DNA of 64,000 nucleotides, from positions 33,087 to 97,086 of the forward strand of contig JAFTPF010000011.1 of assembly GCA_017463445.1 (NCBI GenBank), given 5' to 3'. A model generated the notes under the pieces. The model was not told the origin of the DNA, made no database searches, and was given only the letters and a program-made list of their open reading frames with translations. Numbering within the stretch: the first letter of the stretch is position 1; each line of letters begins with the position of its first letter. Below, one piece after another: positions 1-64,000 of this stretch. A program made the translations under genes and the position numbers. The DNA comes from Clostridia bacterium. GTDB taxonomy: Bacteria > Bacillota > Clostridia > Oscillospirales > CAG-272.

Positions 1-43
1 CACCGAGCAAAGATACGATGGGTAAGATCAGTAATCTTTTCAA
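1..43 (-). CDS. possible 5' end of a secreted or membrane protein gene running off the window (partial)
   Basis: The minus strand reads AAAGGAG, 7 nt, TTG (codon 43..41), then the hydrophobic peptide LKRLLILPIVSLLG to the window edge. Only 14 codons are visible. Confidence 0.2.
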   Translation of the reverse strand, partial: MKRLLILPIVSLLG

Positions 44-395
44 GACAAATCTCCTTTCTTAACGGCAGCAGTGCCGATCATCTATCTGAAAACGCGTTTT
101 AGCAAAAGTGACAAAGTTCGGGCATATTTTCGTGCTCTGTTTGCCGACATTGCATAAAACAGCGCTTTTTTAGCCCATTTGAATTCATTCTACCATAAAA
201 TGACGGAAAAGTCAACCCTTTTTTTGCATTTTATAAAATTACCAGATTTTACTCATTTAAAGAAAACCTCCAAGGGCGAGTCAGCGAATTTGTTTAAAAA
301 AATTTTTCAAATATCGGAGAATTTGGCTTGTAATCTTCACATATTTATGGTAACATATTCTATAAGGCATATTTTTTGTTCAAATGAGGATAGTT

Positions 396-1235
396 ATGAC
401 TATTTGGGAATCCATCTTTTACGGCATTGTGCAAGGCGTTGCCGAGTTTCTGCCCATCTCCTCCTCCGGACACCTGGCTATCTTCCAAGGCGTGTTCGGC
501 ACAGGCGATCCCGACGCCAATATCTCCTTCAACGTCCTGCTCCACCTGGGTACGTTGATCGCCGTTTTTATCGTTTATTGGAGAGACATCGCGCAGTTGA
601 TAAGCGCTTTCTTCTCTCTTTGCGGCAAACTCTTGCGCGGCAATTTCAAGCTTTCGTCCTACACCGAAAACGAGCGGTTCGTGATCTTCATTCTCATCGC
701 CACCCTTCCGCTGATCCCCGCCGCCCTGATCGAAGGCTATATTTCCGCACTTTCTTCCTATATTATTATCGTTGGCGTGATCCTGCTCTTTAATGCCGTC
801 CTGCTGTTCTTCTCCGACAAGATGGCAAAGGGCAACAAGACCCTTAGTGAAGTCAAGCCTCGCAACGCTTTAGTCGTGGGACTTTGCCAGCTGCTGGCGA
901 CCCTGCCGGGTCTCTCCCGTTCGGGCTCCACCATCACAGGCGGACTTACCCAAGGCTTCGAGCGCCCCTTAGCGGTGAAGTTCTCCTTCATCCTGTCAAT
1001 TCCCGCTATCCTCGGCGCCTGCGTGTTGAAGCTCCCCGACTTCTTCGAGACTGCCTCCGCCGAGAGCAGCGAGCAGTTACTGATCTATCTTGCCGGCGCG
1101 CTGGTCGCCGCACTGATAGGCATTGCCGCGATGAAGCTTCTCACCTATATCTCTAAAAGATCCAACTTCAGAATATTCTCCTACTACTGCGTGATCGCAG
1201 GCATCTTCGCCATCGTCTGGGGCATCACTCATTGA
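396..1235 (+). CDS. uppP: undecaprenyl-diphosphate phosphatase (UppP/BacA)
   Basis: ORF 384..1235. It is multi-TM, with N-terminal GIVQGVAEFLPISSSGHL and later LPGLSRSGSTITGG motifs typical of UppP. ATG 396 is preferred because GAGGA (386-390) lies 5 nt upstream. Confidence 0.9.
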   Translation: MTIWESIFYGIVQGVAEFLPISSSGHLAIFQGVFGTGDPDANISFNVLLHLGTLIAVFIVYWRDIAQLISAFFSLCGKLLRGNFKLSSYTENERFVIFILIATLPLIPAALIEGYISALSSYIIIVGVILLFNAVLLFFSDKMAKGNKTLSEVKPRNALVVGLCQLLATLPGLSRSGSTITGGLTQGFERPLAVKFSFILSIPAILGACVLKLPDFFETASAESSEQLLIYLAGALVAALIGIAAMKLLTYISKRSNFRIFSYYCVIAGIFAIVWGITH

Positions 1236-1260
1236 CGGCGAACCATGAAAGGACGTATGA

Positions 1261-4026
1261 ATGGCTACTAACAAGAAAAAAAAGAAAGCCCCCGCCAAAT
1301 CTCCCGCTAAAGCGACAGAACAGACGGAAAAAATCACTTCCCGCACTGCTCCCCGACAGGAAACGGAGCAGAATGAGCACAAAAACGATCCCGACAGTCT
1401 GGGCAATCTGATCGTCCTCTTTGCTCTGCTTACCCTGTCGATCCTCTCCTTTGTCTTCCTCTTCTTCACCGATCTGTCGGCAGGCACCGACGGCAACGCC
1501 GGACCTGTCGGGTACGCATTTTGCTGTATTCTCTTCGGACTGCTGGGACCCTCGGCGTATTTGATCCCCTTCGCTCTGCTGTATCTGGTGATCTTCCGGG
1601 GCAGAAGTCTGCGACAAAACACTTATCTGCTGAAATTCGTCTCGGCTTTTCTCTTCGTCTTGCTGATCTCCACCGCCTTCCAGCTGTGGATACAGAATTC
1701 CTCGTCCTTGGGTCTTTCCACCCTCTGGTCCCGCGGCATTGACGGAAACGGCGGCGGCGTTCTGGGCGGTTTGATCGGCGGATTCCTGTATATGCTGATG
1801 AAAAAAGCGGCGTGGTTTATTCTGGCTCCCTGCATTCTGGTGAATATCCTGCTGCTGGCAGAGGTAACCCCCTCCATGATCACCCGTTTCTTCCGTAGAC
1901 TTGCCGCCAACCTGCGGGCCTATATGGCATCCCGTACCGAAGAAGAGGACGAGCCCGAGGAAGTGGAAAAGCCTACTCCTCCCAAAAAGAAAAAGAAGCC
2001 CACGGAAGAGGAGGAGCCGGTACAGGCGAAGCCCTATACCGCGCCGATCCCGCCTCCCGAAAAGCCTAAGCGCAAGGTATTCGGCGTAGAGGACGAGCCT
2101 GCCCCCGAACCCACTATGGAGGTTCCTGCGGTAGAAATGAAGCCGGTAGAGGTGGCAAACCCCATGGGCGATCCCGTGGTGGTCAATACCGCCACCGGCG
2201 AGGTTTTGGAGCCGGTCTACGCCTCCGCCGCCGCGTCGGGCTCCTCCACGGGCGAGCTGACGCTCACCGACATTTACGTCTCCCCCGAGAGCGACGAGGC
2301 CGCCGACCGTCTTGCGCAAGAGATGGAAAACCAGCGTCACCGCGCCCTCGGCGAACACAACGCCGCCGAGCTGGATATGTCCGATGAGGATCGCGCCCCG
2401 TGGGAGGATCCCATCGCGCCCGGTACAGGCACCGAACCGCTGACCCCCGAGGAAGAGGAGGTTGCCGCCTTCCTGCTGGACACCACCCGCGAACCGATCG
2501 CAGAGGAAACGCTGCCCGATTACGCCGTGGAGGAAACCAAGCCCATTTATCGCTTCCCGCCTCTCTCCCTGCTCTCACAGAACATCAATCTCCGGGCGGA
2601 GGACAACAGCGAGGAGCTGCGCCGCAACGGCGAAAAGCTGGTCTCTGTACTGCGCTCCTTCCGCGTATCCACCGAGATCGTGAACATTTCCCACGGTCCC
2701 ACCATCACCCGTTACGAGCTTGCCCCCAAGGAGGGCGTGCGCGTCCGTGCCATCGCCAATCTGGTAGACGACATCGCTCTGAATCTGGAGACCTCGGGCG
2801 TGCGCATCGAAGCGCCCATCCCCGGCAAAGCCGCCGTGGGCATCGAGGTTCCCAACAAGTCCGCCGCTACCGTCTATCTTCGGGAGCTTTTAGAAAACTC
2901 CACCTTCGAGAACTCCAAGAGTAAGGTGACCTGCGCGCTGGGTATGGACGTTGCCGGCGATCCCGTGTATCTGGACATTGCCAAGATGCCTCACCTGCTC
3001 ATCGCAGGTGCTACCGGTATGGGTAAATCGGTCTGCATCAACTCGCTGATCGTTTCCCTACTCTACAAAGCTTCCCCCGACGAGGTCAAGCTGATCCTCA
3101 TCGACCCCAAAAAGGTGGAGCTGAACGTCTACAACAAGCTCCCCCACCTGCTGGTTCCCGTTGTAAACCTGCCCAAGAAGGCGGCAGGCTCCCTGTCCTG
3201 GGCGGTGGGCGAAATGGAGCGCCGCTTCGAGCTGATCGAGGAAGTGGGCGTGCGCGACATCAAGGGCTACAATCAGATCACCGCAAACGATCCTCAAAAG
3301 GAATATCTCCCCCACATCGTCATCATCATCGACGAGCTTGCCGACCTGATGATGACCGCCCCCGACGACGTGGAAGAGTCGATCTGCCGTCTGGCGCAAA
3401 AGGCCCGTGCGGCGGGTATGCACCTGATCATCGGTACCCAGCGTCCTTCGGTAGACGTCATCACCGGTCTGATCAAGGCGAACATTCCCTCCCGAATCGC
3501 CTTCACGGTAGCCTCTAACGTGGACTCCCGTACCATCATTGACGTTGCCGGCGCAGAAAAGCTGATCGGCCGCGGTGATATGCTCTACGCGCCCGTCGGT
3601 GCCATGAAGCCTATCCGCGTACAGGGCTCCTTCGTCTCTGACAAGGAGGTGGAAGCGGTCTGCGACTTCATCCGCGCACAGGCAGGCGAGGGCGAGTACA
3701 GCTCCGATATTATGGAACAGATCGACAAAAACGCCGAACAATGCGGACAGAAGAAGAAATCCGGCTCTGCCGACCTGTCTGCGGGTGACAGCGACGACGG
3801 CGAGATCGATCCCAAATTCAACGACGCTGTGGAGGTTGCTCTGGAAATGGGCAAGATCTCTACATCCCTCCTCCAGCGCCGCCTGAATCTGGGCTACGGA
3901 CGAGCCGCTAAGATCATCGACCGTATGCAGGCCTGCGGCATCGTCAGCGAGCCCGACGGTCAGAAGCCCCGCAACGTCCTCATCTCCCGCTCAGACTGGA
4001 ATGAGATCAAGATGCGAAGTGAGTAA
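1261..4026 (+). CDS. ftsK: DNA translocase FtsK/SpoIIIE family
   Basis: 921 aa. It has a Lys-rich N-terminus, TM segments and a Pro/Glu-rich linker. The motor domain carries Walker A GATGMGKS and IIIDELADLM, followed by a C-terminal winged-helix gamma-like tail. Confidence 0.93.
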   Translation: MATNKKKKKAPAKSPAKATEQTEKITSRTAPRQETEQNEHKNDPDSLGNLIVLFALLTLSILSFVFLFFTDLSAGTDGNAGPVGYAFCCILFGLLGPSAYLIPFALLYLVIFRGRSLRQNTYLLKFVSAFLFVLLISTAFQLWIQNSSSLGLSTLWSRGIDGNGGGVLGGLIGGFLYMLMKKAAWFILAPCILVNILLLAEVTPSMITRFFRRLAANLRAYMASRTEEEDEPEEVEKPTPPKKKKKPTEEEEPVQAKPYTAPIPPPEKPKRKVFGVEDEPAPEPTMEVPAVEMKPVEVANPMGDPVVVNTATGEVLEPVYASAAASGSSTGELTLTDIYVSPESDEAADRLAQEMENQRHRALGEHNAAELDMSDEDRAPWEDPIAPGTGTEPLTPEEEEVAAFLLDTTREPIAEETLPDYAVEETKPIYRFPPLSLLSQNINLRAEDNSEELRRNGEKLVSVLRSFRVSTEIVNISHGPTITRYELAPKEGVRVRAIANLVDDIALNLETSGVRIEAPIPGKAAVGIEVPNKSAATVYLRELLENSTFENSKSKVTCALGMDVAGDPVYLDIAKMPHLLIAGATGMGKSVCINSLIVSLLYKASPDEVKLILIDPKKVELNVYNKLPHLLVPVVNLPKKAAGSLSWAVGEMERRFELIEEVGVRDIKGYNQITANDPQKEYLPHIVIIIDELADLMMTAPDDVEESICRLAQKARAAGMHLIIGTQRPSVDVITGLIKANIPSRIAFTVASNVDSRTIIDVAGAEKLIGRGDMLYAPVGAMKPIRVQGSFVSDKEVEAVCDFIRAQAGEGEYSSDIMEQIDKNAEQCGQKKKSGSADLSAGDSDDGEIDPKFNDAVEVALEMGKISTSLLQRRLNLGYGRAAKIIDRMQACGIVSEPDGQKPRNVLISRSDWNEIKMRSE

Positions 4027-4031
4027 AGTGC

Positions 4032-4127
4032 CCAAGGGCTCTGCCCTTGGATCCCGGCAGGAACCCTTTTAAAAAAGGGTTCCTGCACCTCCTAAAACTT
4101 TCATAAAAGCCGACAAATCCTTGTCGG
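4032..4127. repeat. mosaic hairpin element, inverted orientation (modules P1-P2-linker-P3)
   Basis: Hairpins are CCAAGGGCTCTGCCCTTGG (4032-4050), CAGGAACCCTTTTAAAAAAGGGTTCCTG (4058-4085) and GCCGACAAATCCTTGTCGGC (4108-4127). The linker is CCTCCTAAAACTTTCATAAAA. The same modules recur at six other loci. Confidence 0.8.
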
Positions 4128-4189
4128 CCGGGAAATAACATACTCAAAACTTTTCGCAAAGGAAATATGGTATTCATTATAATTCCTTT

Positions 4190-4265
4190 CCCAAAAGTTC
4201 TTGAAAATTCAAAAACCTACTTACAAGAAGGTTTTTGGCAGGGGTTTGGGGACAGCGTCCCCAAA
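4190..4265. repeat. partial second mosaic copy (linker motif plus two hairpins)
   Basis: CAAAAGTTCTTGAAAA is the linker motif, also seen at 18916-18944 in reverse complement. AAACCTACTTACAAGAAGGTTT and TTTGGGGACAGCGTCCCCAAA (4245-4265) are hairpins. Confidence 0.6.
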
Positions 4266-4286
4266 TACAGAAAGGATTTATTCAAA

Positions 4287-4946
4287 ATGGGTAAACTATT
4301 TGTGATCGACGGGCTGGACGGCTCCGGCAAGGGCACGCAGTCCGCGAAACTCACCGAATATCTCACAAAAAAGGGCATTGATGCCCGTCGGATCAGTTTT
4401 CCTGCTTACGGCACCCGCGGTGCCGCACTGGTGGAAGGATATCTGGGCGGTGAGCTGGGCGGCAGGCCGGACGATACCGGTGCATACGCCACCTCGACCT
4501 TTTATGCCGTAGATCGCTACTGGTCTTACCGCACCCAGTGGGGTGAGTTCTACCACCGTCCCGACAGCGTGGTGGTCTGCGACCGCTACACCACCGCCAA
4601 CGCCGTCCATCAGTGCTCCAAGCTGCCAAAGGAGCAGTGGAACGCTTACCTCGACTGGCTATGGGACAACGAATACAACAAGCTGGGCATTCCCCGCCCC
4701 GACAAGATCTGCTATCTGGAGATGCGTCCCGACCTCTCCCGCCGTCTGGTGGAAGAGCGTTCGGTGAAGGAAGGGCGCAAGATCGACATCCACGAGGGCG
4801 ATTACGAATACCTCTGCCGTTGCTATGAGGCGGCACTCTACGCCAGCGATTATCTGGGCTGGGAGAAGATCACCTGCTACGAGGGTGACACCATCCGCTC
4901 GGTGGATGACATCTTCGCCGAGCTGCTCACGAGGCTGGAGCTGTGA
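4287..4946 (+). CDS. thymidylate kinase family (dTMP kinase-like) protein
   Basis: MGKLFVIDGLDGSGKGTQS is a P-loop at the N-terminus and DRY follows downstream. AAAGGA lies upstream of ATG 4287. The 40-codon extension in track ORF 4167 is encoded by repeat DNA and is rejected. Confidence 0.75.
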   Translation: MGKLFVIDGLDGSGKGTQSAKLTEYLTKKGIDARRISFPAYGTRGAALVEGYLGGELGGRPDDTGAYATSTFYAVDRYWSYRTQWGEFYHRPDSVVVCDRYTTANAVHQCSKLPKEQWNAYLDWLWDNEYNKLGIPRPDKICYLEMRPDLSRRLVEERSVKEGRKIDIHEGDYEYLCRCYEAALYASDYLGWEKITCYEGDTIRSVDDIFAELLTRLEL

Positions 4947-5596
4947 CCATTCGCAGAAGCTGTGCCGCCGATCTGCCCGCTCTGCAAGCACTCTGGCAGG
5001 AGGTCTTCGGCGATCCGCCCGCATTCACGGGTCGGTTTTACGAAACCTTCGGAGCTGACTGCGCTATCGTTGCCGAGGAGGACGGCAGGGTGATCGCAAT
5101 GATCCACCCGCTCCCCGTGGCTTTGGCGCAAAACGGGCAGTGCTCCTTCGGGGTATACATCTACGCCCTCGCTACCGCCCCCAACCATCGGGGACGCGGC
5201 ATTGCCTCCCGATTGCTGGAGGAGGCAGAGACCGCTCCCTTTCCCACTAATCCCACCCTTGCGGGCGCAGATACCGTCGGGCTTACCGCCGTGGAGACGC
5301 AAACCCCCGCATTTTCCCTGCTCATCCCCGCCGAAGAGAGTCTGTTCCAATACTACCGCGCCCGCGGTTACGACCGACCCTCAAGAGTTGTATCGGCAGA
5401 AGCCAACGATTACTCCGCCCATCTGGTGCAAGGACTGGCGAGAGATCCCGTTTTTCTTAAGCCCGAGCCCTTTTATACGCTGTCGGTAAAGATCCCCGAA
5501 CCGATTCCCCCTCCCGTAGAATGCGCGCTGTGGAAAGCCCTCTCCCCTGATCTTGTAGCGGACAGCGAGCCGACCCTCTCCCATTTTATGCAATAA
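4943..5596 (+). CDS. GNAT family N-acetyltransferase
   Basis: The acetyl-CoA binding signature is present: YIYALATAPNHRGRGIASRLL (R-G-x-G-I/A). The GTG start overlaps the preceding stop (GTGA). Confidence 0.7.
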   Translation: MTIRRSCAADLPALQALWQEVFGDPPAFTGRFYETFGADCAIVAEEDGRVIAMIHPLPVALAQNGQCSFGVYIYALATAPNHRGRGIASRLLEEAETAPFPTNPTLAGADTVGLTAVETQTPAFSLLIPAEESLFQYYRARGYDRPSRVVSAEANDYSAHLVQGLARDPVFLKPEPFYTLSVKIPEPIPPPVECALWKALSPDLVADSEPTLSHFMQ

Positions 5597-5614
5597 TCAC
5601 TCAAGGAGTTTTCT

Positions 5615-6157
5615 ATGATCTATATTTTTCTTGCAGACGGCTTCGAAGAGATCGAAGCCCTCACTCCCGTAGACGTCTTCCGCCGTGCGGGACTTGACAC
5701 CGTCACCGTTTCCATCTCCGACAGTTACACCGTAATCGGCTCCCACAACATCGCGGTTGCCGCCGACAAGCTCCTGTCCGAGGTCGATCTTGCCGACGCC
5801 GATCTGCTCCTCCTCCCCGGCGGAATGCCCGGAGCCCGTCATCTGGGGGCCTGCACACCTCTTCGCGATGCGGTCTCCGCTCACGCGGGTGCCGGCAAGC
5901 CTGTTGCCGCCATCTGTGCAGCTCCCTCCGTACTGGGCGCGCTGGGACTGCTCCGCGGCAAGGAAGCCATCTGCTATCCCGGTTTTGAGGATGCGCTCAT
6001 CGGTGCCACGATCTCCGAGAAAAAGGTCGTCCGTGACGGCAACATCGTCACCGCTGCCGGTATGGGCGTTGCGCTGGACTTTGCGCTGGAATGTCTCTGC
6101 CTTTTAGGTCGCGATTCCGACGCCGCCCGCATCCGCACATCGGTCATCGCCGAATAA
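5615..6157 (+). CDS. DJ-1/PfpI (ThiJ) family protein
   Basis: 180 aa. The nucleophile-elbow context AAICAAPSVLG is present, with LLLPGGMPG upstream. AAGGAG is the RBS. Confidence 0.85.
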   Translation: MIYIFLADGFEEIEALTPVDVFRRAGLDTVTVSISDSYTVIGSHNIAVAADKLLSEVDLADADLLLLPGGMPGARHLGACTPLRDAVSAHAGAGKPVAAICAAPSVLGALGLLRGKEAICYPGFEDALIGATISEKKVVRDGNIVTAAGMGVALDFALECLCLLGRDSDAARIRTSVIAE

Positions 6158-6233
6158 CCATTGAAGAAGTTGCTTTTTGCTCCGCAAAAAGCTCCCGAAT
6201 TTATTCTTTATTCTTTAGTATCCAAGGAGTCCT

Positions 6234-6824
6234 ATGTCTGCCCATTACAATCTCAAAGAACATAAAAAACAGCTGCGGGCAGACCTTCTTGCCCGTCGGC
6301 GATCCATCTCCCCCGATGATAAAGCGCGGCTGGACGGCAAGATCGTTTCGGTCTTCACCTCACTTATCTCCTACCGCTTTGCAGAGGTCCTTCTCCTTTA
6401 CTATCCCCGTCCAGATGAGATCGACACCCGTCCGATCCTCGCCGCCGCGCTGGCGGCAGGCAAAAAGGTCGCCTATCCTCGCACTGCTTCGGACGGACGG
6501 ATGGACTTTCACTATATCCACACCGAAGATGACCTGGTTCCGGGAGCCTTCGGTATCCCCGAGCCGCGGGAGAGCTGTCCCCGATTTGAACCGGACACCT
6601 GCGGCAAAGGCGTGCTGATGGCAGTCCCCGGTCTTTCCTTCGACCATAGCGGCTACCGCCTCGGCTACGGAAAGGGCTATTACGACCGCTACCTGGAAAA
6701 CCGCGAGATCGCCACTGCCGGACTGGTATACTCTGATTTCGTGACCCACACACTGCCCCGCGGACGTTACGACCTGCCCGTACACTTCATTGTTACCGAA
6801 AAGGGGGTCACATCGATTGAGTAA
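6234..6824 (+). CDS. 5-formyltetrahydrofolate cyclo-ligase
   Basis: 196 aa. The C-terminal motif GYRLGYGKGYYDRYL and upstream VAYPR are typical of the MTHFS family. AAGGAG is the RBS. Confidence 0.85.
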   Translation: MSAHYNLKEHKKQLRADLLARRRSISPDDKARLDGKIVSVFTSLISYRFAEVLLLYYPRPDEIDTRPILAAALAAGKKVAYPRTASDGRMDFHYIHTEDDLVPGAFGIPEPRESCPRFEPDTCGKGVLMAVPGLSFDHSGYRLGYGKGYYDRYLENREIATAGLVYSDFVTHTLPRGRYDLPVHFIVTEKGVTSIE

Positions 6825-7728
6825 ATTCAAACCATACACCCCGCCCGCCGCCCTATTACTGACCGTTTTTGTTTTATTGGCACTGTCCGGTCTGCTGACG
6901 AGTACCTCTGACCAGATCTCGGAGCTGTTCTTCACCAATATGATCTTGCAGATCGTAATCTTCATCCTCCCCGCGCTGTTTTACTGCAAGATCCGACGCC
7001 GCAAGGTCACACACTCCAGCTATACCTTTGCCATCCTGCCCGCCCACCCCGTGTTTTTGCTGTCGATCTTCGGCGTGATCGTGCTGGGCAGTATGCTGGT
7101 CAATCTGGGCGTTGCCGCCCTCTTCGGCATCGCCGAAGAGTTTGGTACATCCGCCTCCACCACGCTGACCGGCATCGCCGACGCCTCGGGAGCGGTATTC
7201 GTCATTTTCTCCTTCTGCATCCTCCCCGCCATCACCGAAGAATTCTTCTTCCGCGGAATACTGCTTTCGGAATATACCGACAGCAATCCCACGGCAGCGG
7301 TGCTCCTCAGCACGGTGGCGTTCGCCGTGTCCCATTTCGACCCGATCCAAATGCCTGCCTATCTGCTGAGCGGTCTGCTGCTGGCATTCTCGGTCCGTGT
7401 CACCCGTAGCTTGCTCGCCCCCATATTCCTGCACTGCGCCGTCAACCTCTTCAACGTCTTCCTGCTCCCTTACCTGTGGCAGGTGACCCTCGCGCCTTTA
7501 GGCGTACTTTTCACTGTCTTCATTCTGGTAGGGCTCCTCCTGATCTGCGCATTGGTGGCACTTCGGGAGACCGAACAGATCTATACCGACTACGCCTCCG
7601 ACCCTCGCCGCGAGAAGGACAGCTTCGGTAAGCCCGGCAGTTTTTTCACAACGTTCCTCTATGGGCTGTTCTCCCCTCCCTTCGCCGCCGCGCTGATCCT
7701 AGCCCTGGTCCTGATACTCATCAAGTGA
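6790..7728 (+). CDS. CPBP family intramembrane glutamic endopeptidase (CAAX protease-like)
   Basis: It is multi-TM and carries motifs EEFFFRG, AVSH and HCAVN. The start is uncertain: ATG 6790 overlaps the upstream gene by 35 nt, and TTG 6817 is an alternative. Confidence 0.8.
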   Translation: MLPKRGSHRLSKFKPYTPPAALLLTVFVLLALSGLLTSTSDQISELFFTNMILQIVIFILPALFYCKIRRRKVTHSSYTFAILPAHPVFLLSIFGVIVLGSMLVNLGVAALFGIAEEFGTSASTTLTGIADASGAVFVIFSFCILPAITEEFFFRGILLSEYTDSNPTAAVLLSTVAFAVSHFDPIQMPAYLLSGLLLAFSVRVTRSLLAPIFLHCAVNLFNVFLLPYLWQVTLAPLGVLFTVFILVGLLLICALVALRETEQIYTDYASDPRREKDSFGKPGSFFTTFLYGLFSPPFAAALILALVLILIK

Positions 7729-7761
7729 TCCGAAAAACCTATTTGATCAAAGGAATAAACT

Positions 7762-9246
7762 ATGAAACCAACTAATTCCGCTGACGATACCGCACGCAAT
7801 ACCGCGCCCGATCCCGCCGAGGAGAGCGCAAAGCGCCCCGATCCGTCTGTTGCCGAGCTTCCGCCTGAAGGCGCTGAAGTATTGGAGGCCGAGGTGATCG
7901 AGATCCCCTCGCCCTCCCCCAAAACCAAGTCCGATGCCGCCTCCGGAGTCTCTGAGACCGCAGGGCTGGAGCTGGACAAGACCCTCTTTGAGGAGGGCGA
8001 TCCCGCCGATCTGCTGCATTTCGCTCCCGACGAAGACGAGCCATCCTCGTCGATCGACCGCACCCCCGATGAAGAGGCGCTGTCGTTCGACGATCTTGCG
8101 GTCAAGGACGACGATACGGAAGGCAAACCGACCGTCAAAAAGAAGAGGATCGTCCGCAGAGAGAAGGGCGCCGGCGTCCGCAGCCTCACTGCCGCCATTA
8201 TTTACTTGGTATCAGTGGTCTGTATCGGCGTTCTCTTGGGACTGTTCATTGTCTCGGTAGTCAACGACGTTTTCGCCTTCGTCAAGGACGATTCGATCTA
8301 TGAGATCACCATTGAAGACGAGAATATGTCGCTGGAAGAGCTATCCGAATACCTTTACGAAAAAGGAATCATCTCCTATCCCTCTATCTTCCGACTCTAT
8401 GTGGGGCTGAAAGAAGACGGAGAGATTACACTCAAGGAAGGAACCTATAACATCTCCCCCTCCTTCAACTACGACAAGATCCTGGGCGCCTTGAACCCCG
8501 CTCCCGTGCGGGAGGAGGTGACCATCACCTTCCAAGAAGGTATGACGGTGGACGACATCATCGATCTGTTTGTGTCCAAGGGCATCGGAACCCGGAAGGG
8601 ATTTGAGGACGCCATCGAAAACTATGAGTTCGACTATTGGTTTTTAAAGGATGTGGAGACTACCAAGGACCGTTACTACCGTCTGGAGGGCTATCTCTAC
8701 CCCGACACCTACCGCTTCTACTCCGACTCTTCTGAAGTTGCGGCGCTCAGTAAGCTACTGGACAACTTCAAAAAGAAGGTTCCCAAGAGCTACGCCGAGC
8801 AGTGCGCAGAGCTGGGCTACACCATGGATCAGATGCTCATCATCGCCTCTCTGATCGAAGCGGAATGTACCTGGGTAGCAGATTATGAATATGTTTCCGC
8901 CGTATTCCACAACCGTCTGAAGAGCGCCGATTTCAACGGACGGCTGGATTCGGACGCTTCGATCCAATATATTCTCCGCCACACCACCGGAGCCCGAAAG
9001 GAGAAGCTGGAGGACGCCGATCTCCAGATCGACTCTCCTTATAACACCCGTATTAAGGAAGGACTCCCTCCCGGTCCCATCTGCAATCCCTCCCTGAGCG
9101 CGATGACCGCCGCTCTCTATCCCAATGCGGATTGTGGCTACTACTACTTTGTGGCGCAAGCCAACCGATATAATCTCTACGCCAAGACCTACCAAGGTCA
9201 CCTGGACAACATCAAAAAGGTCGAGGAAGAGAGCGCGGAAAACTGA
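7762..9246 (+). CDS. mltG: endolytic murein transglycosylase MltG (YceG-like) with a long acidic N-terminal extension
   Basis: The YceG hallmark LEGYLYPDTYRF is present, with one TM segment (AAIIYLVSVVCIGVLLGLFIV) and a C-terminal LPPGPICNPS motif. About 140 acidic, Pro-rich residues precede the TM. Confidence 0.88.
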   Translation: MKPTNSADDTARNTAPDPAEESAKRPDPSVAELPPEGAEVLEAEVIEIPSPSPKTKSDAASGVSETAGLELDKTLFEEGDPADLLHFAPDEDEPSSSIDRTPDEEALSFDDLAVKDDDTEGKPTVKKKRIVRREKGAGVRSLTAAIIYLVSVVCIGVLLGLFIVSVVNDVFAFVKDDSIYEITIEDENMSLEELSEYLYEKGIISYPSIFRLYVGLKEDGEITLKEGTYNISPSFNYDKILGALNPAPVREEVTITFQEGMTVDDIIDLFVSKGIGTRKGFEDAIENYEFDYWFLKDVETTKDRYYRLEGYLYPDTYRFYSDSSEVAALSKLLDNFKKKVPKSYAEQCAELGYTMDQMLIIASLIEAECTWVADYEYVSAVFHNRLKSADFNGRLDSDASIQYILRHTTGARKEKLEDADLQIDSPYNTRIKEGLPPGPICNPSLSAMTAALYPNADCGYYYFVAQANRYNLYAKTYQGHLDNIKKVEEESAEN

Positions 9247-9257
9247 TCTTGCAACCC

Positions 9258-9294
9258 AATACCGGGCGTTTTTATCAAACGACCCGGTATTTTT
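9258..9294 (+). terminator. rho-independent terminator after mltG
   Basis: AATACCGGG...CCCGGTATT stem followed by a T-run. Confidence 0.65.
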
Positions 9295-9390
9295 GCGCAA
9301 AACCTGCAATTATTTACGAAATGTCGTTGACATCGCGGCAAAAATATATTATAATGATACTAATCGATATTTAGGAAAAGTGGTATTGCT

Positions 9391-10008
9391 ATGAAAAAAA
9401 AGATCCTTGCGACAGCATTGGCAATGTTGCTGACTGCCCCTCTACTTCTTTCCGGCTGCAGTGAACAAGACCCCAATGCCCCCGACGGCTATAAGCTCGC
9501 CTCCAACGACAACGTGGAGTACCGTCTCTTCGTCCCTTCGGATTGGATCGTGGACACTGCGGATGACAATTTGATGACCGCCGCCCGTGTCAATGACGTG
9601 ATCAACACCAACATCTCTATGATCGCCTACACCAACGATACCTATGAGGTGAAAAAGGACGACAAGGGAAACAGCATCTCTCCCGTCCCCGAATATTGGG
9701 CGGATTACAAGGCCGATCTGGAATGCATCTTCGATAAGGACAAAGAAGGAAAGACCACCTTCGCGCTGAACGAAGACCTGTCCGGCAAGACCTGTCTGAT
9801 CGGCGGAAACAGCGAGAGCGGCAAGACCGCCACCGGCTACACCTATGTCTACACCGGTAAGATCGGCGGCACCGAACTGAAGTATATGCAGGTCATCATC
9901 TTCCAGAAGGAGACCTTCTATCTGTTCACCTACACCTCCGTTCCCTCTCAATACGACGAGTATGTGGATGAGGTTGAGGAGATCCTCACCTACATCGAGC
10001 TTCCCTGA
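9391..10008 (+). CDS. lipoprotein, unknown function
   Basis: Signal peptide with lipobox LLLSGC. I recognise no family motif. Confidence 0.7.
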   Translation: MKKKILATALAMLLTAPLLLSGCSEQDPNAPDGYKLASNDNVEYRLFVPSDWIVDTADDNLMTAARVNDVINTNISMIAYTNDTYEVKKDDKGNSISPVPEYWADYKADLECIFDKDKEGKTTFALNEDLSGKTCLIGGNSESGKTATGYTYVYTGKIGGTELKYMQVIIFQKETFYLFTYTSVPSQYDEYVDEVEEILTYIELP

Positions 10009-10010
10009 CC

Positions 10011-11192
10011 ATGACCGATAAGACTCCTTTCGTCTATCTGGACAACAGTGCCACCACCGCCCTCTGCCCCGAAGCAGAGGGCGCTATCCAACAAGCAATC
10101 GCCTGCTACGGAAATCCGTCTTCCCTGCACGCCATGGGACAGACCGCCCGCAAAACGGTGGAGACAGCACGCAAGCAGCTTCTTTCTGCATTGGACGTGC
10201 GCCTGCCCGACACCCGCCGGGTGATCTTCACCTCCTGCGGCACCGAAGCGAACAATATGGCGGTCTACGGCGTGATCCGCGCCAAGAAATTCCGATTCCT
10301 GCCCCGCATCGTCACCACCGACAGCGAGCATCCCTCGATTCTGGAGCCCCTCCGTGATCTGGAAAGCCGCGGCGAGGCAGAGGTGATCCGTCTTTCCACC
10401 AAGGGCGGCAGGATCGACCTTGCCGAGCTGGATGCCGCGCTCAACGAGCGGACCGTCTTGCTCTCGATCATGCTGGTCAACAACGAGACCGGCGCCGTCT
10501 ACGACGTGGCATCCGCTTTTCATCTGGCTAAACGGAAGCTCCCCACAATCCTGACCCACACCGATCTGACCCAAGGCTTTCTGAAGGTGCTTCCCAAGGG
10601 AGGCTACGATAAGCTGGGCGCCGATCTGATCACGGTCAGCGGACACAAGATCCACGCGCCCAAGGGCGTGGGAGCGCTGATCGTTTCGGCAGATCTGCTA
10701 AGGTCCAAGCGATTGGTCCCCTACCTCTACGGCGGCGGACAGGAGGGCGGTCTGCGATCGGGCACTGAAAACGTGATGGGCATCGCCGCGCTGGGTGCCG
10801 CTGCGAAAGCAGGAAAGTCCACCGCCTCCGATGACATCGCCCGGATGACAGTCCTGCATAGCACTTTCGTAAACGCGCTCCCCGATACCGTTCGAGTGAA
10901 CGCACCTGCCGTCTGCGCAGCTCCTCATATCATCAGCCTCACCCTCCCACGTATCAAGAGCCAATCTGCCCTCAACGCCCTTTCCGCGAAAGGGATCTGC
11001 GTCTCCAGCGGCTCAGCCTGCTCCTCTCACGGCGGACACGGCAGTTACGTCCTGCTCGCCTATGGTCTTCCTCCCGAGGAAGCCGACTGCACTCTGCGGG
11101 TCAGCCTGTCCCGCTATACCACCGAACATGAGCTTCTCACTGCCGCTGAGGCGATCCGAGAAGTCTGTGATACGATGATTCACATTAAATAA
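10011..11192 (+). CDS. cysteine desulfurase (class V aminotransferase, NifS/IscS-like)
   Basis: 393 aa. The PLP-lysine context SGHKIHAPKGVGAL and the C-terminal active-site SSGSACSS are present. Confidence 0.88.
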   Translation: MTDKTPFVYLDNSATTALCPEAEGAIQQAIACYGNPSSLHAMGQTARKTVETARKQLLSALDVRLPDTRRVIFTSCGTEANNMAVYGVIRAKKFRFLPRIVTTDSEHPSILEPLRDLESRGEAEVIRLSTKGGRIDLAELDAALNERTVLLSIMLVNNETGAVYDVASAFHLAKRKLPTILTHTDLTQGFLKVLPKGGYDKLGADLITVSGHKIHAPKGVGALIVSADLLRSKRLVPYLYGGGQEGGLRSGTENVMGIAALGAAAKAGKSTASDDIARMTVLHSTFVNALPDTVRVNAPAVCAAPHIISLTLPRIKSQSALNALSAKGICVSSGSACSSHGGHGSYVLLAYGLPPEEADCTLRVSLSRYTTEHELLTAAEAIREVCDTMIHIK

Positions 11193-11211
11193 AAATGAAA
11201 GAGGTATTTTT

Positions 11212-12453
11212 ATGAGACTGAAGCTCCTTGCCCTCCTGTTGACCATCGCGACACTGGTTCCTGCCATTGTAGGATGCACCGGCACGACAACTGAGGTAAC
11301 AACGCAAGCCTCCGCCGAAGACACCGCCGCCACTACAAAGGCTCCCGAGGACGAAGAACCAGAGGTGCGCACCACCCAGTTTGCGGAACCTGCGCTTGAA
11401 TTGATCCATACGATCATTGACGATTACTGGATCTCCAGAAGCCAGACCCTTCGCGAAGAGCGGGGCAGCAGTGCGACCGCCTTCGCCTGGAGTTACGCTT
11501 CTTTTCTGGAAGCACTCTCCGAAGCATATCGCCTCTATCCCAACGATTCTAAGGTGGCTCAGACCTACCTGAGCGCATTGGAAGGCATAGAAGCGTATGC
11601 CGTCTCCACCACGATCACCGCACCCTCCGGCAGACACAAGGTTACTTATTATAACGCCAGCAAGGGCGGCAGCGGCGATTATTATTACGATGACGACGCA
11701 TGGATCTGCATCCAGTTTTTGACTGCCTACGAGCTTTTGGGCGACAAACAGTATCTGGAGAGAGCCGAGAAGACGCTGGAATTTCTGTGGACCGGTTGGG
11801 ACGATGTTCTGGGCGGCGGTATCTACTGGGACAAGACCTATGGCAGCAAGAACACCTGCGCCAACGGTCCTATCGCCATCGCATTCCTGTGGGCATATCA
11901 GTTGACCGAAAATACCGATTATCTTGCCAAAGGCGCCGCCATCTACGACTGGACGTACAATACACTGCGGGACGGCAGTCTGTACAACGACAGCATGGGC
12001 AAGGACGGCGGCAAAAACACCTGGAAGGCGGCGTACAACCAGGGCGTTATGATCTACGCCGGCGCACAGATGTATGAGATCACCGGCGATGAAACCTACT
12101 TGAAGCAAGCACGCTCCACTACCAACGCCTCCCTCAGCCTGATGTTCTCCGGCAGCGGCAGCAACACCAAGATGAAGGATAACCCCATCTACAAGGGTTG
12201 GTGCATCGGCTGGCTGACCCGCGGCTATCTGAAATACTATTCGGTAGATTCCAGAAAGAGCACTACTTCCATGAAAATGCTGGAAGCAGTACTGGTCAAT
12301 ACGCTGGAGACCAAAGACCGTAGCGGCTACTACGATCCCTATTTCTGCAACGAGAACGCTTGGTCCTCGGAATCCCGAACCTGCATCCTGCAGCCTGCCG
12401 GCGTCTGCTCCGTGCTATTCTTGGCCGCTTACTACGATTTGATATTGAAATGA
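11212..12453 (+). CDS. glycoside hydrolase family 76 (alpha-1,6-mannanase-like) lipoprotein, paralog 1
   Basis: Lipobox LVPAIVGC and a Thr-rich linker. DYYYDDDAWICIQFL holds the adjacent Asp pair characteristic of GH76. LEFLWTGWDDVLGGGIYWDK is also present. Confidence 0.8.
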   Translation: MRLKLLALLLTIATLVPAIVGCTGTTTEVTTQASAEDTAATTKAPEDEEPEVRTTQFAEPALELIHTIIDDYWISRSQTLREERGSSATAFAWSYASFLEALSEAYRLYPNDSKVAQTYLSALEGIEAYAVSTTITAPSGRHKVTYYNASKGGSGDYYYDDDAWICIQFLTAYELLGDKQYLERAEKTLEFLWTGWDDVLGGGIYWDKTYGSKNTCANGPIAIAFLWAYQLTENTDYLAKGAAIYDWTYNTLRDGSLYNDSMGKDGGKNTWKAAYNQGVMIYAGAQMYEITGDETYLKQARSTTNASLSLMFSGSGSNTKMKDNPIYKGWCIGWLTRGYLKYYSVDSRKSTTSMKMLEAVLVNTLETKDRSGYYDPYFCNENAWSSESRTCILQPAGVCSVLFLAAYYDLILK

Positions 12454-12658
12454 TCAGAGCCTGACGATCGGATCATTCGTGTGCATAGATCTGCGGTTTT
12501 GTAACTGCAAGCAGCACGGATTGATGACAGATCAGGACGTTGTTTAAAGAATATTCACAAATCTGCGGTAGAATAAGGTCATACCGGACGCCGATTTATG
12601 CAAGGTACCGCTATAACCGTAAATCCGCAATCCGACTACTATTTGAAAGAGGTATCCC

Positions 12659-13924
12659 ATGAAAAAGAAACTTTTGGCCGCTCTGCTGGCGGTCGCCTCC
12701 CTGCTCCCCCTGGCAACGGCTTGCACCGGTTCCGATGCAGAGGTCACTACTGAAGGAACCACCACCACGACCGAAGCTGTAACGACCACCGTTCCCACCC
12801 CCTCCACCCCCCTCCCTTCCGACCAGTACGAGTCTCAGTTTGCTGAGCCTTCCTACAAGCTGATGCGCCAGATCATCAAGGATTACTGGCGTACCACCAC
12901 GCTCCGCACCGACCTGACCAGCTCCAACGCTGCTGTCGTTTGGGGATTTGCAGGCTTTTTAGAAGCGGTCGCCGAGGCGTACCGTCTCTTCCCCGACGAT
13001 GTGACCATCGAAAGAGCCTACAGAAACGCTCTGACTAAGGGCATCACGCAATACAAGGTCACCAATGCTACCATCACTGCGCCCACCGGCGACTACAAGG
13101 TCTCCTACTACAACGCAGGCAAGGGCGGATCGCGCGACTACTATTACGACGACGACGCTTGGATCTGCATCCAGTTTTTGAACGCCTACGAGCTTCTGCA
13201 AGATGAACAGTTCCTTGCTGAGGCCGAGGAGACGCTGGAATTCCTCTGGACCGGCTGGGACGATGTTCTGGGCGGCGGTATCTACTGGGATAAGTCCTAC
13301 AGCGGTAAGAACACCTGCGCTAACGGTCCTGTTGCCATCGCCTTCTTGTGGGCATATCAGCTGACCCAGAAGGAAGAATATCTGGAAAAAGGCAGAATGA
13401 TCTACGATTGGTGCCGTGAAAAACTGCTGGACGGTGACCTTTACATCGACAGCCTGGGCGTAGACGGCGGCAGAAACAACTGGAAAGCCGCTTACAACCA
13501 GGGTACCATGATCTACGCAGGCGCACAGCTCTACGAGATCACCGGCGACGAGACCTACCTGACGCAGGCGCGTGCCACAAACAAAGCAACGATCAGCCTG
13601 ATGTTCACCGGCAGAGGCTCCTCCACAAGAATGAACGGCAACCCTATTTACAGATCCTGGTGTATCGGCTGGCTGGTCCGTGGCTTTATGAAGTTCTACT
13701 CGGTTGATCCCGAAAAGGATACGACCGCTATGGATAATATGGCAGTGGTCCTCAAGCGCACTCTGAAGACCCAGAACAAGAAGGGCTACTACGATCCCTA
13801 CTTCTGCACCGGCGACTGGGCAAGCGAGTCGACTACCGACGTTCTCCAGCCCTGCGGCGTAGCATCGGTACTTCTGCTGACTACTTATTTCGAAGATTTC
13901 ATGGCAGCTAAAAACGCTGAGTGA
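12659..13924 (+). CDS. glycoside hydrolase family 76 lipoprotein, paralog 2
   Basis: Lipobox LPLATAC and a Thr-rich linker. It is collinear with 11212..12453 and shares identical blocks DYYYDDDAWICIQFL, LEFLWTGWDDVLGGGIYWDK and YEITGDETYL. Confidence 0.8.
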   Translation: MKKKLLAALLAVASLLPLATACTGSDAEVTTEGTTTTTEAVTTTVPTPSTPLPSDQYESQFAEPSYKLMRQIIKDYWRTTTLRTDLTSSNAAVVWGFAGFLEAVAEAYRLFPDDVTIERAYRNALTKGITQYKVTNATITAPTGDYKVSYYNAGKGGSRDYYYDDDAWICIQFLNAYELLQDEQFLAEAEETLEFLWTGWDDVLGGGIYWDKSYSGKNTCANGPVAIAFLWAYQLTQKEEYLEKGRMIYDWCREKLLDGDLYIDSLGVDGGRNNWKAAYNQGTMIYAGAQLYEITGDETYLTQARATNKATISLMFTGRGSSTRMNGNPIYRSWCIGWLVRGFMKFYSVDPEKDTTAMDNMAVVLKRTLKTQNKKGYYDPYFCTGDWASESTTDVLQPCGVASVLLLTTYFEDFMAAKNAE

Positions 13925-13940
13925 GCCCTCCTCTTTTAAA

Positions 13941-14130
13941 AAAGAGTCCGAACATTCGGACTCTCAGACTGAAGACAAAGTCTACCCCTTCCGCTGGCAC
14001 CAGCCAAGGAAAGGGGTAGGAGGTCTGGAGGAAGGGGGAAAACTTCGGCGTTTGAGATGGTTTCCCCCTTCCTCCAGTTCTTGAAACAATTTTGTCTACA
14101 CTTTGAGAGTCCGAACATTCGGACTCTTTT
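13941..14130. mobile_element. MITE-like non-coding element with ~37-bp imperfect terminal inverted repeats
   Basis: The ends are AAAAGAGTCCGAACATTCGGACTCTCAGACTGAAGAC (left) and GTCTACACTTTGAGAGTCCGAACATTCGGACTCTTTT (right, inverted). The interior holds a perfect 17-bp stem, CTGGAGGAAGGGGGAAA...TTTCCCCCTTCCTCCAG. It has no coding capacity. Confidence 0.6.
13991..14065 (-). repeat. dispersed ~70-nt repeat, copy A
   Basis: The minus strand reads GGAAACCATCTCAAACGCCGAAGTTTTCCCCCTTCCTCCAGACCTCCTACCCCTTTCCTTGGCTGGTGCC. It aligns with copies at 19106-19165 and 60649-60724. Confidence 0.75.
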
Positions 14131-14235
14131 ATATTTTTTTCCAAAACCCCAAATCCTTAAAGAAAAATTCACAAATAGGGACTATAATAGAGTTGTTGCA
14201 TCTGTTCTGACCGCAGAAATCTACCGGATGCCGGA

Positions 14236-14790
14236 GTGCCTATGACATCCCCCTTCACGCTCCCTCCCAAGGAACAGGTCTGCTGCTTTACCGGGCATCG
14301 GGATATAACCTTCTCTGCCATGCAGGAAGTCCTGCCGCGGCTCACCGAAGCGGTCACAGAGCTGTTGAACAGCGGCGTTTCCACCTTCATCGTAGGCGGC
14401 GCGCGGGGATTCGACACGCTGGTCGCCATCCAGCTGATCAATCTGCGACGGCATCTTTATCCTAGTCTGCGGTTGGTGCTGGCGCGTCCCTGCCCCGGGC
14501 AGGCAGACCGCTGGCCCGCTTCCGAACGGTCGCTGTACGAGACCGTCCGTAGAGAGGCGGATCTGGATATCCTCCTTGCCGACCGTTATTACAACGGCTG
14601 TATGCAAAATCGCAACGCTTTTATGGTAGATCACAGCAACCATCTGCTTGCTTATGTGACCCGTACCTCGGGCGGCTCTTATCAGACCTTGACGCTGGCG
14701 CGCCGACGGGGTCTCTCCATTCAAAATCTCGCCGAGAGTGGCATCGCTCTCACCTTCCCCGAACAGCAGGGACTGTTCGACGGGATCTGA
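14236..14790 (+). CDS. SLOG-fold DUF1273 (YpsA-like) protein
   Basis: FTGHRDI...FIVGGARGFDT...NRNAFMVDHSNHLLAY matches the pattern of the YpsA/DUF1273 family. Confidence 0.75.
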   Translation: MPMTSPFTLPPKEQVCCFTGHRDITFSAMQEVLPRLTEAVTELLNSGVSTFIVGGARGFDTLVAIQLINLRRHLYPSLRLVLARPCPGQADRWPASERSLYETVRREADLDILLADRYYNGCMQNRNAFMVDHSNHLLAYVTRTSGGSYQTLTLARRRGLSIQNLAESGIALTFPEQQGLFDGI

Positions 14791-14797
14791 ATACACT

Positions 14798-15523
14798 ATG
14801 GAACAGGAACTGATCTGGCTTCGGGAAAAGTATCCCGACGAGGCGAACTTTGCGTCCGCCCTTGCCCGCTACCGTGCCGGCGAACCGCTGGCCTATCTGC
14901 TGGGAGAGCAATATTTCTGGCGCTACCGCTTCACTGTCACGCCCGACGTGCTGATCCCCCGCCCCGATACCGAGCGGCTGGTGGAGACGGCACTCTCCAT
15001 CCTGCCGCCAAACGGCAGATTCGCGGACCTTTGCACCGGCAGCGGTGCCATCGCCCTGTCAATCGCCGCTGACCGCCCCGATCTGACCGCAGACGCACCG
15101 GACATCTCCGAGGCGGCATTGACAGTAGCTGAGAAAAACGCACGTGATCTGAACGTCAGCGATCAGGTGCGCTTCCACCGTGCCGATCTCTTGACCGACG
15201 ATCCGCTGGAGGGGGCGTACGACGCGATCCTCTCCAATCCTCCCTACATTCCCCGAAAGGACATCGCTCAGTTTCCCTCCCTCACCTATGAGCCGCAGAT
15301 CGCATTGGACGGTGGCGAGGACGGTCTGGACTTTTACCGTGCTATCCTCACTCGCTTTGCCCATCATCTGAAGGACGGCGGCTGTTTTCTCTTCGAGATC
15401 GGCTACGATCAGGGAGAGCAGATCCGCGCCCTTGCCGCATCGCACGGCTACGCCTGCAGTGTTACCAAAGACTACGGAGGCAACGACCGCGTTGCCCGAT
15501 TGACCAAACTCTCTGAACGATAA
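14798..15523 (+). CDS. prmC: peptide chain release factor N(5)-glutamine methyltransferase
   Basis: SAM motif DLCTGSGAIAL and catalytic NPPY (SNPPYIP). ATG 14798 is chosen over track start 14738, which overlaps the upstream gene. Confidence 0.88.
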   Translation: MEQELIWLREKYPDEANFASALARYRAGEPLAYLLGEQYFWRYRFTVTPDVLIPRPDTERLVETALSILPPNGRFADLCTGSGAIALSIAADRPDLTADAPDISEAALTVAEKNARDLNVSDQVRFHRADLLTDDPLEGAYDAILSNPPYIPRKDIAQFPSLTYEPQIALDGGEDGLDFYRAILTRFAHHLKDGGCFLFEIGYDQGEQIRALAASHGYACSVTKDYGGNDRVARLTKLSER

Positions 15524-15535
15524 GGATGTGATTTC

Positions 15536-15910
15536 ATGAAAGGTTGGCCCCTGTGGAAAGAGGTCATCAAGTACCATTGGTGCGACGTTTTGTTTGACCG
15601 TTTCTACTCCCGCGAATATTCTACCCTTCCGGTCAACGACATCTGGCAGGACATTGCCAAGCGTTGGACTTTTGAATGGGGGCTGGCGTGCGGACTTGGC
15701 ATCAACGTCTTCGTGTTTCTCTTCGTCTTTTTCCGCTTTATCAGCGGATGGTGGCTACTGATTCCCCTGCTCTTCTGCATCGCATTCAGTTTCGTGCTCT
15801 CCTCCGCCTGCTCCTGCATCTATCTGTACATCAAAATGCGCGCTTACTACCGATCCTTGGATGAAGCGGAAAAGAAGACCGAGGAAGAGGACGAATACAA
15901 CGGCTTCTGA
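15536..15910 (+). CDS. small membrane protein, unknown function
   Basis: 124 aa with two hydrophobic segments and an acidic C-terminus. No family is recognised. Confidence 0.5.
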   Translation: MKGWPLWKEVIKYHWCDVLFDRFYSREYSTLPVNDIWQDIAKRWTFEWGLACGLGINVFVFLFVFFRFISGWWLLIPLLFCIAFSFVLSSACSCIYLYIKMRAYYRSLDEAEKKTEEEDEYNGF

Positions 15911-15970
15911 TCTCCGATCCTGCATCCGCCACTAGTCACACACATACCTAATACAAGAAAGGCTTACTCT

Positions 15971-17026
15971 ATGTTGAATCTTTGTTGCCTATTCGGCGGT
16001 GAATCCACCGAATACGAGGTCTCCCTGCGCAGTGTTACCTCGGTAATCGAAAACGCCGATCCCGAAAAATACACCCTCACCACCGTGGGCATCACCCGCG
16101 ACGGTAAATGGTATCTCTACGACGGCCCCGTCTCTGCCATCGCCAAGGACGAATGGTGGAAGGACGAGACCCACATCCACCCCGCTATGATCTCTCCCTC
16201 CAAGGGCGACCGCTGTCTCCTGGTGCTGGACGGAGCCGCCTATCGCAAGATCCCGTTGGACGTGGTCTTCCCCGTTATGCACGGCGCACATTGCGAGGAC
16301 GGTACCCTCCAGGGGCTCTTAGAGCTGTCGGGCATCCCCTTCGTAGGCCCCGATTGCCGCTCCTCAGCGGTGTGCATGGATAAATTCTCCACCAAAGCGG
16401 TGCTGAATAACTTCAAGATCCCCCAGGCAAAGGTAGAATTTGTCACCCGCCGCGAGCTTGCCGAGGATTTTGACGCCGTTGCCGCCCGCGTTGCGGCTCT
16501 CGACTATCCCGTATTCGTAAAACCCTCCGCAACCGGCTCCTCCATCGGCGTCAGCAAGGTCCGCACCCCTGACGCGCTGTACGCCGCCATCGCTTCTGCC
16601 GCTAAATTTGACGATGTGGTCCTGGTGGAAGAGTTCATCGACGGCAGAGAGATCGAGGTAGCCGTGATGGGCAACGGCGATCCCATCGCGTCGGTCTGCG
16701 GCGAGATCGACCCCGGTAGCGACTTCTACGACTACGAGACCAAATACGTCAGCGACACCGCTTCCTATTACATCCCCGCCCGCCTGTCCGAAGAGGCGTC
16801 AGATGCCATCCGTAAGACCGCCTGCGAGATCTACCGCAGGCTGGGCTGCAAGGGACTGTCCCGGGTTGACTTTTTTTACACCGCCGACGGCAGATATATC
16901 TTCAACGAGATCAACACCTTGCCCGGCTTTACTTCCATCAGTATGTATCCCAAGCTGTTTATGGCCTGCGGAATGACCTATGCAGGCGTGATCGATCGTC
17001 TGGTGGAGTACGCGCTCGCCCAATAA
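15971..17026 (+). CDS. ddl: D-alanine--D-alanine ligase
   Basis: 351 aa with the ATP-grasp fold. The N-terminus is LFGGESTEYEVSLRS and the C-terminus is FNEINTLPGFTSISMYPKL. Confidence 0.93.
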   Translation: MLNLCCLFGGESTEYEVSLRSVTSVIENADPEKYTLTTVGITRDGKWYLYDGPVSAIAKDEWWKDETHIHPAMISPSKGDRCLLVLDGAAYRKIPLDVVFPVMHGAHCEDGTLQGLLELSGIPFVGPDCRSSAVCMDKFSTKAVLNNFKIPQAKVEFVTRRELAEDFDAVAARVAALDYPVFVKPSATGSSIGVSKVRTPDALYAAIASAAKFDDVVLVEEFIDGREIEVAVMGNGDPIASVCGEIDPGSDFYDYETKYVSDTASYYIPARLSEEASDAIRKTACEIYRRLGCKGLSRVDFFYTADGRYIFNEINTLPGFTSISMYPKLFMACGMTYAGVIDRLVEYALAQ

Positions 17027-17156
17027 CCGAAAAACGAAATCCCGGAGTTTGATCCGATCATTCTCCGATCATACACCATTCGACAGAGTATTCTCCATTT
17101 GTCCGCCAAGAGGTGGGCACCCGTCTCTGCCGATTTACAGAAAGGATGTGGCTTCT

Positions 17157-18107
17157 ATGCTCCACCAGCCTGCAAAGATCCGCGCGTGTCAGCGCACCGC
17201 ATTGATCGGCAGCGTCCTGCTGCTGTGCGCACTCACCGCAGTGCAACTTTATCTCTACTTGACCGGTTATGAATTTAACACCGACCTGTACGTCCCCGGC
17301 TCCCTCCCCACCGTCACCGCCGTTCTGTGGATCGTTGGCGCTGTCGGTGCGATTCTTCTGAATTGTTTTCTGCCCGGTAAGACCACTTGCTCCGAGCTGA
17401 AGATCCGCTCCAATGTTGCCACCGATACGGCCTCTCTGCTGTGCGCCGCGGCGCTGGCAGGATCACTTCTGCTCCCGATCATCCTGAAAAACGGCGGTAC
17501 CGATATGCTGGGCAATCTGCTGGCATCAAGTTCACCTAACGACAATACCGCCCGTTTGATGCTGATCGCCTCTCTCGTTTTGGCGCTCCCTGCCGCTCTG
17601 CACTTCATCCTGCAATTTGCCCACCACAAGAGCTATCCCCAGAGTGCCTGCGCACTTCTGCTCTGGGCGGCCTTCTCCGCCCTTCGAATCTACTTCGATA
17701 TGCGCTATCTGCTGATGTCCCCCCGTCGGATCATGCACTTGGTGGCGCTGATCGCGGTCATGCTATTCCTGATCGCCGAGCTGCGGCAGGCACGCGGTGT
17801 GGCAACGCATCGTTTCTACGCCATCGCCGCATCGTTGATGATGGTGCTGGCAGGCTGCGACGCTCTCTCTAACCTGATCCTTGCAGCTATGGGCTGGATC
17901 GCACTCGGCTCCGAGATCTGCACTTATATTTTCCTGCTGGCCATTGCGTTGTACGCCGGCTCTCGGCTTGCCTCCCTCTGCACCGTCGAAAAGCCTGCTC
18001 CCACACCTGCGTTAGACAATCAAGCAGAGCAGTCCCCCGCTCCCTCCGACGAGGCTGAGCCACAGGCTGACGATGCTACTCTTTCCTCCGAGAGCGAGGA
18101 GCAGTAA
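17157..18107 (+). CDS. polytopic membrane protein, unknown function
   Basis: About 8 hydrophobic segments and an acidic, Ser-rich tail. ATG 17157 lies 10 nt after AAAGGA. Confidence 0.55.
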   Translation: MLHQPAKIRACQRTALIGSVLLLCALTAVQLYLYLTGYEFNTDLYVPGSLPTVTAVLWIVGAVGAILLNCFLPGKTTCSELKIRSNVATDTASLLCAAALAGSLLLPIILKNGGTDMLGNLLASSSPNDNTARLMLIASLVLALPAALHFILQFAHHKSYPQSACALLLWAAFSALRIYFDMRYLLMSPRRIMHLVALIAVMLFLIAELRQARGVATHRFYAIAASLMMVLAGCDALSNLILAAMGWIALGSEICTYIFLLAIALYAGSRLASLCTVEKPAPTPALDNQAEQSPAPSDEAEPQADDATLSSESEEQ

Positions 18108-18856
18108 TGAGCTGTTACGAAAAACTTGCTCCCTTCTACGATCGGCTGAACACCGAGGTTGACTATTCCCTCTGGAGTGGTTACTTTATCCGTGCGATGC
18201 AAGAAAACGGCATCGCGCCCGGTCAGCTGGTGCTGGATCTGGGGTGTGGAACGGGCAATCTGACGCTCCCGCTCCTACAGGCGGGGTACGATATGATCGG
18301 CGTGGATATTTCTCCCGAGATGCTGTCCGCCGCGCGAGACAAATGCGCCGACGAAGGCTTCTTTCCCCTCCTGCTCTGCCAGGATATGACCGAGTTTGAG
18401 CTGTACGGCACCGTCAGGGCGGCGCTCTGCTGTCTGGACAGCTTCAACTATCTCACCGAGGACGGCGAACTGGAAAAGACCTTCCGTCTCCTACACAACT
18501 ACATTGAGCCGGGCGGACTGCTTTTCTTCGATGTGAACACTCCCCAAAAATTCGCGGAAGTGTACGGCGATAATAGCTATGTTATGGAGGACGAGGGCGT
18601 GTTCTGCGGTTGGGAGAACGATTTTGATCCCGAAACGCAGCTTTGCACCTTCTGCCTCACTTTTTTCGAAAAGCAGAAAAACGGTCTTTGGCGCCGCACC
18701 GACGAGGAGCAGACCGAGCGGTGCTACTCTGCCGACTTCATCCGCAAGGCTTTGCAGGATTGCGGATTTGAGGTGCTGTCCCATCTGGGCGATCTGTCGG
18801 GAAAGCCCGCCGACGAGAGCGATCATCGGCACTATTATCTTTGCAAGCGCGTTTGA
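18107..18856 (+). CDS. class I SAM-dependent methyltransferase
   Basis: Motif I is VLDLGCGTGNLTL. The start overlaps the upstream stop (TAATG). Confidence 0.8.
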   Translation: MSCYEKLAPFYDRLNTEVDYSLWSGYFIRAMQENGIAPGQLVLDLGCGTGNLTLPLLQAGYDMIGVDISPEMLSAARDKCADEGFFPLLLCQDMTEFELYGTVRAALCCLDSFNYLTEDGELEKTFRLLHNYIEPGGLLFFDVNTPQKFAEVYGDNSYVMEDEGVFCGWENDFDPETQLCTFCLTFFEKQKNGLWRRTDEEQTERCYSADFIRKALQDCGFEVLSHLGDLSGKPADESDHRHYYLCKRV

Positions 18857-19215
18857 ATCGTGGGGCGCTGCCCCACACTCCGCCAAAGAACCTTCTTGTA
18901 AAAAGGTTCTTTGGAATCTCCAAGAACTTTTGAAAAGCCCCGCAAATACTTGCGGGGCTTGATTTTTTGAAATCTATTCCCTCCAACTTGTAGGGACAGG
19001 CGTCCTCGACTGTCCCGTTTGCAAAGGGATCGCTCTGTGAAAATCCTTAGAAATCCAAGGAAGCAATTTCGCCTGCGTCGAAATTGTAATCTGAGAAGGG
19101 GAGAAGAAACCATCTCAGACGCCGAATGTTTCAGACTCTTTCCCTCATCCACCTTGGCTGGCGTGTCGAGAGACTGATAGTAAGATGATGGGGCTGTAAA
19201 ACAAGTTTTTTCCAA
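18857..19215. repeat. ~360 bp non-coding mosaic of hairpin modules plus dispersed-repeat copy B
   Basis: Hairpins lie at 18860-18876, 18884-18915 (P2), 18945-18970 (P3), ~19003-19030 (GGGACAG...CTGTCCC) and ~19064-19086 (CAATTTCG...CGAAATTG). Repeat copy B lies at 19106-19165. Confidence 0.75.
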
Positions 19216-19347
19216 CTCAGAGGGAACCTTAAAATTACCGAAAAGTCATTGCTAAAGTGAACATTTCATCTTTTGCAGTGGCTTTTTCTTTAATTTTCTT
19301 TTCTTATAGCCCTTATGCGGCGATTTCTTTTTTACGGCTTATTTTAT

Positions 19348-19854
19348 TTAATAAGGGAATATGTCTACCATTGCCAAAACAGAATCATTAATATAGTACG
19401 TCGCACAAATATGACAACCGGTTACCCCACTGTGGCTGAATTCAATACGATCGCCCATAGAGTTTTGGTATATTAAATTGCCTTGACTGTCTTCTTCGAT
19501 AAAAGTAAAGCAAGAACTGCGATTAGTATCTATGCGTCCTTCTAAAATCTCTATATTCGAGACTTCAACATCAAATGTTTGCCAAGTAAAATTTGATATT
19601 GTAATTGGACTCAACGCACCTAACGTCTTATATGCACGACTATACGTGCAGTTTGGATACCAAGTACCGGAACAATCTAATTCTTTATTCCATTCGTTGT
19701 ATGTTAAATAAGCTTTTGCCTGCGAATTTTCACTCCATTTGTATTTTATAATTCTGCAGACGTGGTCATAAGCGATCTCGTCAGAAGTGGTCTCGCTTTG
19801 GCATGAAGGTAAAATCATACATACCATTAATAAACAAAATAAAACTCTTTTCAT
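19348..19854 (-). CDS. lipoprotein, unknown function (AT-rich island)
   Basis: Signal peptide with lipobox ILPSC. The protein is Cys-rich and the gene is AT-rich. Confidence 0.6.
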   Translation of the reverse strand: MKRVLFCLLMVCMILPSCQSETTSDEIAYDHVCRIIKYKWSENSQAKAYLTYNEWNKELDCSGTWYPNCTYSRAYKTLGALSPITISNFTWQTFDVEVSNIEILEGRIDTNRSSCFTFIEEDSQGNLIYQNSMGDRIEFSHSGVTGCHICATYYINDSVLAMVDIFPY

Positions 19855-20024
19855 ACATAATCCCCCCCAAAAAAGACGTGAATTTTACTAATCTTCCGAT
19901 ACAATGTTACCCAGGCACTTCTCCTGGGATTTTACAGTCATTTGACATCTCCTTAGTTTGTTGAAAAACTAAGAGTACATCGGTTGCACACAGCTTTATA
20001 ATTTCAAAAATTAATATTATCCCT

Positions 20025-20357
20025 TTATTTTCCAAATGAAATAACTTTATTCCCTTGCCATGTAAGGTTGCCAATATCCCCCGGTACCCACGTGTTGTTC
20101 GATTTAGCCATCAAGCGAAGGCGTTCACCATGAGAGGTTTCAAAAACAAAATACATTTCAATTGGGCCGAATAATTCATCGGTTATTTTTTGTTTTTCCA
20201 ACAGCTTGGCTTCTGCTGTTTGGATAGGCTGTTTGGCATTCTCGCTATTTCTATAACTGATTGCAATTAGTGCGAATAATCCCGATAGAATCGCAATCCC
20301 AAACAGAACTCCCAAAAAAATCGTTAAGTCATCGGTTGTGATATTTTCAATATCCAT
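20025..20357 (-). CDS. DUF2500 (YhhM-like) membrane-anchored protein
   Basis: It has an N-terminal TM. The C-terminal PGDIGNLTWQGNKVISF matches the GD.G.L...G.r..sF ending of E. coli YhhM-type DUF2500. Confidence 0.6.
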   Translation of the reverse strand: MDIENITTDDLTIFLGVLFGIAILSGLFALIAISYRNSENAKQPIQTAEAKLLEKQKITDELFGPIEMYFVFETSHGERLRLMAKSNNTWVPGDIGNLTWQGNKVISFGK

Positions 20358-20400
20358 TTACATTTTCCTCCATAATAAAATGCGTATTTTCTCATTATGT

Positions 20401-20673
20401 TTAAGATGGTTTGACAAAGAATGAACCGATTAATGCTACTGCTCCTATCAAGATAGCCGCGACACCGATTACTGAGCACATTTCAGCCACATCTTCACCT
20501 TTTTCGTTTCCTCCGATATAACCCGTGTCGGTTATGACATATTCGCCGTCAATCACCGCACCCATTTGAACACTCTGCGGCTGAGTTGCTTCTTCGATGT
20601 TTCCTGCCATAGAGGCGATAAAAATACCACCCACAAGCAGTATAACGCCCAAAAATCGCAATAATACCTTCAT
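20401..20673 (-). CDS. small two-TM membrane protein
   Basis: 90 aa with hydrophobic N- and C-terminal segments. Confidence 0.5.
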   Translation of the reverse strand: MKVLLRFLGVILLVGGIFIASMAGNIEEATQPQSVQMGAVIDGEYVITDTGYIGGNEKGEDVAEMCSVIGVAAILIGAVALIGSFFVKPS

Positions 20674-20795
20674 AAAGATCTCCCTTTCTTAAATTTTGAT
20701 CCGCGCTGCTGATCTTTAACACAATTATAGCACAAAAATGTGCTAAAGTCAAGCATAATGTTGAATATTAACACAAAATATTGTGGGGTAGATGA

Positions 20796-21050
20796 ATGAA
20801 GATCTATGATTATAATGGTAAGAAGAATATTTGCGGAGAACGAGTCAGATTGGCACGCCAAATGCGTAAAATGTCTCAGAGCGACCTTGCTGCTAAATTA
20901 CAGGTTGAAAATGTCATTATCGAACGAGATAGTGTGAGCCGTATAGAAGCTGGAACGCGTTTTGTTACAGATTACGAATTGAAAGTGTTGTCCAAAGTAC
21001 TTCGTGTAAGCATTATGTGGTTAATTGATGAAGAAGAATTGACTGTATGA
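20796..21050 (+). CDS. XRE-family helix-turn-helix transcriptional regulator
   Basis: 84 aa. The HTH is RLARQMRKMSQSDLAAKLQVENVIIERDSVSRIEAG. It is divergent from the three small membrane or lipoprotein genes. Confidence 0.8.
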   Translation: MKIYDYNGKKNICGERVRLARQMRKMSQSDLAAKLQVENVIIERDSVSRIEAGTRFVTDYELKVLSKVLRVSIMWLIDEEELTV

Positions 21051-21056
21051 ATATAC

Positions 21057-21251
21057 AAACCGCCTTGCAAATATTTGCAAGGCGGTTTGCTTACAATTCG
21101 AACGCCGACGAGTACTCGTCGGCGTTTTCATAAAGTTTTCGGAGTCCAGAACCCTTTTTCAAAGAAGGGATGGAGTTGCCTCAACGAGGCAACTCCGGCA
21201 ATTCGGCTTTGCCGAATTGCATGGGTGGGGTTCCAAGGGCAGAGCCCTTGG
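21057..21251. repeat. six consecutive hairpin modules filling a convergent intergenic gap
   Basis: Hairpins lie at 21057-21088, 21101-21126 (CGACGAGTACTCGTCG core), ~21152-21169, 21172-21196, 21198-21220 and 21233-21251. The last is the exact reverse complement of 4032-4050. The linker TTCATAAAGTTTTCGGAG lies at 21127. Confidence 0.8.
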
Positions 21252-23486
21252 TCAATTATTCCGATAATAATTCATCAGACAGCCGTCCAGGAGGATCTGG
21301 CGGTCGCCGGCGGGGAGGGCTTCCAGCAGGAAGGTGAAGGGGGCGGCTGCGCCGTCGTGGATGATGTAGGCGGGGACTTCTACGGCATCGGAGGCGAGGA
21401 GCTCGCGGATGTTCGGGATGAAAATGTAGTCGTCTACCGCCACGGGAAGATCACCCTTGTAGGTCAAGGGGAGCATACCCCAGTTGATCAGGTTGGAGCG
21501 GTAACGCTTGGTGGCGTACTCCTGCGCGATGTTGGCAAGACCGCCCAGCACACGCTGACAGGATGCCGCCTGCTCACGGGCAGAGCCGTCACCGGGCTTC
21601 AGCGCGCAGACCACCGAGCCCAGCATGATGGAGTCGGCGGGGGCATTGCTGACGGTGGCAACGGCGGCGTAAACCTCGTCCAGTTCGGCAATGTGCTTGC
21701 CGGCGAGACGGTCGGCCTCGGCGGTGCGGACTGCCTTCGCCTTGCCCACGTATGCGGGATCCTTTCTCGACAGCGCAAAAGAGGACAGCTTCTCGGGATT
21801 AGAACGGTAGGAGGAGGTGTCGCCCGAGGGGATCAGTTCGTCGGTGGTGGTGACGGGGTCGTTGATGATGGTCACCGCTTTCAGAAGCAGATTGTCGGCG
21901 GGAGCGTTCATCTTGGGCCAGTCGGCGATGTTGGGACCGAAGACCAGCTCGGTCTCGGGCTTGGCTTTGCCATAGCCGTTGTAAACGCGATTGTCGTAAA
22001 CGGTCTTGTCAAAGTTGTAGCAGGGAGTGGTGTAGGAAACGTCCAGCTCGGTGGCGGGGGTCAGCACGCCGCCGTTTGCTGCGGTGGCGGCGATGGAGCG
22101 GGAGTCCATGAGGGCAACTGCCGCGATCTGGTTGTCGCCGGGCTTGGAGCCTTCGCGGTTGGGGAAGTTACGGGTGGAGTGCCGGATGGACAGACCGCCG
22201 TTGGCGGGAACGTCGCCTGCGCCGAAGCAGGGACCGCAGAACGCCGAGCGGAGGGTCGCGCCTGCAGAGATCAGATCTGCCGCGGCTCCCGCACGGATCA
22301 GCTCCAGCATCACGGGCTGAGAAGCGGGGTAAACAGACAGCGAGAATCTGCCCGCGCCGGTGGATGCGCCGCGAAGAATGTCGGCGGCGGCGATGAGGTT
22401 ATCGAAGGTACCGCCCGCACAGCCTGCGATGACACCCTGATCTACGTAGAACTTGCCGTCCACGAACTTGGACTGCAGGTTCAGCCGTCCCTCGGGGATG
22501 CCCAGCTGATTCACCGCGTCTGCCTCGCACTTTGCCAGCAGCTCAGGAGCGTTTTTCAAAAATTCCTTGATGGTGTATGCGTTGGAGGGGTGGAAGGGGA
22601 GCGCAATCATGGGCTCTACCTTGTCGAGATCGATTTCCACCATGCCGTCGTAGTAGGCGGGGGAGGTGGGGGAGAGCTTCTTGTAGTCTGCCGCTCTGCC
22701 GTGGAGGGCGAGGTACGCCTCGGTCGCCTCGTCGGTCTCCCAGATGGAGGAGAGACAGGTGGTCTCGGTGGTCATCACGTCGATGCCGTTACGGAACTCC
22801 ATAGGCAGGTTATGTACGCCCTCGCCGATGAACTCCAGCACCTTATTCTTCACAAAGCCGGATGCGAAGACCGCACCGATCAGCGCGATGGCAACGTCCT
22901 GGGGTCCCACGCCGATCCGGGGCTTGCCGCTCAGCTTGACCGCGATGACGTCGGGGTAAGCGATGTCGTAGGTTCTGCCCAGCAGTTGCTTTACCAGCTC
23001 GGGACCGCCCTCGCCGATCGCCATAGTGCCGATGGCACCGTAGCGGGTGTGGGAGTCGGAGCCCAGCAGCATCTTGCCGCAGCCTGCGAAGGATTCGCGC
23101 ATATAAGAGTGGATGACCGCCTGATGGGGAGGCACAAAGATGCCGCCGTACTTCTCCGCAGCGGAAAGACCAAACATATGGTCATCCTCGTTGATGGTTC
23201 CGCCAACGGCACAGAGGGAGTTGTGACAGTTGGTCAGGACGTAGGGGAGGGGAAATTCCTTCAGACCCGACGCGCGGGCAGTCTGGATGATACCAACGTA
23301 GGTGATATCGTGGGACGCCATTGCGTCGAATTTGATCTTCAGTCTGTCGTCATTTCCCGAGGTGTTGTGGGAAGTGAGGATAGAGTACGCCATAGTGTTC
23401 TTCTTGGCGTCGGATGCGGATAAATTGGACTTGTCCGAAATGGTGCCGTTTTCGTAGAAAACGCCGTTCTTGGTGAGTTTGATCAT
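21252..23486 (-). CDS. aconitase-family hydratase (aconitate hydratase)
   Basis: 744 aa. The Fe-S ligand contexts LLGSDSHT and FCGPCFG are present, and a swivel-domain C-terminus. Confidence 0.85.
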
Positions 23487-23527
23487 GTATATCGCTCCTT
23501 TTCAGGTAGAAAAATCAAGATATAACT

Positions 23528-23556
23528 ATTATAGCACAGATCGGCGTCGATTGCAA
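23528..23556 (-). promoter_or_regulatory. sigma-A type promoter for the aconitase gene
   Basis: The minus strand reads TTGCAA, 17 nt, TATAAT, with TGC just upstream of the -10 (extended -10). Confidence 0.5.
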
Positions 23557-23573
23557 GATATTTTTTTGCGCAC

Positions 23574-23602
23574 TTGACAGATTGTGAAAAATATGCTACA
23601 AT
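23574..23602 (+). promoter_or_regulatory. sigma-A type promoter for the ThuA-like gene
   Basis: TTGACA, 17 nt, TACAAT. Confidence 0.55.
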
Positions 23603-23671
23603 AAAAGCACTATGATTGGTTGCCGTGTGCGAGATTTGCGGCAACGTCGCTGCTGCGGCAGGAGGATAATT

Positions 23672-24394
23672 ATGATCAAAGTAACGATTTTCAACGAATT
23701 CGTCCACGAAAAGAACGACGAGAATGTCAAGAAGATCTACCCGAGCGGTATGCATGCCGCGATCGCGGGTTTTCTTCGCTCCGACGAGATCTCGGTGCGC
23801 ACCGTGACCCTGGACGATCCCGAGTGCGGTCTGACCCAGGACGTGTTGGACGACACCGACGTCCTCATTTGGTGGGGACACGTGGCACATCACATGGTAC
23901 CCGATGAGGTCGCCCACCGCGTACAGGAGAGCGTGCTGAAGGGGATGGGATTTGTAGTCCTGCACTCCGGCCACCACTCCAAGCCCTTCAAACTGCTGAT
24001 GGGCACCACCTGCAACGTGAACTGGCGTGAGGACGGCGATTTCTGCCGCCTGTGGATCTGCGATCCCTCCCACCCCATCGTGGCAGGTCTCGACCGCTAC
24101 ATCGAGATCCCTCACGAGGAGATGTACACCGAGCCCTTCGGTATTCCCGAACCCGACAAGCTCCTGATGATCGGTTGGTACGACAGCGGCGAGGTATTCC
24201 GCTCCGGCTGTATCTATCAGCGCGGCCACGGCAAGATCTTCTACTTCCAGCCCGGTCACGAAACCTACCCCACCTACTACATCCCCGATGTGCAGACCGT
24301 TATCCGCAACGCCGTAAAATGGGCGGCACCCACCTACCGCACCCCCGACCTCCCCTGCCCTTGGGTACCCCGCATTACGCCTAAGGAGAATTGA
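23672..24394 (+). CDS. ThuA domain-containing protein (trehalose-utilisation-like)
   Basis: MIKVTIFNEFVHEK...KIYPSGMH...DVLIWWGH...VLHSGHHSKPFK...FYFQPGHETYPTYY is the characteristic ThuA pattern. GGAGGA is the RBS before ATG 23672. Confidence 0.8.
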   Translation: MIKVTIFNEFVHEKNDENVKKIYPSGMHAAIAGFLRSDEISVRTVTLDDPECGLTQDVLDDTDVLIWWGHVAHHMVPDEVAHRVQESVLKGMGFVVLHSGHHSKPFKLLMGTTCNVNWREDGDFCRLWICDPSHPIVAGLDRYIEIPHEEMYTEPFGIPEPDKLLMIGWYDSGEVFRSGCIYQRGHGKIFYFQPGHETYPTYYIPDVQTVIRNAVKWAAPTYRTPDLPCPWVPRITPKEN

Positions 24395-24614
24395 ATGCAT
24401 TTGGGGCTCTGTCCCCCGCTAAACTTTCTTGAAAAAAAGTTTGGATCAGAAGATCCCCTGCCCGACGAATACTCGTCGGGCAGGGGATCTTCTTTGATAT
24501 TCTTTTATAAATTGCACATACTGATAATAATCACAATCTGCCGGGCAAGTATTTGCCCGGCTTCATAAAAGTTTTAGAAGGGGTTTGGGGGAACCTTTTT
24601 CAAAAGGTTCCCCC
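24395..24614. repeat. mosaic hairpin element (P4-P3-linker-P2)
   Basis: A perfect 21-bp stem with a 4-nt loop lies at 24448-24493. GCCGGGCAAGTATTTGCCCGGC lies at 24540-24561. The linker TTCATAAAAGTTTTAGAAGG follows. GGGGGAACCTTTTTCAAAAGGTTCCCCC lies at 24587-24614. Confidence 0.85.
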
Positions 24615-24624
24615 AAGAAACATT

Positions 24625-25482
24625 ATGCTCAAAAAAACCATCGGACTTACTGCGGGGGCGGCGGTGTATTCGGCAGGGATCTCGCTGTTTCTGGATCCTC
24701 ACGGCCTTGCTCCGGGAGGCATAGGCGGTATTGCCATCATGCTCAGCCGCATCGCGCCTGTTTTAGAGACGGGCACATGGATCCTACTGCTCAACATACC
24801 GCTGTTGATCATCGGATCGATCGTGTTCGGACGCAGATTTCTGCTGTCGACGGTATATACCACCGTCGCTTCTTCGCTGATGGTAGACGTGATCGCGAGG
24901 CTGATGGCGGATCAGCCTCAGCTGACCGATAATACCCTGCTGGCAGCGCTTGCCGGAGGTGCGGGACTGTCCATCGGCATGGGCATCGTTTTCCGTAGCG
25001 GCGGTACTACGGGAGGGGCGGACATCGTAGTCAAGCTCCTTCGCAGAAAATACCGTCATCTGCGAATGGGCGCGATCTTCATGGCGATCGATGCCGCTGT
25101 TGTGGTGTTGACCATCCCCGTGATGGGCGGCGTGGAGCCTGCACTGTACGCCGCGGTAGCATTGGTGGTCGCCAGCGTGTTGATTGACAAGGTGTTGTAC
25201 GGCGCTGAGGGCGGTACGCTCTTCTATATCGTCACCCAGCGTCCCCACGAGATCGCAAAACGGATCATGGACGAGGTCGATCTGGGCGTTACCTATCTGC
25301 AGGGCGAAGGTGCGTACACCGGTGCTCCCAAACGGGTTCTGCTCTGCGTGGCGCGCAGGCAACTTTCACCCAGGATACGCGACATCGTCAAAGCGGAGGA
25401 CGCATCCGCATTCCTAATCGTCAGCCCTGCCAGTGAGGTGCTGGGCGAGGGGTTCAAGGCACATGAGGCGGAGGAACCATAG
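24625..25482 (+). CDS. YitT family (DUF161/DUF2179) membrane protein
   Basis: The N-terminus is MLKKTIGLTAGAAVYSAGISLFLDPHGLAPGGIGGIA. It is multi-TM with a C-terminal soluble domain. The upstream 24 codons of track ORF 24553 are repeat-encoded. Confidence 0.8.
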   Translation: MLKKTIGLTAGAAVYSAGISLFLDPHGLAPGGIGGIAIMLSRIAPVLETGTWILLLNIPLLIIGSIVFGRRFLLSTVYTTVASSLMVDVIARLMADQPQLTDNTLLAALAGGAGLSIGMGIVFRSGGTTGGADIVVKLLRRKYRHLRMGAIFMAIDAAVVVLTIPVMGGVEPALYAAVALVVASVLIDKVLYGAEGGTLFYIVTQRPHEIAKRIMDEVDLGVTYLQGEGAYTGAPKRVLLCVARRQLSPRIRDIVKAEDASAFLIVSPASEVLGEGFKAHEAEEP

Positions 25483-25490
25483 TATCACGC

Positions 25491-25522
25491 AAAATATCCT
25501 CTCCATTTGGAGAGGATATTTT
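25491..25522. terminator. bidirectional terminator hairpin
   Basis: AAAATATCCTCTCCATTTGGAGAGGATATTTT lies between convergent genes. Confidence 0.7.
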
Positions 25523-25525
25523 CAC

Positions 25526-27637
25526 TTACTGCTTTTTCTTCTTGATCACAACTACCGCGATCACGGCGATAACCACCACAGCGGCAGCTACGCCAATCAC
25601 GATAGGCAGCACGGAGCCGTCCTCTTCTGCAGAGTCGTCGGTGGTACCGGTATCGTTATCGGATGCACCGTTGGTTACGGTGGGTGCCTTGGTGGTTACG
25701 GGAGCCTTAGTGGTAGTGGTCGCGGGCTCATCGGTCACCACGGGATCGGTGGGATCCTCGGTTGCAGGAGGATCCACAGGATCGGTGGGATCGGTGGGAT
25801 CCTCGGTTGCAGGGGGATCTACAGGATCGGTAGGATCGGTAGGATCCTCGGTTGCTGGGGGATCTACAGGATCGGTGGGCTGACCGTCATAGTTATAGAG
25901 CTCCAGCTCTGCAGCAGATACAGCTCCGCCGCCCCAGTTTGCACAGTTTACTTCCCAACGGTAGTAGGTGTATGCTGCAGGCTCGTCAACCTCGTACATA
26001 GCGGTGCCGTTATTCACACAGCCCATACCACCCATACCGCGGTCAACGTCGTCGATGATAGTATAGGTCTTGCCGTCGTTGGAGCCCAGCAGAGTCCAGG
26101 ATGCGGGAACACGGCAGTAATCGAAGCTGTCTTCCCATGCAGTGGTGATCGCATAGTTGGTAATAGTGGTAGGCTCGGTGGTCTGCCAGGTTACGAAAGC
26201 GGTGATGCCGTTGCCGCCCATCTTGGTATCTTTCTTGCCGTCGAACAGATTGGTAACAGCGCCGTCGGGCCACATACCCTTGTTGACTGCGATGGTAGCT
26301 TGGTCGATCTTGTCGGTCAGGAGAGTGCCGTCAGCTGCGATGGTAGCCGCAACATCGGGAGCCAGCATATCGGTGTCGGTGGGAACAGTGGTCTTGAATG
26401 CGAGAACCTGTTCAATGGCCTTTGCGGTAGCACCGGTGAAATCCTCGGTAGCGGAATACTTGACCACAGGCTTTACAGCGTCGCCGCCGTCACGCTCCAT
26501 GTAGGCAGCGGTGATGGTGTAGGTCTTGCCTGCTTCCAGCTTGATGGAAGAGGTGTACCAGGTCTCGGATGCATTGTTGTAGGTGCGCTCTGCCCACAGC
26601 TCGTATACGCGGGTATCGTCGATCTGGATCATCAGACCGTTGTCAACCTTGGTGGTACCAAACAGGTAGTAACCGGTCTCGGCAACGGTGAAGGTACCTT
26701 CGTACAGGTTGATGTAGGATTCGTCTGCGGGAGCAGGAGTCCAGGGAGTGATGGTGGGAGTCACAACAGTACCGCCGATCTGCTGAGAAGTAGCCAGCAG
26801 ACCTTCGATGGTCTCGTCGTAGTAAGCGGTATTATCGCCGCACTGAGAGTTGTCGCCGCCCTCAAGATCGTCGCCTGCAGCCGCAAATACCTTTACGTAA
26901 GGATGGTTAGTGTTGCCGGGATCGCCCCAACGGTCGGCCTTGTTGTGGTAGCAGTCTACGGACAGATCAAAGGTCAGACCCAGTTCTGCCAGAGATTTGA
27001 ACTCGGTAGAGTCACCCACGTAGCCGCCGATTTCCAGAGCGTCACCGCCGGTGAGCTCCAGGAACCAGATGTTCACGTCATAGGACTCGCCTGCTTTTAC
27101 AGTGATCGAACCCAGATCGCTGGCAAGATCGGCAGCCTCGGCTTTCAGCCAGTGAGAGGAGCCCCACCATTCGTAGTAACGGGTGTCGTCCATTTCGAAC
27201 ACAAAGCCGTTATCGATCTTGTTGGCAACCAGAGTGAAGGTCAAGTCCCTGGAAGCGGTCATAGTACCGGTCCAGTTCAACATATAGTTATTACCGTTGG
27301 GAGCGCCCAGAGTGCCGGTTACCAAGCTGTCGCCGTCCAGCTGGAAGGTAGTGGTCTTCACCGCTTCTTCATTAGTCTTGCGGGACCAGTACATCAGCTC
27401 GTCGATAGTCTGGTCGAAACGGTGCATATTTCTGTAATCGGCCATTTCGCCGTCACCGTCATTGCCGAAGATCTTTTTATAAGCGTCGTCCCAAGCTGCG
27501 GTATTGGCCACCAACTGGTATGAGGTCTGGGACAGACCGTCAACAGTAGTAGCGGTTTCTGCTGCGTTGACTGAAAAGGCGGAAGCCATAGACAGCATCG
27601 TAGCAGTTGCAAGAATTGTTGCAAGTGTCTTTTTCAT
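25526..27637 (-). CDS. secreted multi-domain surface protein: PA14-like repeats, F5/8 type C (CBM32-like) domain, Pro/Thr/Asp repeats and a C-terminal TM anchor
   Basis: Signal peptide MKKTLATILATATMLSMASAFSVNA. The DNGF/LxxxxDDTRxYExW blocks are PA14-like (inference). The discoidin-like segment is NLFDGKKDTKMGG...WTLLGSNDGKTYT...YYRWEV...AAELELY. PTDPTDPVDPPATED occurs three times. The tail is VIGVAAAVVVIAVIAVVVIKKKKQ. Confidence 0.75.
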   Translation of the reverse strand: MKKTLATILATATMLSMASAFSVNAAETATTVDGLSQTSYQLVANTAAWDDAYKKIFGNDGDGEMADYRNMHRFDQTIDELMYWSRKTNEEAVKTTTFQLDGDSLVTGTLGAPNGNNYMLNWTGTMTASRDLTFTLVANKIDNGFVFEMDDTRYYEWWGSSHWLKAEAADLASDLGSITVKAGESYDVNIWFLELTGGDALEIGGYVGDSTEFKSLAELGLTFDLSVDCYHNKADRWGDPGNTNHPYVKVFAAAGDDLEGGDNSQCGDNTAYYDETIEGLLATSQQIGGTVVTPTITPWTPAPADESYINLYEGTFTVAETGYYLFGTTKVDNGLMIQIDDTRVYELWAERTYNNASETWYTSSIKLEAGKTYTITAAYMERDGGDAVKPVVKYSATEDFTGATAKAIEQVLAFKTTVPTDTDMLAPDVAATIAADGTLLTDKIDQATIAVNKGMWPDGAVTNLFDGKKDTKMGGNGITAFVTWQTTEPTTITNYAITTAWEDSFDYCRVPASWTLLGSNDGKTYTIIDDVDRGMGGMGCVNNGTAMYEVDEPAAYTYYRWEVNCANWGGGAVSAAELELYNYDGQPTDPVDPPATEDPTDPTDPVDPPATEDPTDPTDPVDPPATEDPTDPVVTDEPATTTTKAPVTTKAPTVTNGASDNDTGTTDDSAEEDGSVLPIVIGVAAAVVVIAVIAVVVIKKKKQ
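25743..25879. repeat. in-frame 45-nt tandem repeat (about 3 copies) encoding PTDPTDPVDPPATED
   Basis: Direct reading of GGATCGGTGGGATCCTCGGTTGCAGGAGGATCCACAGGATCGGTG-like units. Confidence 0.8.
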
Positions 27638-27693
27638 AATTTCCTCCTGAAAATAGTCGGCAAAGTCTGCGCTGACCGTGCCTGATTGATATT

Positions 27694-27722
27694 ATTATAC
27701 ATCATATCCGTGCGGATGTCAA
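27694..27722 (-). promoter_or_regulatory. sigma-A type promoter of the 703-aa surface protein gene
   Basis: The minus strand reads TTGACA, 17 nt, TATAAT. Confidence 0.55.
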
Positions 27723-27852
27723 TATTCTCTCGCTGAGACGCTTCCGTTATCATGCGTTTCTATGTTTTGCCCAAAAAGAAGACGTCTCTTTTGGCAATTC
27801 TACCGAACTATTTGAATAAGGCGCGTTCTCTGCTGTGTCTCGGATATAATGA

Positions 27853-27880
27853 AAACTCTCCCCCGATTGGAGGAGAGTTT
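27853..27880 (-). terminator. terminator hairpin after the 307-aa surface protein gene
   Basis: AAACTCTCC...GGAGAGTTT stem. It is related to the hairpins at 29026-29057 and 25491-25522. Confidence 0.5.
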
Positions 27881-27932
27881 GTGTGAGACCTATTGTATTT
27901 TTGCAAACAACAGCAGATCTGACTTGTTTCGT

Positions 27933-28841
27933 TTATTCGTGGATGGTGCGCTTCTTGAAGACGAGAGAGACAGACAGCACCAGCGCGATCAGGGACAGCA
28001 CCAGCGCCACATTCAGCACGTCGCCGGTCTTGGGAGCAGGCTCGGGGGTCTTTACAGGAATCGCCTCGCCGACAGCAACAGTCTCGCCGCAATCCTTGCA
28101 CTTGGTATCTCCGGTATAGCCTTCTTCGGTCTCGGTTGCTTCCTTTGCACCTACAACCTCGGTGTTCTCGTGGGTGCAGGGCGCAGGCTCGCCGTTTCTG
28201 TCGAAGATACCGTTTGCGGTTACAAACGCTTTATCTGCATTGCTGGGCCAGGTCAGCTTGGGTACCCAGTATACGTCGTTGCCGCCGCCTGCAGCTTCGC
28301 CGTTGTTGCAGATATCACCGAGAGTCTTCCAAGCAACGCCCACGCGCAGATGACCGTCGGTAACGGTCAGGAAGTCGAAATCAGCATATGCCATGTAAAC
28401 TTCTACGGTAGTGTGGTTCAGATCGCCGACCTTTTCGTTGGTCATCTTAGCAACCATCTTATCGTGGCTCTTAGCGGGCTCGGTATTGGTATCACTCATA
28501 CCCTGAGCGGAAACCCAGCACTGATTGTCGCCGTTGCCGTTCTTGTTGATAAAGAACTCAAAGTTGGTGCTTTCATGCCACGAGGGGCCGTCGTTAATAA
28601 ACTGACCGTGATACGCGTCGGCGGCAAGGTAAAGGCCGTCTTCACCCAAAATGCCGTAAATGGTGACCTTTTTGCCTTCCCAGTCGCCAGAGCCGACAAC
28701 CGAAAGAGTGGGCAAGCCTTCCCAATCGGACAGGTCGCCGTCAACGGTGATGGAAGGAGTCTCGTCAGCAGAAACCGCCATAGCGGGAAGCCAGCATAGT
28801 GCCATTACGAAAACAAGAAGGATGGAAATGATTCTTTTCAT
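27933..28841 (-). CDS. cell-wall-anchored surface protein (CBM9/DOMON-like N-terminal domain, APKTG sorting signal)
   Basis: Signal peptide MKRIISILLVFVMALCWLPAMAVSA. ITVDGDLSDWEGL is homologous to the N-terminus of the 29112 gene. The C-terminal APKTGD is followed by 21 hydrophobic residues and KKRTIHE. GGAGG is the RBS before ATG 28841. Confidence 0.75.
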   Translation of the reverse strand: MKRIISILLVFVMALCWLPAMAVSADETPSITVDGDLSDWEGLPTLSVVGSGDWEGKKVTIYGILGEDGLYLAADAYHGQFINDGPSWHESTNFEFFINKNGNGDNQCWVSAQGMSDTNTEPAKSHDKMVAKMTNEKVGDLNHTTVEVYMAYADFDFLTVTDGHLRVGVAWKTLGDICNNGEAAGGGNDVYWVPKLTWPSNADKAFVTANGIFDRNGEPAPCTHENTEVVGAKEATETEEGYTGDTKCKDCGETVAVGEAIPVKTPEPAPKTGDVLNVALVLSLIALVLSVSLVFKKRTIHE

Positions 28842-28896
28842 AGGATTAACCTCCATAGATTAGATTGCACGGAGCAAAATTCCCCTGTTTACAATT

Positions 28897-28925
28897 ATTC
28901 TATCTTATGTTCACAAAAAAGTCAA
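28897..28925 (-). promoter_or_regulatory. sigma-A type promoter of the 307-aa surface protein gene
   Basis: The minus strand reads TTGACT, 17 nt, TAGAAT. The -35 context TTGACTTTTTTGTGAAC is shared with 31003-31031. Confidence 0.55.
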
Positions 28926-29025
28926 TATTTTTGCGCAACTTTTTCCCGTCAATTTAAATTTTCTACGTTTTCACCAAACCACTCACTCTGTTTTTGACAA
29001 AACGAACAAACATTTTTCTACAATC

Positions 29026-29057
29026 AAAAATCTCCCTCCAATCGGAGGGAGATTTTT
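29026..29057 (-). terminator. terminator after the 628-aa surface protein gene
   Basis: AAAAATCTCCCTCCAATCGGAGGGAGATTTTT. Confidence 0.65.
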
Positions 29058-29111
29058 GTGATTTCTCTGCTAAGTATTCGCAGCTATGACAGCAGAGAGG
29101 TATAAATTTGC

Positions 29112-30947
29112 TTATTCAGCGATTCTGCGCTTCTTGGAAACGACTACTGCGCCCAAAGACAGAACTGCAACAGCAGCTACTACGGAGTAAACGGTAGCGT
29201 CGCCGGTCTTGGGAGACTCGGGCTGCTCGGGCTGCTCAGGCTGCTCAGGCTGCTCGGGAGTGGGATCCTCTGCATAGAATACGAATGCGTGATTCAAGGA
29301 CATCTTGTCACCACCGTAAACGGAGCAGTTCATATTCAGAACCTGACCGCCGTCGGTTTCCAGGAAGTATGCAGTGAAGGGATACGCCTTGCCGGCTTCC
29401 AATTCAATGGTCTCGGTGTAGGTGTTGCCGTGCGCTCTGCCGTCCTGTTCTCCATCGTTCCAAGAGTAACCTGCCCACATTTCGTACACACGCTCACCGC
29501 CGATCTCCATCATAAAGCCGTTGTCAACGTCGTATGCGCCGAAGGTGTATTCGCCGGAAACTTCGGGAACCAGCCAGCCGGAGTACTCGATCACATAGCC
29601 GTCTTCGTTAATCAGAGCAGCCTCGAGAGTTGCAACATTCTTGGTATCGCCTTTTACCATAAGCTCCAACAGTTTGTCGATGGAAGAGTCAAACTTAAAG
29701 TTCTCTTCAATGCACTGAGAGCCGTTTCCGCCGGTACCGCGGCCTACCATATCGTTAGCCCATTTGCCTTTATCGGTGGAGTAGTACTGCTTGGTCAGAT
29801 CAAAGGTGAATGCGTCGTTGATGTTGGAGCCGGAGTTGGCGTCGTCAGGAGTGGTGGTAGCGAAGATCTCGAGAGCGTCGCCGCCGCCCAGCTCGAGGAA
29901 GTAGATCTCAACGTCTACGGTCTCGTTAGCCGCCAGAGTGAAGGTGGAGTCGTTGGAAACCAGACGGTCATTAGCACCGTCGAACCAGTGAGATGCGCCC
30001 CAATACTCGTAAACCTTTTCGCCGTCTACGAACATAGTGAAGCCGTTGTCAATCTTGCGACCGATCAGAGTGTACTCGCCTGCTTCCTTAGCGGTCATGG
30101 TACCGGTCCATTTGAAGATGTACCAATCGCCGAAGTTATTGGTGACGGATACAGAAGTAACCTTCTCTTCAGACATCAGCAAAGAGCCGTCGATCAGGGT
30201 TTCGATAGTTGCATCGAATTTCTCGTTGCCGTCGAAGCTCACTCTTGCTTCGTAAGTATCCTGAACGATGGTGCCTACATAGTCAACAGTAGGAGCCTTG
30301 TAGTAGGTAGCAGAGATGTTACCGGTCTCAGAGCAAGCGTAAACGCCGGTAGAGGTAACAAGGGTTCTGTTGTTTCTCTCGTGAGTTCCTGCAGGGGTGA
30401 TATAAGCGCCCTTGCCATCGGGAGAGTTGTTGGTGTCAACAGCCATACCAACGCGGGTGGAGCCGTCTGCATAGAACCAGCTGTCCTCCAGCTGTGCTCT
30501 GTCGATGTACGCCTCGATCACGAAGTGGTTGGGAGCGGAACCTTCAACGGTCTCGAAAGTAGCAGCCGCGTCGGTTACGTTGCCTTCCTTGCGCAAGCCG
30601 CCCTCTTTGTTGGTGAGGCTGACCCATCTCTGGTTCTGGTCGCCGGTATACGGACCTACGAAAAACTCAAGGTTAGGGCTGTTCCACCAGTCGCCGTCAG
30701 CACTGGCATCAAAGCCGGTGGTGTATGCGTCAACTGCCACGTACAGGCCTTCTTCGTTTACAACACCGTAGTAGGTGTACTTCGCACCGCTGTCAAGAGT
30801 GGTGACGATAGTATCCAGACCTGCCCATTCGGAAACGTTGCCGTCAAGGGTGATCTCGGGAGCTGCTTCTGCGGCAGAAACTGCAAACGCAGGAACCAGA
30901 CCTACAACCATCGCCAGCGCGAGAAGAGTTGTGATAATCTTTTTCAT
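29112..30947 (-). CDS. cell-wall-anchored surface protein (CBM9/DOMON-like domain, PA14-like repeats, SPKTG sorting signal)
   Basis: Signal peptide MKKIITTLLALAMVVGLVPAFAVSA. EITLDGNVSEWAGL is present. The blocks IDNGFTMFVDGEKVYEYWGASHW and VDNGFMMEIGGERVYEMWAGYSW are PA14-like. A (PEQ)n linker precedes SPKTGD (codons 29202-29216), a hydrophobic stretch and KKRRIAE. AGGAGG is the RBS before ATG 30947. Confidence 0.78.
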   Translation of the reverse strand: MKKIITTLLALAMVVGLVPAFAVSAAEAAPEITLDGNVSEWAGLDTIVTTLDSGAKYTYYGVVNEEGLYVAVDAYTTGFDASADGDWWNSPNLEFFVGPYTGDQNQRWVSLTNKEGGLRKEGNVTDAAATFETVEGSAPNHFVIEAYIDRAQLEDSWFYADGSTRVGMAVDTNNSPDGKGAYITPAGTHERNNRTLVTSTGVYACSETGNISATYYKAPTVDYVGTIVQDTYEARVSFDGNEKFDATIETLIDGSLLMSEEKVTSVSVTNNFGDWYIFKWTGTMTAKEAGEYTLIGRKIDNGFTMFVDGEKVYEYWGASHWFDGANDRLVSNDSTFTLAANETVDVEIYFLELGGGDALEIFATTTPDDANSGSNINDAFTFDLTKQYYSTDKGKWANDMVGRGTGGNGSQCIEENFKFDSSIDKLLELMVKGDTKNVATLEAALINEDGYVIEYSGWLVPEVSGEYTFGAYDVDNGFMMEIGGERVYEMWAGYSWNDGEQDGRAHGNTYTETIELEAGKAYPFTAYFLETDGGQVLNMNCSVYGGDKMSLNHAFVFYAEDPTPEQPEQPEQPEQPESPKTGDATVYSVVAAVAVLSLGAVVVSKKRRIAE

Positions 30948-31002
30948 AATATCCTCCTGATATTTTGACAAAGTCGCTGCGAGACTCTGCCGATTCATAA
31001 TT

Positions 31003-31031
31003 ATTGTACACCACGTTCACAAAAAAGTCAA
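31003..31031 (-). promoter_or_regulatory. sigma-A type promoter of the 628-aa surface protein gene
   Basis: The minus strand reads TTGACT, 17 nt, TACAAT. Confidence 0.55.
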
Positions 31032-31163
31032 GAATTATTTGCACCAAAAGGAAATTGCACAAACAAATTCTCTGTTTTTAACAAAAGCGAAAATGAGTTT
31101 TTAGGCAGGATGACGAACACAGTCACCCCGACGTCCAACAGGGTCGGGGTGACTTGGGAATGC

Positions 31164-32606
31164 TTATTTGTTGCGGTACAATACCGGGCAGAAGGTCAGA
31201 AGCAGCGGGAAGATCTCCAGTCTGCCGAAGAGCATCAGAACGGAGAGAATGTATTTCGTTGAGTCCGCAAAGAAGCCGAAGTTGCCGGTAGGACCGGTCA
31301 GCCCCAGACCGGGACCGACGTTATTGAGACAGGTCGCCATCGCGCCGAAAGCGCTGGAAAAATCCACATTATCCAGCGAGACCAGCAGAAGTCCAACGGC
31401 AGCCAGGGCAAAGTACGCCATCGTGTACGCTGAAAGATCGTTCAGGGTGGATTCCTCCACCTGCTTGCCGTTGAGGCGGATGGCTTTCACCGAGCGGGGA
31501 TGCACCATCTGATGCAGATCCCGTCGAAGCTTCTTGAACACCAGCAGGATCCGGGTGACCTTAAAGCCGCCGCCCGTTGAGCCGCCGCAGGCACCGCAAA
31601 AGATCAGCAGGACGAGAATGACCTGCGAGAACATGGGCCACTGACAGTAATCGGCAGTAGCGTAACCGGAGGTGGTGATGATAGACGCTACCTGGAAGGA
31701 GGAATAACGCAGGGCTTCGGCAAAATTGTTATAGAGCGAGACGATATTGGCGGCGATCAAGAGGGATGCGCCCGCCACGATACCGAAATAGGTCCACATT
31801 TCGTCGCTTTTCAACACGGATTTGAAGTCGCGCAGAAGCAACAGGAAGAAGACGTTAAAATTGACGCCGAACAGCAGCATAAACACGGTGATGACGATCT
31901 CAAAGTAGAGATTGCCGTAGTGACCGATGCTGGCGTTATAGACCGAGAAGCCGCCGGTGCCTGCCGTTCCGAAGGCGTGGACCAGCGAGTCGAAGAGCGA
32001 CATTCCGCCGCCCAGCAGGAAGCCAACCATAATGACGGTAAGAGCGATGTAGATGTAGTAGAGCCACTTGGCGGTAACCTTCAGCTTAGGTGCCATCTTA
32101 CCGAAGGAGGTTCCGGGGACTTCCGCCTTCATGATATGCACCGATCCGCTTCCTGCGGAGGGCAGGATCGCCATAATGAAGACGATAACGCCCATGCCGC
32201 CGATCCAGTGGGTGAAGCTGCGCCAGAAGAGGATCCCCTTGGGCAGGATCTCCACATTGGAGAGGACGGTGGAGCCGGTGGTGGTAAAGCCCGAGACCGT
32301 CTCAAAGATGGCGTCGGCAAAGCGGGGGATCGCTCCGCTGAAGATGAAGGGCAGACAGCCAACCAGCGAAACCACGATCCAGGTCAGCGCTACAGTCAGA
32401 TAGCCTTCTCTGGCGTAGAGCGCTTTTTTGCGGGGACGGATCAGAAGGACGGCAAGTCCGCCCAAAGCCCCCGAGATCAGGATGGTATAGAGATACGGAA
32501 GAATGCTCTCACCGTAGCAGACCGCAAAAATCATCGGCAGAAGAAGCAGAGCGGCAAGCGCCACCAGTACCCAACCTACCATTCTAAAAACCAGCGGAAA
32601 GTTCAA
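31164..32606 (-). CDS. trkH: TrkH/KtrB family potassium uptake membrane subunit
   Basis: 480 aa, polytopic, with repeated GFTTTGST/TSGYAT/GGSTGGGFK selectivity-filter-like motifs. Confidence 0.9.
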   Translation of the reverse strand: MNFPLVFRMVGWVLVALAALLLLPMIFAVCYGESILPYLYTILISGALGGLAVLLIRPRKKALYAREGYLTVALTWIVVSLVGCLPFIFSGAIPRFADAIFETVSGFTTTGSTVLSNVEILPKGILFWRSFTHWIGGMGVIVFIMAILPSAGSGSVHIMKAEVPGTSFGKMAPKLKVTAKWLYYIYIALTVIMVGFLLGGGMSLFDSLVHAFGTAGTGGFSVYNASIGHYGNLYFEIVITVFMLLFGVNFNVFFLLLLRDFKSVLKSDEMWTYFGIVAGASLLIAANIVSLYNNFAEALRYSSFQVASIITTSGYATADYCQWPMFSQVILVLLIFCGACGGSTGGGFKVTRILLVFKKLRRDLHQMVHPRSVKAIRLNGKQVEESTLNDLSAYTMAYFALAAVGLLLVSLDNVDFSSAFGAMATCLNNVGPGLGLTGPTGNFGFFADSTKYILSVLMLFGRLEIFPLLLTFCPVLYRNK

Positions 32607-32639
32607 GAAAACAGATCCCTTCGAAAAAAATTACAATCG

Positions 32640-33995
32640 TTACGACATAATATCGCTGAGATTATTCAGTCCAACGTGAGTTGTGACCACGATCACGCTG
32701 TCTCCCGGTTGAATGACGTCTTCGCCGCGCGGGAAGATGGTCTGCCGTTTGCGGATAACACAGGCGATCAGGTAGCCCTTCTTGGGGCGAAGCTCTCTTA
32801 GCGGAACACCAATGCCGCGGAAGGCTTCGGTGACCTTGAATTCCAACGCCTCGGCTCTGCCGTCCATAATGGAAGAAAGAGCTTCCACATTACTGCCCAG
32901 CGAGGATTGCATTGCGCGGACATAACGCTGTACCTGCGCCGCCGCAATCAGATGCGGAGTCACCACATTGCGGATGTTTACCTTTGATATAATACCCGAA
33001 AGCTGGGTGTGATCGATTTTGGTGATGACCTTTGCCACGCCTCTCGCCTGCGCGCTCATGGAGATAACGATATTCTCCTGGTCCATTGCGGTCAGCGCCA
33101 CCAGGGCGTCCGCACCGTCCAGACCCTCCTCGCGGAGTATCTCCTCGTCGGAGCCGTCGCCCCAGGTAACATCGGCACGAGGGAGGACGTCTGCCAGATA
33201 TTCGGCGCGCTCCTTGTCCTTTTCCACGATGCAGACCCGCAGATTGTTCTCATGAAGCAGGCGAGCAAGATAGTAACTGACAGTGCTGCCGCCTACGAGG
33301 ACCACGGTCTTGGCCTTTTTACGGGCAGGATCGATCAAACGGAAGAATTTCGCAATCTCGGCAGGGCTACCGGCAATACCGATCCGATCGCCGGCGGTAA
33401 TCGTATAAGAGCCGTCAGGGATCAGTACGTCGCCTCCGCGGACTGCCGCACAGACCAGGATCTGCATCTTCAGCTTTTGCGTCAGCTGAGGCAGGCGGAT
33501 GCCGCACAGCGGCGAACCCTCGGGAATGGTGTATTCCACCATCTCCACCCGTCCTTTGGCGAAGAAATCCACCTTAACGTCGGCGGGCAGGATCAGTTGA
33601 CGAGAGATCTCGGTAGCGGCTTCCAGCTCAGGGTTCACCGACAGCGAAAGCCCCAGCGTATTCCACATCACCGAAAGTCCCCGCAGAAGCTTTGGATCGC
33701 GGACGCGTGCGATGGTGTGCGGGGTGCCCAGCTCCCGTGCCAGCATACAGCAGAGCAGATTGATCTCGTCTGAGGAAGTAAGCGCGATCAGCAGATTGGC
33801 ACTGCCGACCCCCGCCTCCTGCAGGATCTGTGCATCCACAGCGTCACCGGTATAGGTGATAACATCCTGTGTATTTTGACTCTTTCTCAGCTGTGCGGGA
33901 TCCTTATCCACCACAGTAACGTCGTGACCGTCCCGGGAGAGCTGATCCGCCAGATAGAAACCTGTCTTGCCGTTTCCAACGATAATGATCTTCAT
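32640..33995 (-). CDS. trkA: Trk system potassium uptake protein TrkA (two RCK/NAD-binding domains)
   Basis: MKIIIVGNGKTGFYLA is one Rossmann motif and a second one is VVLVGGSTVSYYLA. The protein is 451 aa. Confidence 0.9.
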   Translation of the reverse strand: MKIIIVGNGKTGFYLADQLSRDGHDVTVVDKDPAQLRKSQNTQDVITYTGDAVDAQILQEAGVGSANLLIALTSSDEINLLCCMLARELGTPHTIARVRDPKLLRGLSVMWNTLGLSLSVNPELEAATEISRQLILPADVKVDFFAKGRVEMVEYTIPEGSPLCGIRLPQLTQKLKMQILVCAAVRGGDVLIPDGSYTITAGDRIGIAGSPAEIAKFFRLIDPARKKAKTVVLVGGSTVSYYLARLLHENNLRVCIVEKDKERAEYLADVLPRADVTWGDGSDEEILREEGLDGADALVALTAMDQENIVISMSAQARGVAKVITKIDHTQLSGIISKVNIRNVVTPHLIAAAQVQRYVRAMQSSLGSNVEALSSIMDGRAEALEFKVTEAFRGIGVPLRELRPKKGYLIACVIRKRQTIFPRGEDVIQPGDSVIVVTTHVGLNNLSDIMS

Positions 33996-34037
33996 AAATA
34001 CGCCTTTCTGTTGCCCTTGTCAGGGCGATACGCCCTC

Positions 34038-34066
34038 AGTTTAGCACAAATCCAACGGCTTGTCAA
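34038..34066 (-). promoter_or_regulatory. sigma-A type promoter of trkA-trkH
   Basis: The minus strand reads TTGACA, 17 nt, TAAACT. The leader is only ~40 nt, so there is no room for a riboswitch. Confidence 0.45.
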
Positions 34067-34161
34067 GTCCTGTAACACAGCGGACAAAAATTGGCCCGGG
34101 AGGTATGGAAGCGAATGCGGGAGCATACAGTATAGAGATCAGACGGAAAGGCGGAATATAT

Positions 34162-34680
34162 ATGAAGATCCTTCGTATCTGGATCACAATACTGCTGACG
34201 GCGGTATTGCTGGCAGCACTTCCCTCTTGCGGTGGGGATCCCGACGACTCGCTGTCCTATCAGGAGCAGGAGTGCGTTTTCACGGGCGTATGCAAGCTGG
34301 AGGACGGAGACTACACCCTGCAGATCAGTCTGCACACCGACGGCAGCCGCGAGCTGCTCTTCCTGTCCCCCGAAACGCTGAGCGGATGCCGCTACATCCG
34401 GGACGCGGCAGGCGCGTACAGCTTTATCTGCGAGGACACCGTTCTGCCGGTGGCGGGCAATCCTACCGTGGAGACAGTCTTCGGACTGTTTGAGCTCAAG
34501 GAATCCGATCTGCTCTCTGCAGAGCTTGAGGAAAACGCGGGCGAAGGTCTGAACGTACTGACCTTTGCTGGAGACGTGACGGTCTATCTCAGCAGCGCGG
34601 ACGGTCTGCCGCTTCGCTTTGAGCATCCTCTGTTGACCCTCACGCTCCATGCCGACGGGCGGGAGGTAGCAAAACCGTAA
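34162..34680 (+). CDS. lipoprotein, unknown function
   Basis: MKILRIWITILLTAVLLAALPSCGG is a lipobox signal peptide. ATG 34162 is chosen over track start 34060. Confidence 0.65.
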   Translation: MKILRIWITILLTAVLLAALPSCGGDPDDSLSYQEQECVFTGVCKLEDGDYTLQISLHTDGSRELLFLSPETLSGCRYIRDAAGAYSFICEDTVLPVAGNPTVETVFGLFELKESDLLSAELEENAGEGLNVLTFAGDVTVYLSSADGLPLRFEHPLLTLTLHADGREVAKP

Positions 34681-34699
34681 AACTGCGCCTCGCAAGCCG

Positions 34700-34729
34700 A
34701 AACGGCAGGGCAAAAGCCCTGCCGTTTTT
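34700..34729. terminator. bidirectional rho-independent terminator
   Basis: AAACGGCAGGGCAAAAGCCCTGCCGTTTTT lies between convergent genes. Confidence 0.75.
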
Positions 34730-34768
34730 CGATATGGTATAATTTTCCTAAACTACGAGAAGCATTCC

Positions 34769-35722
34769 TCAGTTCACCACGTTACGCGGATCGCCCTCGA
34801 TCCACGCCCGCAGATTGGAGCAGACAATGTCCAGCAGACGTAGGCGCGTCTCCAGCGGTGCCCATGCCACATGAGGGGTGATAAGGATGTTCTCGACTCC
34901 GCAGAGCGCACAATCCTCCGCCATCGGCTCCCTTACCACCACGTCCACGGCGGCACCGGAGAGGTATCCGCTCTGCACCGCCCGGGCGAGCGCGTCCTCT
35001 TCTACCACGCCGCCGCGGGAGGTGTTGATAAAGCACGCACCCTTTTTCATCGTTGCAAAAGCGTTGGAATCGAACATTCCCGCCGTATCGGGTGTCAACG
35101 GCGTGTGACAGGAGACGAAATCCGATTTTGCAAGAAGCGTCGGCAGATCGGTGAAGGTGACCCGAGCATCCTCTTTCGGCGTGCGGGTATATACCAGCAC
35201 CCGCATTCCGAACGCCAGCGCGATGTTCGCCACCGCACGTCCGATGGAACCGTAGCCCACGATGCCCAACGTCTTCCCGTACAGCTCGCAAGTGGGGTAT
35301 TCGAAGATCGAGAAGAAGCGAGACCGCTTCCAGCCGCCCTCCTGCACGAAGGCGTTATATTTGCCAACCTTGTCCGCAAGCTCCAACATTAGGGCGAAGG
35401 TGTGCTGTGCCACCGCCATGGTGGAGTATTCGCCGGCATTGCAGACATCGATGCCTTTTCCCCGTGCGTAGACAGTGTCGATGTTGTTATAGCCGGTGGC
35501 GAAGAGCCCGATGTAGCGCAGATTCGGCGCGGCGTCTATTTCCGCTTTGCCCAGGACGGTCTTGTTGCAAAGCACCGCATCGGCATCCTTGATCCGCTGG
35601 GCGGTGAGGGCAGGATCGTTGTCCTCGTAGAAAGTCACCTCGCCGAAGGGGGCAAGGTATGCGGCAACGTCAATATCGGCGGCAGAAAAGACCGTTCCGC
35701 TGTCGGTGAACACGATTTTCAT
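34769..35722 (-). CDS. D-isomer-specific 2-hydroxyacid dehydrogenase (glycerate dehydrogenase-like)
   Basis: 317 aa. The NAD motif is GIVGYGSIGRAVA and the catalytic-region residues are SRGGVV...ITPHVAW. Confidence 0.85.
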   Translation of the reverse strand: MKIVFTDSGTVFSAADIDVAAYLAPFGEVTFYEDNDPALTAQRIKDADAVLCNKTVLGKAEIDAAPNLRYIGLFATGYNNIDTVYARGKGIDVCNAGEYSTMAVAQHTFALMLELADKVGKYNAFVQEGGWKRSRFFSIFEYPTCELYGKTLGIVGYGSIGRAVANIALAFGMRVLVYTRTPKEDARVTFTDLPTLLAKSDFVSCHTPLTPDTAGMFDSNAFATMKKGACFINTSRGGVVEEDALARAVQSGYLSGAAVDVVVREPMAEDCALCGVENILITPHVAWAPLETRLRLLDIVCSNLRAWIEGDPRNVVN

Positions 35723-35935
35723 AGCATGACCTCGTCAGATGTAATAATTCTGTTATCATTATACCTCTTTTTGGACTTGCGCGCAACTGCTTTTTTGTAT
35801 TTCTTTACAAAATTTATAATTTGCAATTTTTTTGTCAAAACCCGTTCACAAAAGATAAAAAATGTGTTATAATAAGGTATCATATGCGGTTCGGGGGCAG
35901 GACTGCCCGGACTTCGAAAGGGAAGGTACAACAGT

Positions 35936-37045
35936 ATGAAGGATTTATTCGGCGAGCTCAGCGTCATCGGCATGAAGGGATGCGAGGATTTCACCGCACA
36001 GGTCAACAACTATTTGAAGTCTTGGAGAGGCTCCACCGAGGGCTTTGTGGTAGACTGCGAATGCCCCCGCTTCGGCAGCGGTGAGGCAAAGGGTCTTTTG
36101 CACGAGTCGCTCCGCGGACACGACGTTTACATCATCTGCGACGTATTCAACTACGGCGCCACCTACAAAATGTACGGTATGACCGTACCCATGAGCCCCG
36201 ACGATCATTTTGCCGACCTAAAGCGCATTATCGGTGCCATCGGCGGCAAAGCTCGCAGAATCACCGTCATTATGCCGATGCTCTACGAGGGCAGACAGCA
36301 TAAGAGAAGCTCCCGCGAGTCTCTGGACTGCGCGTATGCTCTGCAAGAGCTGGTGAGCATGGGCGTTACCAATATCATCACCTTCGATGCCCACGATCCC
36401 CGCGTACAGAATGCCATTCCCCTTCACGGTTTTGAGAACGTCCGTTGCACCTACCAGATGATCAAGGCATTCATCAACACCGTTGACGACATCGACCTGA
36501 ACAATCTTGCCATCGTATCCCCCGACGAGGGCGGTATGGGACGCGCGATGTACTACTCCTCCGTCCTGAAGCTGGATCTGGGTATGTTCTACAAGCGCCG
36601 CAACTATTCGGTCATTATCAACGGCAGAAACCCCATCGAGGCTCACGAATACCTGGGAAAGAGCGTCAAGGGCAAGGACGTCATTATCGTGGACGATATG
36701 ATCTCCTCCGGCGACTCTGTCATTGAGGTTGCCGAGAAGCTGAAGGAACGCGGTGCCAAGCGCATCTTCACCTTCGCTACCTTCGGTCTCTTCTGCAACG
36801 GTCTGGAGAATATGGACAAGGCTTACGAAAAGGGTCTGATCACCAAGATCTTCACCACCAACCTGAACTACCGCAGCGACGAGGTCCGCAATCGTCCCTG
36901 GTACGGCGAGGTCAATATGACCAAGTTCGTCTCGCTGATCATCGATACCTTAAACTACGACGAGTCCCTCTCCGGTCTCCTCTCCCCCGCTGCTAAGATC
37001 AACGCCTTTGTGGACAACGCTAAGGCAAACGGTAAGTTGAAATAA
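35936..37045 (+). CDS. prs: ribose-phosphate pyrophosphokinase family protein
   Basis: The PRPP-binding loop is DVIIVDDMISSGDSV. MPMLYEGRQHKR and ITFDAHDP are also present. At 369 aa it is longer than classical Prs. Confidence 0.8.
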   Translation: MKDLFGELSVIGMKGCEDFTAQVNNYLKSWRGSTEGFVVDCECPRFGSGEAKGLLHESLRGHDVYIICDVFNYGATYKMYGMTVPMSPDDHFADLKRIIGAIGGKARRITVIMPMLYEGRQHKRSSRESLDCAYALQELVSMGVTNIITFDAHDPRVQNAIPLHGFENVRCTYQMIKAFINTVDDIDLNNLAIVSPDEGGMGRAMYYSSVLKLDLGMFYKRRNYSVIINGRNPIEAHEYLGKSVKGKDVIIVDDMISSGDSVIEVAEKLKERGAKRIFTFATFGLFCNGLENMDKAYEKGLITKIFTTNLNYRSDEVRNRPWYGEVNMTKFVSLIIDTLNYDESLSGLLSPAAKINAFVDNAKANGKLK

Positions 37046-37051
37046 TAATCG

Positions 37052-37227
37052 GCTCCGCCGACTTAAAACCCCTTCATGTAAGAAGGGGTTTTAAGAATCT
37101 ACCAAAAGCTTTATGAAAGCGCCGCAAATACTTGTGGCGCTTCGTTCTTCTCCCGCTCGACGAGTATTCGTCGGGCTTTTTCAAAAGTTTTTGGGGTCTT
37201 AGGGGGGCTTTTTTCAAAAAGCCCCCT
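37052..37227. repeat. mosaic hairpin element (terminator hairpin, P3, P4, linker, P2-variant)
   Basis: Hairpins lie at 37052-37085, 37117-37140 (CGCCGCAAATACTTGTGGCG), ~37152-37176 (CGACGAGTATTCGTCG) and 37201-37227 (AGGGGGGCTTTTTTCAAAAAGCCCCCT). The linker is CAAAAGTTTTTGGGG. Confidence 0.8.
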
Positions 37228-37235
37228 AATTTAAC

Positions 37236-39635
37236 TTATGCCGCCTCCACCTTCGTGACCAGTACGGTGATGTCATCGCCCCTTCCCTTTTCGGCGATGG
37301 TTCGGGAGTGAATGGCTCCTGCGATTTCCTGCACGCTCTTTCCTGAGAGCGAAGCGAACACCTCGGGCAGCCAGAGCGCTTCTTCTAAGGTTCCCGCCAC
37401 GCCGTCCGACACCTGCAGGATCACGTCGCCCTCCTGCAGAACCATGTTCACCTGCTGGGCGTTGATCTCTCGGGTAAGTCCCAGCGGCATACTGTGAACG
37501 TCGATCTTATAGATGTTTCCTTGCCGCAAGACATAGGAGGGGCAGGCACCGCATTTGACGAAGGCGGCGCCGCCGGTGTAGAGATCCACTTCCAAGAGAT
37601 CCACAGTGCAATGGCATTCCTCAGCACGCCCGCGAATGAAGTTAGAGAGGAGCTTCAGCGTCACCGATTTGTGATTGCCTCCCGAAAGGAGCTTTTCCAG
37701 AAAGAGTGCAGACACCCCCGCCGCGGAAGCGGCGGCTCTGCCGCTTCCCATTCCGTCGCAGACCAGGGCGTAGCCCTGCCCTGCTTCCGACGTAAACGAC
37801 CGCGCCGTGTCTCCGCTGACCGGCTCGTGCTCCTTGACGCTGCAGGCGCGCGCCGTAGTGAGTCTAAAGCGTTGGCGGCTTTCAAACTGCATAGACACGC
37901 TCTCGCCCACGAATTTGAACGACGGTTCGGTGAGCGCAAGTCCAGTCTTCTCCTCCAGCTTATGCCGAAGAGCCCGTCCGCCGCCGGGGATGGTGGATAG
38001 CGTCACTCCCGAGGCAATCAGCAGTTTTTTGCGCGTTCCCCATGCGCCGCATCCCACCGTCTGGATCCCTTCTCCGCGGATCACGGTCGCAAAGGTCTTC
38101 CGAAGCTCCTCGTCGGGTGTCAGACTGCCGTCATCCACCGCCGACTCGCGGAGCAGCTCGGCAAGTGCCTGATAGTCCAGCGCAAACAGCTCAGAGCGAT
38201 CCCGCAGAACTACATTCTCCACGTGCTCCGCCACTCGCACGCCGATCTCGGCAAGGATCTCGTCGATCTTACGGCATCGCTCGGTAAAATAGGGTGGTAA
38301 AGCGTTCCGCCGAGGCATTCCGCATCGCGGGATTTCCTCCGCCAGCTTGCAGAGCGCGTCTCGGGTAGACTCATACTCATCCTGCCAGCACCGCTCGCTT
38401 CGCACGCACTTTTTGCAATAGCGGCGAAAGACGCCCTCGCACAGCTCAAGCATCTCCCCTGTTTCGGGACGGGCCAGATCCTGCGAAAACTTCAGCAACA
38501 TCTTGGATAGATCGTCAAAGGAGGCAGAGAGCCGCCGAAGTCTGACCGCATCAGCCGCCCGTCGATCAGCCTCACAAGTGGGTTCTTCCGTCTCGGCGGC
38601 GGGAAACAGCGAGAGCTTTCCCAAAAGCCCCGACCGCGCAAGAGGAAGAAAGAGGAGGACGCCAAATAACAGGTTTCCCAGCACCGGCAGTGCGCCCCAG
38701 ATGCCGTCCTGCCACACGGATAGCCCGCCTGTCACCGCGAAAAAGCAAAAGACCGCGCTTCCTGCGCCAAACATCCGCAAAGAACCCGCCACCAGTCCGC
38801 CTGCCGCCAGCAAGAGCGGAGACGTTCCGCAGGCCACCCCGCAGATAAGACCCACCAATCCGCCCCGAAGTAATCCGCCCTTCAGCGCCGATTGCATCGT
38901 GGCAAGGCAAGCAGCGATCAGAGCTGGAGAAAGACCGAAGAGGCTGTGTCCCGCCAGCGCGTAAATGCCGCAAAAGAGCAGAACACAGGCACCCACTTCC
39001 CGGAGCGAGATCGGTTTATCTTTTTGCAGACCCAGCCAAAACAGTGCTGTGAGTAGCGGTGCCGCAGCCAGTCCGAAGAGCAGCGCCATCACGCCCCGAA
39101 AGTGAAATTCGTAGACCACCACATTATACACGCCCGCCAAAAAGGCGGCAAAGACCGCCACCGCCGCTCGCAGATGCAGCGGCTCTCCGAACAGCGGAAG
39201 AGGCTCATCCTCCTCGCCCGCTACCCGCGCTGAGAAAAGAAGCCGCGCGCCCAGCACCATCCCCAGGATCACAGCCTGTGCAAGTCCGCCCTGACCGCTG
39301 GCCAGCGCGCCTGCCACCGCCCCCGCAAAGACCGCCACCGCACCACTTCTTCCCGATGCTAACAGCATCGCAATCCCGAACGGGCGCGATGAGAACAGCG
39401 CAGTCGTTCCCTGAAAAATAAATCCCGTCACGCACCAGAGTGCCGTGATCCCTGCCCGTCGCCTCAGTCTGGCGGCATCCTCCTCATCCAGCAGCTCGGC
39501 AGGTCTGCCCATCAGCGCCCCTACCGTTTTGTCAGCTTTTTGCTGTAATGTTTCCAATTTTTCCTTTGCTTTTGCACGAAGATCCATTTTTCTGCTCCTT
39601 CCTTTTGGCAAATGCTTGTCCGCTTTCGTTTTCAT
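37236..39635 (-). CDS. spoIIE: stage II sporulation protein E (PP2C phosphatase with polytopic N-terminal domain)
   Basis: About 10 TM segments, a central regulatory region and a C-terminal PP2C domain (VCDGMGSGRAA...DDITVLV). The start is uncertain, with an alternative ATG 17 codons downstream. Confidence 0.85.
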   Translation of the reverse strand: MKTKADKHLPKGRSRKMDLRAKAKEKLETLQQKADKTVGALMGRPAELLDEEDAARLRRRAGITALWCVTGFIFQGTTALFSSRPFGIAMLLASGRSGAVAVFAGAVAGALASGQGGLAQAVILGMVLGARLLFSARVAGEEDEPLPLFGEPLHLRAAVAVFAAFLAGVYNVVVYEFHFRGVMALLFGLAAAPLLTALFWLGLQKDKPISLREVGACVLLFCGIYALAGHSLFGLSPALIAACLATMQSALKGGLLRGGLVGLICGVACGTSPLLLAAGGLVAGSLRMFGAGSAVFCFFAVTGGLSVWQDGIWGALPVLGNLLFGVLLFLPLARSGLLGKLSLFPAAETEEPTCEADRRAADAVRLRRLSASFDDLSKMLLKFSQDLARPETGEMLELCEGVFRRYCKKCVRSERCWQDEYESTRDALCKLAEEIPRCGMPRRNALPPYFTERCRKIDEILAEIGVRVAEHVENVVLRDRSELFALDYQALAELLRESAVDDGSLTPDEELRKTFATVIRGEGIQTVGCGAWGTRKKLLIASGVTLSTIPGGGRALRHKLEEKTGLALTEPSFKFVGESVSMQFESRQRFRLTTARACSVKEHEPVSGDTARSFTSEAGQGYALVCDGMGSGRAAASAAGVSALFLEKLLSGGNHKSVTLKLLSNFIRGRAEECHCTVDLLEVDLYTGGAAFVKCGACPSYVLRQGNIYKIDVHSMPLGLTREINAQQVNMVLQEGDVILQVSDGVAGTLEEALWLPEVFASLSGKSVQEIAGAIHSRTIAEKGRGDDITVLVTKVEAA

Positions 39636-39846
39636 CCTTTATTATAGGCATACACGGTGCAAAACCAAGTCGAAGGACGCAGTCGAATGAATACTATTTT
39701 TGTTGCGACAGATCAGTTTTCACGAATACAGGTCGCCAAAAGACGATTGAAGACGCAATTTGCGAGCGTTTTCAAAAAAAAGGATCGCCCCACATCCGTG
39801 TGTGCACACAGATATGGAGCGGTCCCGCGGACGGATGCCCGAGTGC

Positions 39847-40086
39847 TTATTCAGCGATCTCTTCTGCTACTTCAACCTCTGCAACGTCGCACTCGCAAGC
39901 GCAGTCGCAAGCCTCAGCAGCTTCCTTGGCAGCCTTCTTTGCGGCCTTCTTGGCAGCTCTCTTCTCTTTTACGTCACGAACCTTTGCGGAGATCTTTTCC
40001 TTATTCTTGGTAAGAAGGATGATCAGAGCGATAATTGCGGCCAGAGAAACGACCAAAACGGCGATTTTCAGAATCAGCTTTCCCAT
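39847..40086 (-). CDS. small membrane-anchored protein with Lys/Ala-rich helix and acidic CxCxCxC tail
   Basis: 79 aa. It has an N-terminal TM (ILKIAVLVVSLAAIIALIILL), then KKAAKKAAKEAAEACDCACECDVAEVEVAEE. It has its own TTGACT-17-TACAAT promoter and a GGAG RBS. Confidence 0.55.
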   Translation of the reverse strand: MGKLILKIAVLVVSLAAIIALIILLTKNKEKISAKVRDVKEKRAAKKAAKKAAKEAAEACDCACECDVAEVEVAEEIAE

Positions 40087-40118
40087 GTGAATTCTCCTTT
40101 GAATAATGTAGTACTATT

Positions 40119-40147
40119 ATTGTACCGAATAAATAAAAAAAAGTCAA
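40119..40147 (-). promoter_or_regulatory. sigma-A type promoter of the 79-aa gene
   Basis: The minus strand reads TTGACT, 17 nt, TACAAT. Confidence 0.5.
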
Positions 40148-40165
40148 TATATTTTCATAAAAAAC

Positions 40166-40194
40166 TTGCAAAATTCGACCGAATGTATTATAAT
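40166..40194 (+). promoter_or_regulatory. sigma-A type promoter of the SGNH hydrolase gene
   Basis: TTGCAA, 17 nt, TATAAT. Confidence 0.5.
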
Positions 40195-40226
40195 ATTTTC
40201 AAATCTGAGCAAAGGAACCGTAAACT

Positions 40227-40886
40227 ATGAATCTGAACGGACTGAAGATCAATTTTTTAGGCGACAGCATCACCGAAGGTGTGGGCGTCTCCTGCACTGA
40301 GAATATCTACCTGAACCTACTGGCGGCAGAATACGGCTTTACCGCTCGCAACTACGGCGTCAGCGGATCCCGTATCGCCAATCAGTTAAATCCCGGCAAC
40401 CCGGACGATCGGATGGAGCGCTGCTTCGTCAAGCGCATCGCCGATATGGATCCCGATGCCGACGCCGTTGTGGTCTTCGGCGGCACCAACGATTTCGGTC
40501 ACGGCGACGCGCCCTTGGGCACCCCCGCCGACCGCACCGTCAACACCTATTACGGTGCCTGCCACTGCCTCTGCAGCGGACTTATTGAAAAATTCCCCAC
40601 CGCCGAGATCGTTATCATGACCCCCCTTCACCGCACCAATGAGATGAATCCCCGCGGCGACGGCTGGAAGTCGGCGGATTACGCTGTTTTGTCTACTTAT
40701 ATAGACATTCTGAAGGAGGTTGCCGCCGAATATTCCTTGCCCGTACTGGATCTTTGGAGCGTATCGGGCATCCAGCCCCGTATCGAAGCCCACCGCGCCG
40801 CCTATATGCCCGACGGACTGCACCCCTGCGACGCGGGGCACCGCCGCATTGCCGACCGTTTGGCAAGATTTTTGAAGAGCTTGTGA
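40227..40886 (+). CDS. SGNH/GDSL hydrolase family protein
   Basis: Block I is FLGDSITEG. The C-terminal DGLHP block (the DxxH region) is also present. Confidence 0.8.
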   Translation: MNLNGLKINFLGDSITEGVGVSCTENIYLNLLAAEYGFTARNYGVSGSRIANQLNPGNPDDRMERCFVKRIADMDPDADAVVVFGGTNDFGHGDAPLGTPADRTVNTYYGACHCLCSGLIEKFPTAEIVIMTPLHRTNEMNPRGDGWKSADYAVLSTYIDILKEVAAEYSLPVLDLWSVSGIQPRIEAHRAAYMPDGLHPCDAGHRRIADRLARFLKSL

Positions 40887-40904
40887 GCTGTAACTGAATA
40901 ACCG

Positions 40905-40946
40905 CACCGCCCCACCTGCATATACTGCAGGTAGGGCGGTCTTTTT
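40905..40946 (+). terminator. rho-independent terminator
   Basis: ACCGCCCCACCTGCA...TGCAGGTAGGGCGGT stem followed by CTTTTTT. Confidence 0.7.
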
Positions 40947-40998
40947 TGCGCCCAATCACCCGGCGCTCGTTGCCTGACGAGCGCAGAATGGAGTTATT

Positions 40999-42849
40999 AT
41001 GTGCTCAATTGCCGCAATCTACCGCCCGCTGCCCAAACAAGGCGGCCTGCTCTCCGCCGCTTGCGACGATGCCACCGCCATCGCCCAAATGAACCGCTCA
41101 CTGGCTCATCGGGGTCCCGATGACAGCGGGATCTTTCAAGACGAGACGGTCTGCCTCGCTCACAACCGTCTGTCTGTAATGGATCCCTCCCGAGGCAAGC
41201 AACCGATGTCTGCCGTCTATTTCGGTAGACAATATACGATCATATACAACGGTGAAATCTACAACACCGATGAATTAAAGCGCGAACTCACCGCGCGCGG
41301 TGCGATATTTACAACAGAATGCGATACCGAGGCAGTACTTTGGTCTTATATCCTCTACGGCAAAGACTGTCCCGCACGGCTCAACGGCATTTTTGCCTTT
41401 CTGATTTACGATCACACCGAGCGGACGCTGTTTGCCGCCCGAGATCGGTTGGGAGTAAAGCCGTTGTATTACGCCCGCACCAAGGACGAATGGTATTTTG
41501 CCTCCGAGCCTAAAGCATTGCTGGCTCACCCGAGGGTCCGTCCCACGGTGAATCGGGAAGGTCTATGGGAGCTGTTGTTTCTATCGCCGGTCACCACAGA
41601 GAAATCGGCTATTTTCCGCAACATCCATCAACTGCACGCAGGCGAATGGATGTTGCTGTCGCCTGATGGGAGCGAGGCGGTAAAATACTGGGAATTGAAT
41701 GCTTCCGTCTGCACAGACAGTCTGTCAGAGGCGGTAGCGCACACCCGTTGGCTACTGGACGATGCCGTCCGCCGCCAGCTTCGCAGTGATGTTCCGCTTT
41801 GCACTTTTCTGTCGGGAGGACTTGACTCGTCGGTATTGACGGCGATTGCCGCCCGATCACTGGCAAAAGAGGGGAAGCAACTCTCCACTTACTCCTTCGA
41901 ATACGAAGGAAATCGGGAAAACTTTCAAGCAAGTCTGTTCCAGCCCCAAGGCGATGATCTCTACGCACGCCGTCTGGCGAAGGATCTGGGAACCGATCAC
42001 ACCGTTCTGACCATCCCCACCAAGACCGTTGCCGATCTGCTGGACGAAGCGGCGATCTATCGGGATCTGCCCGGGCAGGCGGACATCGATTCCTCGCTGC
42101 TCTGGTACTGCCGGCAGGTGAAAAAGCGTCATACCGTGGCTATTTCGGGAGAGTGCTCTGACGAGATCTTCGGCGGATACCCCTGGTTTTACAGACCCGA
42201 GATGCTTTCACGCGACTTTTTCCCGTGGCTTCACGATCCCTACGCCCGCATAAAGCTGTTCCGAGCAGATATTGTACGTCCTGCCGAAGGATTCGCGCAC
42301 CTGTCGAAGCATTACCAAGACTTTCTCGCCGCCTGCCCCACCTTGGAAGGAGAATCCGATGCAGACCGCCGCGCTCGCATTGCCACCTGTCTTTCAGTGC
42401 GCTACTTTATGCAAAATCTCCTTGCCCGCAAGGACCGAATGAGTATGGCAACCGCGCTGGAGGTGCGCGTCCCCTTTGCGGATCATCGCATCCTCGAATA
42501 CCTTTATAATCTTCCGTGGCAATATAAATTCCGTGATGGTGTAGAAAAGTCCTTGCTTCGGGATGCGGCGGCAGGACTTTTGCCTGATTATATCCTTCAT
42601 CGTAAGAAATCGCCATATCCTAAGACTCACAATCCCGCCTACGAACATCATATCCACGCAAGACTCACAGAAAAGCTGAAGGAAGATTCGCTCTTCACCG
42701 CGCTTCTGGACTGTTCAGCGGTAGAAGCGTTTATTAACGGGGAAAATACCACTTGGTTCGGTCAGCTGATGGCGCGTCCGCAGATGATCGCCTGGCTCCT
42801 ACAGCTATCGGCGTGGCTGGAGCATTATCCGGTAGAGCTGTCGTTATAA
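40999..42849 (+). CDS. asnB: asparagine synthase (glutamine-hydrolysing)
   Basis: MC at the N-terminus gives the Ntn Cys nucleophile. The PP-loop is FLSGGLDSS. The protein is 616 aa. Confidence 0.88.
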   Translation: MCSIAAIYRPLPKQGGLLSAACDDATAIAQMNRSLAHRGPDDSGIFQDETVCLAHNRLSVMDPSRGKQPMSAVYFGRQYTIIYNGEIYNTDELKRELTARGAIFTTECDTEAVLWSYILYGKDCPARLNGIFAFLIYDHTERTLFAARDRLGVKPLYYARTKDEWYFASEPKALLAHPRVRPTVNREGLWELLFLSPVTTEKSAIFRNIHQLHAGEWMLLSPDGSEAVKYWELNASVCTDSLSEAVAHTRWLLDDAVRRQLRSDVPLCTFLSGGLDSSVLTAIAARSLAKEGKQLSTYSFEYEGNRENFQASLFQPQGDDLYARRLAKDLGTDHTVLTIPTKTVADLLDEAAIYRDLPGQADIDSSLLWYCRQVKKRHTVAISGECSDEIFGGYPWFYRPEMLSRDFFPWLHDPYARIKLFRADIVRPAEGFAHLSKHYQDFLAACPTLEGESDADRRARIATCLSVRYFMQNLLARKDRMSMATALEVRVPFADHRILEYLYNLPWQYKFRDGVEKSLLRDAAAGLLPDYILHRKKSPYPKTHNPAYEHHIHARLTEKLKEDSLFTALLDCSAVEAFINGENTTWFGQLMARPQMIAWLLQLSAWLEHYPVELSL

Positions 42850-42858
42850 ATAAAAGTA

Positions 42859-43053
42859 GGGGAACTTTTTGAAAAAAGTTCCCGAGAGTTCGCCCATATG
42901 GGCGAACTCTGAACCCCTTCAAAAACTTCCTGATAGCGCGGCAAATACTTGCCCACGCCATTATTTTCTTGTCTCGCAAGCATTTGCGAAACATTTATAA
43001 AAGTTTTTGGAGGGAGTCAAAAGGGGAACCTTCTTTCAAGAAGGTTCCCCCTT
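42859..43053. repeat. back-to-back pair of mosaic elements sharing a central P3 hairpin
   Basis: The order is P2 (42859-42883), hairpin AGAGTTCGCCCATATGGGCGAACTCT (42885-42910), inverted linker, P3-like (42936-42958), forward linker TTTATAAAAGTTTTTGGAGG, then P2 (43021-43053). Confidence 0.8.
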
Positions 43054-43057
43054 AAAA

Positions 43058-44338
43058 TCACTTCTTAATCACATCTACACCGAGGTACTTCTGCAATACT
43101 TCGGGGACGTTGACCGATCCGTCGGCGTTCTGATTCTGTTCCACCAAAGCGGGCAGGATACGGGAGGTCGCCAGACCTGAGCCGTTGAGGGTGTGCAGGT
43201 ACTGGATAGAACCGTCGGCGCGTCTAACGCGCATCATACCACGTCTTGCCTGGTAATCGCGGGCGTTGGACACAGAGGAGACCTCCTTGTAACCGTTCAT
43301 TGAGGGGATGTTGATCTCGATGTCGTAGGTTCTTGCCATAGACGCCGAGCAATCCTCAGCCGCCAGCTTGACGGTACGGAAGTGGAAGCCCAGACCCTTC
43401 ACCAAGTTCTCCGCCTTAGTAACCAGCTCGTCAAATGCCTCGTCCGACTTCTCGGGAAGGGTGAACTGGAACATTTCCACCTTGTTGAACTGATGTCCGC
43501 GCACCATTCCGCGCTCATCGGAGCGGTAGGAGCCAGCTTCGCGGCGGAAGCAGGGGGTATAGGAGACCAATTTCTTCGGCAGATCCGCCTCAGTAAGGAT
43601 CTCGCCCCGGTAGAGCGATGCCAAAGCTGCCTCTGCGGTGGGAAGCATATAGTGCATCCGGTTGTCGGTGGGGTTTTCGATCTTGTAGACCTCGTCTGCG
43701 AACTTGGGGAACTGCCCTGCGGTCAGACCGCACTCGTATTCCAGCATATGGGGAGGGAGGATCAGCTCGTAGCCATCGGCAAGGTGGGTGTCAATGAAGT
43801 AGTTCAACAGAGCCCATTCCAGGCGGGCGCCCATACCGCGATAGATCCAGAAACCGGAGCCCGCCAGCTTAGTGCCGCGCTCGTAGTCGATCAGTCCCAG
43901 TCCGTTGCAGAGATCAACGTGATTTTTAGGCTCAAAATCGAACTGTTTGGGCTCTCCGTAGTAGCGAAGAGGCTCATTGTTCTCCTTGCCGCCTGCCAGA
44001 AGATCGTCGTCGGGGAGATTGGGAAGCCCCAGCATCACGCCGGTAAGCTGTGTTTCCACTTCCTTCAGCTTGGCATCATTCTCATCGATGGACACGGAAA
44101 TCTCCTTCATTCTAGCGAAAATTTCGGTGGTATCCTTTTTTTCCTTCTTTAACATGGGGATTTGCTTGGAAACCTTGTTCTTTTCCGCTTTCATTGCCTC
44201 GGTTGTGGAGATCAGCAGTCTGCGCTCGGCGTCCAGCTTCAGGATCAGCTCAATGTCCTCGCGGGCGTCCTTTCCTTTCTTAGCAAGGCGGGCAACCACT
44301 TCATCGGGCTTTTCAATAATGTATTTGATGTCTAACAT
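43058..44338 (-). CDS. serS: serine--tRNA ligase
   Basis: 426 aa with an N-terminal coiled-coil arm and class II motifs (FRREAGS, GSGLA). Confidence 0.95.
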   Translation of the reverse strand: MLDIKYIIEKPDEVVARLAKKGKDAREDIELILKLDAERRLLISTTEAMKAEKNKVSKQIPMLKKEKKDTTEIFARMKEISVSIDENDAKLKEVETQLTGVMLGLPNLPDDDLLAGGKENNEPLRYYGEPKQFDFEPKNHVDLCNGLGLIDYERGTKLAGSGFWIYRGMGARLEWALLNYFIDTHLADGYELILPPHMLEYECGLTAGQFPKFADEVYKIENPTDNRMHYMLPTAEAALASLYRGEILTEADLPKKLVSYTPCFRREAGSYRSDERGMVRGHQFNKVEMFQFTLPEKSDEAFDELVTKAENLVKGLGFHFRTVKLAAEDCSASMARTYDIEINIPSMNGYKEVSSVSNARDYQARRGMMRVRRADGSIQYLHTLNGSGLATSRILPALVEQNQNADGSVNVPEVLQKYLGVDVIKK

Positions 44339-44348
44339 GATATTTTCC

Positions 44349-45227
44349 TCAGTCTTTCATAATTTCTTCGCCGCAGAGCAGGTAGAGCAGCTTCTGCAGA
44401 TCATCGTTGTCGCTGTATTCCAGCTCCAGACGTTTTACCCGTGCGCCTTCCACGATCTTGACCTTTCTGCCAAGCAGTCCGCGCACCTTTTTCTCCAGTT
44501 CGGCGGTATAATTCACTGTTGTTTCGGATTTTGCCACCGCATCTGCCGCTTTTTCTGCGCGTGCATTCATCCGACGTACCAATTCCTCGGTTGCGCGAAC
44601 AGAATAGCCCTTATCAACCACCGTTGCGGCGCCAACTTCGATGTCAGATCGATACTTCAATCCCAGCAGCGCGCGCGCATGACCCGCAGACAGCAGGTTG
44701 TCCGAGACCATTTTCAGTACCGATTCGGGCAGATCCAAGAGACGCAGGGAGTTGGTGATAGTGCTGCGCGATTTTCCTACCCGCGCGGCTACCGTCTCCT
44801 GAGTCAGATCATACTCCTCCAGAAGCGCTTTGTAGGCCAAGGATTCCTCAACCGCGTTGAGATTTTCTCGCTGAATGTTCTCGATCAGCGATAATTCGTC
44901 GGTTTTTTGATCGTCCGCTTCGATCACTACAACAGGGACCTCTGTCAACCCTGCCATTTTGGACGCACGCCAGCGTCGCTCGCCCGCTACGATCTCGTAA
45001 AGATCGCCCATCCCCCGACGAACAATGATCGGTTGGATCAGCCCATGGGTAGCGATCGAATCCGCAAGCTGCGACAGCGCCTCGCCGTCAAACGCCTTGC
45101 GTGGCTGTCCCGCGCGGGGTTGCAGCGCCGAAATGCGCAATTTGTGGACATCTGCCGTGTTTTCCGTCTCGGCATCATCGTAAAATATTGAACTGAGACC
45201 TCTGCCCAGTCCGCCTTGTTTTGCCAT
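44349..45227 (-). CDS. spo0J: chromosome partitioning protein ParB/Spo0J
   Basis: GLGRGLSSIF, GLIQPIIV, AGERRWRA and an HTH segment are present. Confidence 0.92.
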   Translation of the reverse strand: MAKQGGLGRGLSSIFYDDAETENTADVHKLRISALQPRAGQPRKAFDGEALSQLADSIATHGLIQPIIVRRGMGDLYEIVAGERRWRASKMAGLTEVPVVVIEADDQKTDELSLIENIQRENLNAVEESLAYKALLEEYDLTQETVAARVGKSRSTITNSLRLLDLPESVLKMVSDNLLSAGHARALLGLKYRSDIEVGAATVVDKGYSVRATEELVRRMNARAEKAADAVAKSETTVNYTAELEKKVRGLLGRKVKIVEGARVKRLELEYSDNDDLQKLLYLLCGEEIMKD

Positions 45228-45246
45228 ATGTATTCAGACCTCCTGT

Positions 45247-46008
45247 TCAGATCCGTCCAAGCAGTTCCTCTGCCACTTTCGTGTAAGCTGCTGCACCTTT
45301 GGACGATTTATCATAATATATGATCGGCATACCATAGCTCGGCGCCTCACTCAGACGCACGTTTCTCACGATCGTGGTCTCAAACAGCTTGTCTTTATAG
45401 AATTTTTCCAACTCCGCACGCACCTGCATCGTTAAATTGAGACGCTTATCGTACATCGTCATCAGAATTCCGACCACCTCGAGCCCAGGATTGTACCGCT
45501 TTTTTACCTGCCGCACGGTCAGCATCAACTGCGAAAGACCCTCCAGCGCATAATATTCGCAAACCATCGGAATCACTACGCCGTCAGCGGCAGTCAGTGC
45601 GCTAACCGTCAGTATGCCCAGCGACGGAGGACAATCGATCATAATATAATCAAATTGGTCTTTGATCTGCGACAGTCGCTTTGTCAGTACAAATTCACGC
45701 TTTTCAACCGAAACCAGCTCGTATTCGGCACCTGCAAGACCGATATTAGTCGGCATCACCCACAAGTTCTCAAAAGCGGTTTGGATTACCGCATCCGACG
45801 CCTCGGTGTTTCCGATTAATACGTCATATGTAGTCTTTTGACCGCCTTTTTTGGATATTCCAACGCCGCTCGTTGCATTTCCCTGAGGGTCAAGATCGCA
45901 AAGCAGCACTCTTTTGCCGCTTTTTGCGACCGCCGCCGCCAGATTTACAGCAGACGTCGTCTTCCCAATACCGCCTTTTTGATTAGAAAACGCGATAATC
46001 TTACCCAT
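45247..46008 (-). CDS. soj: ParA/Soj chromosome partitioning ATPase
   Basis: The deviant Walker A is NQKGGIGKTT. The protein is 253 aa. Confidence 0.93.
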   Translation of the reverse strand: MGKIIAFSNQKGGIGKTTSAVNLAAAVAKSGKRVLLCDLDPQGNATSGVGISKKGGQKTTYDVLIGNTEASDAVIQTAFENLWVMPTNIGLAGAEYELVSVEKREFVLTKRLSQIKDQFDYIMIDCPPSLGILTVSALTAADGVVIPMVCEYYALEGLSQLMLTVRQVKKRYNPGLEVVGILMTMYDKRLNLTMQVRAELEKFYKDKLFETTIVRNVRLSEAPSYGMPIIYYDKSSKGAAAYTKVAEELLGRI

Positions 46009-46063
46009 AGTATGCTCCTTTCAAAACCCGCGGACTCCGCGGCAAGCCATATGTGCTATTATA

Positions 46064-47113
46064 TCACTTTTTTTCGCACCCGTCAATACATAATTCAAGT
46101 TTTTCTGCATTTTTCGACGATTTTGTCAAGCCCTCCATCAATGTTTCACGTGGAACATCATCGCTCATCTCACATTCTTCCTCTGCAAGCGCTTCAAATA
46201 TATTCAGGGCGGACGAAAATCGGCGCGGCGCTTTTCGTTTGGTTGATGTTCCACGTGAAACATCGGCCTGTGGCTCATTACAAAGCTTTCGACCTTGGCG
46301 TTTCGCCACTCGAATTTCGAAAGTGTAGCTCTCAGCGCCATCGTCTCTGCGCACCGATGCATCAAATCCCGCTTCTCGCATCGTGTCAATGGCTTTTTCC
46401 ACGGTATTCTGGAACACACGAATGTCACTAACCATGATCTTCCGCGTTTGAGTAAGACGAGCGTCAGGTGCGACACTCATATTCCTAATCAACTCAGACG
46501 GATCGGTCGACGGTGAGGCGATACACTTGTGCAAAACCGCCCGCCGGAGTTCATCATTCAGATCTGCCAGCCGCAGGGCGTCCTCCGGATCGATTCCGAT
46601 CGTACGAATGGCTCGCTGTTGCTCCTGCGGCAGTTGAACCAGCTTTTCCAGCCCGTCGATCCGATCCGCTCTCAGTGAAAAGGTGGACGCGAGCTTGCTT
46701 CTGGACCAACCGTCCCGCTCCAGCGCAAGTAGAAGCTCCGCAAGCTCAATATAGTGCGGATCCTTTCGCACAAGATTCTCCGCAAGGCGAAGCACTCCAG
46801 CTTGCTTTTGCGTGCATTTAACCACAATTGCCTGAATGTGTGTGCGCCCCAGCATCCGCACCGCTTCCAGACGGCGTCTCCCGGCTATCAGCTCATATCG
46901 CTCTGTCACAGCTCCATTATCCTCCGACTTTCTCAGCAGTATGGGCTGGAGCAGACCGCATCTCAGTATATTCTCCGCCAGCGATGCCACCACGACCCCT
47001 TCGGCAGGATCTGCAATCGGCTCGCTTCTGATCTCCCCCAGCGGGATCTTCCACAGTGTTTCTCCATCCCGTTCCCCGGCAAATATCTTCTTCAACATTT
47101 CTTGCAAAAACAT
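46064..47113 (-). CDS. ParB/Noc-like N-terminal-domain protein with divergent C-terminal extension
   Basis: GLLQPILLR and IAGRRRLEA are ParB boxes. At 349 aa it carries about 70 extra C-terminal residues, whose DNA contains two parS sites. Confidence 0.8.
   Translation of the reverse strand: MFLQEMLKKIFAGERDGETLWKIPLGEIRSEPIADPAEGVVVASLAENILRCGLLQPILLRKSEDNGAVTERYELIAGRRRLEAVRMLGRTHIQAIVVKCTQKQAGVLRLAENLVRKDPHYIELAELLLALERDGWSRSKLASTFSLRADRIDGLEKLVQLPQEQQRAIRTIGIDPEDALRLADLNDELRRAVLHKCIASPSTDPSELIRNMSVAPDARLTQTRKIMVSDIRVFQNTVEKAIDTMREAGFDASVRRDDGAESYTFEIRVAKRQGRKLCNEPQADVSRGTSTKRKAPRRFSSALNIFEALAEEECEMSDDVPRETLMEGLTKSSKNAEKLELCIDGCEKK
46142..46157. promoter_or_regulatory. parS centromere-like site
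   Basis: TGTTTCACGTGGAACA is the exact reverse complement of the B. subtilis parS TGTTCCACGTGAAACA. Confidence 0.85.
46247..46262. promoter_or_regulatory. parS centromere-like site
   Basis: TGTTCCACGTGAAACA is an exact match to the B. subtilis parS consensus. Confidence 0.85.
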
Positions 47114-47210
47114 AGCAAAACCTCCTTTTTCACTACTATATCACTAAGCAAACGCAAAAGCGCTCGGAAACAGTCGAAGAAATCGGAAAATTACCATTTT
47201 TTTGCATTAT

Positions 47211-48167
47211 TTATACCATCCGACAGTCTGAGGTGAAATACAACCATAGGATGCCCGCTACGATCAGCACAAGTCCGCACAGGTATCTGCCGCCTCGCTT
47301 TTCCCGAAACACAATGCGCGACAGAACCACAGTTACCAAAATACTGAGTTTATCTACCGCGTGTACCTCACCGGCACTGCCGCCTGCAAGTGCTCTGAAG
47401 TAGCACAACCACCCGAGCCCGGTCAATACACCTGACGTCAGTAATATCAGCGCCGTTTTTCCTCCGATCAATCGGATCTCGCGCGCCTCCTTTTTCACCA
47501 AAGCCGCCGCCCAGGTAAAGATCAGCACAAATCCGGTACGCGCCACCAATGCCGCCTCCGGCGAGATCTTGCCGATCCCCGCCTTTGAAAGCAGGGTAGA
47601 AGCCGCTACCAACCCCGCCGACAGCATCGCCCACACCAGCCATCCTCGTTTTTGCGTGTTAAATTTGTCTATTCGGTTAGACTTCTTTCCGCAGCTCCAC
47701 CATACGCCGGACGTGATCAGCAGGATCGCTATGATTTTATGCACAGTCAGCCCTTCTCCGAAGAACAGCACACCGCCGGACAGAGCGAGAACAGTCGAGA
47801 GCTTGTCCACCGCTGACACGCGATCTACATCGCCGCCAGCTAGCGCCCGAAAATAACAGACCCACGCCGCCGCCGTTGCCGCCGCCGACAATGTCAGAAC
47901 GATCACCGTGCGCGGATCTATTGACGCAAGCGACGCAGTTCCCCTAGCGATTACCATCGCCAGTGAAGACACCGCTAAAACCGCAGTCGTCCTGACCGCG
48001 GACGCCGCGACCGCGCTTGTCTTATCCGATCCAAATTTCGCCAAAACCGCGTTTGTTCCAGCAAACGCAGCTGACAATAACGCGTAGACCGCCCACACAT
48101 TCCCACTTCCTTCAGTTTGTTTTTGTTTTGGAATAGTATGCCCTTCCATCCTGCCGATTATCCGCAC
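47211..48167 (-). CDS. EamA/DMT-superfamily transporter (two homologous halves)
   Basis: Internal duplication is visible: CYFRALAGGDVDRVSAVDKLS versus CYFRALAGGSAGEVHAVDKLS. The true start is probably downstream of ATG 48167. Confidence 0.75.
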   Translation of the reverse strand: MRIIGRMEGHTIPKQKQTEGSGNVWAVYALLSAAFAGTNAVLAKFGSDKTSAVAASAVRTTAVLAVSSLAMVIARGTASLASIDPRTVIVLTLSAAATAAAWVCYFRALAGGDVDRVSAVDKLSTVLALSGGVLFFGEGLTVHKIIAILLITSGVWWSCGKKSNRIDKFNTQKRGWLVWAMLSAGLVAASTLLSKAGIGKISPEAALVARTGFVLIFTWAAALVKKEAREIRLIGGKTALILLTSGVLTGLGWLCYFRALAGGSAGEVHAVDKLSILVTVVLSRIVFREKRGGRYLCGLVLIVAGILWLYFTSDCRMV

Positions 48168-48222
48168 ACAAGCAAAATATCCGCAGCCGTATGACTGCGG
48201 ATATTCCGTGCAAATATGAAGA

Positions 48223-51200
48223 TCAGATCATAAACCGAATATAACGGTACCAGATCCGCTTGTAGAAGGGCAGAGTGCGGTATTCTGAATCGATCAGCCC
48301 GCGCAGGTAGGTACCCAGCGCTTCCAGATCGGAGCGGGTCAGCGCGCGCCCAAACTCATGCTTCTGGATCAACACCATGACCTCGCTAAAGGAGTAGGGC
48401 AGGAGCGCCAACCGTGCGTGCCGACGTTTTTGCCGCGCGGTTCCGTTGATCAGGGCCGCATCAATCCTGCGGGCAAATTCGCCGGGCAGCTCACCCAGAT
48501 TCGGACGATTTCCCAGTATGCCGTGGATCTCGTAAATACTGTCACAAAGCACGCCCGCAACCTGATCAAAATCGCTCTTTTCCTCAAAGTTACCAAAGAT
48601 CGACCGTTCAATGTAATATGCGCGCCCGTCGGAGACCTTCCGCGCTCTCCTGTACTGCCAATACAGTAGCATCGCAATCACCGCAAGAATCGCCAATCCC
48701 ACAGCGATGCGGATCATCTGCGCAGGATCAAAATCGTTTGCTACGGTGGGTCCCTCCTGCTCTTCGGTAGTGACCTCGGTGCGAGGTGCGGTAGTGGTCA
48801 TCGGAGGGCGGGTAGTGCTATCAGGAGAAGTGTTTATAACAGGACGGGAAGCCGAGGTAGTCTCATCAGGGACCACCGGCTCTTCGTCAGGGATATAATA
48901 CATATCCTCGTAGTAGACAGATGTTGCTTCGTAGGTTCGCCAGCCCAGCCCATCGATATAGACCTCCACCCACGCGTGCGCGGCAGTGTCGCGGACGTTG
49001 GCGGTATACTCCAGCGCTCCGTCCTCATCGATTCCTGAGGTCATATCGTCGACGACATAGCCCTGCACATAACGGGCAGGAATTCCCGCCGCCCGCAGCA
49101 AAAGGGTCGCCGCAGACGCAAACTGCACGCAATAGCCATCCTTGGTTTCCAGAAGGAACGCGTCCAGCGCGCTACCGTCGGGATCCTGCGGCTTCGTGGG
49201 CGTGAAGGTGTAGGCATAATGCTCCGCCAGATAATCGATCACCGCCATCACCTTGTCGTGGGTGGTATCGGCACCGTTCAGCGCGGGAGCGATCTGCTCC
49301 AGAATACGCTCGATCCCTTTGCTCTCAACAGGATAATTCAGATAATTCTCCTGCACATAGTCGCTGTACTGGCTCACCAGTCGGACGTACCGATCGTACC
49401 AGCGGGCACGGGCGTTAAAGTCCAGCTTCAGATAGGACTCCAGCGCGGCGGTAGAAAATTCCACCAGTCCCGCATTATCCAGCTTGACGCGGAAATCGCC
49501 GATCGCCTTTTCGGCGTCCGTGTTGGAGTTGCGCTGCAGATCGCTGACGTATTTACAAAGCAGCTCATAATACTGCACCTCACGCTCCGCCTGCCGCGCA
49601 TATCCCTCTGTATAATAGGAGGGCATGACCGCCGCCGCCGTATAGGATTTCACCAGATTGAACCAGCCCGAGGTGATCATACCGTCTGAATGGATGGTAG
49701 CACTATCGTTGTACGCCTCGGTTTGAGAGCCGTATTTCATCAGACCAAAACCCGGCACATAGGAGGACGGAAGCATAAAGAGCTGACCGGAGTTATTGAT
49801 ATACTCAATGTCGATAAACGCCGCCGAGTAACCAAATTGAAGATTCGCCTCGTAGCCCTTTTCCCGGAAGGTACCGTCAGAAAGAGTGGGAGACAGCAGG
49901 GAGTACAGATCAAAGGTCACCCGATCGCCCATAAAGCCGCTACTCTCGCCGTCCAGCTCTCTCAGCATCTGACTGTATCCGGTGGAATCCAGCACGGTCC
50001 AATCGTCGCTCTTGTAATCGTAATCTCCTCCGATCCAGGAACGGAGATAGATCGAATGCTTCGAAGGCGACTTCACCTTGAACAGAACCACATTCTCAAA
50101 TTCAATATCTTCCAATTTATTGGAAGTACGCTCATTCAGCGTATTCATCTTGTTATAGGCAGGATTTCCGCCGGTCAGGAGCGTGGTAATGTACATTCTC
50201 GCCTGCTTGATGGGATCGGAGATAAACTCGATCTCGCCCCAGCGCTCGGTGACCGTTGCGGCAGGGACCGACGCAATCGCCAGCGCCAGAATACCCGCAA
50301 GCGCCGCGGAATAACCCGAGTACGCACGGGATTTTTTGGAATGCTTATGGGCTTTATAGGTCTTGTCGTACGCAGACAGCACCGCCGCCGAGCAAAGTCC
50401 CGCCAGCACGCAGGCGATGCCCCAGTTAGTCTGACACAGATTGTAGGTAAAGCAGACGGCACACAAGCCGCCACCCAGCACGATCATCGGAATCAATCGG
50501 GTGCGCTTTGCCGAAAATGCAGCAAAGATCAGGGCAAACACGGTGGCAATGGCAAATACGCCGCCGTAGATCAGCAGCTCGGACTGAGCGATCCCAAATC
50601 CGTCGGACAGGCCACCCAGATAGGGAAGGGTGATGCTTGCCGACGCGGCAAATCCCGCCTCGGTCAGACGGTACATCATGGCGTTGAAGACCGCCTCGAT
50701 GCCCGAGATGTAGAAGGTCAGGGGATTGCCCGCCTGCCAGAAGAAAAGTCCCACCCACGCCGCTAGCACACCAAAGCCTGCCAGCGTGAACCATTTTCCG
50801 ATAAAGATCATCGAAAAAGCAGAGACCATCACCACGCAGTAGGTGAGCAAAGGCAGCGCACCGACCTCGGTCAGTGCAAAGGCGTCACAGAACAGCCACA
50901 GTACGCCGAACAGCGAAAATCCGATGGCAAAGAAGCGCAGGAAGTAGCCGATTGGCAAAGAAAAGGTAAATCCCTGCATCTTCTTGGGATCGTACAGGAC
51001 GAAGCGGTTCCGTTTCGCCTCTTTTTTCTTGCGTTTTGCTTCCTTTTTCTCGGCTTTGCGAAGCTTTTTCAGCCGACGCTTTTCCTCTTTCGCAGTCTTC
51101 GCGATCGATAACGAGGGGGTGTCAGGTGCGTCGGATGCATCCGGAACCTCCGGGACAACCTCCGGCGCGGCATCTGTCGATGCACCGTCTCTCAGCGACG

Positions 51201-51246
51201 CCTCCAGCTCCAGCAAGGGATCGACCTTTCGTTTCTTCTTACTCAA
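48223..51246 (-). CDS. transglutaminase-like membrane protein (YebA/TgpA-like)
   Basis: 1007 aa. It has a Lys-rich N-terminus and multiple TMs. The transglutaminase core is DGYCVQFASAATLLLRAAGIPARYVQGY...AHAWVEVYIDGLGWRTYE (Cys-His-Asp type). The start codon is TTG. Confidence 0.85.
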   Translation of the reverse strand: MSKKKRKVDPLLELEASLRDGASTDAAPEVVPEVPDASDAPDTPSLSIAKTAKEEKRRLKKLRKAEKKEAKRKKKEAKRNRFVLYDPKKMQGFTFSLPIGYFLRFFAIGFSLFGVLWLFCDAFALTEVGALPLLTYCVVMVSAFSMIFIGKWFTLAGFGVLAAWVGLFFWQAGNPLTFYISGIEAVFNAMMYRLTEAGFAASASITLPYLGGLSDGFGIAQSELLIYGGVFAIATVFALIFAAFSAKRTRLIPMIVLGGGLCAVCFTYNLCQTNWGIACVLAGLCSAAVLSAYDKTYKAHKHSKKSRAYSGYSAALAGILALAIASVPAATVTERWGEIEFISDPIKQARMYITTLLTGGNPAYNKMNTLNERTSNKLEDIEFENVVLFKVKSPSKHSIYLRSWIGGDYDYKSDDWTVLDSTGYSQMLRELDGESSGFMGDRVTFDLYSLLSPTLSDGTFREKGYEANLQFGYSAAFIDIEYINNSGQLFMLPSSYVPGFGLMKYGSQTEAYNDSATIHSDGMITSGWFNLVKSYTAAAVMPSYYTEGYARQAEREVQYYELLCKYVSDLQRNSNTDAEKAIGDFRVKLDNAGLVEFSTAALESYLKLDFNARARWYDRYVRLVSQYSDYVQENYLNYPVESKGIERILEQIAPALNGADTTHDKVMAVIDYLAEHYAYTFTPTKPQDPDGSALDAFLLETKDGYCVQFASAATLLLRAAGIPARYVQGYVVDDMTSGIDEDGALEYTANVRDTAAHAWVEVYIDGLGWRTYEATSVYYEDMYYIPDEEPVVPDETTSASRPVINTSPDSTTRPPMTTTAPRTEVTTEEQEGPTVANDFDPAQMIRIAVGLAILAVIAMLLYWQYRRARKVSDGRAYYIERSIFGNFEEKSDFDQVAGVLCDSIYEIHGILGNRPNLGELPGEFARRIDAALINGTARQKRRHARLALLPYSFSEVMVLIQKHEFGRALTRSDLEALGTYLRGLIDSEYRTLPFYKRIWYRYIRFMI

Positions 51247-52588
51247 CGTCGGTCACCTCCTCCCGGGAAAGCACCGTCTCCCGCAGATCGCGGACGGTAA
51301 TGCCGTGACGGAGCAGCTCATCCCGATAGGCCTCCACGCCGTCCAGATAGGCAGAGCGGGCAGAGGGCGCGACCTGTTCGTAGGGCTCGAAGGTATAGAC
51401 CTCCTGCTTTGCACCGGCAGGAAGCTCCATGGCGCAGATCGCCGCGGTCAGACGATCGCTGAGGCCGCCCGCCACAAACACGAAGGTGGCACCGTCGAAG
51501 TTATCCTCCATCAGATTGGCAAGATCGGCGATACTATACTCGGTTTCGGTAATAGGTGCGGTGGCGAACAGACGGAAGATCTGATCCAGATCATTCTCAT
51601 TGAGCAGTCGGAAGGCGCAACGGTCATCCGCACCGCGAGAATCGAACCATACCAGCGTGACTGTCTGACCGCCCTGTCTGAGCGCCTTCAGCGCCAGAGC
51701 GATGGCACCCTCCACCACGCCGTCGGTGGCGTACTCGTTGATGTCGGGCAGATAGCGTCGATCAGAGGTATCGTAGCGCAGAGCTGTGTCCACGAACAGG
51801 AAGGTCTGTCGATCGGCGTTGCGGGCGTATTGACGCACCATCAGATCCTGGGTCTTACTCGACAGCTTCCAGTGGACCGAGCGAAGACTATCGCCCGGCT
51901 GATAATCACGGATATCGGACATTTCGGTGTTGTCCTGACCGCTTTGGAGGACCACCGTCTCGGTCTCCTCCTGACGGCTGTCGCCGCCGCTATCCACAGG
52001 CAGGGACAACCGTCGCGGAACCACAAACAATTCCCGGAACAGATCCAGCTTCACCCGATAGCGGAACAGGCGGAAGAAATCGTAAAAGCAAAGCTCGCTG
52101 ATGCCAATCTCATAGGCACCGCGATAAGCAAAGGCAAGGGTCTTCTCGATAACGTAGTTGCCGAACGGGATCAGCGAAAGCTTCGTCTTTTGGCTGATAC
52201 AGCGAACCGCGTCGTCGGAGGGAACGGTGATCACCGCCTCCACAAAGGGGTAGGGGAGGGGCGATTCGTTGGAAAGGGTCAGCGAAAAGTCCACCGGCGA
52301 ATGCTTTTCTGCCTCCTGGGCGGAGACGTTCAAGTAGAGCTTTACGCATAGCACCTCAATCAAAAGATACAGCAAAGAGAGTATGGGCAAAAACAGCACG
52401 AACAGGAAGATGACTCCCGAAATCGGCGAGAGCAGTACCTGTGTAAAGACCAGCGCGAAGGCGATCAGGATCAGATAAAGCCAAAAGTTACGCTGTGGGA
52501 AGAAGGCGGGCTGAACAAACTCTCTGTTTTTGATCTTTCGGAGAAACGACAGGATCGCCCTGCCGCAGGTTTTCAGGAAAGCCTTCAC
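51239..52588 (-). CDS. DUF58 domain-containing protein
   Basis: DIRDYQPGDSLRSVHWKLSSK is the DUF58 signature. It has N-terminal TMs. The GTG start overlaps the MoxR stop. Confidence 0.85.
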   Translation of the reverse strand: MKAFLKTCGRAILSFLRKIKNREFVQPAFFPQRNFWLYLILIAFALVFTQVLLSPISGVIFLFVLFLPILSLLYLLIEVLCVKLYLNVSAQEAEKHSPVDFSLTLSNESPLPYPFVEAVITVPSDDAVRCISQKTKLSLIPFGNYVIEKTLAFAYRGAYEIGISELCFYDFFRLFRYRVKLDLFRELFVVPRRLSLPVDSGGDSRQEETETVVLQSGQDNTEMSDIRDYQPGDSLRSVHWKLSSKTQDLMVRQYARNADRQTFLFVDTALRYDTSDRRYLPDINEYATDGVVEGAIALALKALRQGGQTVTLVWFDSRGADDRCAFRLLNENDLDQIFRLFATAPITETEYSIADLANLMEDNFDGATFVFVAGGLSDRLTAAICAMELPAGAKQEVYTFEPYEQVAPSARSAYLDGVEAYRDELLRHGITVRDLRETVLSREEVTDVE

Positions 52589-53577
52589 GCCTGGTCACGG
52601 CTGCCCCGGAAAGGGATCGGGGTCTTCAGCGAGATCTCCTGCAGGATGCTTTCGGGGGTGGTCCGAGCCAATTTTGCCTCTTGAGTCAGAACCAGACGGT
52701 GAGCCACCGAGCGAACGAAGACCGCCTTCACATCCTCGGGAAGAACGTACTCTCTGCCCTGCATGACAGCGTACGCCTGTGCCATTCTCATTACCGCCAG
52801 CGATGCACGGGGAGACGCGCCGCGAGCGATGCCGTTGTGCTTACGGGTGGCGGCAATCAGCGACACCACATAGCGGCAGATCTCGGGATCCACCGTAGCG
52901 TCGGCGGTCATGCGGCGCATCTTGGCAATACCCTCCACGTCGGTCACCGCCTGCACCTTGTCTAGGGGATTGACGCCGCGGCGCGCCATCAGAATGTCCG
53001 CCTCCTGCTCCTCGGTGGGATAGCCCATAGACAGCTTCAGCGCAAAACGGTCCAGCTGTGCTTCGGGCAGAGGATATGTACCCACGAAGCCGTGGGGGTT
53101 CTGGGTCGCAATGACCATAAAGGGCGTGGGGAGCGTATAAGTGGTGCCATCTACCGTGACCTTGCCCTCTTCCATCGCCTCCAGCAGCGCGGACTGGGTC
53201 TTGGGAGAGGCACGGTTGATCTCGTCGCCCAGGAGCAGGTTGCACATCACAAGTCCTTCCCGAAACTCGAACTGCTCGGTCTGACGGTTGTAGATATTAA
53301 AGCCGGTAATGTCGGATGCCATAATGTCGGGGGTAAACTGGGCGCGCTTAAAGGACAGCCCCGCCGCCTTAGCCAACGCGCCCGCCAGAGTAGTCTTACC
53401 CACACCGGGAACGTCCTCGATCAGCACATGGGTGCCTGCCAGCATCGCACAGACCAGCAGACGGATCTCGTTGTGCTTACCGACCACTACCTTCTCCACC
53501 TCTTCGATCAGGCGGGCGGCGAGATTGGTGGTCTCGATACGGTCAAAGGTTTGGTTCATTTTGTCAAGATTGCTCAT
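52585..53577 (-). CDS. MoxR-family AAA+ ATPase
   Basis: Walker A is EDVPGVGKTT and Walker B is LLGDEINRA. The ATQNP motif is present. ATG 53577 follows GGAGGAATC. Confidence 0.9.
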   Translation of the reverse strand: MSNLDKMNQTFDRIETTNLAARLIEEVEKVVVGKHNEIRLLVCAMLAGTHVLIEDVPGVGKTTLAGALAKAAGLSFKRAQFTPDIMASDITGFNIYNRQTEQFEFREGLVMCNLLLGDEINRASPKTQSALLEAMEEGKVTVDGTTYTLPTPFMVIATQNPHGFVGTYPLPEAQLDRFALKLSMGYPTEEQEADILMARRGVNPLDKVQAVTDVEGIAKMRRMTADATVDPEICRYVVSLIAATRKHNGIARGASPRASLAVMRMAQAYAVMQGREYVLPEDVKAVFVRSVAHRLVLTQEAKLARTTPESILQEISLKTPIPFRGSRDQA

Positions 53578-53745
53578 GAAGATTCCTCCGTTTTGGTAAA
53601 AATGCAAAATTTCACTAGATACATTATAACACAAAGCAGTTTGGAAATCAATAAGGCAAGCCGTATTTTTGCAAACTTGCAAAGCAAATCAGGTGAATTT
53701 TGTGTGAACGCACGGACCATTCCGAAACAAAATCACAAAAACCAC

Positions 53746-53774
53746 TTGACATCGGCAGGGAAAGATGCTACAAT
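53746..53774 (+). promoter_or_regulatory. sigma-A type promoter of tRNA-Ser
   Basis: TTGACA, 17 nt, TACAAT, lying 19 nt upstream of the tRNA 5' end. Confidence 0.6.
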
Positions 53775-53792
53775 AAACGAGCAACTGAATAC

Positions 53793-53880
53793 GGAGGGTT
53801 ATCGAAGCGGTCATAACGAGGCGGTCTTGAAAACCGTTTGGGGTCTCCCCACGTGGGTTCGAATCCCACACCCTCCGCCA
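53793..53880 (+). tRNA. tRNA-Ser (anticodon UGA)
   Basis: Manual fold. The acceptor is GGAGGGT/ACCCTCC. The anticodon loop is CUUGAAA. It has a long variable arm (GGGG-UCU-CCCC), a T arm GTGGG-TTCGAAT-CCCAC and an encoded CCA. Confidence 0.9.
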
Positions 53881-53884
53881 CAAA

Positions 53885-53919
53885 AGTCCTCAAAAACACT
53901 TAGTTTTTGAGGACTTTTT
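53885..53919 (+). terminator. rho-independent terminator after tRNA-Ser
   Basis: AGTCCTCAAAAAC...GTTTTTGAGGACT followed by TTTT. Confidence 0.8.
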
Positions 53920-54178
53920 ATGTTGTTTTGATATGAGCTTGAAATCGAGTATTCGGCGATCTCACGCAATTGAGCGAAAATGTTCTAATAAACGCGTTAG
54001 AAAAAGCGTTAGAATTCCTCCAAAAATTCTTTGACATATGAAGCGCAAACATAAATTTGAATTCTACAATTTCCGCAAAACAATTTTCGGCCTTATCTCC
54101 TTCTTTCCGTCAGATACAACTGAGCGGTTGTTGATCTGCTCGAGTTTTCGTAGTATAATCAAAGGAGGGCTTTCTATA

Positions 54179-54787
54179 ATGTACAATCTAAATAATTTTT
54201 GCAACGTTATTGCATCACTTCGAAAAGAGAAAGGATGGACACAGACAACACTCGCCGAAAGGATCGGCATCTCTCCGCAATCGGTCTCAAAATGGGAATG
54301 TGGAATTGGATTTCCCGATGTAATGCTCTTTCCCGTGATTGCAGAAGTCTTGACTGTTCCTATTGGTGTTCTTTTCGGAGAGAGACCAAAGGAGGACGAA
54401 TCAATGATACGAAATAACGAATACAAAAAAGAATTCACCACTTGTCAAACCATCACTGTCAATTTAGGAAATAAGTGCCGCGTGGAATACATCGAAAGCG
54501 ATAACGGCGTCTGTAAAGTTGAAGCTCAAGGCGATCCCGTATTTCTCCGCTATTTTGATGTAGAACAAGAGGAAGCCAATCTGCTGGTGCAAATCAAGAA
54601 CCCGAGCGGTTCAGCTATTCGCTGGGAGCATTACGACAGAGAAGGGTATACTGGCGAAAATCTTGTGCAAATCTATATCGGGTGTGACGGAGTGAATATC
54701 AATTCCATCAATTATCTCAATTTGAAAGCACTGAGTCATATCAACAAACAGGGACACGATGAAGTGATTTGCAGTAGCCTTGCGTGA
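54179..54787 (+). CDS. XRE-family HTH protein with uncharacterised C-terminal domain (AT-rich)
   Basis: The HTH is LRKEKGWTQTTLAERIGISPQSVSKWECG. AAAGGAGGG is the RBS before ATG 54179. Confidence 0.75.
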   Translation: MYNLNNFCNVIASLRKEKGWTQTTLAERIGISPQSVSKWECGIGFPDVMLFPVIAEVLTVPIGVLFGERPKEDESMIRNNEYKKEFTTCQTITVNLGNKCRVEYIESDNGVCKVEAQGDPVFLRYFDVEQEEANLLVQIKNPSGSAIRWEHYDREGYTGENLVQIYIGCDGVNINSINYLNLKALSHINKQGHDEVICSSLA

Positions 54788-55025
54788 GTTCGAAGCCCTG
54801 GGACTGCGAAAATTTTTGTGTAAAAGCCCCTCCAATCAAACGGGCGCCTGCGAAGCAGGCAGAGTTGTCTGCTTCCCTCGTATTTGCACTTTCCCCGAGA
54901 GACGGCTGTGCCATGCGCGCTGTGCGTGAATAGCGCGGACGAGCGCAACGGCTACCTTGCAGGCGTAGACATCCTCTGTGACGGCGGCAGTATCATCGGC
55001 AAACAATTCAAATAAAGTCAAAAAC

Positions 55026-55065
55026 ACCGCAAAGACTCTCTGAAACACAGAGTCTTTGCGGTTTT
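55026..55065. terminator. bidirectional terminator
   Basis: A 14-bp stem, ACCGCAAAGACTCT...AGAGTCTTTGCGGT, is flanked by A-run and T-run. Confidence 0.7.
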
Positions 55066-55070
55066 CGCAT

Positions 55071-57056
55071 TCAATACACTCTCACCCGATCACAAAACAC
55101 AACAATCGGTGCCACCGCCCATGGGTGAAAGAGACTGGTGTTCCACTTCTGCTCTATCCCCCACGCCTCAAAGGTGACACTCGCACCCTCGCGGAGCATA
55201 TTGACCCACGCGCCCTCGTCGGTGGCAAGAGCTTCGCAAAGTGCACCCTCTCCTGCCTGTTTGAGAGCAGCGAGAGCAAAATACGCCATATAAACGCCCA
55301 TAGAGGCGAGCTTTTTCGCCGCAATGATCTCCACCAGCCGCCGTTTCAGCGCCTCGTCCTCGCATCCGATGCCGAAGAGCAGTGGGAAGATCTGGGAATG
55401 CACCGATGCGTGATCGCTCTCGGCAGAGTCGGCAAACAAACCCGTTTCGGCGCGGTAAAAGGTCTTCACAAACGCCGATCTCGTCTTTTCCGCACCGACA
55501 TCGGCGGATTTTCCGAGGATTCCGTAGATCTCACCTATCGCCAGCTTCAGCCCATACCAGAGAGCATTGATCACATTGTGCAGTCCCTCTCCCACGGGGT
55601 TGGTGAGCGGAAAATCATAGCCGTCTCTGAGACCCGCCGGCCAGTCCACCAGATTCCACTTGTCGGTGACTTTTTCCAGCAGTCCGTCGAGGCGTTCAAA
55701 CTGCCGAAAATATTCGTACACCCCCGTCGCCCAAGGCTCAGCACGGCGAAGGAAGTCGAGATCGCCGTCCACCGAGTAGATCCAAGCGATCAGCGCAGGG
55801 TATTCCAGCGAATAGTCGGCGATCTCCTGCATATGGGAGCACCCGGTCACCGCCATCAACCCGGGACAGATGAAGGAAGTCCTGCCGAAATTCTCGGCGA
55901 CCTGCTTCAGAAGGGTAGTATCTCCCGTCAGGATCGCCTGCGCTCTGCCCGACACCATCATGTCGCCAAGATACGCGCCCTTTTCCCGGGTGGGACAGTC
56001 GATAAACTGCTCCTGCGTGCCGTATTTTACCGTATTTTCGCACAGATTCAGCACTTTTCGCAGGTTTTCGTTGTCGGTCGCGTATTCGCGCCGCTTTTGG
56101 TAAGGATAATGGCGCACCGTCATCGACACGTCGCTGATCTCCACACTGTCGGGGAAGATCAGCTCGGCGTAGCGGAAAGCTTTGTAATCGAACTGTCGGA
56201 GAATATCCTCGCCCCCCGACAGGATCCACTTTTCCTCGTAGCGACAGTTACAGCGCATCTCATAGCGGGGCGAGCCGTCAGCAGACAGCTCCTCGCCGTA
56301 GCGGAGAATCACCGTATCTCCCCGATTTCCGCGGGCTTGGGCGGTCAAAACGCCCACCGCTTCGGTAGGGAAGGTGAGACGAAGCCCTCTCTCGGTACGC
56401 TTGCAAGTCTCGGGAAGCATGGGATAGACCGCGATCTGCTCCGATGTTTGCGGGATCAGACTCCATCCACCTGTCGTGTTGACTTTGGCAAGGTCCCATT
56501 TGCTGTCGTCGAAATCTTTTTCAAAAAACTTGTCTTCGGGAGATGCCGAATCGTAGCACTCGGCAAAGGCGGTATCGTAACCGATCCTACCGCAGGCAGT
56601 ATAGCCGGTGTGATAGGCGCACTTCCAACTCTCGTCGCTGACCAAGACCACTTCGCCGTCCAGCGAAAGGGAGCAATACAGCATCTGTCTGAGATCTCCC
56701 GACACCCACACGCGGTTGCGGAGTCCTTGGTAGTAGGTGTGGACGGCAAAGACGTTCTCACCCTCCACGAGATGGTCGGTGACGTCGATCTCATTGACAT
56801 AGTAAGCGTGGGGATAGCCGGGCGCAGGCCCTTCAGTGACGTAGCGTCCGTTGATATATAATTTGTAGAAATCATCTGCCGTGATCCGCAAAATAGCGCG
56901 GGAAAAGCCGCCGAAGGTCGCTCTGCGGCGGTAGAGAATGTGCTTGTTTTGGAGATCGGCAGAATGCGAGTAGGGGATCTTCTTGTGCTCCTTGTGAAAA
57001 ACAGGAAGGGGAGAGAGCCCGACAAAGTCGGGGTGAGAGATAAATGAAGGTGTCAT
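55071..57056 (-). CDS. alpha-L-rhamnosidase-like glycoside hydrolase (GH78), cytoplasmic
   Basis: The N-terminal domain is FYKLYINGRYV...ENVFAVH. The catalytic-domain signature is DCPTREKGAYLGD. There is no signal peptide. ATG 57056 overlaps the rfbB stop (ATGA). Confidence 0.75.
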   Translation of the reverse strand: MTPSFISHPDFVGLSPLPVFHKEHKKIPYSHSADLQNKHILYRRRATFGGFSRAILRITADDFYKLYINGRYVTEGPAPGYPHAYYVNEIDVTDHLVEGENVFAVHTYYQGLRNRVWVSGDLRQMLYCSLSLDGEVVLVSDESWKCAYHTGYTACGRIGYDTAFAECYDSASPEDKFFEKDFDDSKWDLAKVNTTGGWSLIPQTSEQIAVYPMLPETCKRTERGLRLTFPTEAVGVLTAQARGNRGDTVILRYGEELSADGSPRYEMRCNCRYEEKWILSGGEDILRQFDYKAFRYAELIFPDSVEISDVSMTVRHYPYQKRREYATDNENLRKVLNLCENTVKYGTQEQFIDCPTREKGAYLGDMMVSGRAQAILTGDTTLLKQVAENFGRTSFICPGLMAVTGCSHMQEIADYSLEYPALIAWIYSVDGDLDFLRRAEPWATGVYEYFRQFERLDGLLEKVTDKWNLVDWPAGLRDGYDFPLTNPVGEGLHNVINALWYGLKLAIGEIYGILGKSADVGAEKTRSAFVKTFYRAETGLFADSAESDHASVHSQIFPLLFGIGCEDEALKRRLVEIIAAKKLASMGVYMAYFALAALKQAGEGALCEALATDEGAWVNMLREGASVTFEAWGIEQKWNTSLFHPWAVAPIVVFCDRVRVY

Positions 57057-58039
57057 ACTGTCCCGCCCTTCCAAAGGGGACGCCACCAATCGCCGCTTTC
57101 CAGATACCAGCGGACGGTGCGCTCCAGCCCTTCCGAAAAATCGGTTCGGGGTGTCCATCCCAGCTCACGACGGAGCTTTTCCGAGTCAATGGAATACTTT
57201 CGGTCGTGCCCCTTGCGGTCGGCAACGTAGATGATCAGCTCCTCCCCCTTGCCAAGCAGTCTCAGCAGACGGCGGATAAGCTCCAGATTGCAGATTTCGT
57301 CGGAGCTACCCACATTGTAGACCTCGCCGGGCTTGCCCTTTTGCAGGATCAGATCCACGGCAGCGCAATGATCCTCCACGTACAGCCAGTTGCGCACGTT
57401 CAGACCGTCTCCGTAGACCGGGAGCGGCTTGTCCGAGAGCGCATTTGCAATCATCAGCGGGATCAGCTTTTCGGGGAACTGATAGGACCCGTAATTATTG
57501 GAAGAGCGGCTGACTGTCGCCGGCAGACCGTAGGTACGAAAATAGGACAGCGTCAGGAGGTCTGCCGAGGCTTTGGAAGCGGAATAAGGACTGCTGGGAC
57601 ATAGCGGCGACGCTTCGGTAAAGCGATTATCGGAGTCCAGTGGCAGATCGCCGTAGACCTCGTCGGTGGAGATCTGGTGAAACCGCTTTACGCCATACTT
57701 GCGGGAAGCGTCCAACAGCACGCCCGTCCCCAGAACGTTGGTGCGCAAAAACACCTCAGGATCCTCGATCGAGCGATCCACATGGCTCTCCGCGGCAAAA
57801 TTCACTACTACATCGGGATGTTCTTCGGAAAACACCCGGTCGATCAGATCGCGGTCGCAAATATCCCCCTGCACAAAGCAAAACCGAGGATCGGAAAGGA
57901 TAGGCTCCAGCGTAGACAGATTGCCTGCGTAGGTCAGTTTGTCCACGCACACGATGCGGCGATCGGGATATTTCTTCATTATATAAAAGATGAAATTGCT
58001 ACCGATAAATCCGGCTCCGCCGGTGATCAGCATGGTCAT
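57053..58039 (-). CDS. rfbB: dTDP-glucose 4,6-dehydratase
   Basis: MLITGGAGFIGSNF is the Rossmann motif. The YSASKA catalytic motif is present. GGGAGG is the RBS before ATG 58039. Confidence 0.92.
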   Translation of the reverse strand: MTMLITGGAGFIGSNFIFYIMKKYPDRRIVCVDKLTYAGNLSTLEPILSDPRFCFVQGDICDRDLIDRVFSEEHPDVVVNFAAESHVDRSIEDPEVFLRTNVLGTGVLLDASRKYGVKRFHQISTDEVYGDLPLDSDNRFTEASPLCPSSPYSASKASADLLTLSYFRTYGLPATVSRSSNNYGSYQFPEKLIPLMIANALSDKPLPVYGDGLNVRNWLYVEDHCAAVDLILQKGKPGEVYNVGSSDEICNLELIRRLLRLLGKGEELIIYVADRKGHDRKYSIDSEKLRRELGWTPRTDFSEGLERTVRWYLESGDWWRPLWKGGTV

Positions 58040-58095
58040 ACGGACACCTCCCTTGATTCTGTAATCAGCATAGAACATACTTTTTAACAAGTCAA

Positions 58096-58545
58096 TCAAT
58101 GATGCATTCTCTGCGCAGCCTTTAAAACATACACCGTATTGATTGTATATACGGTTGCTACTACGGCAACGATCAAGAAATATATTTGAAATTCAAAAAA
58201 TACCCTGTATAATACTACGGATCCAAATAAAACAAACCACATTGAAATGGATACAACCGACATGATCGTTATCAAAATGATTGATTTGTGTTTCAGCTTG
58301 GTATTTGTGTGCACCTTTCCGTCCGTTTCGTCTTTTAACCATTCATAGCAATTCAGATAGTAAATGTCTGTCCACATCAAAAAGGCGGTGATCAGCAACA
58401 AAACAACAACGGGAGGTATTGCCTTGATGATAACTCCCGCCAGTACCGTAAATGTTGCCATCGCTACAGTCATCAAAGAAGATATCACCAGCATGATCAT
58501 CGTTATAGTCTTTGCGGTGTTGTGTTTCATTTCTTCCTCCATCAC
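58096..58545 (-). CDS. four-TM membrane protein, unknown function (AT-rich island)
   Basis: 149 aa with four hydrophobic segments. Confidence 0.5.
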   Translation of the reverse strand: MMEEEMKHNTAKTITMIMLVISSLMTVAMATFTVLAGVIIKAIPPVVVLLLITAFLMWTDIYYLNCYEWLKDETDGKVHTNTKLKHKSIILITIMSVVSISMWFVLFGSVVLYRVFFEFQIYFLIVAVVATVYTINTVYVLKAAQRMHH

Positions 58546-58565
58546 TCAGCAAACAAAGCTATCTA

Positions 58566-59108
58566 TTACAAACGACCCAATTTATCAATCGGAAGATCTC
58601 GTTCTTGCTGAATACATATCGCTTTATGCTCCGCCATCTTTATTACATACCATGCGTTTTCCATATCAGTGTTAAAATCAATCATCCATCTGCCCGCCAT
58701 ATTATACAACGCAATTGTAACCGTTTTTTCGTTTGATTCTTCCAACACTCTTACACACGAAACGTCTTTCCAAAGTATCTTCTTTTTAAATATCCAAAAG
58801 GAAGAACGCAACAGTTCGCCATCATCGACACTGCACTGAAAAGAAAAAGCATGTACGGATAATGACAGCAGCACAACGCCTAAACCAATAAATATAGCAT
58901 ACAAATACCGTGTTTCATGTTTAATGAAAGCCCAAAGCAATAAAAAAACAATAATCCAAACCAGCGTAGCGCAAATTTTAACAAGTGTCTTTTTACGAGG
59001 ATGTTTTATCACAAAGTAATCTGTGTATTCTATTTCGGGCATTTTCTCCGGAGAACCCTTCGAAAGCCCAAAAAGCAATTCCATACACAACTCAACAAAA
59101 TGTCCCAT
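58566..59108 (-). CDS. two-TM membrane protein with C-terminal soluble domain, unknown function (AT-rich island)
   Basis: 180 aa with a TM hairpin, then a ~90-aa domain. No family is recognised. Confidence 0.5.
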   Translation of the reverse strand: MGHFVELCMELLFGLSKGSPEKMPEIEYTDYFVIKHPRKKTLVKICATLVWIIVFLLLWAFIKHETRYLYAIFIGLGVVLLSLSVHAFSFQCSVDDGELLRSSFWIFKKKILWKDVSCVRVLEESNEKTVTIALYNMAGRWMIDFNTDMENAWYVIKMAEHKAICIQQERDLPIDKLGRL

Positions 59109-59233
59109 ATTACGTTTCCTCCTTTTGCCGTGTTGTTGAAGATGAGTTTACCTTTCTTGGCTTCAGTATAGCATAAACCGAGTAATTTGTCAATGAAACG
59201 AAACCCACTTGCGATGCAAGTGGGTTTCAGAGA

Positions 59234-59668
59234 TCAAAATCCCGCTTCGTAGTAGTATAGATGATCGCAGATCTTCTCGGTGTAATATCGATCGGAGCTG
59301 TCACAGCTCCAACCGTCTCCGTCAGGCTTCAGCTCCAGCCAGCCTCCCCAGGAGTGGACGGGAAGGGGTTCGTCGGTTTCGCTGTAATAAAAGCCGTAAT
59401 CCACACCCGAAACGGAAAGCCCGTGTCCGCCACAATAGAAATCCACCCAGCCCTCTCCGGCTGTGGCATCGCTGATATACGTATGGAGCGCCAGCACGTC
59501 GTCATACTCGCCCGATTGGGTAGAGTTTAGGATCAGCTCACGGTTGGCTTCCACCAAATCGAAGATCTCGCTTTTGTTCAGGTATTCTTTTTGGGTAATG
59601 CATCCGGTAAATGAGGAGAATAACAGGGTCAGAAGGAGAAAGAGGGAAAGCTTTTTGAGATATATCAT
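59234..59668 (-). CDS. lipoprotein, unknown function
   Basis: Signal peptide with lipobox SSFTGC. Confidence 0.6.
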   Translation of the reverse strand: MIYLKKLSLFLLLTLLFSSFTGCITQKEYLNKSEIFDLVEANRELILNSTQSGEYDDVLALHTYISDATAGEGWVDFYCGGHGLSVSGVDYGFYYSETDEPLPVHSWGGWLELKPDGDGWSCDSSDRYYTEKICDHLYYYEAGF

Positions 59669-59789
59669 TTGGTTTGAGCTCCTTTGGCGGTATTAATGGA
59701 GGCGAATTTTCCTTATTATAGCATACTTGCGACTAAACGTCAACTATCAACGCAACGGGCAAGCGATTACGTTCCGTTTATGCAGAGGA

Positions 59790-59960
59790 ATCAAATGAAG
59801 CATCGCCTGCGGCGATATGAAGCACTCGCGAATTGCTACGCAATTTTCGCTCGTATGAAGCATTTGCTACGCAAATATGAAGCGCTTCGCGCGTCCTCAC
59901 GCGTGAAGCGCACATCACTGCCGAAAGCAACATCACGTTCCGCCGGGCGGAACACATCGT
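59790..59960. repeat. degenerate array of short hairpin units (5 units starting (A)TGAAGC, then 3 units starting ACATCAC/ACACATC)
   Basis: ATGAAGC occurs at 59795, 59817, 59855 and 59877, and TGAAGC at 59904. Each is followed by a small hairpin, for example ATCGCC-TGC-GGCGAT and ATTTGC-TAC-GCAAAT. Two units are exactly 22 nt. Confidence 0.7.
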
Positions 59961-60003
59961 AAAAAAGCACACATTTGCCTGGTAGACAAATGTGTGCTTT
60001 TTT
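59961..60003 (-). terminator. rho-independent (bidirectional) terminator after tRNA-Trp
   Basis: AAAAAAGCACACATTTG...CAAATGTGTGCTTTTTT. Confidence 0.8.
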
Positions 60004-60004
60004 C

Positions 60005-60080
60005 TGGCAGGGGCGCAAGGACTCGAACCCTGGACATGCAGTTTTGGAGACTGCCGTTCTACCAACTGAACTACACCCCT
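60005..60080 (-). tRNA. tRNA-Trp (anticodon CCA)
   Basis: Manual fold of the reverse complement. The acceptor is AGGGGTG/CGCCCCT. The D stem is GTTC/GAAC. The anticodon stem is GCAGT/ACTGC with loop CUCCAAA. The T loop is TTCGAGT and the CCA is encoded. Confidence 0.88.
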
Positions 60081-60093
60081 ATTGGACTTTCCT

Positions 60094-60122
60094 ATTATAG
60101 CATATCAAAATCAAAAAAGCAA
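60094..60122 (-). promoter_or_regulatory. putative promoter of tRNA-Trp
   Basis: The minus strand reads TTGCTT, 17 nt, TGCTATAAT (extended -10). The -10 is at 60094-60099. Confidence 0.45.
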
Positions 60123-60176
60123 TACCTATTTTCAAAAAATTTTTCTCTTTTTTCCGAAAAATTTCGCCGATCCCTC

Positions 60177-60205
60177 TTGACAACTCCGCGTAAATATGAT
60201 AATAT
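60177..60205 (+). promoter_or_regulatory. sigma-A type promoter of the ArsR-family gene
   Basis: TTGACA, 17 nt, TAATAT. Confidence 0.55.
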
Positions 60206-60211
60206 AAACAC

Positions 60212-60227
60212 ATGAACAATTATTCAT
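60212..60227. promoter_or_regulatory. candidate ArsR/SmtB operator (imperfect inverted repeat)
   Basis: ATGAACAATTATTCAT (TGAAcAATTaTTCA) lies between the -10 and the RBS. Confidence 0.45.
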
Positions 60228-60611
60228 ATGAAGGAGGAAAACCAAATGCCCGAACAGAACGGCGTGGAGGTATGCGAGTTCCTGTGCGCCCACGAATCGG
60301 TGGTCTCAGAGGTCAGAGAGCATATGCCGGACGAGGACACTCTATTTGAGTTGGCGGAGTTTTATAAGGTCTTCGGCGATTCCACCCGCATCCGCATCCT
60401 GACGGTGCTCTGCCGCCACGAGATGTGCGTCTGCGACCTTGCCACCATCCTTTCCATGAACCAATCCGCCATCTCCCACCAGCTCCGCATCTTGAAGCAA
60501 GCCCGACTGATCACCTCCCGCAGAGAAGGGAAGCAGGTCTTCTACTCTCTTGCCGACGATCATGTCCGCCACATCCTGGACACCGCCATCGAGCATCTTG
60601 CCGAACGGTAA
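60228..60611 (+). CDS. ArsR/SmtB-family metalloregulator (CadC-like)
   Basis: FKVFGDSTRIRILTVLCRHEMCVCDLA holds the CVC metal site in helix alpha-3. The wHTH is SAISHQLRILK. Confidence 0.88.
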   Translation: MKEENQMPEQNGVEVCEFLCAHESVVSEVREHMPDEDTLFELAEFYKVFGDSTRIRILTVLCRHEMCVCDLATILSMNQSAISHQLRILKQARLITSRREGKQVFYSLADDHVRHILDTAIEHLAER

Positions 60612-60648
60612 CCGCTCCTTATTTAGTTGCAATACAGAATCGGATGAA

Positions 60649-60724
60649 GGAAAAAACCATCTCAAACGCCAAAGCTTTTCCCTTCCCCCAAACCTCCATC
60701 CCTATTCCTTGGCTATCGCCGACG
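60649..60724 (+). repeat. dispersed ~70-nt repeat, copy C
   Basis: GGAAAAAACCATCTCAAACGCCAAAGCTTTTCCCTTCCCCCAAACCTCCATCCCTATTCCTTGGCTATCGCC aligns with copy A. Shared blocks are CCATCTCAAACGCC, ACCTCC and TTCCTTGGCT. Confidence 0.75.
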
Positions 60725-60788
60725 AATAAAAAACTGCAATTTGTTATAGCAATAATACCTTTATTAAAATATAGAAAGCGAGTTTATT

Positions 60789-61019
60789 ATGATCATTACC
60801 AAAACCTACCGTTTCACCGACATCGACTGCCCCAACTGTGCCGCAAAAGCCGAGGCAAAGATCAAAAAGATCCGCGGCGTACAGGACGCATCCATCGCGT
60901 TTTTCGCGCAGAAGGTGACCATCACCGCCGACGAAGCTGATTTCGCCACCATCTATCCCGAGGCAGTTGCCGCTGTGAAAAAGATCGAGCCCGACTGCGA
61001 GCTGGTGGAAGTAAAATGA
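60789..61019 (+). CDS. stand-alone heavy-metal-associated (HMA) domain protein
   Basis: 76 aa. DIDCPNCAAKAEAKIKKIRGV is a CxxC metal-binding loop in a ferredoxin-like fold. Its stop overlaps the ATPase start (ATGA). Confidence 0.75.
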   Translation: MIITKTYRFTDIDCPNCAAKAEAKIKKIRGVQDASIAFFAQKVTITADEADFATIYPEAVAAVKKIEPDCELVEVK

Positions 61020-62857
61020 AGCTCTCCCGCGCCCAAAAGCGCAAGCTGACCGCCATCCTGCTCTCCGGCGCACTGTTGATTGCCGCCGCCATTCTCGACG
61101 CGATGCAGACCCCCGTTTGGTGGGTCGCACTTCTACTCTACATTCCCGCCTTTTTGCTGGCAGGCTACGAGACCCTGCTGTCCGCAGGCCGCAACATCCT
61201 GCATGGACAGGTGTTTGACGAGAACTTTCTGATGTCCGTCGCCTCCATTTGTGCCATGATCCTGGGCGAGCACGCAGAGGCTGTGGGCGTTCTACTGTTC
61301 GGAGCGCTGGGCGAGCTGTTCGAATCCTACGCCATCGGCTCTGCCAGACGGTCAGTGAAAGCCCTTGCCAAGCTCTGCCCCGACACGGTACACCTGCTAC
61401 GTGCAGACGGCTCCGCCGAGGACATCGCCGCCGAGGATGCCGAGGCGGGCGCACTCTTCCTGGTCTACGCCGGCGAGCGCATCCCGCTGGACGGCGTGAT
61501 CGTAGAGGGCGAGGCCGCGCTGGACTGCGCCGCCCTCACCGGCGAATCGCTCCCTGTAGAGGTAGAATCGGGCGCCGAGGTGTCGGCAGGCACCATCAAT
61601 CTGAACGGATTTTTGAAGATCCGCGCCCTGCGACCCGCAAAGGAATCCTCCGCCGCCCGCATTCTGGCAATGGTAGAGGACGCATCCGCCAAAAAAGCGA
61701 GATCCGAGGCGTTTATCACCAAATTTGCCCGCTATTACACCCCCATCGTGGTGGGAGCGGCGATTCTGCTTGCAGTCGTCCCCTCTCTCATCTTCGGGAA
61801 CTATACCGACTGGATCTACCGTGCGCTGAACTTCCTGGTCATCTCCTGCCCCTGCGCGCTGGTGATCTCGGTACCCCTGACCTTTTTCGGTACCATCGGC
61901 GGTTCCGCCCGCCGGGGTATCCTGTTCAAGGACGCCGCCGCCATCGAGACACTGTCGGAAACGTCGGTAGCCGCCTTTGACAAGACCGGAACCCTGACCG
62001 AAGGCCGCCTCTCCCTTGCACAGGCATACCCCGTAGGTTGCACCCGTGAGGAGCTGCTCAACTATGCCGCCGCCGCGGAATACGGCTCCACTCACCCCAT
62101 CGCCAAGGCGATCCTTGAAAACGCCTCGATCGCTCCCGAAGAGATCTCCCATTCCACCGAGCTGCGCGGCAAAGGCCGCACCTGCACCCTGAGCGGTCGG
62201 AAGATTGCCGTAGGTCGCCGCCGTTTGCTTGACGAGCTTGGCGTCTACATCCCCGATGCAGAGGAAAGCACCACCGTAGTTTACGTTGCCGAAGACGGAC
62301 AGTATCGGGGCTACATCACCTTCTCAGACCGGATCAAATCCGACTCGGCGGAAGCCATCACCGCTCTGCACCGGGCGGATGTATCCACCGTGATGCTGTC
62401 AGGCGACAACCGCAACGGTGCTGAGCGAGTAGCATCTGGGCTGGGTATCAGCCGCTACCGCTGGGGACTGCTTCCCGAGGATAAAGTCAACGCGCTGGGC
62501 GAACTGTCCGCAGAGAGCGAGGGCAAGCTGATCTTCGTAGGCGATGGCATCAACGACGCGCCCTCTCTTGCCGCGGCAGACGCAGGGATTGCTATGGGCG
62601 GCATCGGCTCGGACGCGGCTATCGAAGCCGCCGACGTAGTCCTGCCCGGCGACAATCCGCTAAAGGTAGCAGAAGCCGTCCGCATCTCCCGCAAGGCTAT
62701 GCGTATCGCACGCCAGAACATCGTCTTCGCGCTGGGCGTAAAGGGCTTGTTCCTGCTCCTGTCGGCATTTGGTCTCACTAATATGTGGATGTCGGTCTTC
62801 GCCGACGTGGGCGTATCGGTGATCGCTATTCTGAACGCCATGCGGACGCTGCGATGA
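61016..62857 (+). CDS. heavy-metal-translocating P1B-type ATPase (Cd/Zn/Co-type)
   Basis: The CPC TM motif is SCPCALV. DKTGTLT, HP (STHPIAKA) and GDGINDAP are present. There is no fused N-terminal metal-binding domain. Confidence 0.9.
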   Translation: MKLSRAQKRKLTAILLSGALLIAAAILDAMQTPVWWVALLLYIPAFLLAGYETLLSAGRNILHGQVFDENFLMSVASICAMILGEHAEAVGVLLFGALGELFESYAIGSARRSVKALAKLCPDTVHLLRADGSAEDIAAEDAEAGALFLVYAGERIPLDGVIVEGEAALDCAALTGESLPVEVESGAEVSAGTINLNGFLKIRALRPAKESSAARILAMVEDASAKKARSEAFITKFARYYTPIVVGAAILLAVVPSLIFGNYTDWIYRALNFLVISCPCALVISVPLTFFGTIGGSARRGILFKDAAAIETLSETSVAAFDKTGTLTEGRLSLAQAYPVGCTREELLNYAAAAEYGSTHPIAKAILENASIAPEEISHSTELRGKGRTCTLSGRKIAVGRRRLLDELGVYIPDAEESTTVVYVAEDGQYRGYITFSDRIKSDSAEAITALHRADVSTVMLSGDNRNGAERVASGLGISRYRWGLLPEDKVNALGELSAESEGKLIFVGDGINDAPSLAAADAGIAMGGIGSDAAIEAADVVLPGDNPLKVAEAVRISRKAMRIARQNIVFALGVKGLFLLLSAFGLTNMWMSVFADVGVSVIAILNAMRTLR

Positions 62858-62878
62858 TCATCAACATACCGCAACACC

Positions 62879-62910
62879 AAAGAACAGGCTCCGCAGAGCC
62901 TGTTCTTTTT
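62879..62910. terminator. bidirectional terminator
   Basis: AAAGAACAGGCTC...GAGCCTGTTCTTTTT lies between convergent genes. Confidence 0.75.
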
Positions 62911-62917
62911 CACTGTA

Positions 62918-63820
62918 TTACCGTATAAATTTCGCTCCGCCGGGGATGACGCGGACCACCGTATCGGACACTTCCTTGGTTCCCTCACCGTCCACCGTCC
63001 AGGCGACGGGACGCTCGGTGTGGACTTCCATGGTCGTGGAATGCGCAAAGATCACGTTTTCGTTTTTGCTGTCGTACAGATTATTGGTCAGCAGATCCAT
63101 AAGTAGCACGGCTGTCTCTCCCACTGTTTTGGGTTTCTTGATCACCAGCATATCCAAAACACCGTCGGCAAGGTCGATCCGATCGGCGGGGATCTTCACC
63201 ATTCCCGCCATAGAATGTGTATTCATCACCGCAAAAAACAACACATCCGTGTCGCACAGCTCGCCGTCATCCCATTTCACGGTCAGACGCTCCGGCGTCA
63301 GCTTGAACAGCTCCGACGCGCCGCTGAGCACATATGCCATATGTCCCAGCATATTCTTCATCTTCTGCGAGGTTGCGTAAGAGACCTTGGTGAATGCGCC
63401 GAACGAGGCGGTATAAACAAATCGATAGTCATCGCCGAGGCTTCCGATATCGTGAGGGGTCGGCTTACCGTCACGAATGATCTCCAGCGTCTTGTTCACG
63501 TCACGGGAGAGACCCAGCGTTGTCGCCAGATCGTTGGCGGTACCGCTGGGAAAATACCCTATCGGGATCGACAATCCCGCACGGTATAAGCCGCCCACCA
63601 CACCGTTGACCGTTCCGTCACCACCGCTGACAAAAACCGCGTCGTATCCTTCGGCCTGCTGAGCCGTTTCGCAAGCATCACCGGGTCCCTCGGTGAGATG
63701 CACTGTCAGAGTATATTGAGATGAAAGCCCGTCGATGATCGAATAAAGCTGGTTCTTGACTCCCTGTTTTCCGGCGCGGGCATTTGCGATCAAAAGTCCT
63801 TTTTGTTGCTTCAGTGGCAT
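62918..63820 (-). CDS. diacylglycerol kinase family lipid kinase (YegS/BmrU-like)
   Basis: VFVSGGDGTVNGVV is the DAGK catalytic-domain motif. The protein is 300 aa. Confidence 0.85.
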   Translation of the reverse strand: MPLKQQKGLLIANARAGKQGVKNQLYSIIDGLSSQYTLTVHLTEGPGDACETAQQAEGYDAVFVSGGDGTVNGVVGGLYRAGLSIPIGYFPSGTANDLATTLGLSRDVNKTLEIIRDGKPTPHDIGSLGDDYRFVYTASFGAFTKVSYATSQKMKNMLGHMAYVLSGASELFKLTPERLTVKWDDGELCDTDVLFFAVMNTHSMAGMVKIPADRIDLADGVLDMLVIKKPKTVGETAVLLMDLLTNNLYDSKNENVIFAHSTTMEVHTERPVAWTVDGEGTKEVSDTVVRVIPGGAKFIR

Positions 63821-64000
63821 AGCGTCGCCTTCCTTACAAAGTCGGACGGAACCGATAGCCGTGCCGTCCGCAGATTGGTTAACTATTTTAATAGTATATC
63901 ACTTCCACTTCAGTACATCACCAGCAAATCTTTTCTAAATTGTAAACTTTTTATGACATTTTATGAACCATGTACAACGCCCCGCTCTGCCCCCTCAAAT

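Follow-up and report, generated by a model that had tools for sequence, protein, structure and literature searches.

Six intergenic gaps in a 64,000-nucleotide stretch (hereafter, the window) of a gut Clostridia genome hold mosaics of small hairpins that, on balance, we consider to be a new repeat family resembling REP/BIME/REPIN elements, comparable to the pneumococcal BOX and SPRITE repeats and accreted around terminators. The family would consist of non-coding, modular, palindromic interspersed repeats, in which the linkers of two head-to-head units pair with each other around a variable central palindrome. In the window genome this palindrome is a GC hairpin (P3 or P4), judged likely to be a bidirectional intrinsic terminator because it is flanked by A/T-rich linkers; the other modules (P2, the linker, and P1) would be dispensable add-ons that are gained, lost, swapped, nested, and tandemly amplified, the terminator always being kept. 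The basic unit is a linear linker motif, AAAGTTYTTGGAGG, conserved over ~14 nt and followed by the P2 hairpin, with a conserved apex (CTTTTTCAAAAG) and a freely varying outer stem. In the unit alignment the P2 foot motif is GGAGG(T), with AAAGTTTT just before it, and at least one small GC hairpin (P1) often lies 3' of P2.

The original prediction had placed these modules in at least seven gaps. All of them are present where it placed them, in numbers far above those expected by chance or found in shuffled sequence, but the gaps number six, as 42859-42958 and 42936-43053 are halves of a single one. Pattern scans of the window found P1 (CCAAGGGC-NNN-GCCCTTGG) exactly at 4032-4050 and 21233-21251 (0 expected), four exact and six one-mismatch matches to the P3 center CAAATACTTG (2.7 expected), three matches to the P4 center CGACGARTAYTCGTCG (0.02 expected), and three matches to the linker consensus with at most three mismatches (0 expected). 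A covariance model of the linker plus P2 (R1), an approach suggested with the original prediction, returned nine full-length oriented units in the 64 kb at E-values, which are rough, of 1e-14 to 1e-3. This agrees with the predicted minimum of nine linker copies; all nine units are intergenic, and the proposed order P3-(P4)-linker-P2-(P1), in either orientation, is upheld. R1 found no convincing unit between 43 and 64 kb of the window, and gives a density for this genome of 12-13 units in ~81 kb.

The first mosaic opens 6 nt past the FtsK stop codon with P1, a GC hairpin with a 3-nt loop (CCAAGGGC tct GCCCTTGG; 4032-4050). It continues with a reverse unit (4044-4107; R1 67.6 bits, E 1e-14), comprising an inverted P2 (P2', 4057-4086) and an inverted linker (linker', 4087-4107), and with a P3-type central GC hairpin identified by pattern match (GCCGACAA atcc TTGTCGGC; 4109-4128). 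Folding adds a second linker'/linker stem on the plus strand (feature 4143-4251), in which 4143-4155 pairs with 4190-4204 around a hairpin at 4158-4190. The forward unit (4188-4251, P2 at 4210-4237; R1 E 3e-4) leads into a P1-like GC hairpin (TTTGGGGAC agc GTCCCCAAA; 4245-4265) located 22 nt upstream of the tmk ATG at 4288. In the second gap, a P1-like GC hairpin (18860-18876) adjoins the 3' side of a methyltransferase gene stop codon and is followed by a reverse unit (18871-18936; P2' at 18883-18914 plus linker'; R1 52.4 bits, E 6e-11) and, on the plus strand, by a P3 hairpin and then GATTTTTTG (18935-18960), a terminator-like arrangement.

The third mosaic contains, on the plus strand, the central GC hairpins P3 (21056-21089) and P4 (21101-21126, a pattern match), then a forward unit (21126-21184; R1 E 9e-4) with a degenerate P2 (21146-21171) that is intact in the orthologous unit of L117 and L118. 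The relatives lack the next two modules, which are extra small GC hairpins (21172-21196 and 21198-21220); a P1 (21233-21251) then abuts the aconitase stop codon. Both genes flanking the fourth mosaic (24395-24616), ThuA and YitT, are on the plus strand. Past the ThuA stop codon, 24401-24493 includes a decayed reverse half, with a weak P1-like hairpin and a P2-like hairpin (24421-24442; P2-only match, E 0.6), and a terminator-like P4 with a 21-bp stem (24448-24493); a P3 (24540-24561) then leads into a forward R1 unit (24562-24628; linker 24562-24584, P2 24585-24616).

The fifth mosaic starts past the PRPP synthetase gene stop codon with a small GC hairpin (37049-37061) and a reverse unit supported by R1 and folding (37051-37118; P2' at 37062-37095 plus linker'). 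P3 (37117-37142) and P4 (37155-37176), both pattern matches and both terminator-like on the plus strand, are followed by a forward unit (37178-37242; R1 E 1e-10) that has a P2 of the GGGGGC type (37203-37226) and abuts the SpoIIE stop codon. In the sixth, folding resolves a reverse unit (42844-42935; R1 E 3e-6) with P2' at 42860-42883, a nested extra hairpin at 42885-42910, and a linker'; a P3 (42936-42958) and a second central hairpin (~42972-42992), homologous to the lone terminator of the close relative L121 at the same site; and a forward unit with a linker and P2 (42994-43064, P2 at 43023-43050; R1 E 2e-13) 7 nt from the SerS stop codon. Composites such as these start within ~10 nt of stop codons and are therefore probably co-transcribed as 3' ends.

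Neighboring units preferentially stand head to head: 29 of 37 such pairs lie at most 263 nt apart, and other arrangements are scattered. These doublets fold as P2', a linker'/linker stem around P3/P4, and P2, so that the linker, predicted to be unpaired, instead forms a long stem with its inverted partner. Compared with shuffled sequence, folding of the mosaics is far more favorable (z -9.5 to -11), and 91% of cells in the P2 alignment are paired, compared with 72% in shuffles. P2 stems covary strongly, with both sides changed in 13 of 18 pairs and all four Watson-Crick pair types seen in the outer columns. The symmetric, concerted nature of these changes suggests DNA hairpins with template switching, a process that may, at least in part, maintain the palindromes.

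It is conceivable that the units are instead duplex-DNA binding or processing sites for a host protein, such as a nucleoid protein, gyrase or IHF (as at BIMEs), or a recombinase, and are kept for chromosome organization. The A/T-tract apex of these palindromes would bend DNA, their position is conserved at some orthologous sites, and a rearrangement breakpoint falls inside one composite. However, outer stems that vary this freely are unexpected for a sequence-specific duplex-DNA site, the spacer between inverted linkers ranges from 6 to >100 nt, the modules are dispensable in relatives, and no candidate protein is known; we give this reading very little weight.

The central hairpins have a different character. 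P3 and P4, predicted to be separate modules, are a single type of GC hairpin with T tracts, interconverting by compensatory change between orthologous sites. A terminator scan found a GC hairpin directly followed by a T tract at 18935, 24448, 37117, and 37155, all P3 or P4, which thus look like intrinsic terminators and would be the ordinary part of the mosaic. Could each mosaic then be an ordinary intrinsic terminator, evolving independently with its adjacent gene and similar to the others only in the way that terminators usually are? P3/P4 share with intrinsic terminators a GC hairpin with A-rich sequence upstream and T-rich sequence downstream, convergent genes flank three of the six gaps, and relatives keep a terminator at the same site. 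In the SerS|AsnB gap, which holds a 208-nt composite in the window genome and a homologous 282-nt composite in L124, four close relatives (L117, L118, L121, and L123) have only 36-48 nt with a single A-tract/hairpin/T-tract, in which R1 finds no match. Four relatives managing with one simple terminator indicates that the extra modules are dispensable and turn over. Nevertheless, most P2 and P1 hairpins are without a T tract; the linker motif and P2 apex are conserved across copies and phyla, with R1 E-values down to 1e-14; and the linker, the P2 apex, the P1 hairpins, the fixed order, the tandem arrays, and positions in 5' UTRs directly upstream of start codons are all foreign to intrinsic terminators. 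This explanation, which the original prediction named as its own potential refutation, already fails for the linker, P2, and P1, and as an account of the whole mosaic it is highly improbable. The claim that these are not simple terminators is accordingly borne out by the conserved linker but does not extend to P3/P4, which the terminator explanation fits.

The modules vary at several further sites. They are swapped in the SpoIIE|PRPP synthetase gap; at other orthologous sites, L078 carries a reverse unit of another subtype than L033, and the P2 stem is much longer in L037 than in L075. Units occur in tandem arrays in L067, L089, L094, and L101, and one P2 apex contains a nested insert. None of the polymorphisms found is a clean insertion with an identifiable empty site; all can be read as deletions or replacements.

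Some features of the units would fit a function at the RNA level. An ORF of at least 150 aa starts 6-19 nt past P2 in 20 of 186 units, compared with 6 of 186 on the linker side, and in the class I cases there is no Shine-Dalgarno sequence other than the GGAGG of the unit; the YitT ATG (24625), for example, lies 8 nt past P2 and has no other. A ribosome would be expected to bind a GGAGG that has an A/U-rich leader. Judging by these positions, the outward-facing GGAGG may sometimes serve the next gene as a ribosome-binding site, and in a subset of copies would be its sole Shine-Dalgarno sequence. The unit could accordingly be a functional structured RNA, acting in ribosome binding, in mRNA protection or regulation within the UTR, or as a processing or stability signal, with selection explaining its conservation across phyla. 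Stem mismatches are more often G.T than A.C (29 versus 12, although the alignment itself is biased toward this excess), L060, L085, and L127 all conserve the unit that precedes hslO, and units at orthologous sites are 96-100% identical while their flanks are 82-95% identical, a difference that fits purifying selection and gene conversion among copies equally well. Yet the units occur in both orientations relative to flanking genes, are dispensable in the SerS|AsnB gap of the four close relatives above, undergo tandem amplification and nesting, and have subfamily consensus sequences specific to each genome; where whole stems have been replaced in concert, the change looks like mutation rather than selection. 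Rfam 15 at the gathering score matched only tRNAs in the window and nothing overlapping the elements in 18 loci, and in E-value mode all matches fell far below their thresholds. We therefore regard a structured RNA as an unlikely explanation of the family as a whole.

The family extends well beyond the window genome. At least 114 loci among the matches listed carry the pattern, compared with ~2 expected from an estimate based on its information content; these include Clostridia, Desulfovibrionaceae isolates, Aminicenantes, and others. Desulfovibrionaceae isolates and Aminicenantes/Acidobacteriota MAGs carry many copies per genome of this same linker, P2, and small GC hairpins, and a subfamily with the stem TCCAGG...CCTGG is common to MAGs labeled as different phyla. 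Those labels are uncertain: an 'Omnitrophota' locus and an Acidobacteriota locus share a protein at 71% identity, so some may be wrong. With that reservation, presence in at least three bacterial phyla is unusual for such repeats. REP/REPIN systems are described as lineage-specific (PMC3116915; bioRxiv 10.1101/2021.07.10.451892), and near-identical sequence across phyla is atypical for them. The statement in the original prediction that no formal description was known for Clostridia holds insofar as full-text literature searches returned none, and the REP classes catalogued in PMC6006769 include none of the GGAACC type; the family is, however, not specific to Clostridia.

How the units spread bears on a further alternative, namely that the composites are classical MITEs, moved in trans by a parent insertion sequence that encodes a DDE transposase and ends in the same terminal inverted repeats. 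The composites measure 130-280 nt, are non-coding, and have linker plus P2 as inverted repeats, and highly homogeneous copies in some genomes suggest recent bursts; one genome has nine near-identical copies with sharp ends and a variable, often palindromic center. TGATAATCA and TGATAATTA border one reverse unit and may be a 9-bp repeat. Against this, alignment of the nine sharp-ended copies revealed no consistent target-site duplication, the halves of a composite can carry different P2 subtypes, and single units are frequent. Across ~1 Mb sampled, inverted pairs 0.7-2.9 kb apart enclose only housekeeping genes and never a transposase, and no neighboring ORF or protein family recurs around the units. 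A classical MITE nature is quite improbable. For the REP-like family favored here, spread would most likely proceed by a single-strand mechanism that is specific to hairpins and produces no target-site duplication, for example through a RAYT-like enzyme. RAYTs are usually single-copy. A scan of the window and of ~1.08 Mb of loci for a RAYT-like HuH...YxxxNP motif yielded one 551-aa ORF, judged spurious, with a crude regular expression that would probably miss a single-copy gene.

The proposed likeness to REP/BIME elements of Escherichia coli and other enterobacteria is retained in architecture. Both are extragenic and present in many copies, with imperfect palindromes alternating in orientation and conserved non-palindromic motifs between them in a fixed order; both lie after stop codons and between convergent genes and show no target-site duplication. 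The likeness fails in sequence: there is no similarity, in the unit alignment the palindrome carries no GTAG-type tetranucleotide at its 5' foot, and the linear motif is AAAGTTYTTGGAGG. Here, moreover, the palindrome of each unit folds on itself and linkers pair between units, Shine-Dalgarno-like GGAGG motifs are carried, no RAYT was seen in the ~1.08 Mb covered by the motif scan, and the family is shared between phyla, unlike lineage-specific REP families. REPINs are REP doublets that form hairpins (Bertels and Rainey 2011, PMC3116915). They resemble our composites in being non-autonomous, over-represented inverted doublets with a short variable spacer and predicted long hairpins that persist at orthologous sites; they differ in that the halves here can be of different P2 subtypes, the center can grow into terminator-like GC hairpins, and the distribution crosses phyla. 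The BOX, RUP, and SPRITE repeats of Streptococcus pneumoniae (Croucher et al. 2011, PMC3049150; reviewed in PMC10969869) are nearly confined to that species and S. mitis, whereas the present family spans phyla. Likened by description rather than sequence, BOX is a Firmicutes precedent for modular small repeats (boxA, boxB, and boxC) and SPRITE is a terminator-like repeat, as P3/P4 are here. Like our mosaics, these elements are found clustered and nested between genes; they also turn over slowly and are co-transcribed with neighboring genes, as the mosaics probably are too.

All modules of the original prediction are present in the intervals for which they were described, and an exhaustive listing of perfect hairpins (stem 7 bp or longer) in the window shows dense clusters at six places: 4032-4265, 18860-19016, 21056-21272, 24421-24616, 37062-37226 and 42860-43050. 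The other gaps of the window mostly hold one simple hairpin each. The earlier count of at least seven occupied gaps is reduced to six, as 42859-42958 and 42936-43053 are halves of the same gap. Searched by pattern alongside shuffled controls, the window contained two exact matches to P1 (none by chance), ten matches to the P3 centre, four of them exact (2.7 by chance), three to the P4 centre (0.02 by chance) and three to the linker with up to three mismatches (none by chance). A covariance model of the linker and the P2 hairpin, R1, scored over the entire window with filters off, found nine full-length oriented units with rough E-values of 1e-14 to 1e-3, all within the six gaps. Pfam corrected the context of the mosaic at 24395-24616, which is preceded by ThuA (plus strand, ending at 24394) and followed by YitT (plus strand, starting at 24625). 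The window together with ~17 kb beyond its ends contains 12-13 units in ~81 kb of this organism's genome, or about one unit per 6-7 kb, a density that would extrapolate to a few hundred per genome.

The repeating unit consists, in order, of a GC hairpin, either P3 or P4, then the linker TTCATAAAAGTTTTTGGAGG and the P2 hairpin and, as an optional part, P1, made up of at least one small GC hairpin whose loop is 3 nt long. P3 and P4, proposed as separate modules, prove to be one module type: at the orthologous gap between the SpoIIE and PRPP-synthetase genes, CGACGAATACTCGTCG in the window corresponds to CGACAAATACTTGTCG in the close relative L117, with G:C changed to A:T in a compensatory manner. 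Across all collected sequence, 29 of 37 neighbouring pairs of oriented units in the head-to-head arrangement P2'-linker' ... linker-P2' (primes mark reverse-orientation copies) are no more than 263 nt apart, and the spacing of the other arrangements is scattered. In folded composites of two head-to-head units (z-scores of -11.1, -11.0 and -9.5 against shuffles), P2' and P2 lie on the flanks of a long stem that the two linkers form around P3/P4, and because of this pairing the linker is not the unpaired spacer it was taken for. The T-rich sequence after P3 and P4 is the start of the linker, and a terminator scan matched these hairpins at 18935, 24448, 37117 and 37155. Judged from sequence, P3 and P4 are predicted to be ordinary terminators and, with the A-rich linker' on the opposite side, have the form of bidirectional ones of the intrinsic type. 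On a crude ORF-based gene map of all collected units, the P2 side is directed toward a gene end in 85 units, with a median of 11 nt to the stop codon, and toward a gene start in 53.

The conserved GGAGG of the unit is a Shine-Dalgarno sequence. In 20 of 186 units an ORF of 150 aa or more starts, with ATG or GTG, 6-19 nt past P2, compared with 6 of 186 on the linker side, and these cases fall into two classes. In class I (for example yitT in the window and loci L085, L034, L060, L043, L095 and L003), GGAGG abuts the foot of P2 and no other Shine-Dalgarno sequence is present; formation of the hairpin would place GGAGG ~9-13 nt from the start codon. Phage T4 gene 38 is a known case of a hairpin that brings a Shine-Dalgarno sequence near a start codon. 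Three genomes have a unit immediately before hslO (HSP33) (L127 19785-19873, L060 3062-3124, L085 2166-2228); the first of these, in the genome of the window organism ~6.8 kb past the window end, is arranged as class I, carries a ~35-nt nested insert in the P2 apex and has no other Shine-Dalgarno sequence between P2 and the hslO ATG. In class II (Desulfovibrionaceae and Aminicenantes), the tail CCGCCGGAGGCA supplies another GGAGG at a distance of 5-9 nt ahead of the start codon. Ribosome binding through GGAGG is likely a co-opted role of the repeats. Outward-facing ribosome-binding sites would do little harm when landing ahead of a gene, and pairing of GGAGG with the anti-Shine-Dalgarno sequence, which is universal, would help explain the presence of one motif in different phyla.

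Across 78 units the P2 helix is 91% paired, compared with 72% when shuffled and at most 67% after sliding; 13 of its 18 pairs have changes on both sides, and the outer columns show all four Watson-Crick pair types. Mismatches on the unit strand are more often G.T (29) than A.C (12), which is weak evidence of RNA function in an alignment fitted by an RNA model. Some stem changes are too concerted for stepwise compensation; for example, at one orthologous site with both flanks conserved, locus L075 contains CCAGGGAACC...GGTTCCCTGG and locus L037 a stem ~20 bp longer. Likewise, in nine near-identical composites from one MAG, the centre of 6-24 nt between the inverted linkers is different in every copy and often palindromic. 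These concerted changes of stem and centre suggest DNA hairpin formation with template switching, and under such a mechanism covariation alone does not show RNA function.

Informative polymorphisms came from relatives whose neighbourhoods were gathered from SerS homologues and their contigs; orthologous pairs among the pattern-match loci contained no element-sized indels. The SerS|AsnB gap is a 208-nt composite in the window and in L125 (SerS 100% identical), and in L124 (93%) it is a 282-nt composite built in the same way, down to the additional hairpin that separates linker from P2. The same gap spans only 36-48 nt in L117, L118, L121 and L123 (95-97%), where it holds one A-tract/hairpin/T-tract and gives no match to R1. 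The hairpin of the L121 gap (CCTCGCAAGCAATTGCGAGG) is homologous to the second central hairpin of the window, and those of L117, L118 and L123 (AACCTTC...GAAGGTT) are similar to P2. The simplest reading would be that a composite has repeatedly been reduced to a single terminator; as P2 is palindromic, two P2 copies are also direct repeats, which would favour deletion between them. Whichever direction the change ran, a terminator is retained in all cases, and the remaining modules can be dispensed with.

Turnover takes other forms at other sites. Between the SpoIIE and PRPP-synthetase genes the P2 on the right has been replaced, L123 lacks the left half, and the centre in L118 is longer by ~110 nt. 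Loci L033 and L078, 90% identical, have units of opposite orientation and different P2 subtype at one orthologous site; at L033 5419-5483 the upstream ORF ends within the unit, with its last codons and TAG stop in the linker AAAGCTTTAGGAGG, and the L078 orthologue (reverse strand) has a different ORF end followed by a reverse-orientation unit, so the repeats can rewrite protein C-termini. Tandem arrays of P1 or of whole units are also seen among the collected loci, as in a Clostridia MAG from roe-deer colon (L089 60-270), where ~7 tandem copies of P1 (GCGGGATCCAAGGGGCAGAGCCCTTG) are placed between a P2 hairpin and the ribosome-binding site of the next gene. In two close relatives (L117 19388-20950, L118 19520-19755) a single composite separates the adjacent, convergent genes for 2-hydroxyacid dehydrogenase and aconitase; in the window these genes are ~13 kb apart (21056-21251 and 34700-34768), with the right half of a composite retained beside aconitase and just a simple terminator beside the dehydrogenase, which places a rearrangement breakpoint inside a composite. 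Units at orthologous sites are 96-100% identical and their flanks 82-95%, a difference that fits either purifying selection or homogenisation among copies.

The window contains several other repeated sequences. At 13925-14135, a terminator hairpin, AGAGTCCGA-acat-TCGGACTCT, occurs in two copies (13943-13964 and 14106-14127) 163 nt apart, separated by ~140 nt with other long hairpins, such as GGAGGAAGGGGGAAAAC...GTTTCCCCCTTCCTCC at ~14027-14077; R1 matches this region only weakly (E 0.6), and the arrangement has the look of a terminator duplicated or split by an insertion. At 11212-12453 and 12659-13924 are two paralogous genes in tandem for GH76 glycoside hydrolases, two 300-nt DNA blocks compared between them being 81% and 75% identical. 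A conserved sequence of ~50 nt at 28888-28937, 30994-31043 and 40110-40159, with a weaker copy at 178-227, includes, on the minus strand, what looks like a strong promoter (TTGACT-17-TACAAT or TAGAAT). Another conserved block, of 32 nt, lies near it (27760-27791, 28986-29017 and 31070-31101); both recur ahead of several genes on that strand, suggesting that these genes have a promoter or leader in common. Finally, a 45-nt repeat in three tandem copies, 89-96% identical, lies within a long ORF region at 25742-25876 and is probably the repetitive linker of a large secreted protein.

A scan of one genome per species with the pattern AAAGTTTTNGRRG-N(3-20)-GGAACC-N(6-12)-GGTTCC returned at least 114 loci, against ~2 expected by chance as estimated from the information content of the pattern. 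The matches listed include many Clostridia MAGs (Oscillospiraceae, Lachnospiraceae, Christensenellaceae), Desulfovibrionaceae, among them the isolates Desulfovibrio caledoniensis and Pseudodesulfovibrio karagichevae, several Aminicenantes/Acidobacteriota MAGs, and MAGs labelled Omnitrophota, Deferrimicrobium, Nitrospinota and Thermoguttaceae; several genomes among them carry many loci apiece. The phylum labels are those of the records, and some may be wrong, since one protein is 71% identical between an 'Omnitrophota' locus and an Acidobacteriota locus. The likeness extends beyond the search pattern to the apex TTTTTCAAAA, complementary outer stems, the inverted partner CCTCCAAAAACTTT, P1-like GC hairpins and the class II tail, which is present too in L121, a close relative of the window organism. 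Carriage of the repeat family by three phyla is secure. One well-formed unit upstream of pyrB (L020 382-427) lies on a Methanocella-labelled, plausibly archaeal contig that also encodes a class-I HMG-CoA reductase; this single copy, within chance expectation, may be a match by chance, the result of misbinning or truly archaeal, and we set archaeal carriage aside.

How the repeats move was approached through their ends and neighbours. The nine near-identical composites from one MAG have no target-site duplications at their sharply defined ends; inverted units enclose only housekeeping genes and no transposase, and all-against-all clustering of ORFs near the elements yielded no recurrent neighbouring gene. 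No credible ORF with RAYT-like transposase motifs was found in ~1.08 Mb, a sample in which a single-copy gene is easily missed; the single match, a 551-aa ORF, was judged spurious. Viral contigs, phages and plasmids essentially lack the repeat family: a blastn search of phage and plasmid collections gave only one weak 44-nt match, to a C. difficile plasmid, and the pattern scan of IMG/VR gave one match, indicating that the family is not phage-borne. REP/REPIN systems are copied by single-copy Y1-HUH transposases (PMC3116915, PMC6006769), and the repeats share with them the lack of target-site duplications, the hairpin dependence and the excess of doublets. Copying would most likely proceed by a single-strand, hairpin-specific mechanism.

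To our knowledge, small palindromic repeats of the REP, REPIN and BOX types are regarded as lineage-specific, and we know of no settled copying mechanism or host benefit or cost for most such families. We tentatively propose, as a possibility that we hold to be rather less than even, that the linker, P2 and small GC hairpins constitute one superfamily common to Clostridia, Desulfovibrionaceae, Aminicenantes/Acidobacteriota and perhaps more, which spreads horizontally, is enzyme-copied within genomes, and persists as a near-harmless element with an outward Shine-Dalgarno sequence at both ends and a terminator-nucleating centre. If so, it would serve as a portable cassette for gene boundaries and would be the first known replicator of REPIN type to cross between phyla. 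As three phyla or more carry the recognisable core, and Desulfovibrio and Pseudodesulfovibrio isolates that can be cultured are among the carriers, the enzyme, the spread and the host function are testable by comparison and in the laboratory. For annotation, the repeats occupy gene boundaries in uncultured gut Clostridia, and they will yield spurious small ORFs, broken assemblies and marks of rearrangement breakpoints. Transcript 3' ends are probably shaped by the repeats, which in some cases probably also supply neighbouring genes with a ribosome-binding site.

Several functional assignments were considered and rejected. A sigma-70 promoter in P2 or the linker misfits in spacing, a sigma-54 -24/-12 element in P3 is off by one, and CodY, IHF or recombinase core sites misfit the consensus or have too variable a spacer length. 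Clostridial P1 does not conserve the GGA loop of CsrA sites, a small ORF would lack a start codon, and an integron attC site has the wrong motifs and housekeeping flanking genes. Rfam 15, searched at gathering and E-value thresholds with the window and 18 loci, contains no family for the repeats; it did identify an unrelated Acido-Lenti-1 RNA (RF01687) at L015 6778-6822 in a Desulfovibrionaceae chromosome (51 bits against a gathering score of 37). The repeats are likewise not described in the literature searched by sequence and by REP/MITE in Faecalibacterium, Clostridia and Desulfovibrio, or in the REP catalogue of Quentin et al. (PMC6006769), in keeping with the view that they had no formal description, though further literature may exist. 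The suggested resemblance to BIMEs stands as regards architecture, which is that of BIMEs and REPINs, but does not extend to the GTAG foot or the REP sequence, and the family differs from MITEs in the matter of target-site duplications. We class it as a modular palindromic repeat family with three distinguishing features, namely its cross-phylum occurrence, its ribosome-binding motifs and a terminator core, which in its predicted bidirectional form is a feature of the repeats in this Clostridial lineage. Its closest precedent in the Firmicutes is the BOX/RUP/SPRITE set of the pneumococcus (PMC3049150, PMC10969869).

Follow-up and report, generated by a model that had tools for sequence, protein, structure and literature searches.

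A 141-bp MITE with IS1182-type ends in a Clostridia bacterium, probably inserted in a terminator hairpin with duplication of the whole hairpin

Certain insertion sequences (ISs) that belong to the IS1182 family select their targets by shape. IS1272 and TnSha1 integrate in hairpins, several of which are confirmed terminators, without sequence preference (PMC4923244), and their insertion deletes part or all of the target stem-loop and generates no duplication (PMC4923244, PMC5678879). In the cruciform model, the 3' ends of the transposon attack an extruded cruciform (PMC5678879). If this attack occurs at the 5' feet of the stem-loops, the stem-loop is predicted to be duplicated in its entirety (PMC5678879, Fig. 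13 pathway b). An earlier review, as cited in PMC5678879, reports palindromic targets for some IS1182 family members. Whole-hairpin duplication is a hypothetical pathway in PMC5678879 and is not documented in the literature searched.

Classical MITEs, such as Correia/nemis, RUP, ERIC, and Nezha, are small elements without a transposase that have terminal inverted repeats (TIRs), direct repeats, and stable stem-loops, are present in many copies, and occupy sites that are filled in one relative and empty in another; their target duplications are short and fixed (2-9 bp), and it is usually their ends, not their interiors, that are best conserved (PMC10969869, PMC3184786). The bcr1 element, a non-coding mobile repeat of ~155 bp from the Bacillus cereus group, is found in transcribed intergenic regions of these Gram-positive hosts, has a fold maintained by compensatory changes and a strain distribution that is not conserved, and is flanked by 5-bp direct repeats (PMC3184786). 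REP elements and REPINs, which RAYT transposases move, are intergenic hairpins scattered through genomes and frequently situated behind genes (PMC3337134). No MITE that duplicates a whole terminator was found in the reviews and papers searched. The direct repeats of the IS1182 family reportedly range from 0 to 60 bp in the ISfinder family table.

The element considered here lies in the window, a 64,000-nucleotide stretch of the genome of a Clostridia bacterium. It shares with classical MITEs the general properties given above and is unlike described MITEs in two ways: its duplication has the length of a hairpin, and its interior is better conserved than its ends. For the latter feature bcr1 is the closest analogue; the two are also alike in size, Gram-positive host, intergenic setting (transcribed in bcr1 and predicted to be transcribed here), compensatory changes, and unconserved distribution. 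However, bcr1 differs in its short direct repeats, in having no reported hairpin targeting, and in its partner transposase, and there is no sequence relationship. The likeness to IS1272 and the composite TnSha1 of staphylococci (PMC4923244, PMC5678879) lies in the DDE type and in hairpin targets that are often terminators just downstream of genes; the window element, unlike these, has no transposase and is only 141-143 bp. The reading favored here, with a probability of roughly 0.85, is that it is an IS1182-type MITE, inserted in the bidirectional terminator of a GH76-family gene by a hairpin-targeting transposase, with duplication of the whole hairpin. Four lines of evidence lead to this reading: empty sites in relatives, duplicated hairpins that are specific to each site, ends of the IS1182 family, and ISs that are themselves flanked by hairpins. 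All of the features tested for a MITE were found (size, TIRs, a target-derived direct repeat, dispersed copies with empty sites, and autonomous elements with the same ends), as were those tested for the IS1182 family (membership of the transposase of a matching IS, and hairpin targets in both IS and MITE flanks).

The whole feature is housed in the 317-bp gap between the GH76 gene and a downstream YpsA/SLOG-family gene (Table 1), and 19 nt separate the GH76 stop codon from the first hairpin. Immediately upstream, the window contains tandem GH76-family paralogues (11212-12453 and 12659-13924) with 75-81% nucleotide identity over ~650 bp. This GH76 duplication is common to two related loci (L142 and L145); a third (L144) has one copy, and in a fourth (L141) one is visible near the contig start.

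Table 1. Coordinates of the element, its flanks, and the further core copies in the window
Feature	Position	Strand	Basis or remark
GH76-family glycoside hydrolase gene, upstream neighbor	12659..13924	+	Pfam PF03663, E = 1.4e-30
A-tract of the original bidirectional terminator (predicted)	13937..13942	.	sequence; relatives have A-tract, single hairpin, T-tract
Left hairpin copy (20-22 bp target-site duplication, with a 1-nt ambiguity at its boundary)	13943..13964	.	exact direct repeat; single hairpin in relatives
MITE proper, 141 bp	13965..14105	+	missing from syntenic gap of L141, L142, L144, L145; 140-145 bp copies elsewhere with same ends
Left terminal inverted repeat CAGACTGAAGACAAA	13965..13979	+	17/17 match to IS-C (L179), 18/19 to IS-A; recurs in other MITE copies
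Copy-specific hairpin CTACCCCTTCC...GGAAAGGGGTAG	13982..14019	+	inverted repeat; includes family-invariant AGCCAAGGA (14002-14010)
Conserved core hairpin, purine-rich 5' arm and pyrimidine-rich 3' arm	14025..14077	+	covariation
Invariant top of core hairpin CUUCGGCGUUUGAGAUGG	14043-14060	+	within 14025..14077
Probable 9-nt terminal loop GGCGUUUGA	14047-14055	+	within core hairpin
Right terminal inverted repeat TTTGTCTACACTTTG	14091..14105	+	12/15 complementary to left end
Predicted plus-strand intrinsic terminator (right hairpin copy and TTTTATATTTTTTT)	14105..14140	+	terminator scan; T-tract and downstream sequence kept in relatives
Right copy of duplicated target hairpin	14106..14127	.	exact direct repeat of 13943-13964
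YpsA/SLOG-family gene, downstream neighbor	14242..14790	+	Pfam PF06908; orthologues 74-87% identical
Copy C, decayed; subfamily with CAGTCT-CTCGAC / TTTCGAC ends	19084..19163	-	42.7 bits; ends compared with L033
Copy B, decayed, without recognizable ends or duplication	60631..60718	-	66.8 bits

The original prediction described a MITE-like element with TIRs of ~37 bp, an identical 20-bp palindrome at both ends, two strong hairpins, and an interior without an ORF. The palindrome is present at both ends, and the identity extends to a 22-mer, AGAGTCCGAACATTCGGACTCT, which is exact in the two copies; the 20-mer had 0 matches in 100 shuffles. Inverted symmetry is also present at the ends, where 43 nt (13937-13979 / 14091-14133) are complementary at 86%. 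However, the palindrome is asymmetric at its center, CA: the plus strand reads CA in each copy, and a reverse-strand alignment leaves two mismatches. This shared orientation of the CA makes the outer 20-22 nt a direct repeat, not an inverted one. The ~37-bp TIR thus turns out to combine two things: the target hairpin, duplicated directly over 20-22 bp, and a true TIR, which is imperfect and only about 15-19 bp long. Within it, CAGACTGAAGACAAA and CAAAGTGTAGACAAA match at 12/15 positions, and the same ends recur in other MITE copies. Because IS tips keep a T...A outside CAG...CTG, the boundary of the MITE possibly lies one nucleotide further out; if such IS-like tips belong to the element, it may extend from 13964 to 14106 (143 bp), with a 20-bp duplication. 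Both interior hairpins were found, and a 221-nt stretch that includes them folds at -116 kcal/mol (z = -12.4); in other copies an AT-rich stretch replaces the stem at 13982-14019. As to the interior, the region is in fact crossed by mechanical ORFs of 62-78 aa; these are not conserved from copy to copy, and there is no transposase gene. A small peptide starting from the loop AUG was considered and rejected, as its downstream frames and stops are unconserved among the three copies of the core in the window.

The syntenic locus was taken from four related organisms, whose YpsA proteins are 87, 82, 74, and 75% identical to that of the window; the loci are L141, L142, L144, and L145. The gene order aminotransferase, GH76, (GH76), YpsA, methyltransferase is common to the four. 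In these organisms the GH76-YpsA gap measures only 152-196 bp, and the 141-bp interior is absent from it in 4/4 cases. Each gap contains a single hairpin, AAAGAG...CTCTTT, and then TTTTATATTTTTTTCCAAAAC and a promoter-like TATAAT region as in the window. Since the relatives have one hairpin and no insert, the window arrangement equals that of a relative plus 141 bp plus a second copy of the hairpin. The stem sequences of the empty-site hairpins differ from that of the window, so the empty sites are orthologous positions rather than pre-insertion alleles. When metagenomes were scanned with the palindrome, the matches were all unrelated single hairpins (marine, soil), and neither an empty nor a filled site of the window locus was among them.

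In the window, AAAAAA precedes the left copy of the hairpin and TTTTATATTTTTTT follows the right copy. On sequence grounds the flanking hairpins have the hallmarks of an intrinsic (rho-independent) terminator, a GC-rich stem-loop and a U-tract, and are predicted to function as such. The right copy together with TTTTATATTTTT is the sole terminator-like plus-strand site flagged by a terminator scan. The left copy, which the scan leaves unflagged, has by eye 5-6 T next to it on the minus strand; the A-tract of the original terminator now accompanies this copy and would provide the U-tract of minus-strand transcripts.

Copies elsewhere were sought by scanning one genome per species for the invariant loop TTYGGCGTYTGAGATGGTT, which gave at least 114 stretches. 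Among the matches listed, nearly all come from gut Clostridia MAGs (roe deer, sheep, horse, buffalo, human, and chicken), there are several copies per genome, and many copies lie at contig ends. The covariance model finds 134 matches among those listed, in 691 kb of other genomes from ~40 MAGs, many of them cut by contig ends. Eight copies have both ends intact; these measure 140-145 bp, start with CAGNCTG..., and end with ...CANNNTG. In seven of the eight, the flanking direct repeat consists of an entire hairpin that is peculiar to that locus, and the lengths of these duplications vary: 33 nt (L065), 28 (L107), 24 (L033), 22 (L075 and the window), 20 (L064), and 17 (L085). Six further copies (L094, L108, L040, L014, L112, and L116) have the same pattern in a less perfect form. 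Of the 15 copies with hairpin flanks, 13 are located just downstream of a long co-directional ORF, as judged by rough ORF calls. A distant BLASTN search with the 141 bp against plasmid and phage collections gave no match, and no protein family recurs as a neighbor of the copies, the best being present at 6 loci. A search of these loci for a larger element with the same ends produced a single candidate, of 2.7 kb (L031), which was rejected as a chance pair ending inside a metG-like gene.

Three copies from a single genome, RGIG3995 (L036, L064, and L075), are nearly identical to one another and yet have different flanking hairpins. Therefore, the hairpins are derived from the target, and the element has moved recently. 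One of these copies (L064) adjoins DNA that is 84% identical to window positions 55075-58498, where the window has one ordinary terminator hairpin; thus this site is filled in RGIG3995 and the corresponding site in the window is empty. The same observations bear on two other explanations. In the first, the feature would be of the single-strand (HUH/Y1) type, an IS200/IS605 PATE or a REPIN, in which the directly oriented hairpins are the element's own recognition ends. Identical end hairpins in direct orientation are indeed expected for IS200/IS605 ends, and the core in GC-rich relatives forms head-to-head pairs, as REPINs do. However, the hairpins here differ at every site, even within one genome, as target-derived hairpins would, and relatives without the insert keep one hairpin. 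Moreover, the conserved inverted ends are shared with DDE-type IS1182 elements and duplications are present, whereas REPINs have their own hairpins and neither such TIRs nor target duplication; this explanation is very improbable. In the second, the feature would be an immobile small RNA or regulatory element specific to this locus and insulated by local duplication of a terminator, which would suit its location between two genes, the terminator-like hairpins that bracket it, and its very stable fold. This is equally hard to credit, given the syntenic relatives that lack it, the model matches in other genomes, and the near-identical copies at unrelated loci.

Several minor features were seen among these loci. 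At L019 (~3500-3800), a copy is flanked by an 86-nt imperfect direct repeat with two hairpins, far longer than the other duplications. In a 57-kb metagenome contig from the window's own strain (L002), the sequence stops at the first base of the second hairpin copy (locus position 4448). The repeat or its palindromes seem to break assemblies, many family copies being at contig ends, and the reading as a hairpin-duplicating MITE would explain why such repeats interrupt genome assemblies of gut Clostridia. Terminator-like hairpins with variable stems and a conserved center, GCAAATACTTGC (CAARTAYTTG), are found in the window at 18935-18960, 21060-21085, 24538-24563, and 37117-37142, and also at L032, L033, L094, and L108, with complementary arms in 12/17 locus hits. 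Three of the hairpins duplicated by a MITE (L033, L094, and L108) are of this GCAAATACTTGC type.

Autonomous elements with matching ends were also found. When viral contigs were searched for the left end CAGACTGAAGACAAA, most matches were due to chance, but one contig (L179) carries an IS of 1544 bp, IS-C, with CAGACTGAAGACAAA and CAGAGTGAAGACAAA as its ends. On either side of this IS stands a 32-bp direct repeat, AAACTGGTATTGGTATTCACTAATACCAGTTT, that constitutes a full terminator of A-tract, hairpin, and T-tract. Its 446-aa protein scores 459 bits against NCBIfam NF033551 (IS1182 family transposase; cut-off, 270), matches Pfam DUF772 and DDE_Tnp_1_6 as well, and shows full identity to a Secundilactobacillus kimchicus protein that carries the name IS1182 family transposase. 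This best-matching IS belongs to a Lactobacillaceae species, not to Clostridia. Thousands of homologues of the transposase, at ~60% identity, are present in gut metagenomes. Two homologous ISs (IS-A and IS-B), one of them named from a Lachnospiraceae MAG, were checked at ten sites each, on metagenome contigs that can be chimeric. Both have the tips TCAGACTGTAGACAAAGTC...GACTTTGTCTACRGTCTGA (...GTCTGA), and a perfect hairpin of 7-12 bp abuts the tip in 35/40 flanks, compared with 76/4000 random positions (1.9%). At four sites (L208, L210, L216, and L217) the same hairpin is found on both sides of the IS, giving whole-hairpin duplications of 20-26 bp. In several other IS contigs the left and right hairpins are unlike, perhaps because the contigs are recombinants or were assembled as chimeras. 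At least one such contig, L211, combines the left flank of L208 with the hairpin of L214, through either recombination between IS copies or chimeric assembly.

The left end of the window element agrees with those of the ISs as given in Table 1, and nothing is common beyond the first 15-19 nt; ISs with these ends score as members of the IS1182 family. All three ISs contain a hairpin close behind the left end, and the MITE core is missing from all three. Tblastn with the IS transposases detected no IS1182-family transposase gene in the window or across MITE-bearing loci totaling ~0.8 Mb, and two further look-ups of transposase homologues led to assemblies unrelated to the MITE-bearing ones. The proposal that the feature is a non-autonomous transposon had called for further copies, empty sites, target-site duplications, and an autonomous element with matching ends; all of these now exist, as the dispersed copies, the four syntenic relatives, the duplicated locus-specific hairpins of the window and other loci, and the three ISs, and they bear it out.

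Together these observations suggest the following pathway. The ends of the MITE, which has no gene of its own, are the TIRs of a subgroup of IS1182-family ISs with the tips (T)CAGACTGWAGACAAAG, and mobilization would occur in trans by an IS1182-type transposase. The target would have been the bidirectional intrinsic terminator behind the GH76 gene, chosen by the transposase for its hairpin or cruciform shape, not for its sequence. The ends of the element would then be joined at the two feet of the stem-loop, on opposite strands, as the geometry of a cruciform would allow. Gap repair would subsequently copy the whole hairpin to both sides, making the length of the duplication equal to that of the hairpin, 20-22 bp here and 17-33 bp elsewhere. 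Such a pathway fits because the length of the repeat tracks the hairpin over this 17-33 bp range, which a fixed stagger in B-form DNA cannot give. In the resulting product the left hairpin copy would keep the outer A-tract, and the right copy would keep the T-tract. Since each copy retains its outer A- or T-tract, termination should survive in both directions and the MITE would be transcribed by read-through as part of the GH76 3' UTR. This outcome contrasts with that of IS1272 and TnSha1: in those cases part or all of the stem-loop is removed, while the window element and the three ISs that share its ends duplicate it whole. Several points weigh against the favored reading: the negative search for such a transposase gene in the MITE-bearing loci, the Lactobacillaceae source of the best-matching IS, the hairpin deletion by IS1272, the IS contigs with unlike flanking hairpins, the divergent stems at the empty sites, and the better-conserved interior. 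Integration of spacers by Cas1-Cas2, and that of casposons, proceeds by staggered joining at the borders of a palindromic unit followed by gap repair, by which the entire unit becomes duplicated. The parallel is purely mechanistic; the enzymes belong to an unrelated family, their target is defined by sequence, and there is no evidence of Cas1 here. If the proposed pathway is correct, the element is a clean natural record of structure-directed transposition, with a terminator hairpin of any sequence as the target and a duplication of hairpin length. It would also illustrate a route by which DNA can insert behind genes without abolishing termination, adding ~140 nt of structured sequence to 3' UTRs.

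An unfiltered search of the whole window with the covariance model finds exactly three copies of the core, A (89 bits), B, and C (Table 1), which share a block of ~80 nt. Copy A is the one inside the element, where a copy of a dispersed repeat had been predicted. The core is under selection for pairing. Across its hairpin, 162 cells are changed on both sides, a value reached in 0/500 shuffles, compared with 48.5 expected; 91% are paired, and slid controls give 16-53 cells changed on both sides. AGCCAAGG is invariant in 51/51 aligned copies. The top of the hairpin is invariant in these 51 copies as well, but it served as the pattern for finding them; the 13-pair stem beneath it changes freely. 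In the divergent subfamily at L063, which has 8 core copies in 8 kb, the inner stem switches from CUUC/GAUG to CCCC/GGGG, and for this reason the terminal loop is probably the 9-mer GRCGUYUGA. A pseudoknot of GCCAAG with CUU(C)GGC is unsupported, as the L063 loop reads GAC, not GGC. MITEs seldom have an interior that surpasses their ends in conservation, and this interior, to judge from its lack of relationship to the IS interiors, is not IS-derived. Because the autonomous ISs lack the core, it is dispensable for IS1182-family transposition.

The core is found with two types of ends, CAGACTGWAGACAAA and CAGACTGTCGATAAA (the latter at L033, and in copy C in a decayed form). Where genomes are GC-rich, it occurs without recognizable ends, often as head-to-head pairs, and is accompanied by a 3' hairpin with a GGGA or GAGA cap that shows a compensatory change from CGCGC/GCGCG to CGCCC/GGGCG. 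There the core, together with this hairpin (UCGCGC-GGGA-GCGCGA followed by an A-run), is frequently arranged in divergent pairs, tandem arrays, or dense clusters. Head-to-head core pairs are present at L008, L041, L100, L068, L081, and L074, a tandem core array at L021 (6210-6539), and dense clusters of 7-8 copies per 8 kb at L063 and L077.

What the core does can be viewed in two ways. It could be a small structured RNA that is the essential unit, for which the transposon ends are a mere vehicle, a view that is compatible with the MITE reading. Such an RNA would be expressed from 3' UTRs or from the promoters of neighbors, and its effect would depend on the invariant AGCCAAGGA and the invariant top of the hairpin, which might, for example, bind a protein or another RNA. 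The strong covariation with invariant unpaired nucleotides speaks for an RNA, as do the occurrence of the core with two end types or with none, the added 3' hairpin of the GC-rich relatives, with its GGGA/GAGA loops and compensatory change, and the fold of copy B, which is good on one strand only (-35.8 vs -16.1 kcal/mol). However, Rfam 15 at the gathering threshold finds only two tRNAs in the window and no family at the element; relaxed thresholds yield only chance microRNA-like hairpin matches, no match overlaps the cores of 18 further loci, and tRNA and tmRNA scans find nothing in the element region. Neither is there wobble asymmetry between strands (G-T and A-C mispairs, 40 vs 47; p = 0.52), an orientation bias relative to neighboring genes (home-made ORF calls, rough and noisy), or a conserved promoter inside the element. 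An RNA of this kind, which the original prediction had offered as a second option in the form of a structured RNA cassette, is a possibility to be entertained only tentatively.

The core hairpin could instead act as DNA, as a cruciform or single-strand hairpin bound by the transposase or by a host factor, for complex assembly or as a decoy target. The mobilizing family does recognize hairpin shape (PMC4923244; the IS flanks here), the pairs are nearly all Watson-Crick with wobble that lacks strand bias, and each of the three ISs has its hairpin just inside the left end. But the core is wholly missing from these autonomous ISs, and the idea does not account for the invariant 9-nt AGCCAAGGA, whose position is external to the hairpin; a role as DNA is accordingly doubtful, and less probable than one as RNA. 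The broader suggestion covering both, that the interior is a functional mobile module (structured RNA or DNA hairpin) characterized by the invariant AGCCAAGGA and GRCGUYUGA, is speculative, and so, to a similar degree, is its spread through gut Clostridia by at least two kinds of IS1182-type ends and by head-to-head pairs and tandem arrays. If true, the transposon would be the vehicle of a widespread, undescribed non-coding element rather than just selfish spacer DNA, and an abundant, strongly constrained non-coding motif without an entry in RNA databases would be exposed.

The other two core copies in the window have settings of their own. Copy B lies antisense in a 177-bp gap (60612-60788) that has an arsR-type repressor gene (60228-60611) on one side and, on the other, a small HMA-domain gene (60789-61019), which is followed by a P-type ATPase gene (61016-62857); this gap is the expected operator/promoter position for the metal-efflux genes. 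Downstream of copy C, on the minus strand at ~18985-19012, there is another dispersed module, in which CTAC comes after a hairpin (GGGACAGTCGAGGACGCCTGTCCCTAC). It is also present at L003, L104, L117, L017, and L086, and its core, GTCGAGGACGCC, has one occurrence in the window and 6 in the loci; read on the other strand, it resembles a GTAG-headed REP element of the kind moved by RAYT. Finally, window positions 25742-25876 consist of three tandem 45-nt units, GGGATCGGTGGGATCCTCGGTTGCAGGAGGATCCACAGGATCGGT, that are 89-96% identical and lie inside a long ORF pair, probably within a surface or linker protein.

Follow-up and report, generated by a model that had tools for sequence, protein, structure and literature searches.

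The repeat family in the window

The window, that is, the whole stretch of 64,000 nucleotides analysed here, carries three copies of a dispersed repeat, termed A, B and C. The core AACCATCTCARACGCCRAA occurs three times without mismatch, at 14044-14062 (minus strand), 19108-19126 (plus strand) and 60655-60673 (plus strand), against a chance expectation of 0.11, and three or more occurrences were reached in 0 of 100 shuffles, while a scan of the window with up to three mismatches gave no match beyond these copies. In the repeat comparison, copies A and C were paired over 52 nt at 79%, and copies A and B over 27 nt at 89%. When 29 copies, including the three of the window, were made into a covariance model, these three matched it by construction (E-values 9e-22 for A, 1e-15 for C and 8e-12 for B), and no fourth copy came up in the window, the next match (E=0.036) being an unrelated hairpin. 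The preliminary description of this DNA had proposed such a family, with intergenic copies sharing the blocks CCATCTCAAACGCC, ACCTCC and TTCCTTGGCT joined by a C/T-rich tract; the family is genuine, its blocks were all found as stated, and the three copies are indeed intergenic. It had also seen no ORF conserved among them, which agrees with core lengths of 62-148 nt spread over all three classes modulo 3 (44/29/25 among 98 distinct copies), a spread on which a small protein was rejected.

Copy A lies in the GH76-YpsA spacer, and its purine arm leads on the minus strand. The features of the site are as follows.

13943..13964, no strand: target, left copy; terminator hairpin AGAGTCCGAACATTCGGACTCT, a 22-nt exact direct repeat with 14106-14127 and a single hairpin in four relatives
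13965..14105, minus strand: copy A, intact full-length element, a 141-bp insert absent from the orthologous spacer of relatives; 86.9 bits with the covariance model
13965..13979, minus strand: 3'-terminal inverted repeat of the element, minus-strand sequence TTTGTCTTCAGTCTG
14002..14009, minus strand: invariant tail CCTTGGCT, invariant in alignment A2; anchors the R1-Y2 register in all copies
14010..14023, minus strand: second pyrimidine tract Y2 CCTCCTACCCCTTT, which mirrors Y1; candidate third strand
14025..14041, minus strand: pyrimidine arm Y1 TTTCCCCCTTCCTCCAG, Watson-Crick partner of R1
14042..14060, minus strand: invariant 19-nt loop CCATCTCAAACGCCGAAGT, (near-)invariant in 29 aligned copies and scan matches
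14061..14077, minus strand: purine arm R1 CTGGAGGAAGGGGGAAA, with 17/17 Watson-Crick pairs to 14025-14041 and helix covariation
14091..14105, minus strand: 5'-terminal inverted repeat of the element, minus-strand sequence CAAAGTGTAGACAAA, matching CAGACTGAAGACAAA at the other end at 12/15 positions
14106..14127, no strand: terminator hairpin, right copy, with its T-tract kept; a working terminator on the plus strand

The copy A fold reaches -77 kcal/mol, far better than shuffles (z = -7.3, and z = -6.7 on the other strand), and Y2 read parallel to R1 obeys the rule G to C and A to T or A at 12-13 of 14 positions. In the orthologous spacer of four relatives (L119, L120, L122 and L123) the gene order is kept and a single hairpin stands without insert, whereas the window has at the same site the hairpin, 141 bp and the same 22-bp hairpin again, the left one keeping its upstream A-tract and having lost its T-tract. 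Copy A is a recent insertion, and the palindrome adjoining it lies outside the family, being the resident terminator that was duplicated on insertion.

Both remaining copies, B and C, are old and have decayed.

19086..19163, plus strand: copy B, decayed deletion derivative of the long subfamily; 50.3 bits with the covariance model, stem unpaired
60633..60718, plus strand: copy C, decayed, between an ArsR regulator gene and HMA/P-type ATPase genes; 64.4 bits with the covariance model

Copy B retains R1 (19093-19109), the start of the loop (19110-19131), the turn with Y2 (19132-19151) and the tail (19152-19159), while alignment with L098, L036 and L067 indicates that Y1, the 3' arm, and two internal hairpins are missing. 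Its middle had been read as a half-copy of the GAGTCCGAA..TCGGACTC palindrome, which would make the family mosaic; this did not hold, since the place is a deletion junction, in which GCCGAATGTTTC is a loop variant of the long subfamily (L036, L067, L098) and CAGACTC consists of the usual turn and the first letters of the second pyrimidine tract, as found in most copies. Copy C has a loop change of G to A (GCCAAAG), a mismatched stem and its tail at 60707-60714. Its spacer measures 177 nt, against 45-47 nt in L124, L125 and L130-132 and 29 nt in L128, and relatives with an ArsR of 97% identity have an empty site. A riboswitch or 5' leader, suggested by the position of copy C upstream of the metal ATPase operon, was rejected on the empty spacer in close relatives, the unrelated neighbour genes across loci and the lack of orientation bias.

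Spread and architecture of the family

Further copies are plentiful outside the window, with about 100 distinct ones in genomes and metagenomes. Scans of public collections gave at least 116 genome stretches and 61 metagenome stretches with 98 distinct cores, nearly all from gut Clostridia, Eubacteriales and Oscillospiraceae genomes or from gut metagenomes, and the genome JBJDZI01 alone holds at least 14 copies. Repeat identity amounts to 77-94% between genomes whose sole further DNA match to the window is a coding stretch (76%). No match to the element was found in the phage and plasmid collections, and one IMG/VR contig holds two copies. Rfam 15 at gathering thresholds returned only two tRNAs for the window and no family matching the element, and a relaxed search at copy A gave only chance microRNA-type hairpins far below threshold, so a known RNA family was rejected. 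In the literature searched, no description of the family was found, the enterobacterial triplex repeats being the sole related systems.

From 5' to 3', the core consists of the purine arm, the 19-nt invariant loop, the pyrimidine arm, a turn of ~1-3 nt, the mirror pyrimidine tract and CCTTGGCT. In the 29 aligned copies, the stems vary beside an invariant loop and tail; the scans are uninformative on loop variation, because the scan pattern itself fixed most loop positions. Extra hairpins are confined to the predicted connecting loops, either between the pyrimidine tracts or in the loop. A second hairpin after CCTTGGCT, which L071 shares with copies A and C, was rejected as a family-wide feature. 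A GC-rich short subfamily (L010, L022, L044, L081, L082) has no CAG..CTG ends, so that one insertion mechanism may not cover the whole family.

Covariation of three strands

The compensatory base changes that the preliminary description had asked about are abundant, both between the hairpin arms (29 copies) and in the third-strand relation (70 copies); together with the further copies, they go against the outcome that it had named as a refutation. For the arms, both partners have changed in 14 of 17 pairs, the share of paired cells is 87.4% where shuffles give 72.2% (observed value reached in 0/500), and the covariation score is 0.410 against 0.182 shuffled and at most 0.244 in slid registers, shuffle controls overstating significance in such tests on related sequences. 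The 67 distinct stems comprise 1004 Watson-Crick, 12 GU and 20 AC pairs among 1036 (97% Watson-Crick); the G.U and A.C counts were tried as a guide to the functional strand and set aside as uninformative.

The relation between R1 and Y2 follows the same pattern, with 77.5% of cells consistent against 61.2% shuffled (0/500), 172 cells changed on both sides against 74.5 ± 8.8, and a score of 0.391 against 0.186 shuffled. Sliding the tracts by ±1-3 lowers consistency to 48-56% and the score to 0.218 or less, which leaves a single register. The third-strand code is G to C (88%), A to T (62%) or A (30%), and C to A (51%). It is obeyed at 89-90% of purine positions in each of three architectures (no insertions, extra hairpins between the pyrimidine tracts, and extra hairpins in the loop), and at 61.5% when copies are paired randomly. 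The slide controls, and the large number of stem variants that are independent of one another, speak against an artefact.

Judged from the aligned sequences, all three strands were shown to covary, and the core strand looks built to fold back twice, as a hairpin with a third strand in its groove, a putative intrastrand triplex. The tracts differ widely between copies and yet stay matched, which is evolutionary evidence of selection on the fold itself. By published definitions, the core would belong to class III on this strand and to class I (reverse-Hoogsteen purine motif) on the complementary strand (PMC4666352). A loop-tail pseudoknot is also plausible, both partners being invariant across the aligned copies.

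Mobility and target duplication

The full-length element measures 140-141 bp and carries imperfect 15-bp terminal inverted repeats of the form 5'-CAG...CTG-3'; CAGNNTGTCGANAAA stands at both ends in L066, L109 and L197. Comparison of L109 (filled) with L194 (empty), whose flanking gene is 98% identical, gives a second filled/empty pair, within one species, with a 140-bp insert and a 24-bp duplication that is again the terminator hairpin. A 21-bp hairpin duplication was found in L197, which comes from the same samples as the window strain. The duplications lie at fixed offsets at copy A of the window, L109, L066 and L197, and diverged ones are present in L043, L023, L077 and L032. These comparisons have shown that the element inserts at palindromic transcription terminators and leaves the whole 21-24 bp hairpin on both sides. 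In the literature searched, no well-documented precedent for a palindromic target duplication of 21-24 bp was found.

The family is probably non-autonomous. Transposase, recombinase and reverse-transcriptase domains were absent from the 40 ORFs of the window, no autonomous element sharing its termini came up in the window or in ~1.2 Mb of loci, and a terminal-repeat search of the window and loci returned element copies only. An all-against-all ORF comparison of 54 loci gave no common neighbouring protein; a partner gene was rejected, as only paralogous ABC ATPases and similar proteins appeared, at variable distances. Several loci have further peculiarities: L010 and L081 have copies joined tail to tail as dimers, L061 has a tandem duplication of 209 nt, an 85-bp direct repeat, perhaps an 85 bp target duplication, surrounds the L031 copy, and many flanking hairpins are members of a second dispersed family. 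Some contigs, that of L118 among them, end inside the element, consistent with assembly breaks at repeats.

Comparison with known elements

The closest known kind of intrastrand triplex repeat is BoxC/PIT/TMECO of enterobacteria, on which Hoyne et al. reportedly wrote in 2000, as cited by Holder et al. In Escherichia coli and other Proteobacteria, these repeats are intergenic, show no strand bias, occur in inverted pairs and vary between strains, and the TMECO triplex formed in single-stranded oligonucleotides and was detected neither in a DNA duplex nor by DMS footprinting in vivo (Holder et al. 2015, PMC4666352). The present family likewise is multi-copy and intergenic, without strand bias, with inverted pairs and strain presence/absence, has no linked gene or function, and contains three consecutive purine/pyrimidine blocks on one strand, the third mirroring the second. 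The TMECO sequence is nevertheless unrelated, its consensus CCCTCNCCC-N3-6-GGGNGAGGG-N3-GGGNGAGGG giving 0 matches in the window. The block order is R-Y-H / RH-R-Y in the family against Y-R-RH in TMECO, with 13-19 triads against 9; the loop is invariant and 19 nt or longer, whereas TMECO has 3-6 variable nt and the ITxF range is 1-6 nt. The stems of the family vary and covary around a fixed loop, while those of TMECO are more conserved than its loops, and the Firmicutes host, terminal inverted repeats and target duplication are likewise unlike BoxC/PIT/TMECO. As for the ITxF definition, the three blocks follow one another on one strand, a purine block, its Watson-Crick pyrimidine partner and a third related to the purine block in Hoogsteen or reverse-Hoogsteen fashion, with a register-specific R1-Y2 relation and the code followed at nearly nine-tenths of purine positions, and a triplex is predicted from the sequence; the purine-pyrimidine loop exceeds the short-loop range, and the turn measures only ~1-3 nt.

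In its mobility, the family resembles the prokaryotic MITEs (reviewed in PMC10969869), such as Correia/NEMIS, RUP, ERIC and bcr1. Both are shorter than 200 bp, non-coding and intergenic, form long stem-loops, have no transposase of their own, and show terminal inverted repeats, direct repeats flanking young copies, and presence/absence polymorphism. Several traits of the usual MITE definition are seen in the element: it is non-coding and under 500 bp, has terminal inverted repeats (except in the GC-rich short subfamily), and is accompanied by target-derived repeats and by empty sites (L119, L120, L122, L123 and L194, and for copy C L124, L128 and L130-132). The duplications of 22, 24 and 21 bp are atypical in length and in palindromic nature, a whole palindromic terminator being duplicated where MITEs duplicate a few bases. 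Also unlike MITEs, the family is most conserved internally, in loop and tail, and not at its termini, and its interior holds a three-strand covarying motif; a MITE is expected to have an autonomous relative whose transposase recognises its ends, and no such parent insertion sequence was found for the family in the window and the ~1.2 Mb of loci.

REP/BIME sequences, and REPINs with their RAYT transposases, resemble the family in being dispersed extragenic hairpins near gene ends, single or in inverted doublets; a REP is an imperfect palindrome of 20-40 bp with a conserved 5' GTAG, the RAYT gene lies in the same genome, and REPINs probably serve, as folded single-stranded DNA, as the substrate of a single enzyme whose gene lies elsewhere in the genome. 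The present family is much longer, has a third strand, conserves its loop and tail, and has no 5' GTAG signature, GTAGAC occurring in the terminal repeat of copy A only. No RAYT gene or HUH domain was seen in the window ORFs. SPRITE is similar in being a small dispersed repeat tied to terminator-type hairpins, with the difference that it carries its own terminator-like hairpin, whereas the hairpins here belong to the target site and differ by locus.

Members of the IS1634, IS1549 and IS1182 group are autonomous, 1.3-2 kb long, and are reported to produce long, variable direct repeats of tens of bp. The target duplications of the family are similar in being tens of bp and of variable length; for that group, we know of no report of a duplication that coincides with a palindrome. 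The palindrome-associated elements derived from IS200/IS605 have subterminal hairpins without terminal inverted repeats or target duplication, and such an identity was ruled out by the presence of both in the family. ENE elements of PAN, MALAT1 and transposon RNAs, some of them carried by transposable elements, lie near RNA 3' ends and are comparable in that one molecule supplies both a hairpin and the third strand in its groove; in ENEs, the A-rich tail is clamped by a U-rich internal loop (U.A-U). The family differs from them in its G-rich triads, in third-strand A opposite A-U pairs and in having no orientation bias.

Interpretation and rival explanations

We consider it rather probable that the three repeats are small non-autonomous mobile DNA elements with a triplex-type core, which insert at terminators and duplicate their hairpins. 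The element would then be a miniature transposon carrying a triplex motif, both kinds being already known. An enzyme that would be encoded elsewhere in the genome may cut the target at the two feet of the palindrome, in the manner expected if it recognised an extruded cruciform, and repair after cutting would then duplicate the palindrome. Selection would maintain a folded single-stranded form of the core, most likely the transiently single-stranded DNA of the purine-rich strand, and the invariant loop and tail might provide a sequence-specific handle, most likely for the element's own propagation. For the host, the element would simply lengthen a 3' untranslated region, between the decapitated hairpin and the real terminator.

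A role at the RNA level, which the preliminary description had implied, is not favoured, and we regard it as unlikely that the core is a structured RNA on a mobile element, acting in cis in 3' untranslated regions or as a small RNA. Such an RNA would be modelled as a hairpin with a major-groove pyrimidine triple helix (U.A-U, C+.G-C) and a loop-tail pseudoknot (GCCGA:UUGGC), and by analogy with the ENE triple helices in viral and transposon RNAs it could block 3'-to-5' decay. The strong covariation of both hairpin and third strand, the extra hairpins placed at predicted connecting loops only, the folding of copy A on both strands and the ability of RNA to form pyrimidine-motif intrastrand triplexes (PMC4666352) would all suit it. 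The loop GCCGA can pair with the tail UUGGC, the G to A change in copy C turning a G.U into an A-U pair, and the element, lying between a hairpin deprived of its T-tract and an intact terminator, is probably co-transcribed. Against this, the orientation of the element is unbiased: 32 copies share the strand of their upstream gene and 26 lie opposite to it, and terminator-like sites after the element lie 16 times on its own strand and 12 times on the other. A 3'-UTR sense preference seen in a first count (33 vs 13, with crude ORF calls) was rejected, as it was lost with third-position GC gene calls and the terminator-based test. No promoter-like site was found at copies A and B, the two 9-of-12 promoter-like sites near copy C are both downstream of the element, and copy A is antisense to the only gene able to read through. 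Moreover, G.U pairs are rarer than A.C pairs, many adjacent C+.G-C triples would need acidic pH, and Rfam holds no matching family. The third strand has A, not U, at 30% of A-U pairs and A at C interruptions, which fits better with A.A-T, T.A-T and T.C-G on the complementary DNA strand, that is, with the DNA purine motif.

Less likely again is a host-level DNA structural element that is spread by recombination or template switching at hairpins, and not as a classical transposon; it would persist through triplex or cruciform effects on replication, recombination or genome plasticity, by analogy with what has been proposed for TMECO. TMECO loci are indeed more rearranged between strains and have no linked transposase (PMC4666352). 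The dimers, the tandem duplication, the direct repeat around the L031 copy and the short subfamily without terminal inverted repeats are in line with this, and the second dispersed hairpin family at the flanks could supply homology. However, copy A and L197 duplicate locus-specific hairpins that are orthologous to the single hairpin of relatives and not to any donor, so homology-driven capture fails, and the inserts have sharp ends, conserved CAG..CTG inverted repeats and a constant 140-141 bp in different genomes. Neutral junk, with common descent only and a structure that is a by-product of low-complexity tracts, is already disfavoured and very improbable: such tracts do give a high background (61% in the shuffled third-strand test, 53% with shuffled letters) and copies B and C are visibly decaying, but the arms vary greatly between copies and still pair almost throughout, the third-strand relation exists in one register only and in cis only, loop and tail are invariant beside variable stems, and we know of no copying mechanism that produces a mirror repeat.

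Implications

Returning to the mobile DNA element, a bolder version of it may be put forward tentatively, in which loop, tail and the three covarying strands form a triplex hairpin, possibly locked by loop and tail, that is the substrate of an undescribed structure-guided mobilisation, and palindromic terminators are recognised as cruciforms or hairpins, not by sequence, and cut at both feet. The duplication of a hairpin around a 141-bp insert is an unusual outcome and points to target recognition by DNA shape; if true, targets would be chosen in a way new to transposition. The enterobacterial intrastrand triplex repeats have been known since the 1990s, and as their copies are nearly identical, their sequences could not tell whether the three-stranded fold matters; the present family, if so read, would be the first case in which selection on an intrastrand triplex is visible as three-way covariation. 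For annotators, there is a risk of taking the element for a riboswitch or a small RNA, and for its hosts, as copy C illustrates, it can separate a regulator from its operon.

The element core and its hairpin

The preliminary description had reported three copies of a dispersed repeat, all of them intergenic, and both points, like the positions given, were confirmed for copies A, B and C. The 19-mer AACCATCTCARACGCCRAA has exactly three matches in the 64 kb, at 14044-14062 (minus strand), 19108-19126 (plus strand) and 60655-60673 (plus strand). The chance expectation is 0.11 in the window, none of 100 shuffles got to three, and no further match was found in the window at up to three mismatches. 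In a repeat search within the window, copies A and C align over 52 nt (79%) and copies A and B over 27 nt (89%). No Rfam family matches copies A-C at gathering or relaxed thresholds. The window is ordinary chromosome, carrying FtsK, ParAB, SerRS, SpoIIE, Ddl and aconitase, and no transposase, recombinase or reverse-transcriptase domain was found in the 40 window ORFs scanned. The parts of the core, from 5' to 3', are as follows.

R1: purine-rich arm of 11-19 nt, first of these parts in every intact copy
Loop: CCATCTCA(A/G/T)ACGCCGAAGT, invariant in intact copies apart from variants such as that of L109, a stretch compared with the window
Y1: pyrimidine arm, complement of R1, 3' of the loop
Turn: 1-3 bases, between Y1 and Y2
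Y2: second pyrimidine tract, after the turn
Tail: TCCTTGGCT, after Y2 at the core 3' end, invariant apart from variants such as that of L109

The arms differ widely among copies and the pairing is kept. The compensatory base changes that had been proposed as a check are abundant in the R1-Y1 hairpin: among 29 aligned copies, 14 of the 17 stem pairs have changed on both sides, and pairing is found in 87.4% of cells, compared with 72.2% for shuffles, which here and in the third-strand test ignore relatedness among copies. No shuffle attains the observed hairpin covariation, and slid registers drop to 50-70%.

A candidate third strand

Y2 does not act as one more arm of a hairpin: its 5'-to-3' sequence is that of R1 with C in place of G and T in place of A, which makes it a mirror repeat of Y1. 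The invariant tail fixes the R1-Y2 register, so that all copies can be compared gap-free, and in 15 equal-length copies the relation is confined to a single register (74%, where five other offsets gave 41-49%). For the third-strand test, an artificial alignment of 70 distinct copies was built with Y2 reversed, which turns the parallel relation into a nested "helix" whose cells can be counted as pairs. Consistent cells reached 77.5% against 61.2% in shuffles, with none of 500 shuffles as high; cells changed on both sides numbered 172 against 74.5 ± 8.8, and the covariation score was 0.391 against 0.186. Sliding by 1-3 columns left 48-56% of cells consistent, with a score of at most 0.218. In strength, the relation nearly equals the Watson-Crick helix. 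The slide controls, the large number of independent stem variants (stretches L137, L193, L077 and L158 are examples) and persistence across architectures are given more weight than the shuffles.

The third-strand code is G to C in 88%, A to T in 62% and A to A in 30%, and a C in the purine arm is matched by A in Y2 in 51%. Extra hairpins occur at two sites only, one inside the 19-nt loop, following GCCGAAG, and the other separating Y1 from Y2, and the code is obeyed at 89-90% of purine positions in all three architectures, against 61.5% with randomly paired copies. To our knowledge, no copying mechanism that depends on base pairing can make a mirror repeat; its maintenance beside a varying hairpin therefore points to a three-stranded fold that is probably under selection. 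On the complementary strand, the code reads G.G-C, A.A-T or T.A-T, which are the canonical purine-motif triads; since the RNA/pyrimidine motif does not include A facing an A-U pair, it is the poorer fit. Judged from its sequence, the layout is that of a classical intrastrand triplex. In the definitions of PMC4666352, the order purine, pyrimidine, Hoogsteen strand is class III and the order reverse-Hoogsteen, purine, pyrimidine is class I, which makes the element class III on the core strand and class I on the complement.

Insertion into terminator hairpins

Four related genomes (YpsA 74-87% identical) have their genes in the same order as the window, GH76 - YpsA - methyltransferase - Ddl, and in their GH76-YpsA spacer of 152-196 nt there is one terminator hairpin, after which come the conserved TTTTATATTTTTTTCC and the promoter region of YpsA. 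The window spacer is 317 nt and contains the following.

13943-13964: left hairpin copy, 22 bp, A-tract kept
13965-14105, minus strand: copy A insert, 141 bp between the hairpins
14106-14127: right hairpin copy, identical 22 bp, then the same T-tract as in the relatives

As the left hairpin keeps the A-tract and the right one the T-tract, the resident terminator is the source of both. At its ends the insert has CAGACTGAAGACAAA and, on the opposite strand, CAAAGTGTAGACAAA. Two GH76 (alpha-1,6-mannanase-like) lipoprotein genes are tandem paralogues (11212-12453 and 12659-13924; DNA 75-81% identical, spacing 1459 bp), a duplication retained in the related stretches L120 and L123, not in L122.

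An empty site is provided by L194, which is of one species with L109 (flanking gene 98% identical, flanks nearly identical): L109 has a 140-bp insert, CAGCCTGTCGAG...CGACACTCTG, between 24-bp duplicates of AGCCCGGCAAATCCTTGCCGGGCG, the sole terminator hairpin of L194. L197 and L198, from the same two samples as the window strain, contain a further intact copy, for which the duplicated hairpin is 21 bp. Duplications lie at the same offsets in L066, diverged forms in L043, L023, L077 and L032, and a direct repeat of 85 bp in L031. The ArsR-HMA spacer measures 177 nt in the window, where it contains copy C, 45-47 nt in relatives at 88-97% ArsR identity and 29 nt in a relative at 76%. Element copies also lie in this spacer in two other relatives (ArsR 88% identical; L126 1867-2126, L127 1867-2153): the one in L127 is intact and shows loop variant CAAATGCC, whereas in L126 there is a tail fragment and, after it, the second hairpin family described below. 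The spacer is empty in closer relatives (97%), and is either a repeated target or a place where the element was lost. Insertion polymorphism, terminal inverted repeats and target-hairpin duplication are thereby observed in an element that also has the hairpin and register-specific third-strand covariation.

Copy A is intact, with 17 of 17 stem pairs, 12-13 of 14 triads, two terminal repeats and a perfect target duplication. A purine tract private to it, GGAAGGGGTAG at 13982-13992, is complementary to its Y2 and would form a second perfect hairpin competing with the triplex; in relatives, the sequence at this place is unrelated. Copy C has a stem with mismatches and a loop G-to-A change, yet a good R1-Y2 match. 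Copy B belongs to a long subfamily; loop variant GCCGAATGTTTC and a covarying upstream hairpin are common to it and the stretch L098. It lacks Y1 and both internal hairpins of that subfamily, so that its loop now directly adjoins the turn CAGACTC...; the preliminary reading of its middle as half of the GAGTCCGAA palindrome does not hold, this being the loop/turn junction left by deletion.

Distribution of the family

Further copies outside the window, a point left for checking by the preliminary description, were found in both scans. A genome scan with 15 specified bases gave at least 116 stretches; about half of the matches listed are chance 15-mers in unrelated phyla, and the others share the whole architecture. 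Each of the latter lies in a metagenome-assembled genome assigned to gut Clostridia, Eubacteriales, Oscillospiraceae or 'Candidatus Flemingiibacterium', with hosts including roe deer, sheep, goat, horse and humans, and the matches listed include at least 14 copies in JBJDZI01, at least six in JAFTOI01 and at least five in JAFTOC01. A metagenome scan with 19 specified bases added 61 stretches, several labelled human gut. The matches listed hold at least 98 distinct core sequences in all, with divergent members under-sampled because both scans required the conserved loop. In one divergent member (L109 6400-6520), which has an internal hairpin, the loop is CCATCGGGGTGCCGAAG and the tail CCTTGGTT; neither part is thus strictly invariant in the family, and pattern scans miss such members. 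A GC-rich subfamily is without CAG..CTG ends. A 209-nt unit including the element is tandemly duplicated in L061 (3765-4085), and contig L118 ends within the element, an assembly break of the kind caused by repeats.

At the DNA level, the window aligns with these genomes in the repeats (77-94%) and otherwise only in one coding stretch (76%) and a tRNA, its nearest named relatives being labelled just 'Clostridia bacterium' or 'Eubacteriales bacterium'. The phage and plasmid collections searched gave no match. Stretch L199 (IMG/VR UViG_3300032167_001085), classed as viral with a long ORF taken as a putative capsid gene, has two element copies (10561-10580 and 13925-13944), and phages are a possible route of spread between species.

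Other repeats and neighbours

A second dispersed intergenic family is also present in the window.

4026-4251, 18861-18967, 21228-21257, 24540-24613, 37102-37232 and 42912-43068: up to three consecutive hairpins

Its hairpins are a GGCAAGTATTTGCC-type terminator hairpin, AAGAACCTT...AAGGTTCTT, and TGGGGC...GCCCCA or CCAAGGGC...GCCCTTGG. It is common to many of the same genomes as the element, is present after a ComEC-like gene in L109 and L194 and absent there in L195 and L197, and looks like an insertion too. The hairpin GTAGGGACAGGCGTCCTCGACTGTCCC lies immediately upstream of copy B (about 18993-19022) and of a copy in L199 (10490-10520); given this recurrence on a viral contig, it could represent a third repeat module or a portion of a subfamily flank. 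Two low-GC islands (19200-21050 and 58000-59700; 38-39% against about 55%) contain small ORFs mostly without Pfam matches. The former, which begins directly after copy B, also encodes an HTH regulator and a DUF2500 protein, and the latter adjoins tRNA-Trp (60005-60080), about 600 nt ahead of copy C. A 45-nt tandem repeat (25742-25876; 3-4 copies, 89-96%) lies within a PA14/GLEYA-domain protein gene, which has a paralogue at 29112-30998.

Relation to known elements and proposed mechanism

The closest known kind is the intrastrand triplex repeat BoxC/PIT/TMECO, present in E. coli and in some 260 further proteobacterial genomes (PMC4666352). TMECO is intergenic, without strand bias, occurs in inverted pairs and varies between strains; its single strand forms a triplex in vitro, none was seen in vivo or with duplex DNA, and it has no known function (PMC4666352). 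The tail-to-tail inverted dimers of L010 (6185-6380) and L081 (3241-3451), in which paired CCTTGGCT tails form a long hairpin, resemble the inverted pairs of E. coli. The element is no member of BoxC/PIT/TMECO, from which it differs in sequence, block order, loop length and conservation pattern, and its 19-nt loop falls outside the search range of that study. By structure it is a MITE, but its target duplication is a whole palindrome. No description of the family was found in the literature searched, most subscription journals lying outside that search.

A count with crude ORFs suggested a sense bias relative to upstream genes (33 against 13), which disappeared once GC content at third codon positions was used to calibrate the gene calls. 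With these calls, upstream genes are on the same strand in 32 cases and the opposite in 26, and downstream genes in 32 and 37, so that the element has no orientation bias; nor is any gene linked to it, no protein recurring beside it in 54 loci compared. Terminator-like sites follow the element on its own strand in 16 cases and on the other in 12. Promoter-like sites were sought and not found at copies A and B, two near copy C are both downstream of the element, and the sole gene able to read through copy A has copy A antisense to it. Purine-motif triplexes do not form in RNA (PMC4666352). The lack of orientation bias, the scarcity of G.U pairs (67 distinct stems hold 1004 Watson-Crick, 12 G.U and 20 A.C pairs) and the third-strand code, among other features, favour a DNA-level role over an RNA role.

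Insertion would involve cuts at both feet of the target palindrome, as in resolving an extruded cruciform, followed by fill-in, and the enzyme would act in trans. The selected state would be the folded single-stranded form, most likely of the purine-rich DNA strand, in which the invariant loop and tail might serve as a recognition handle.
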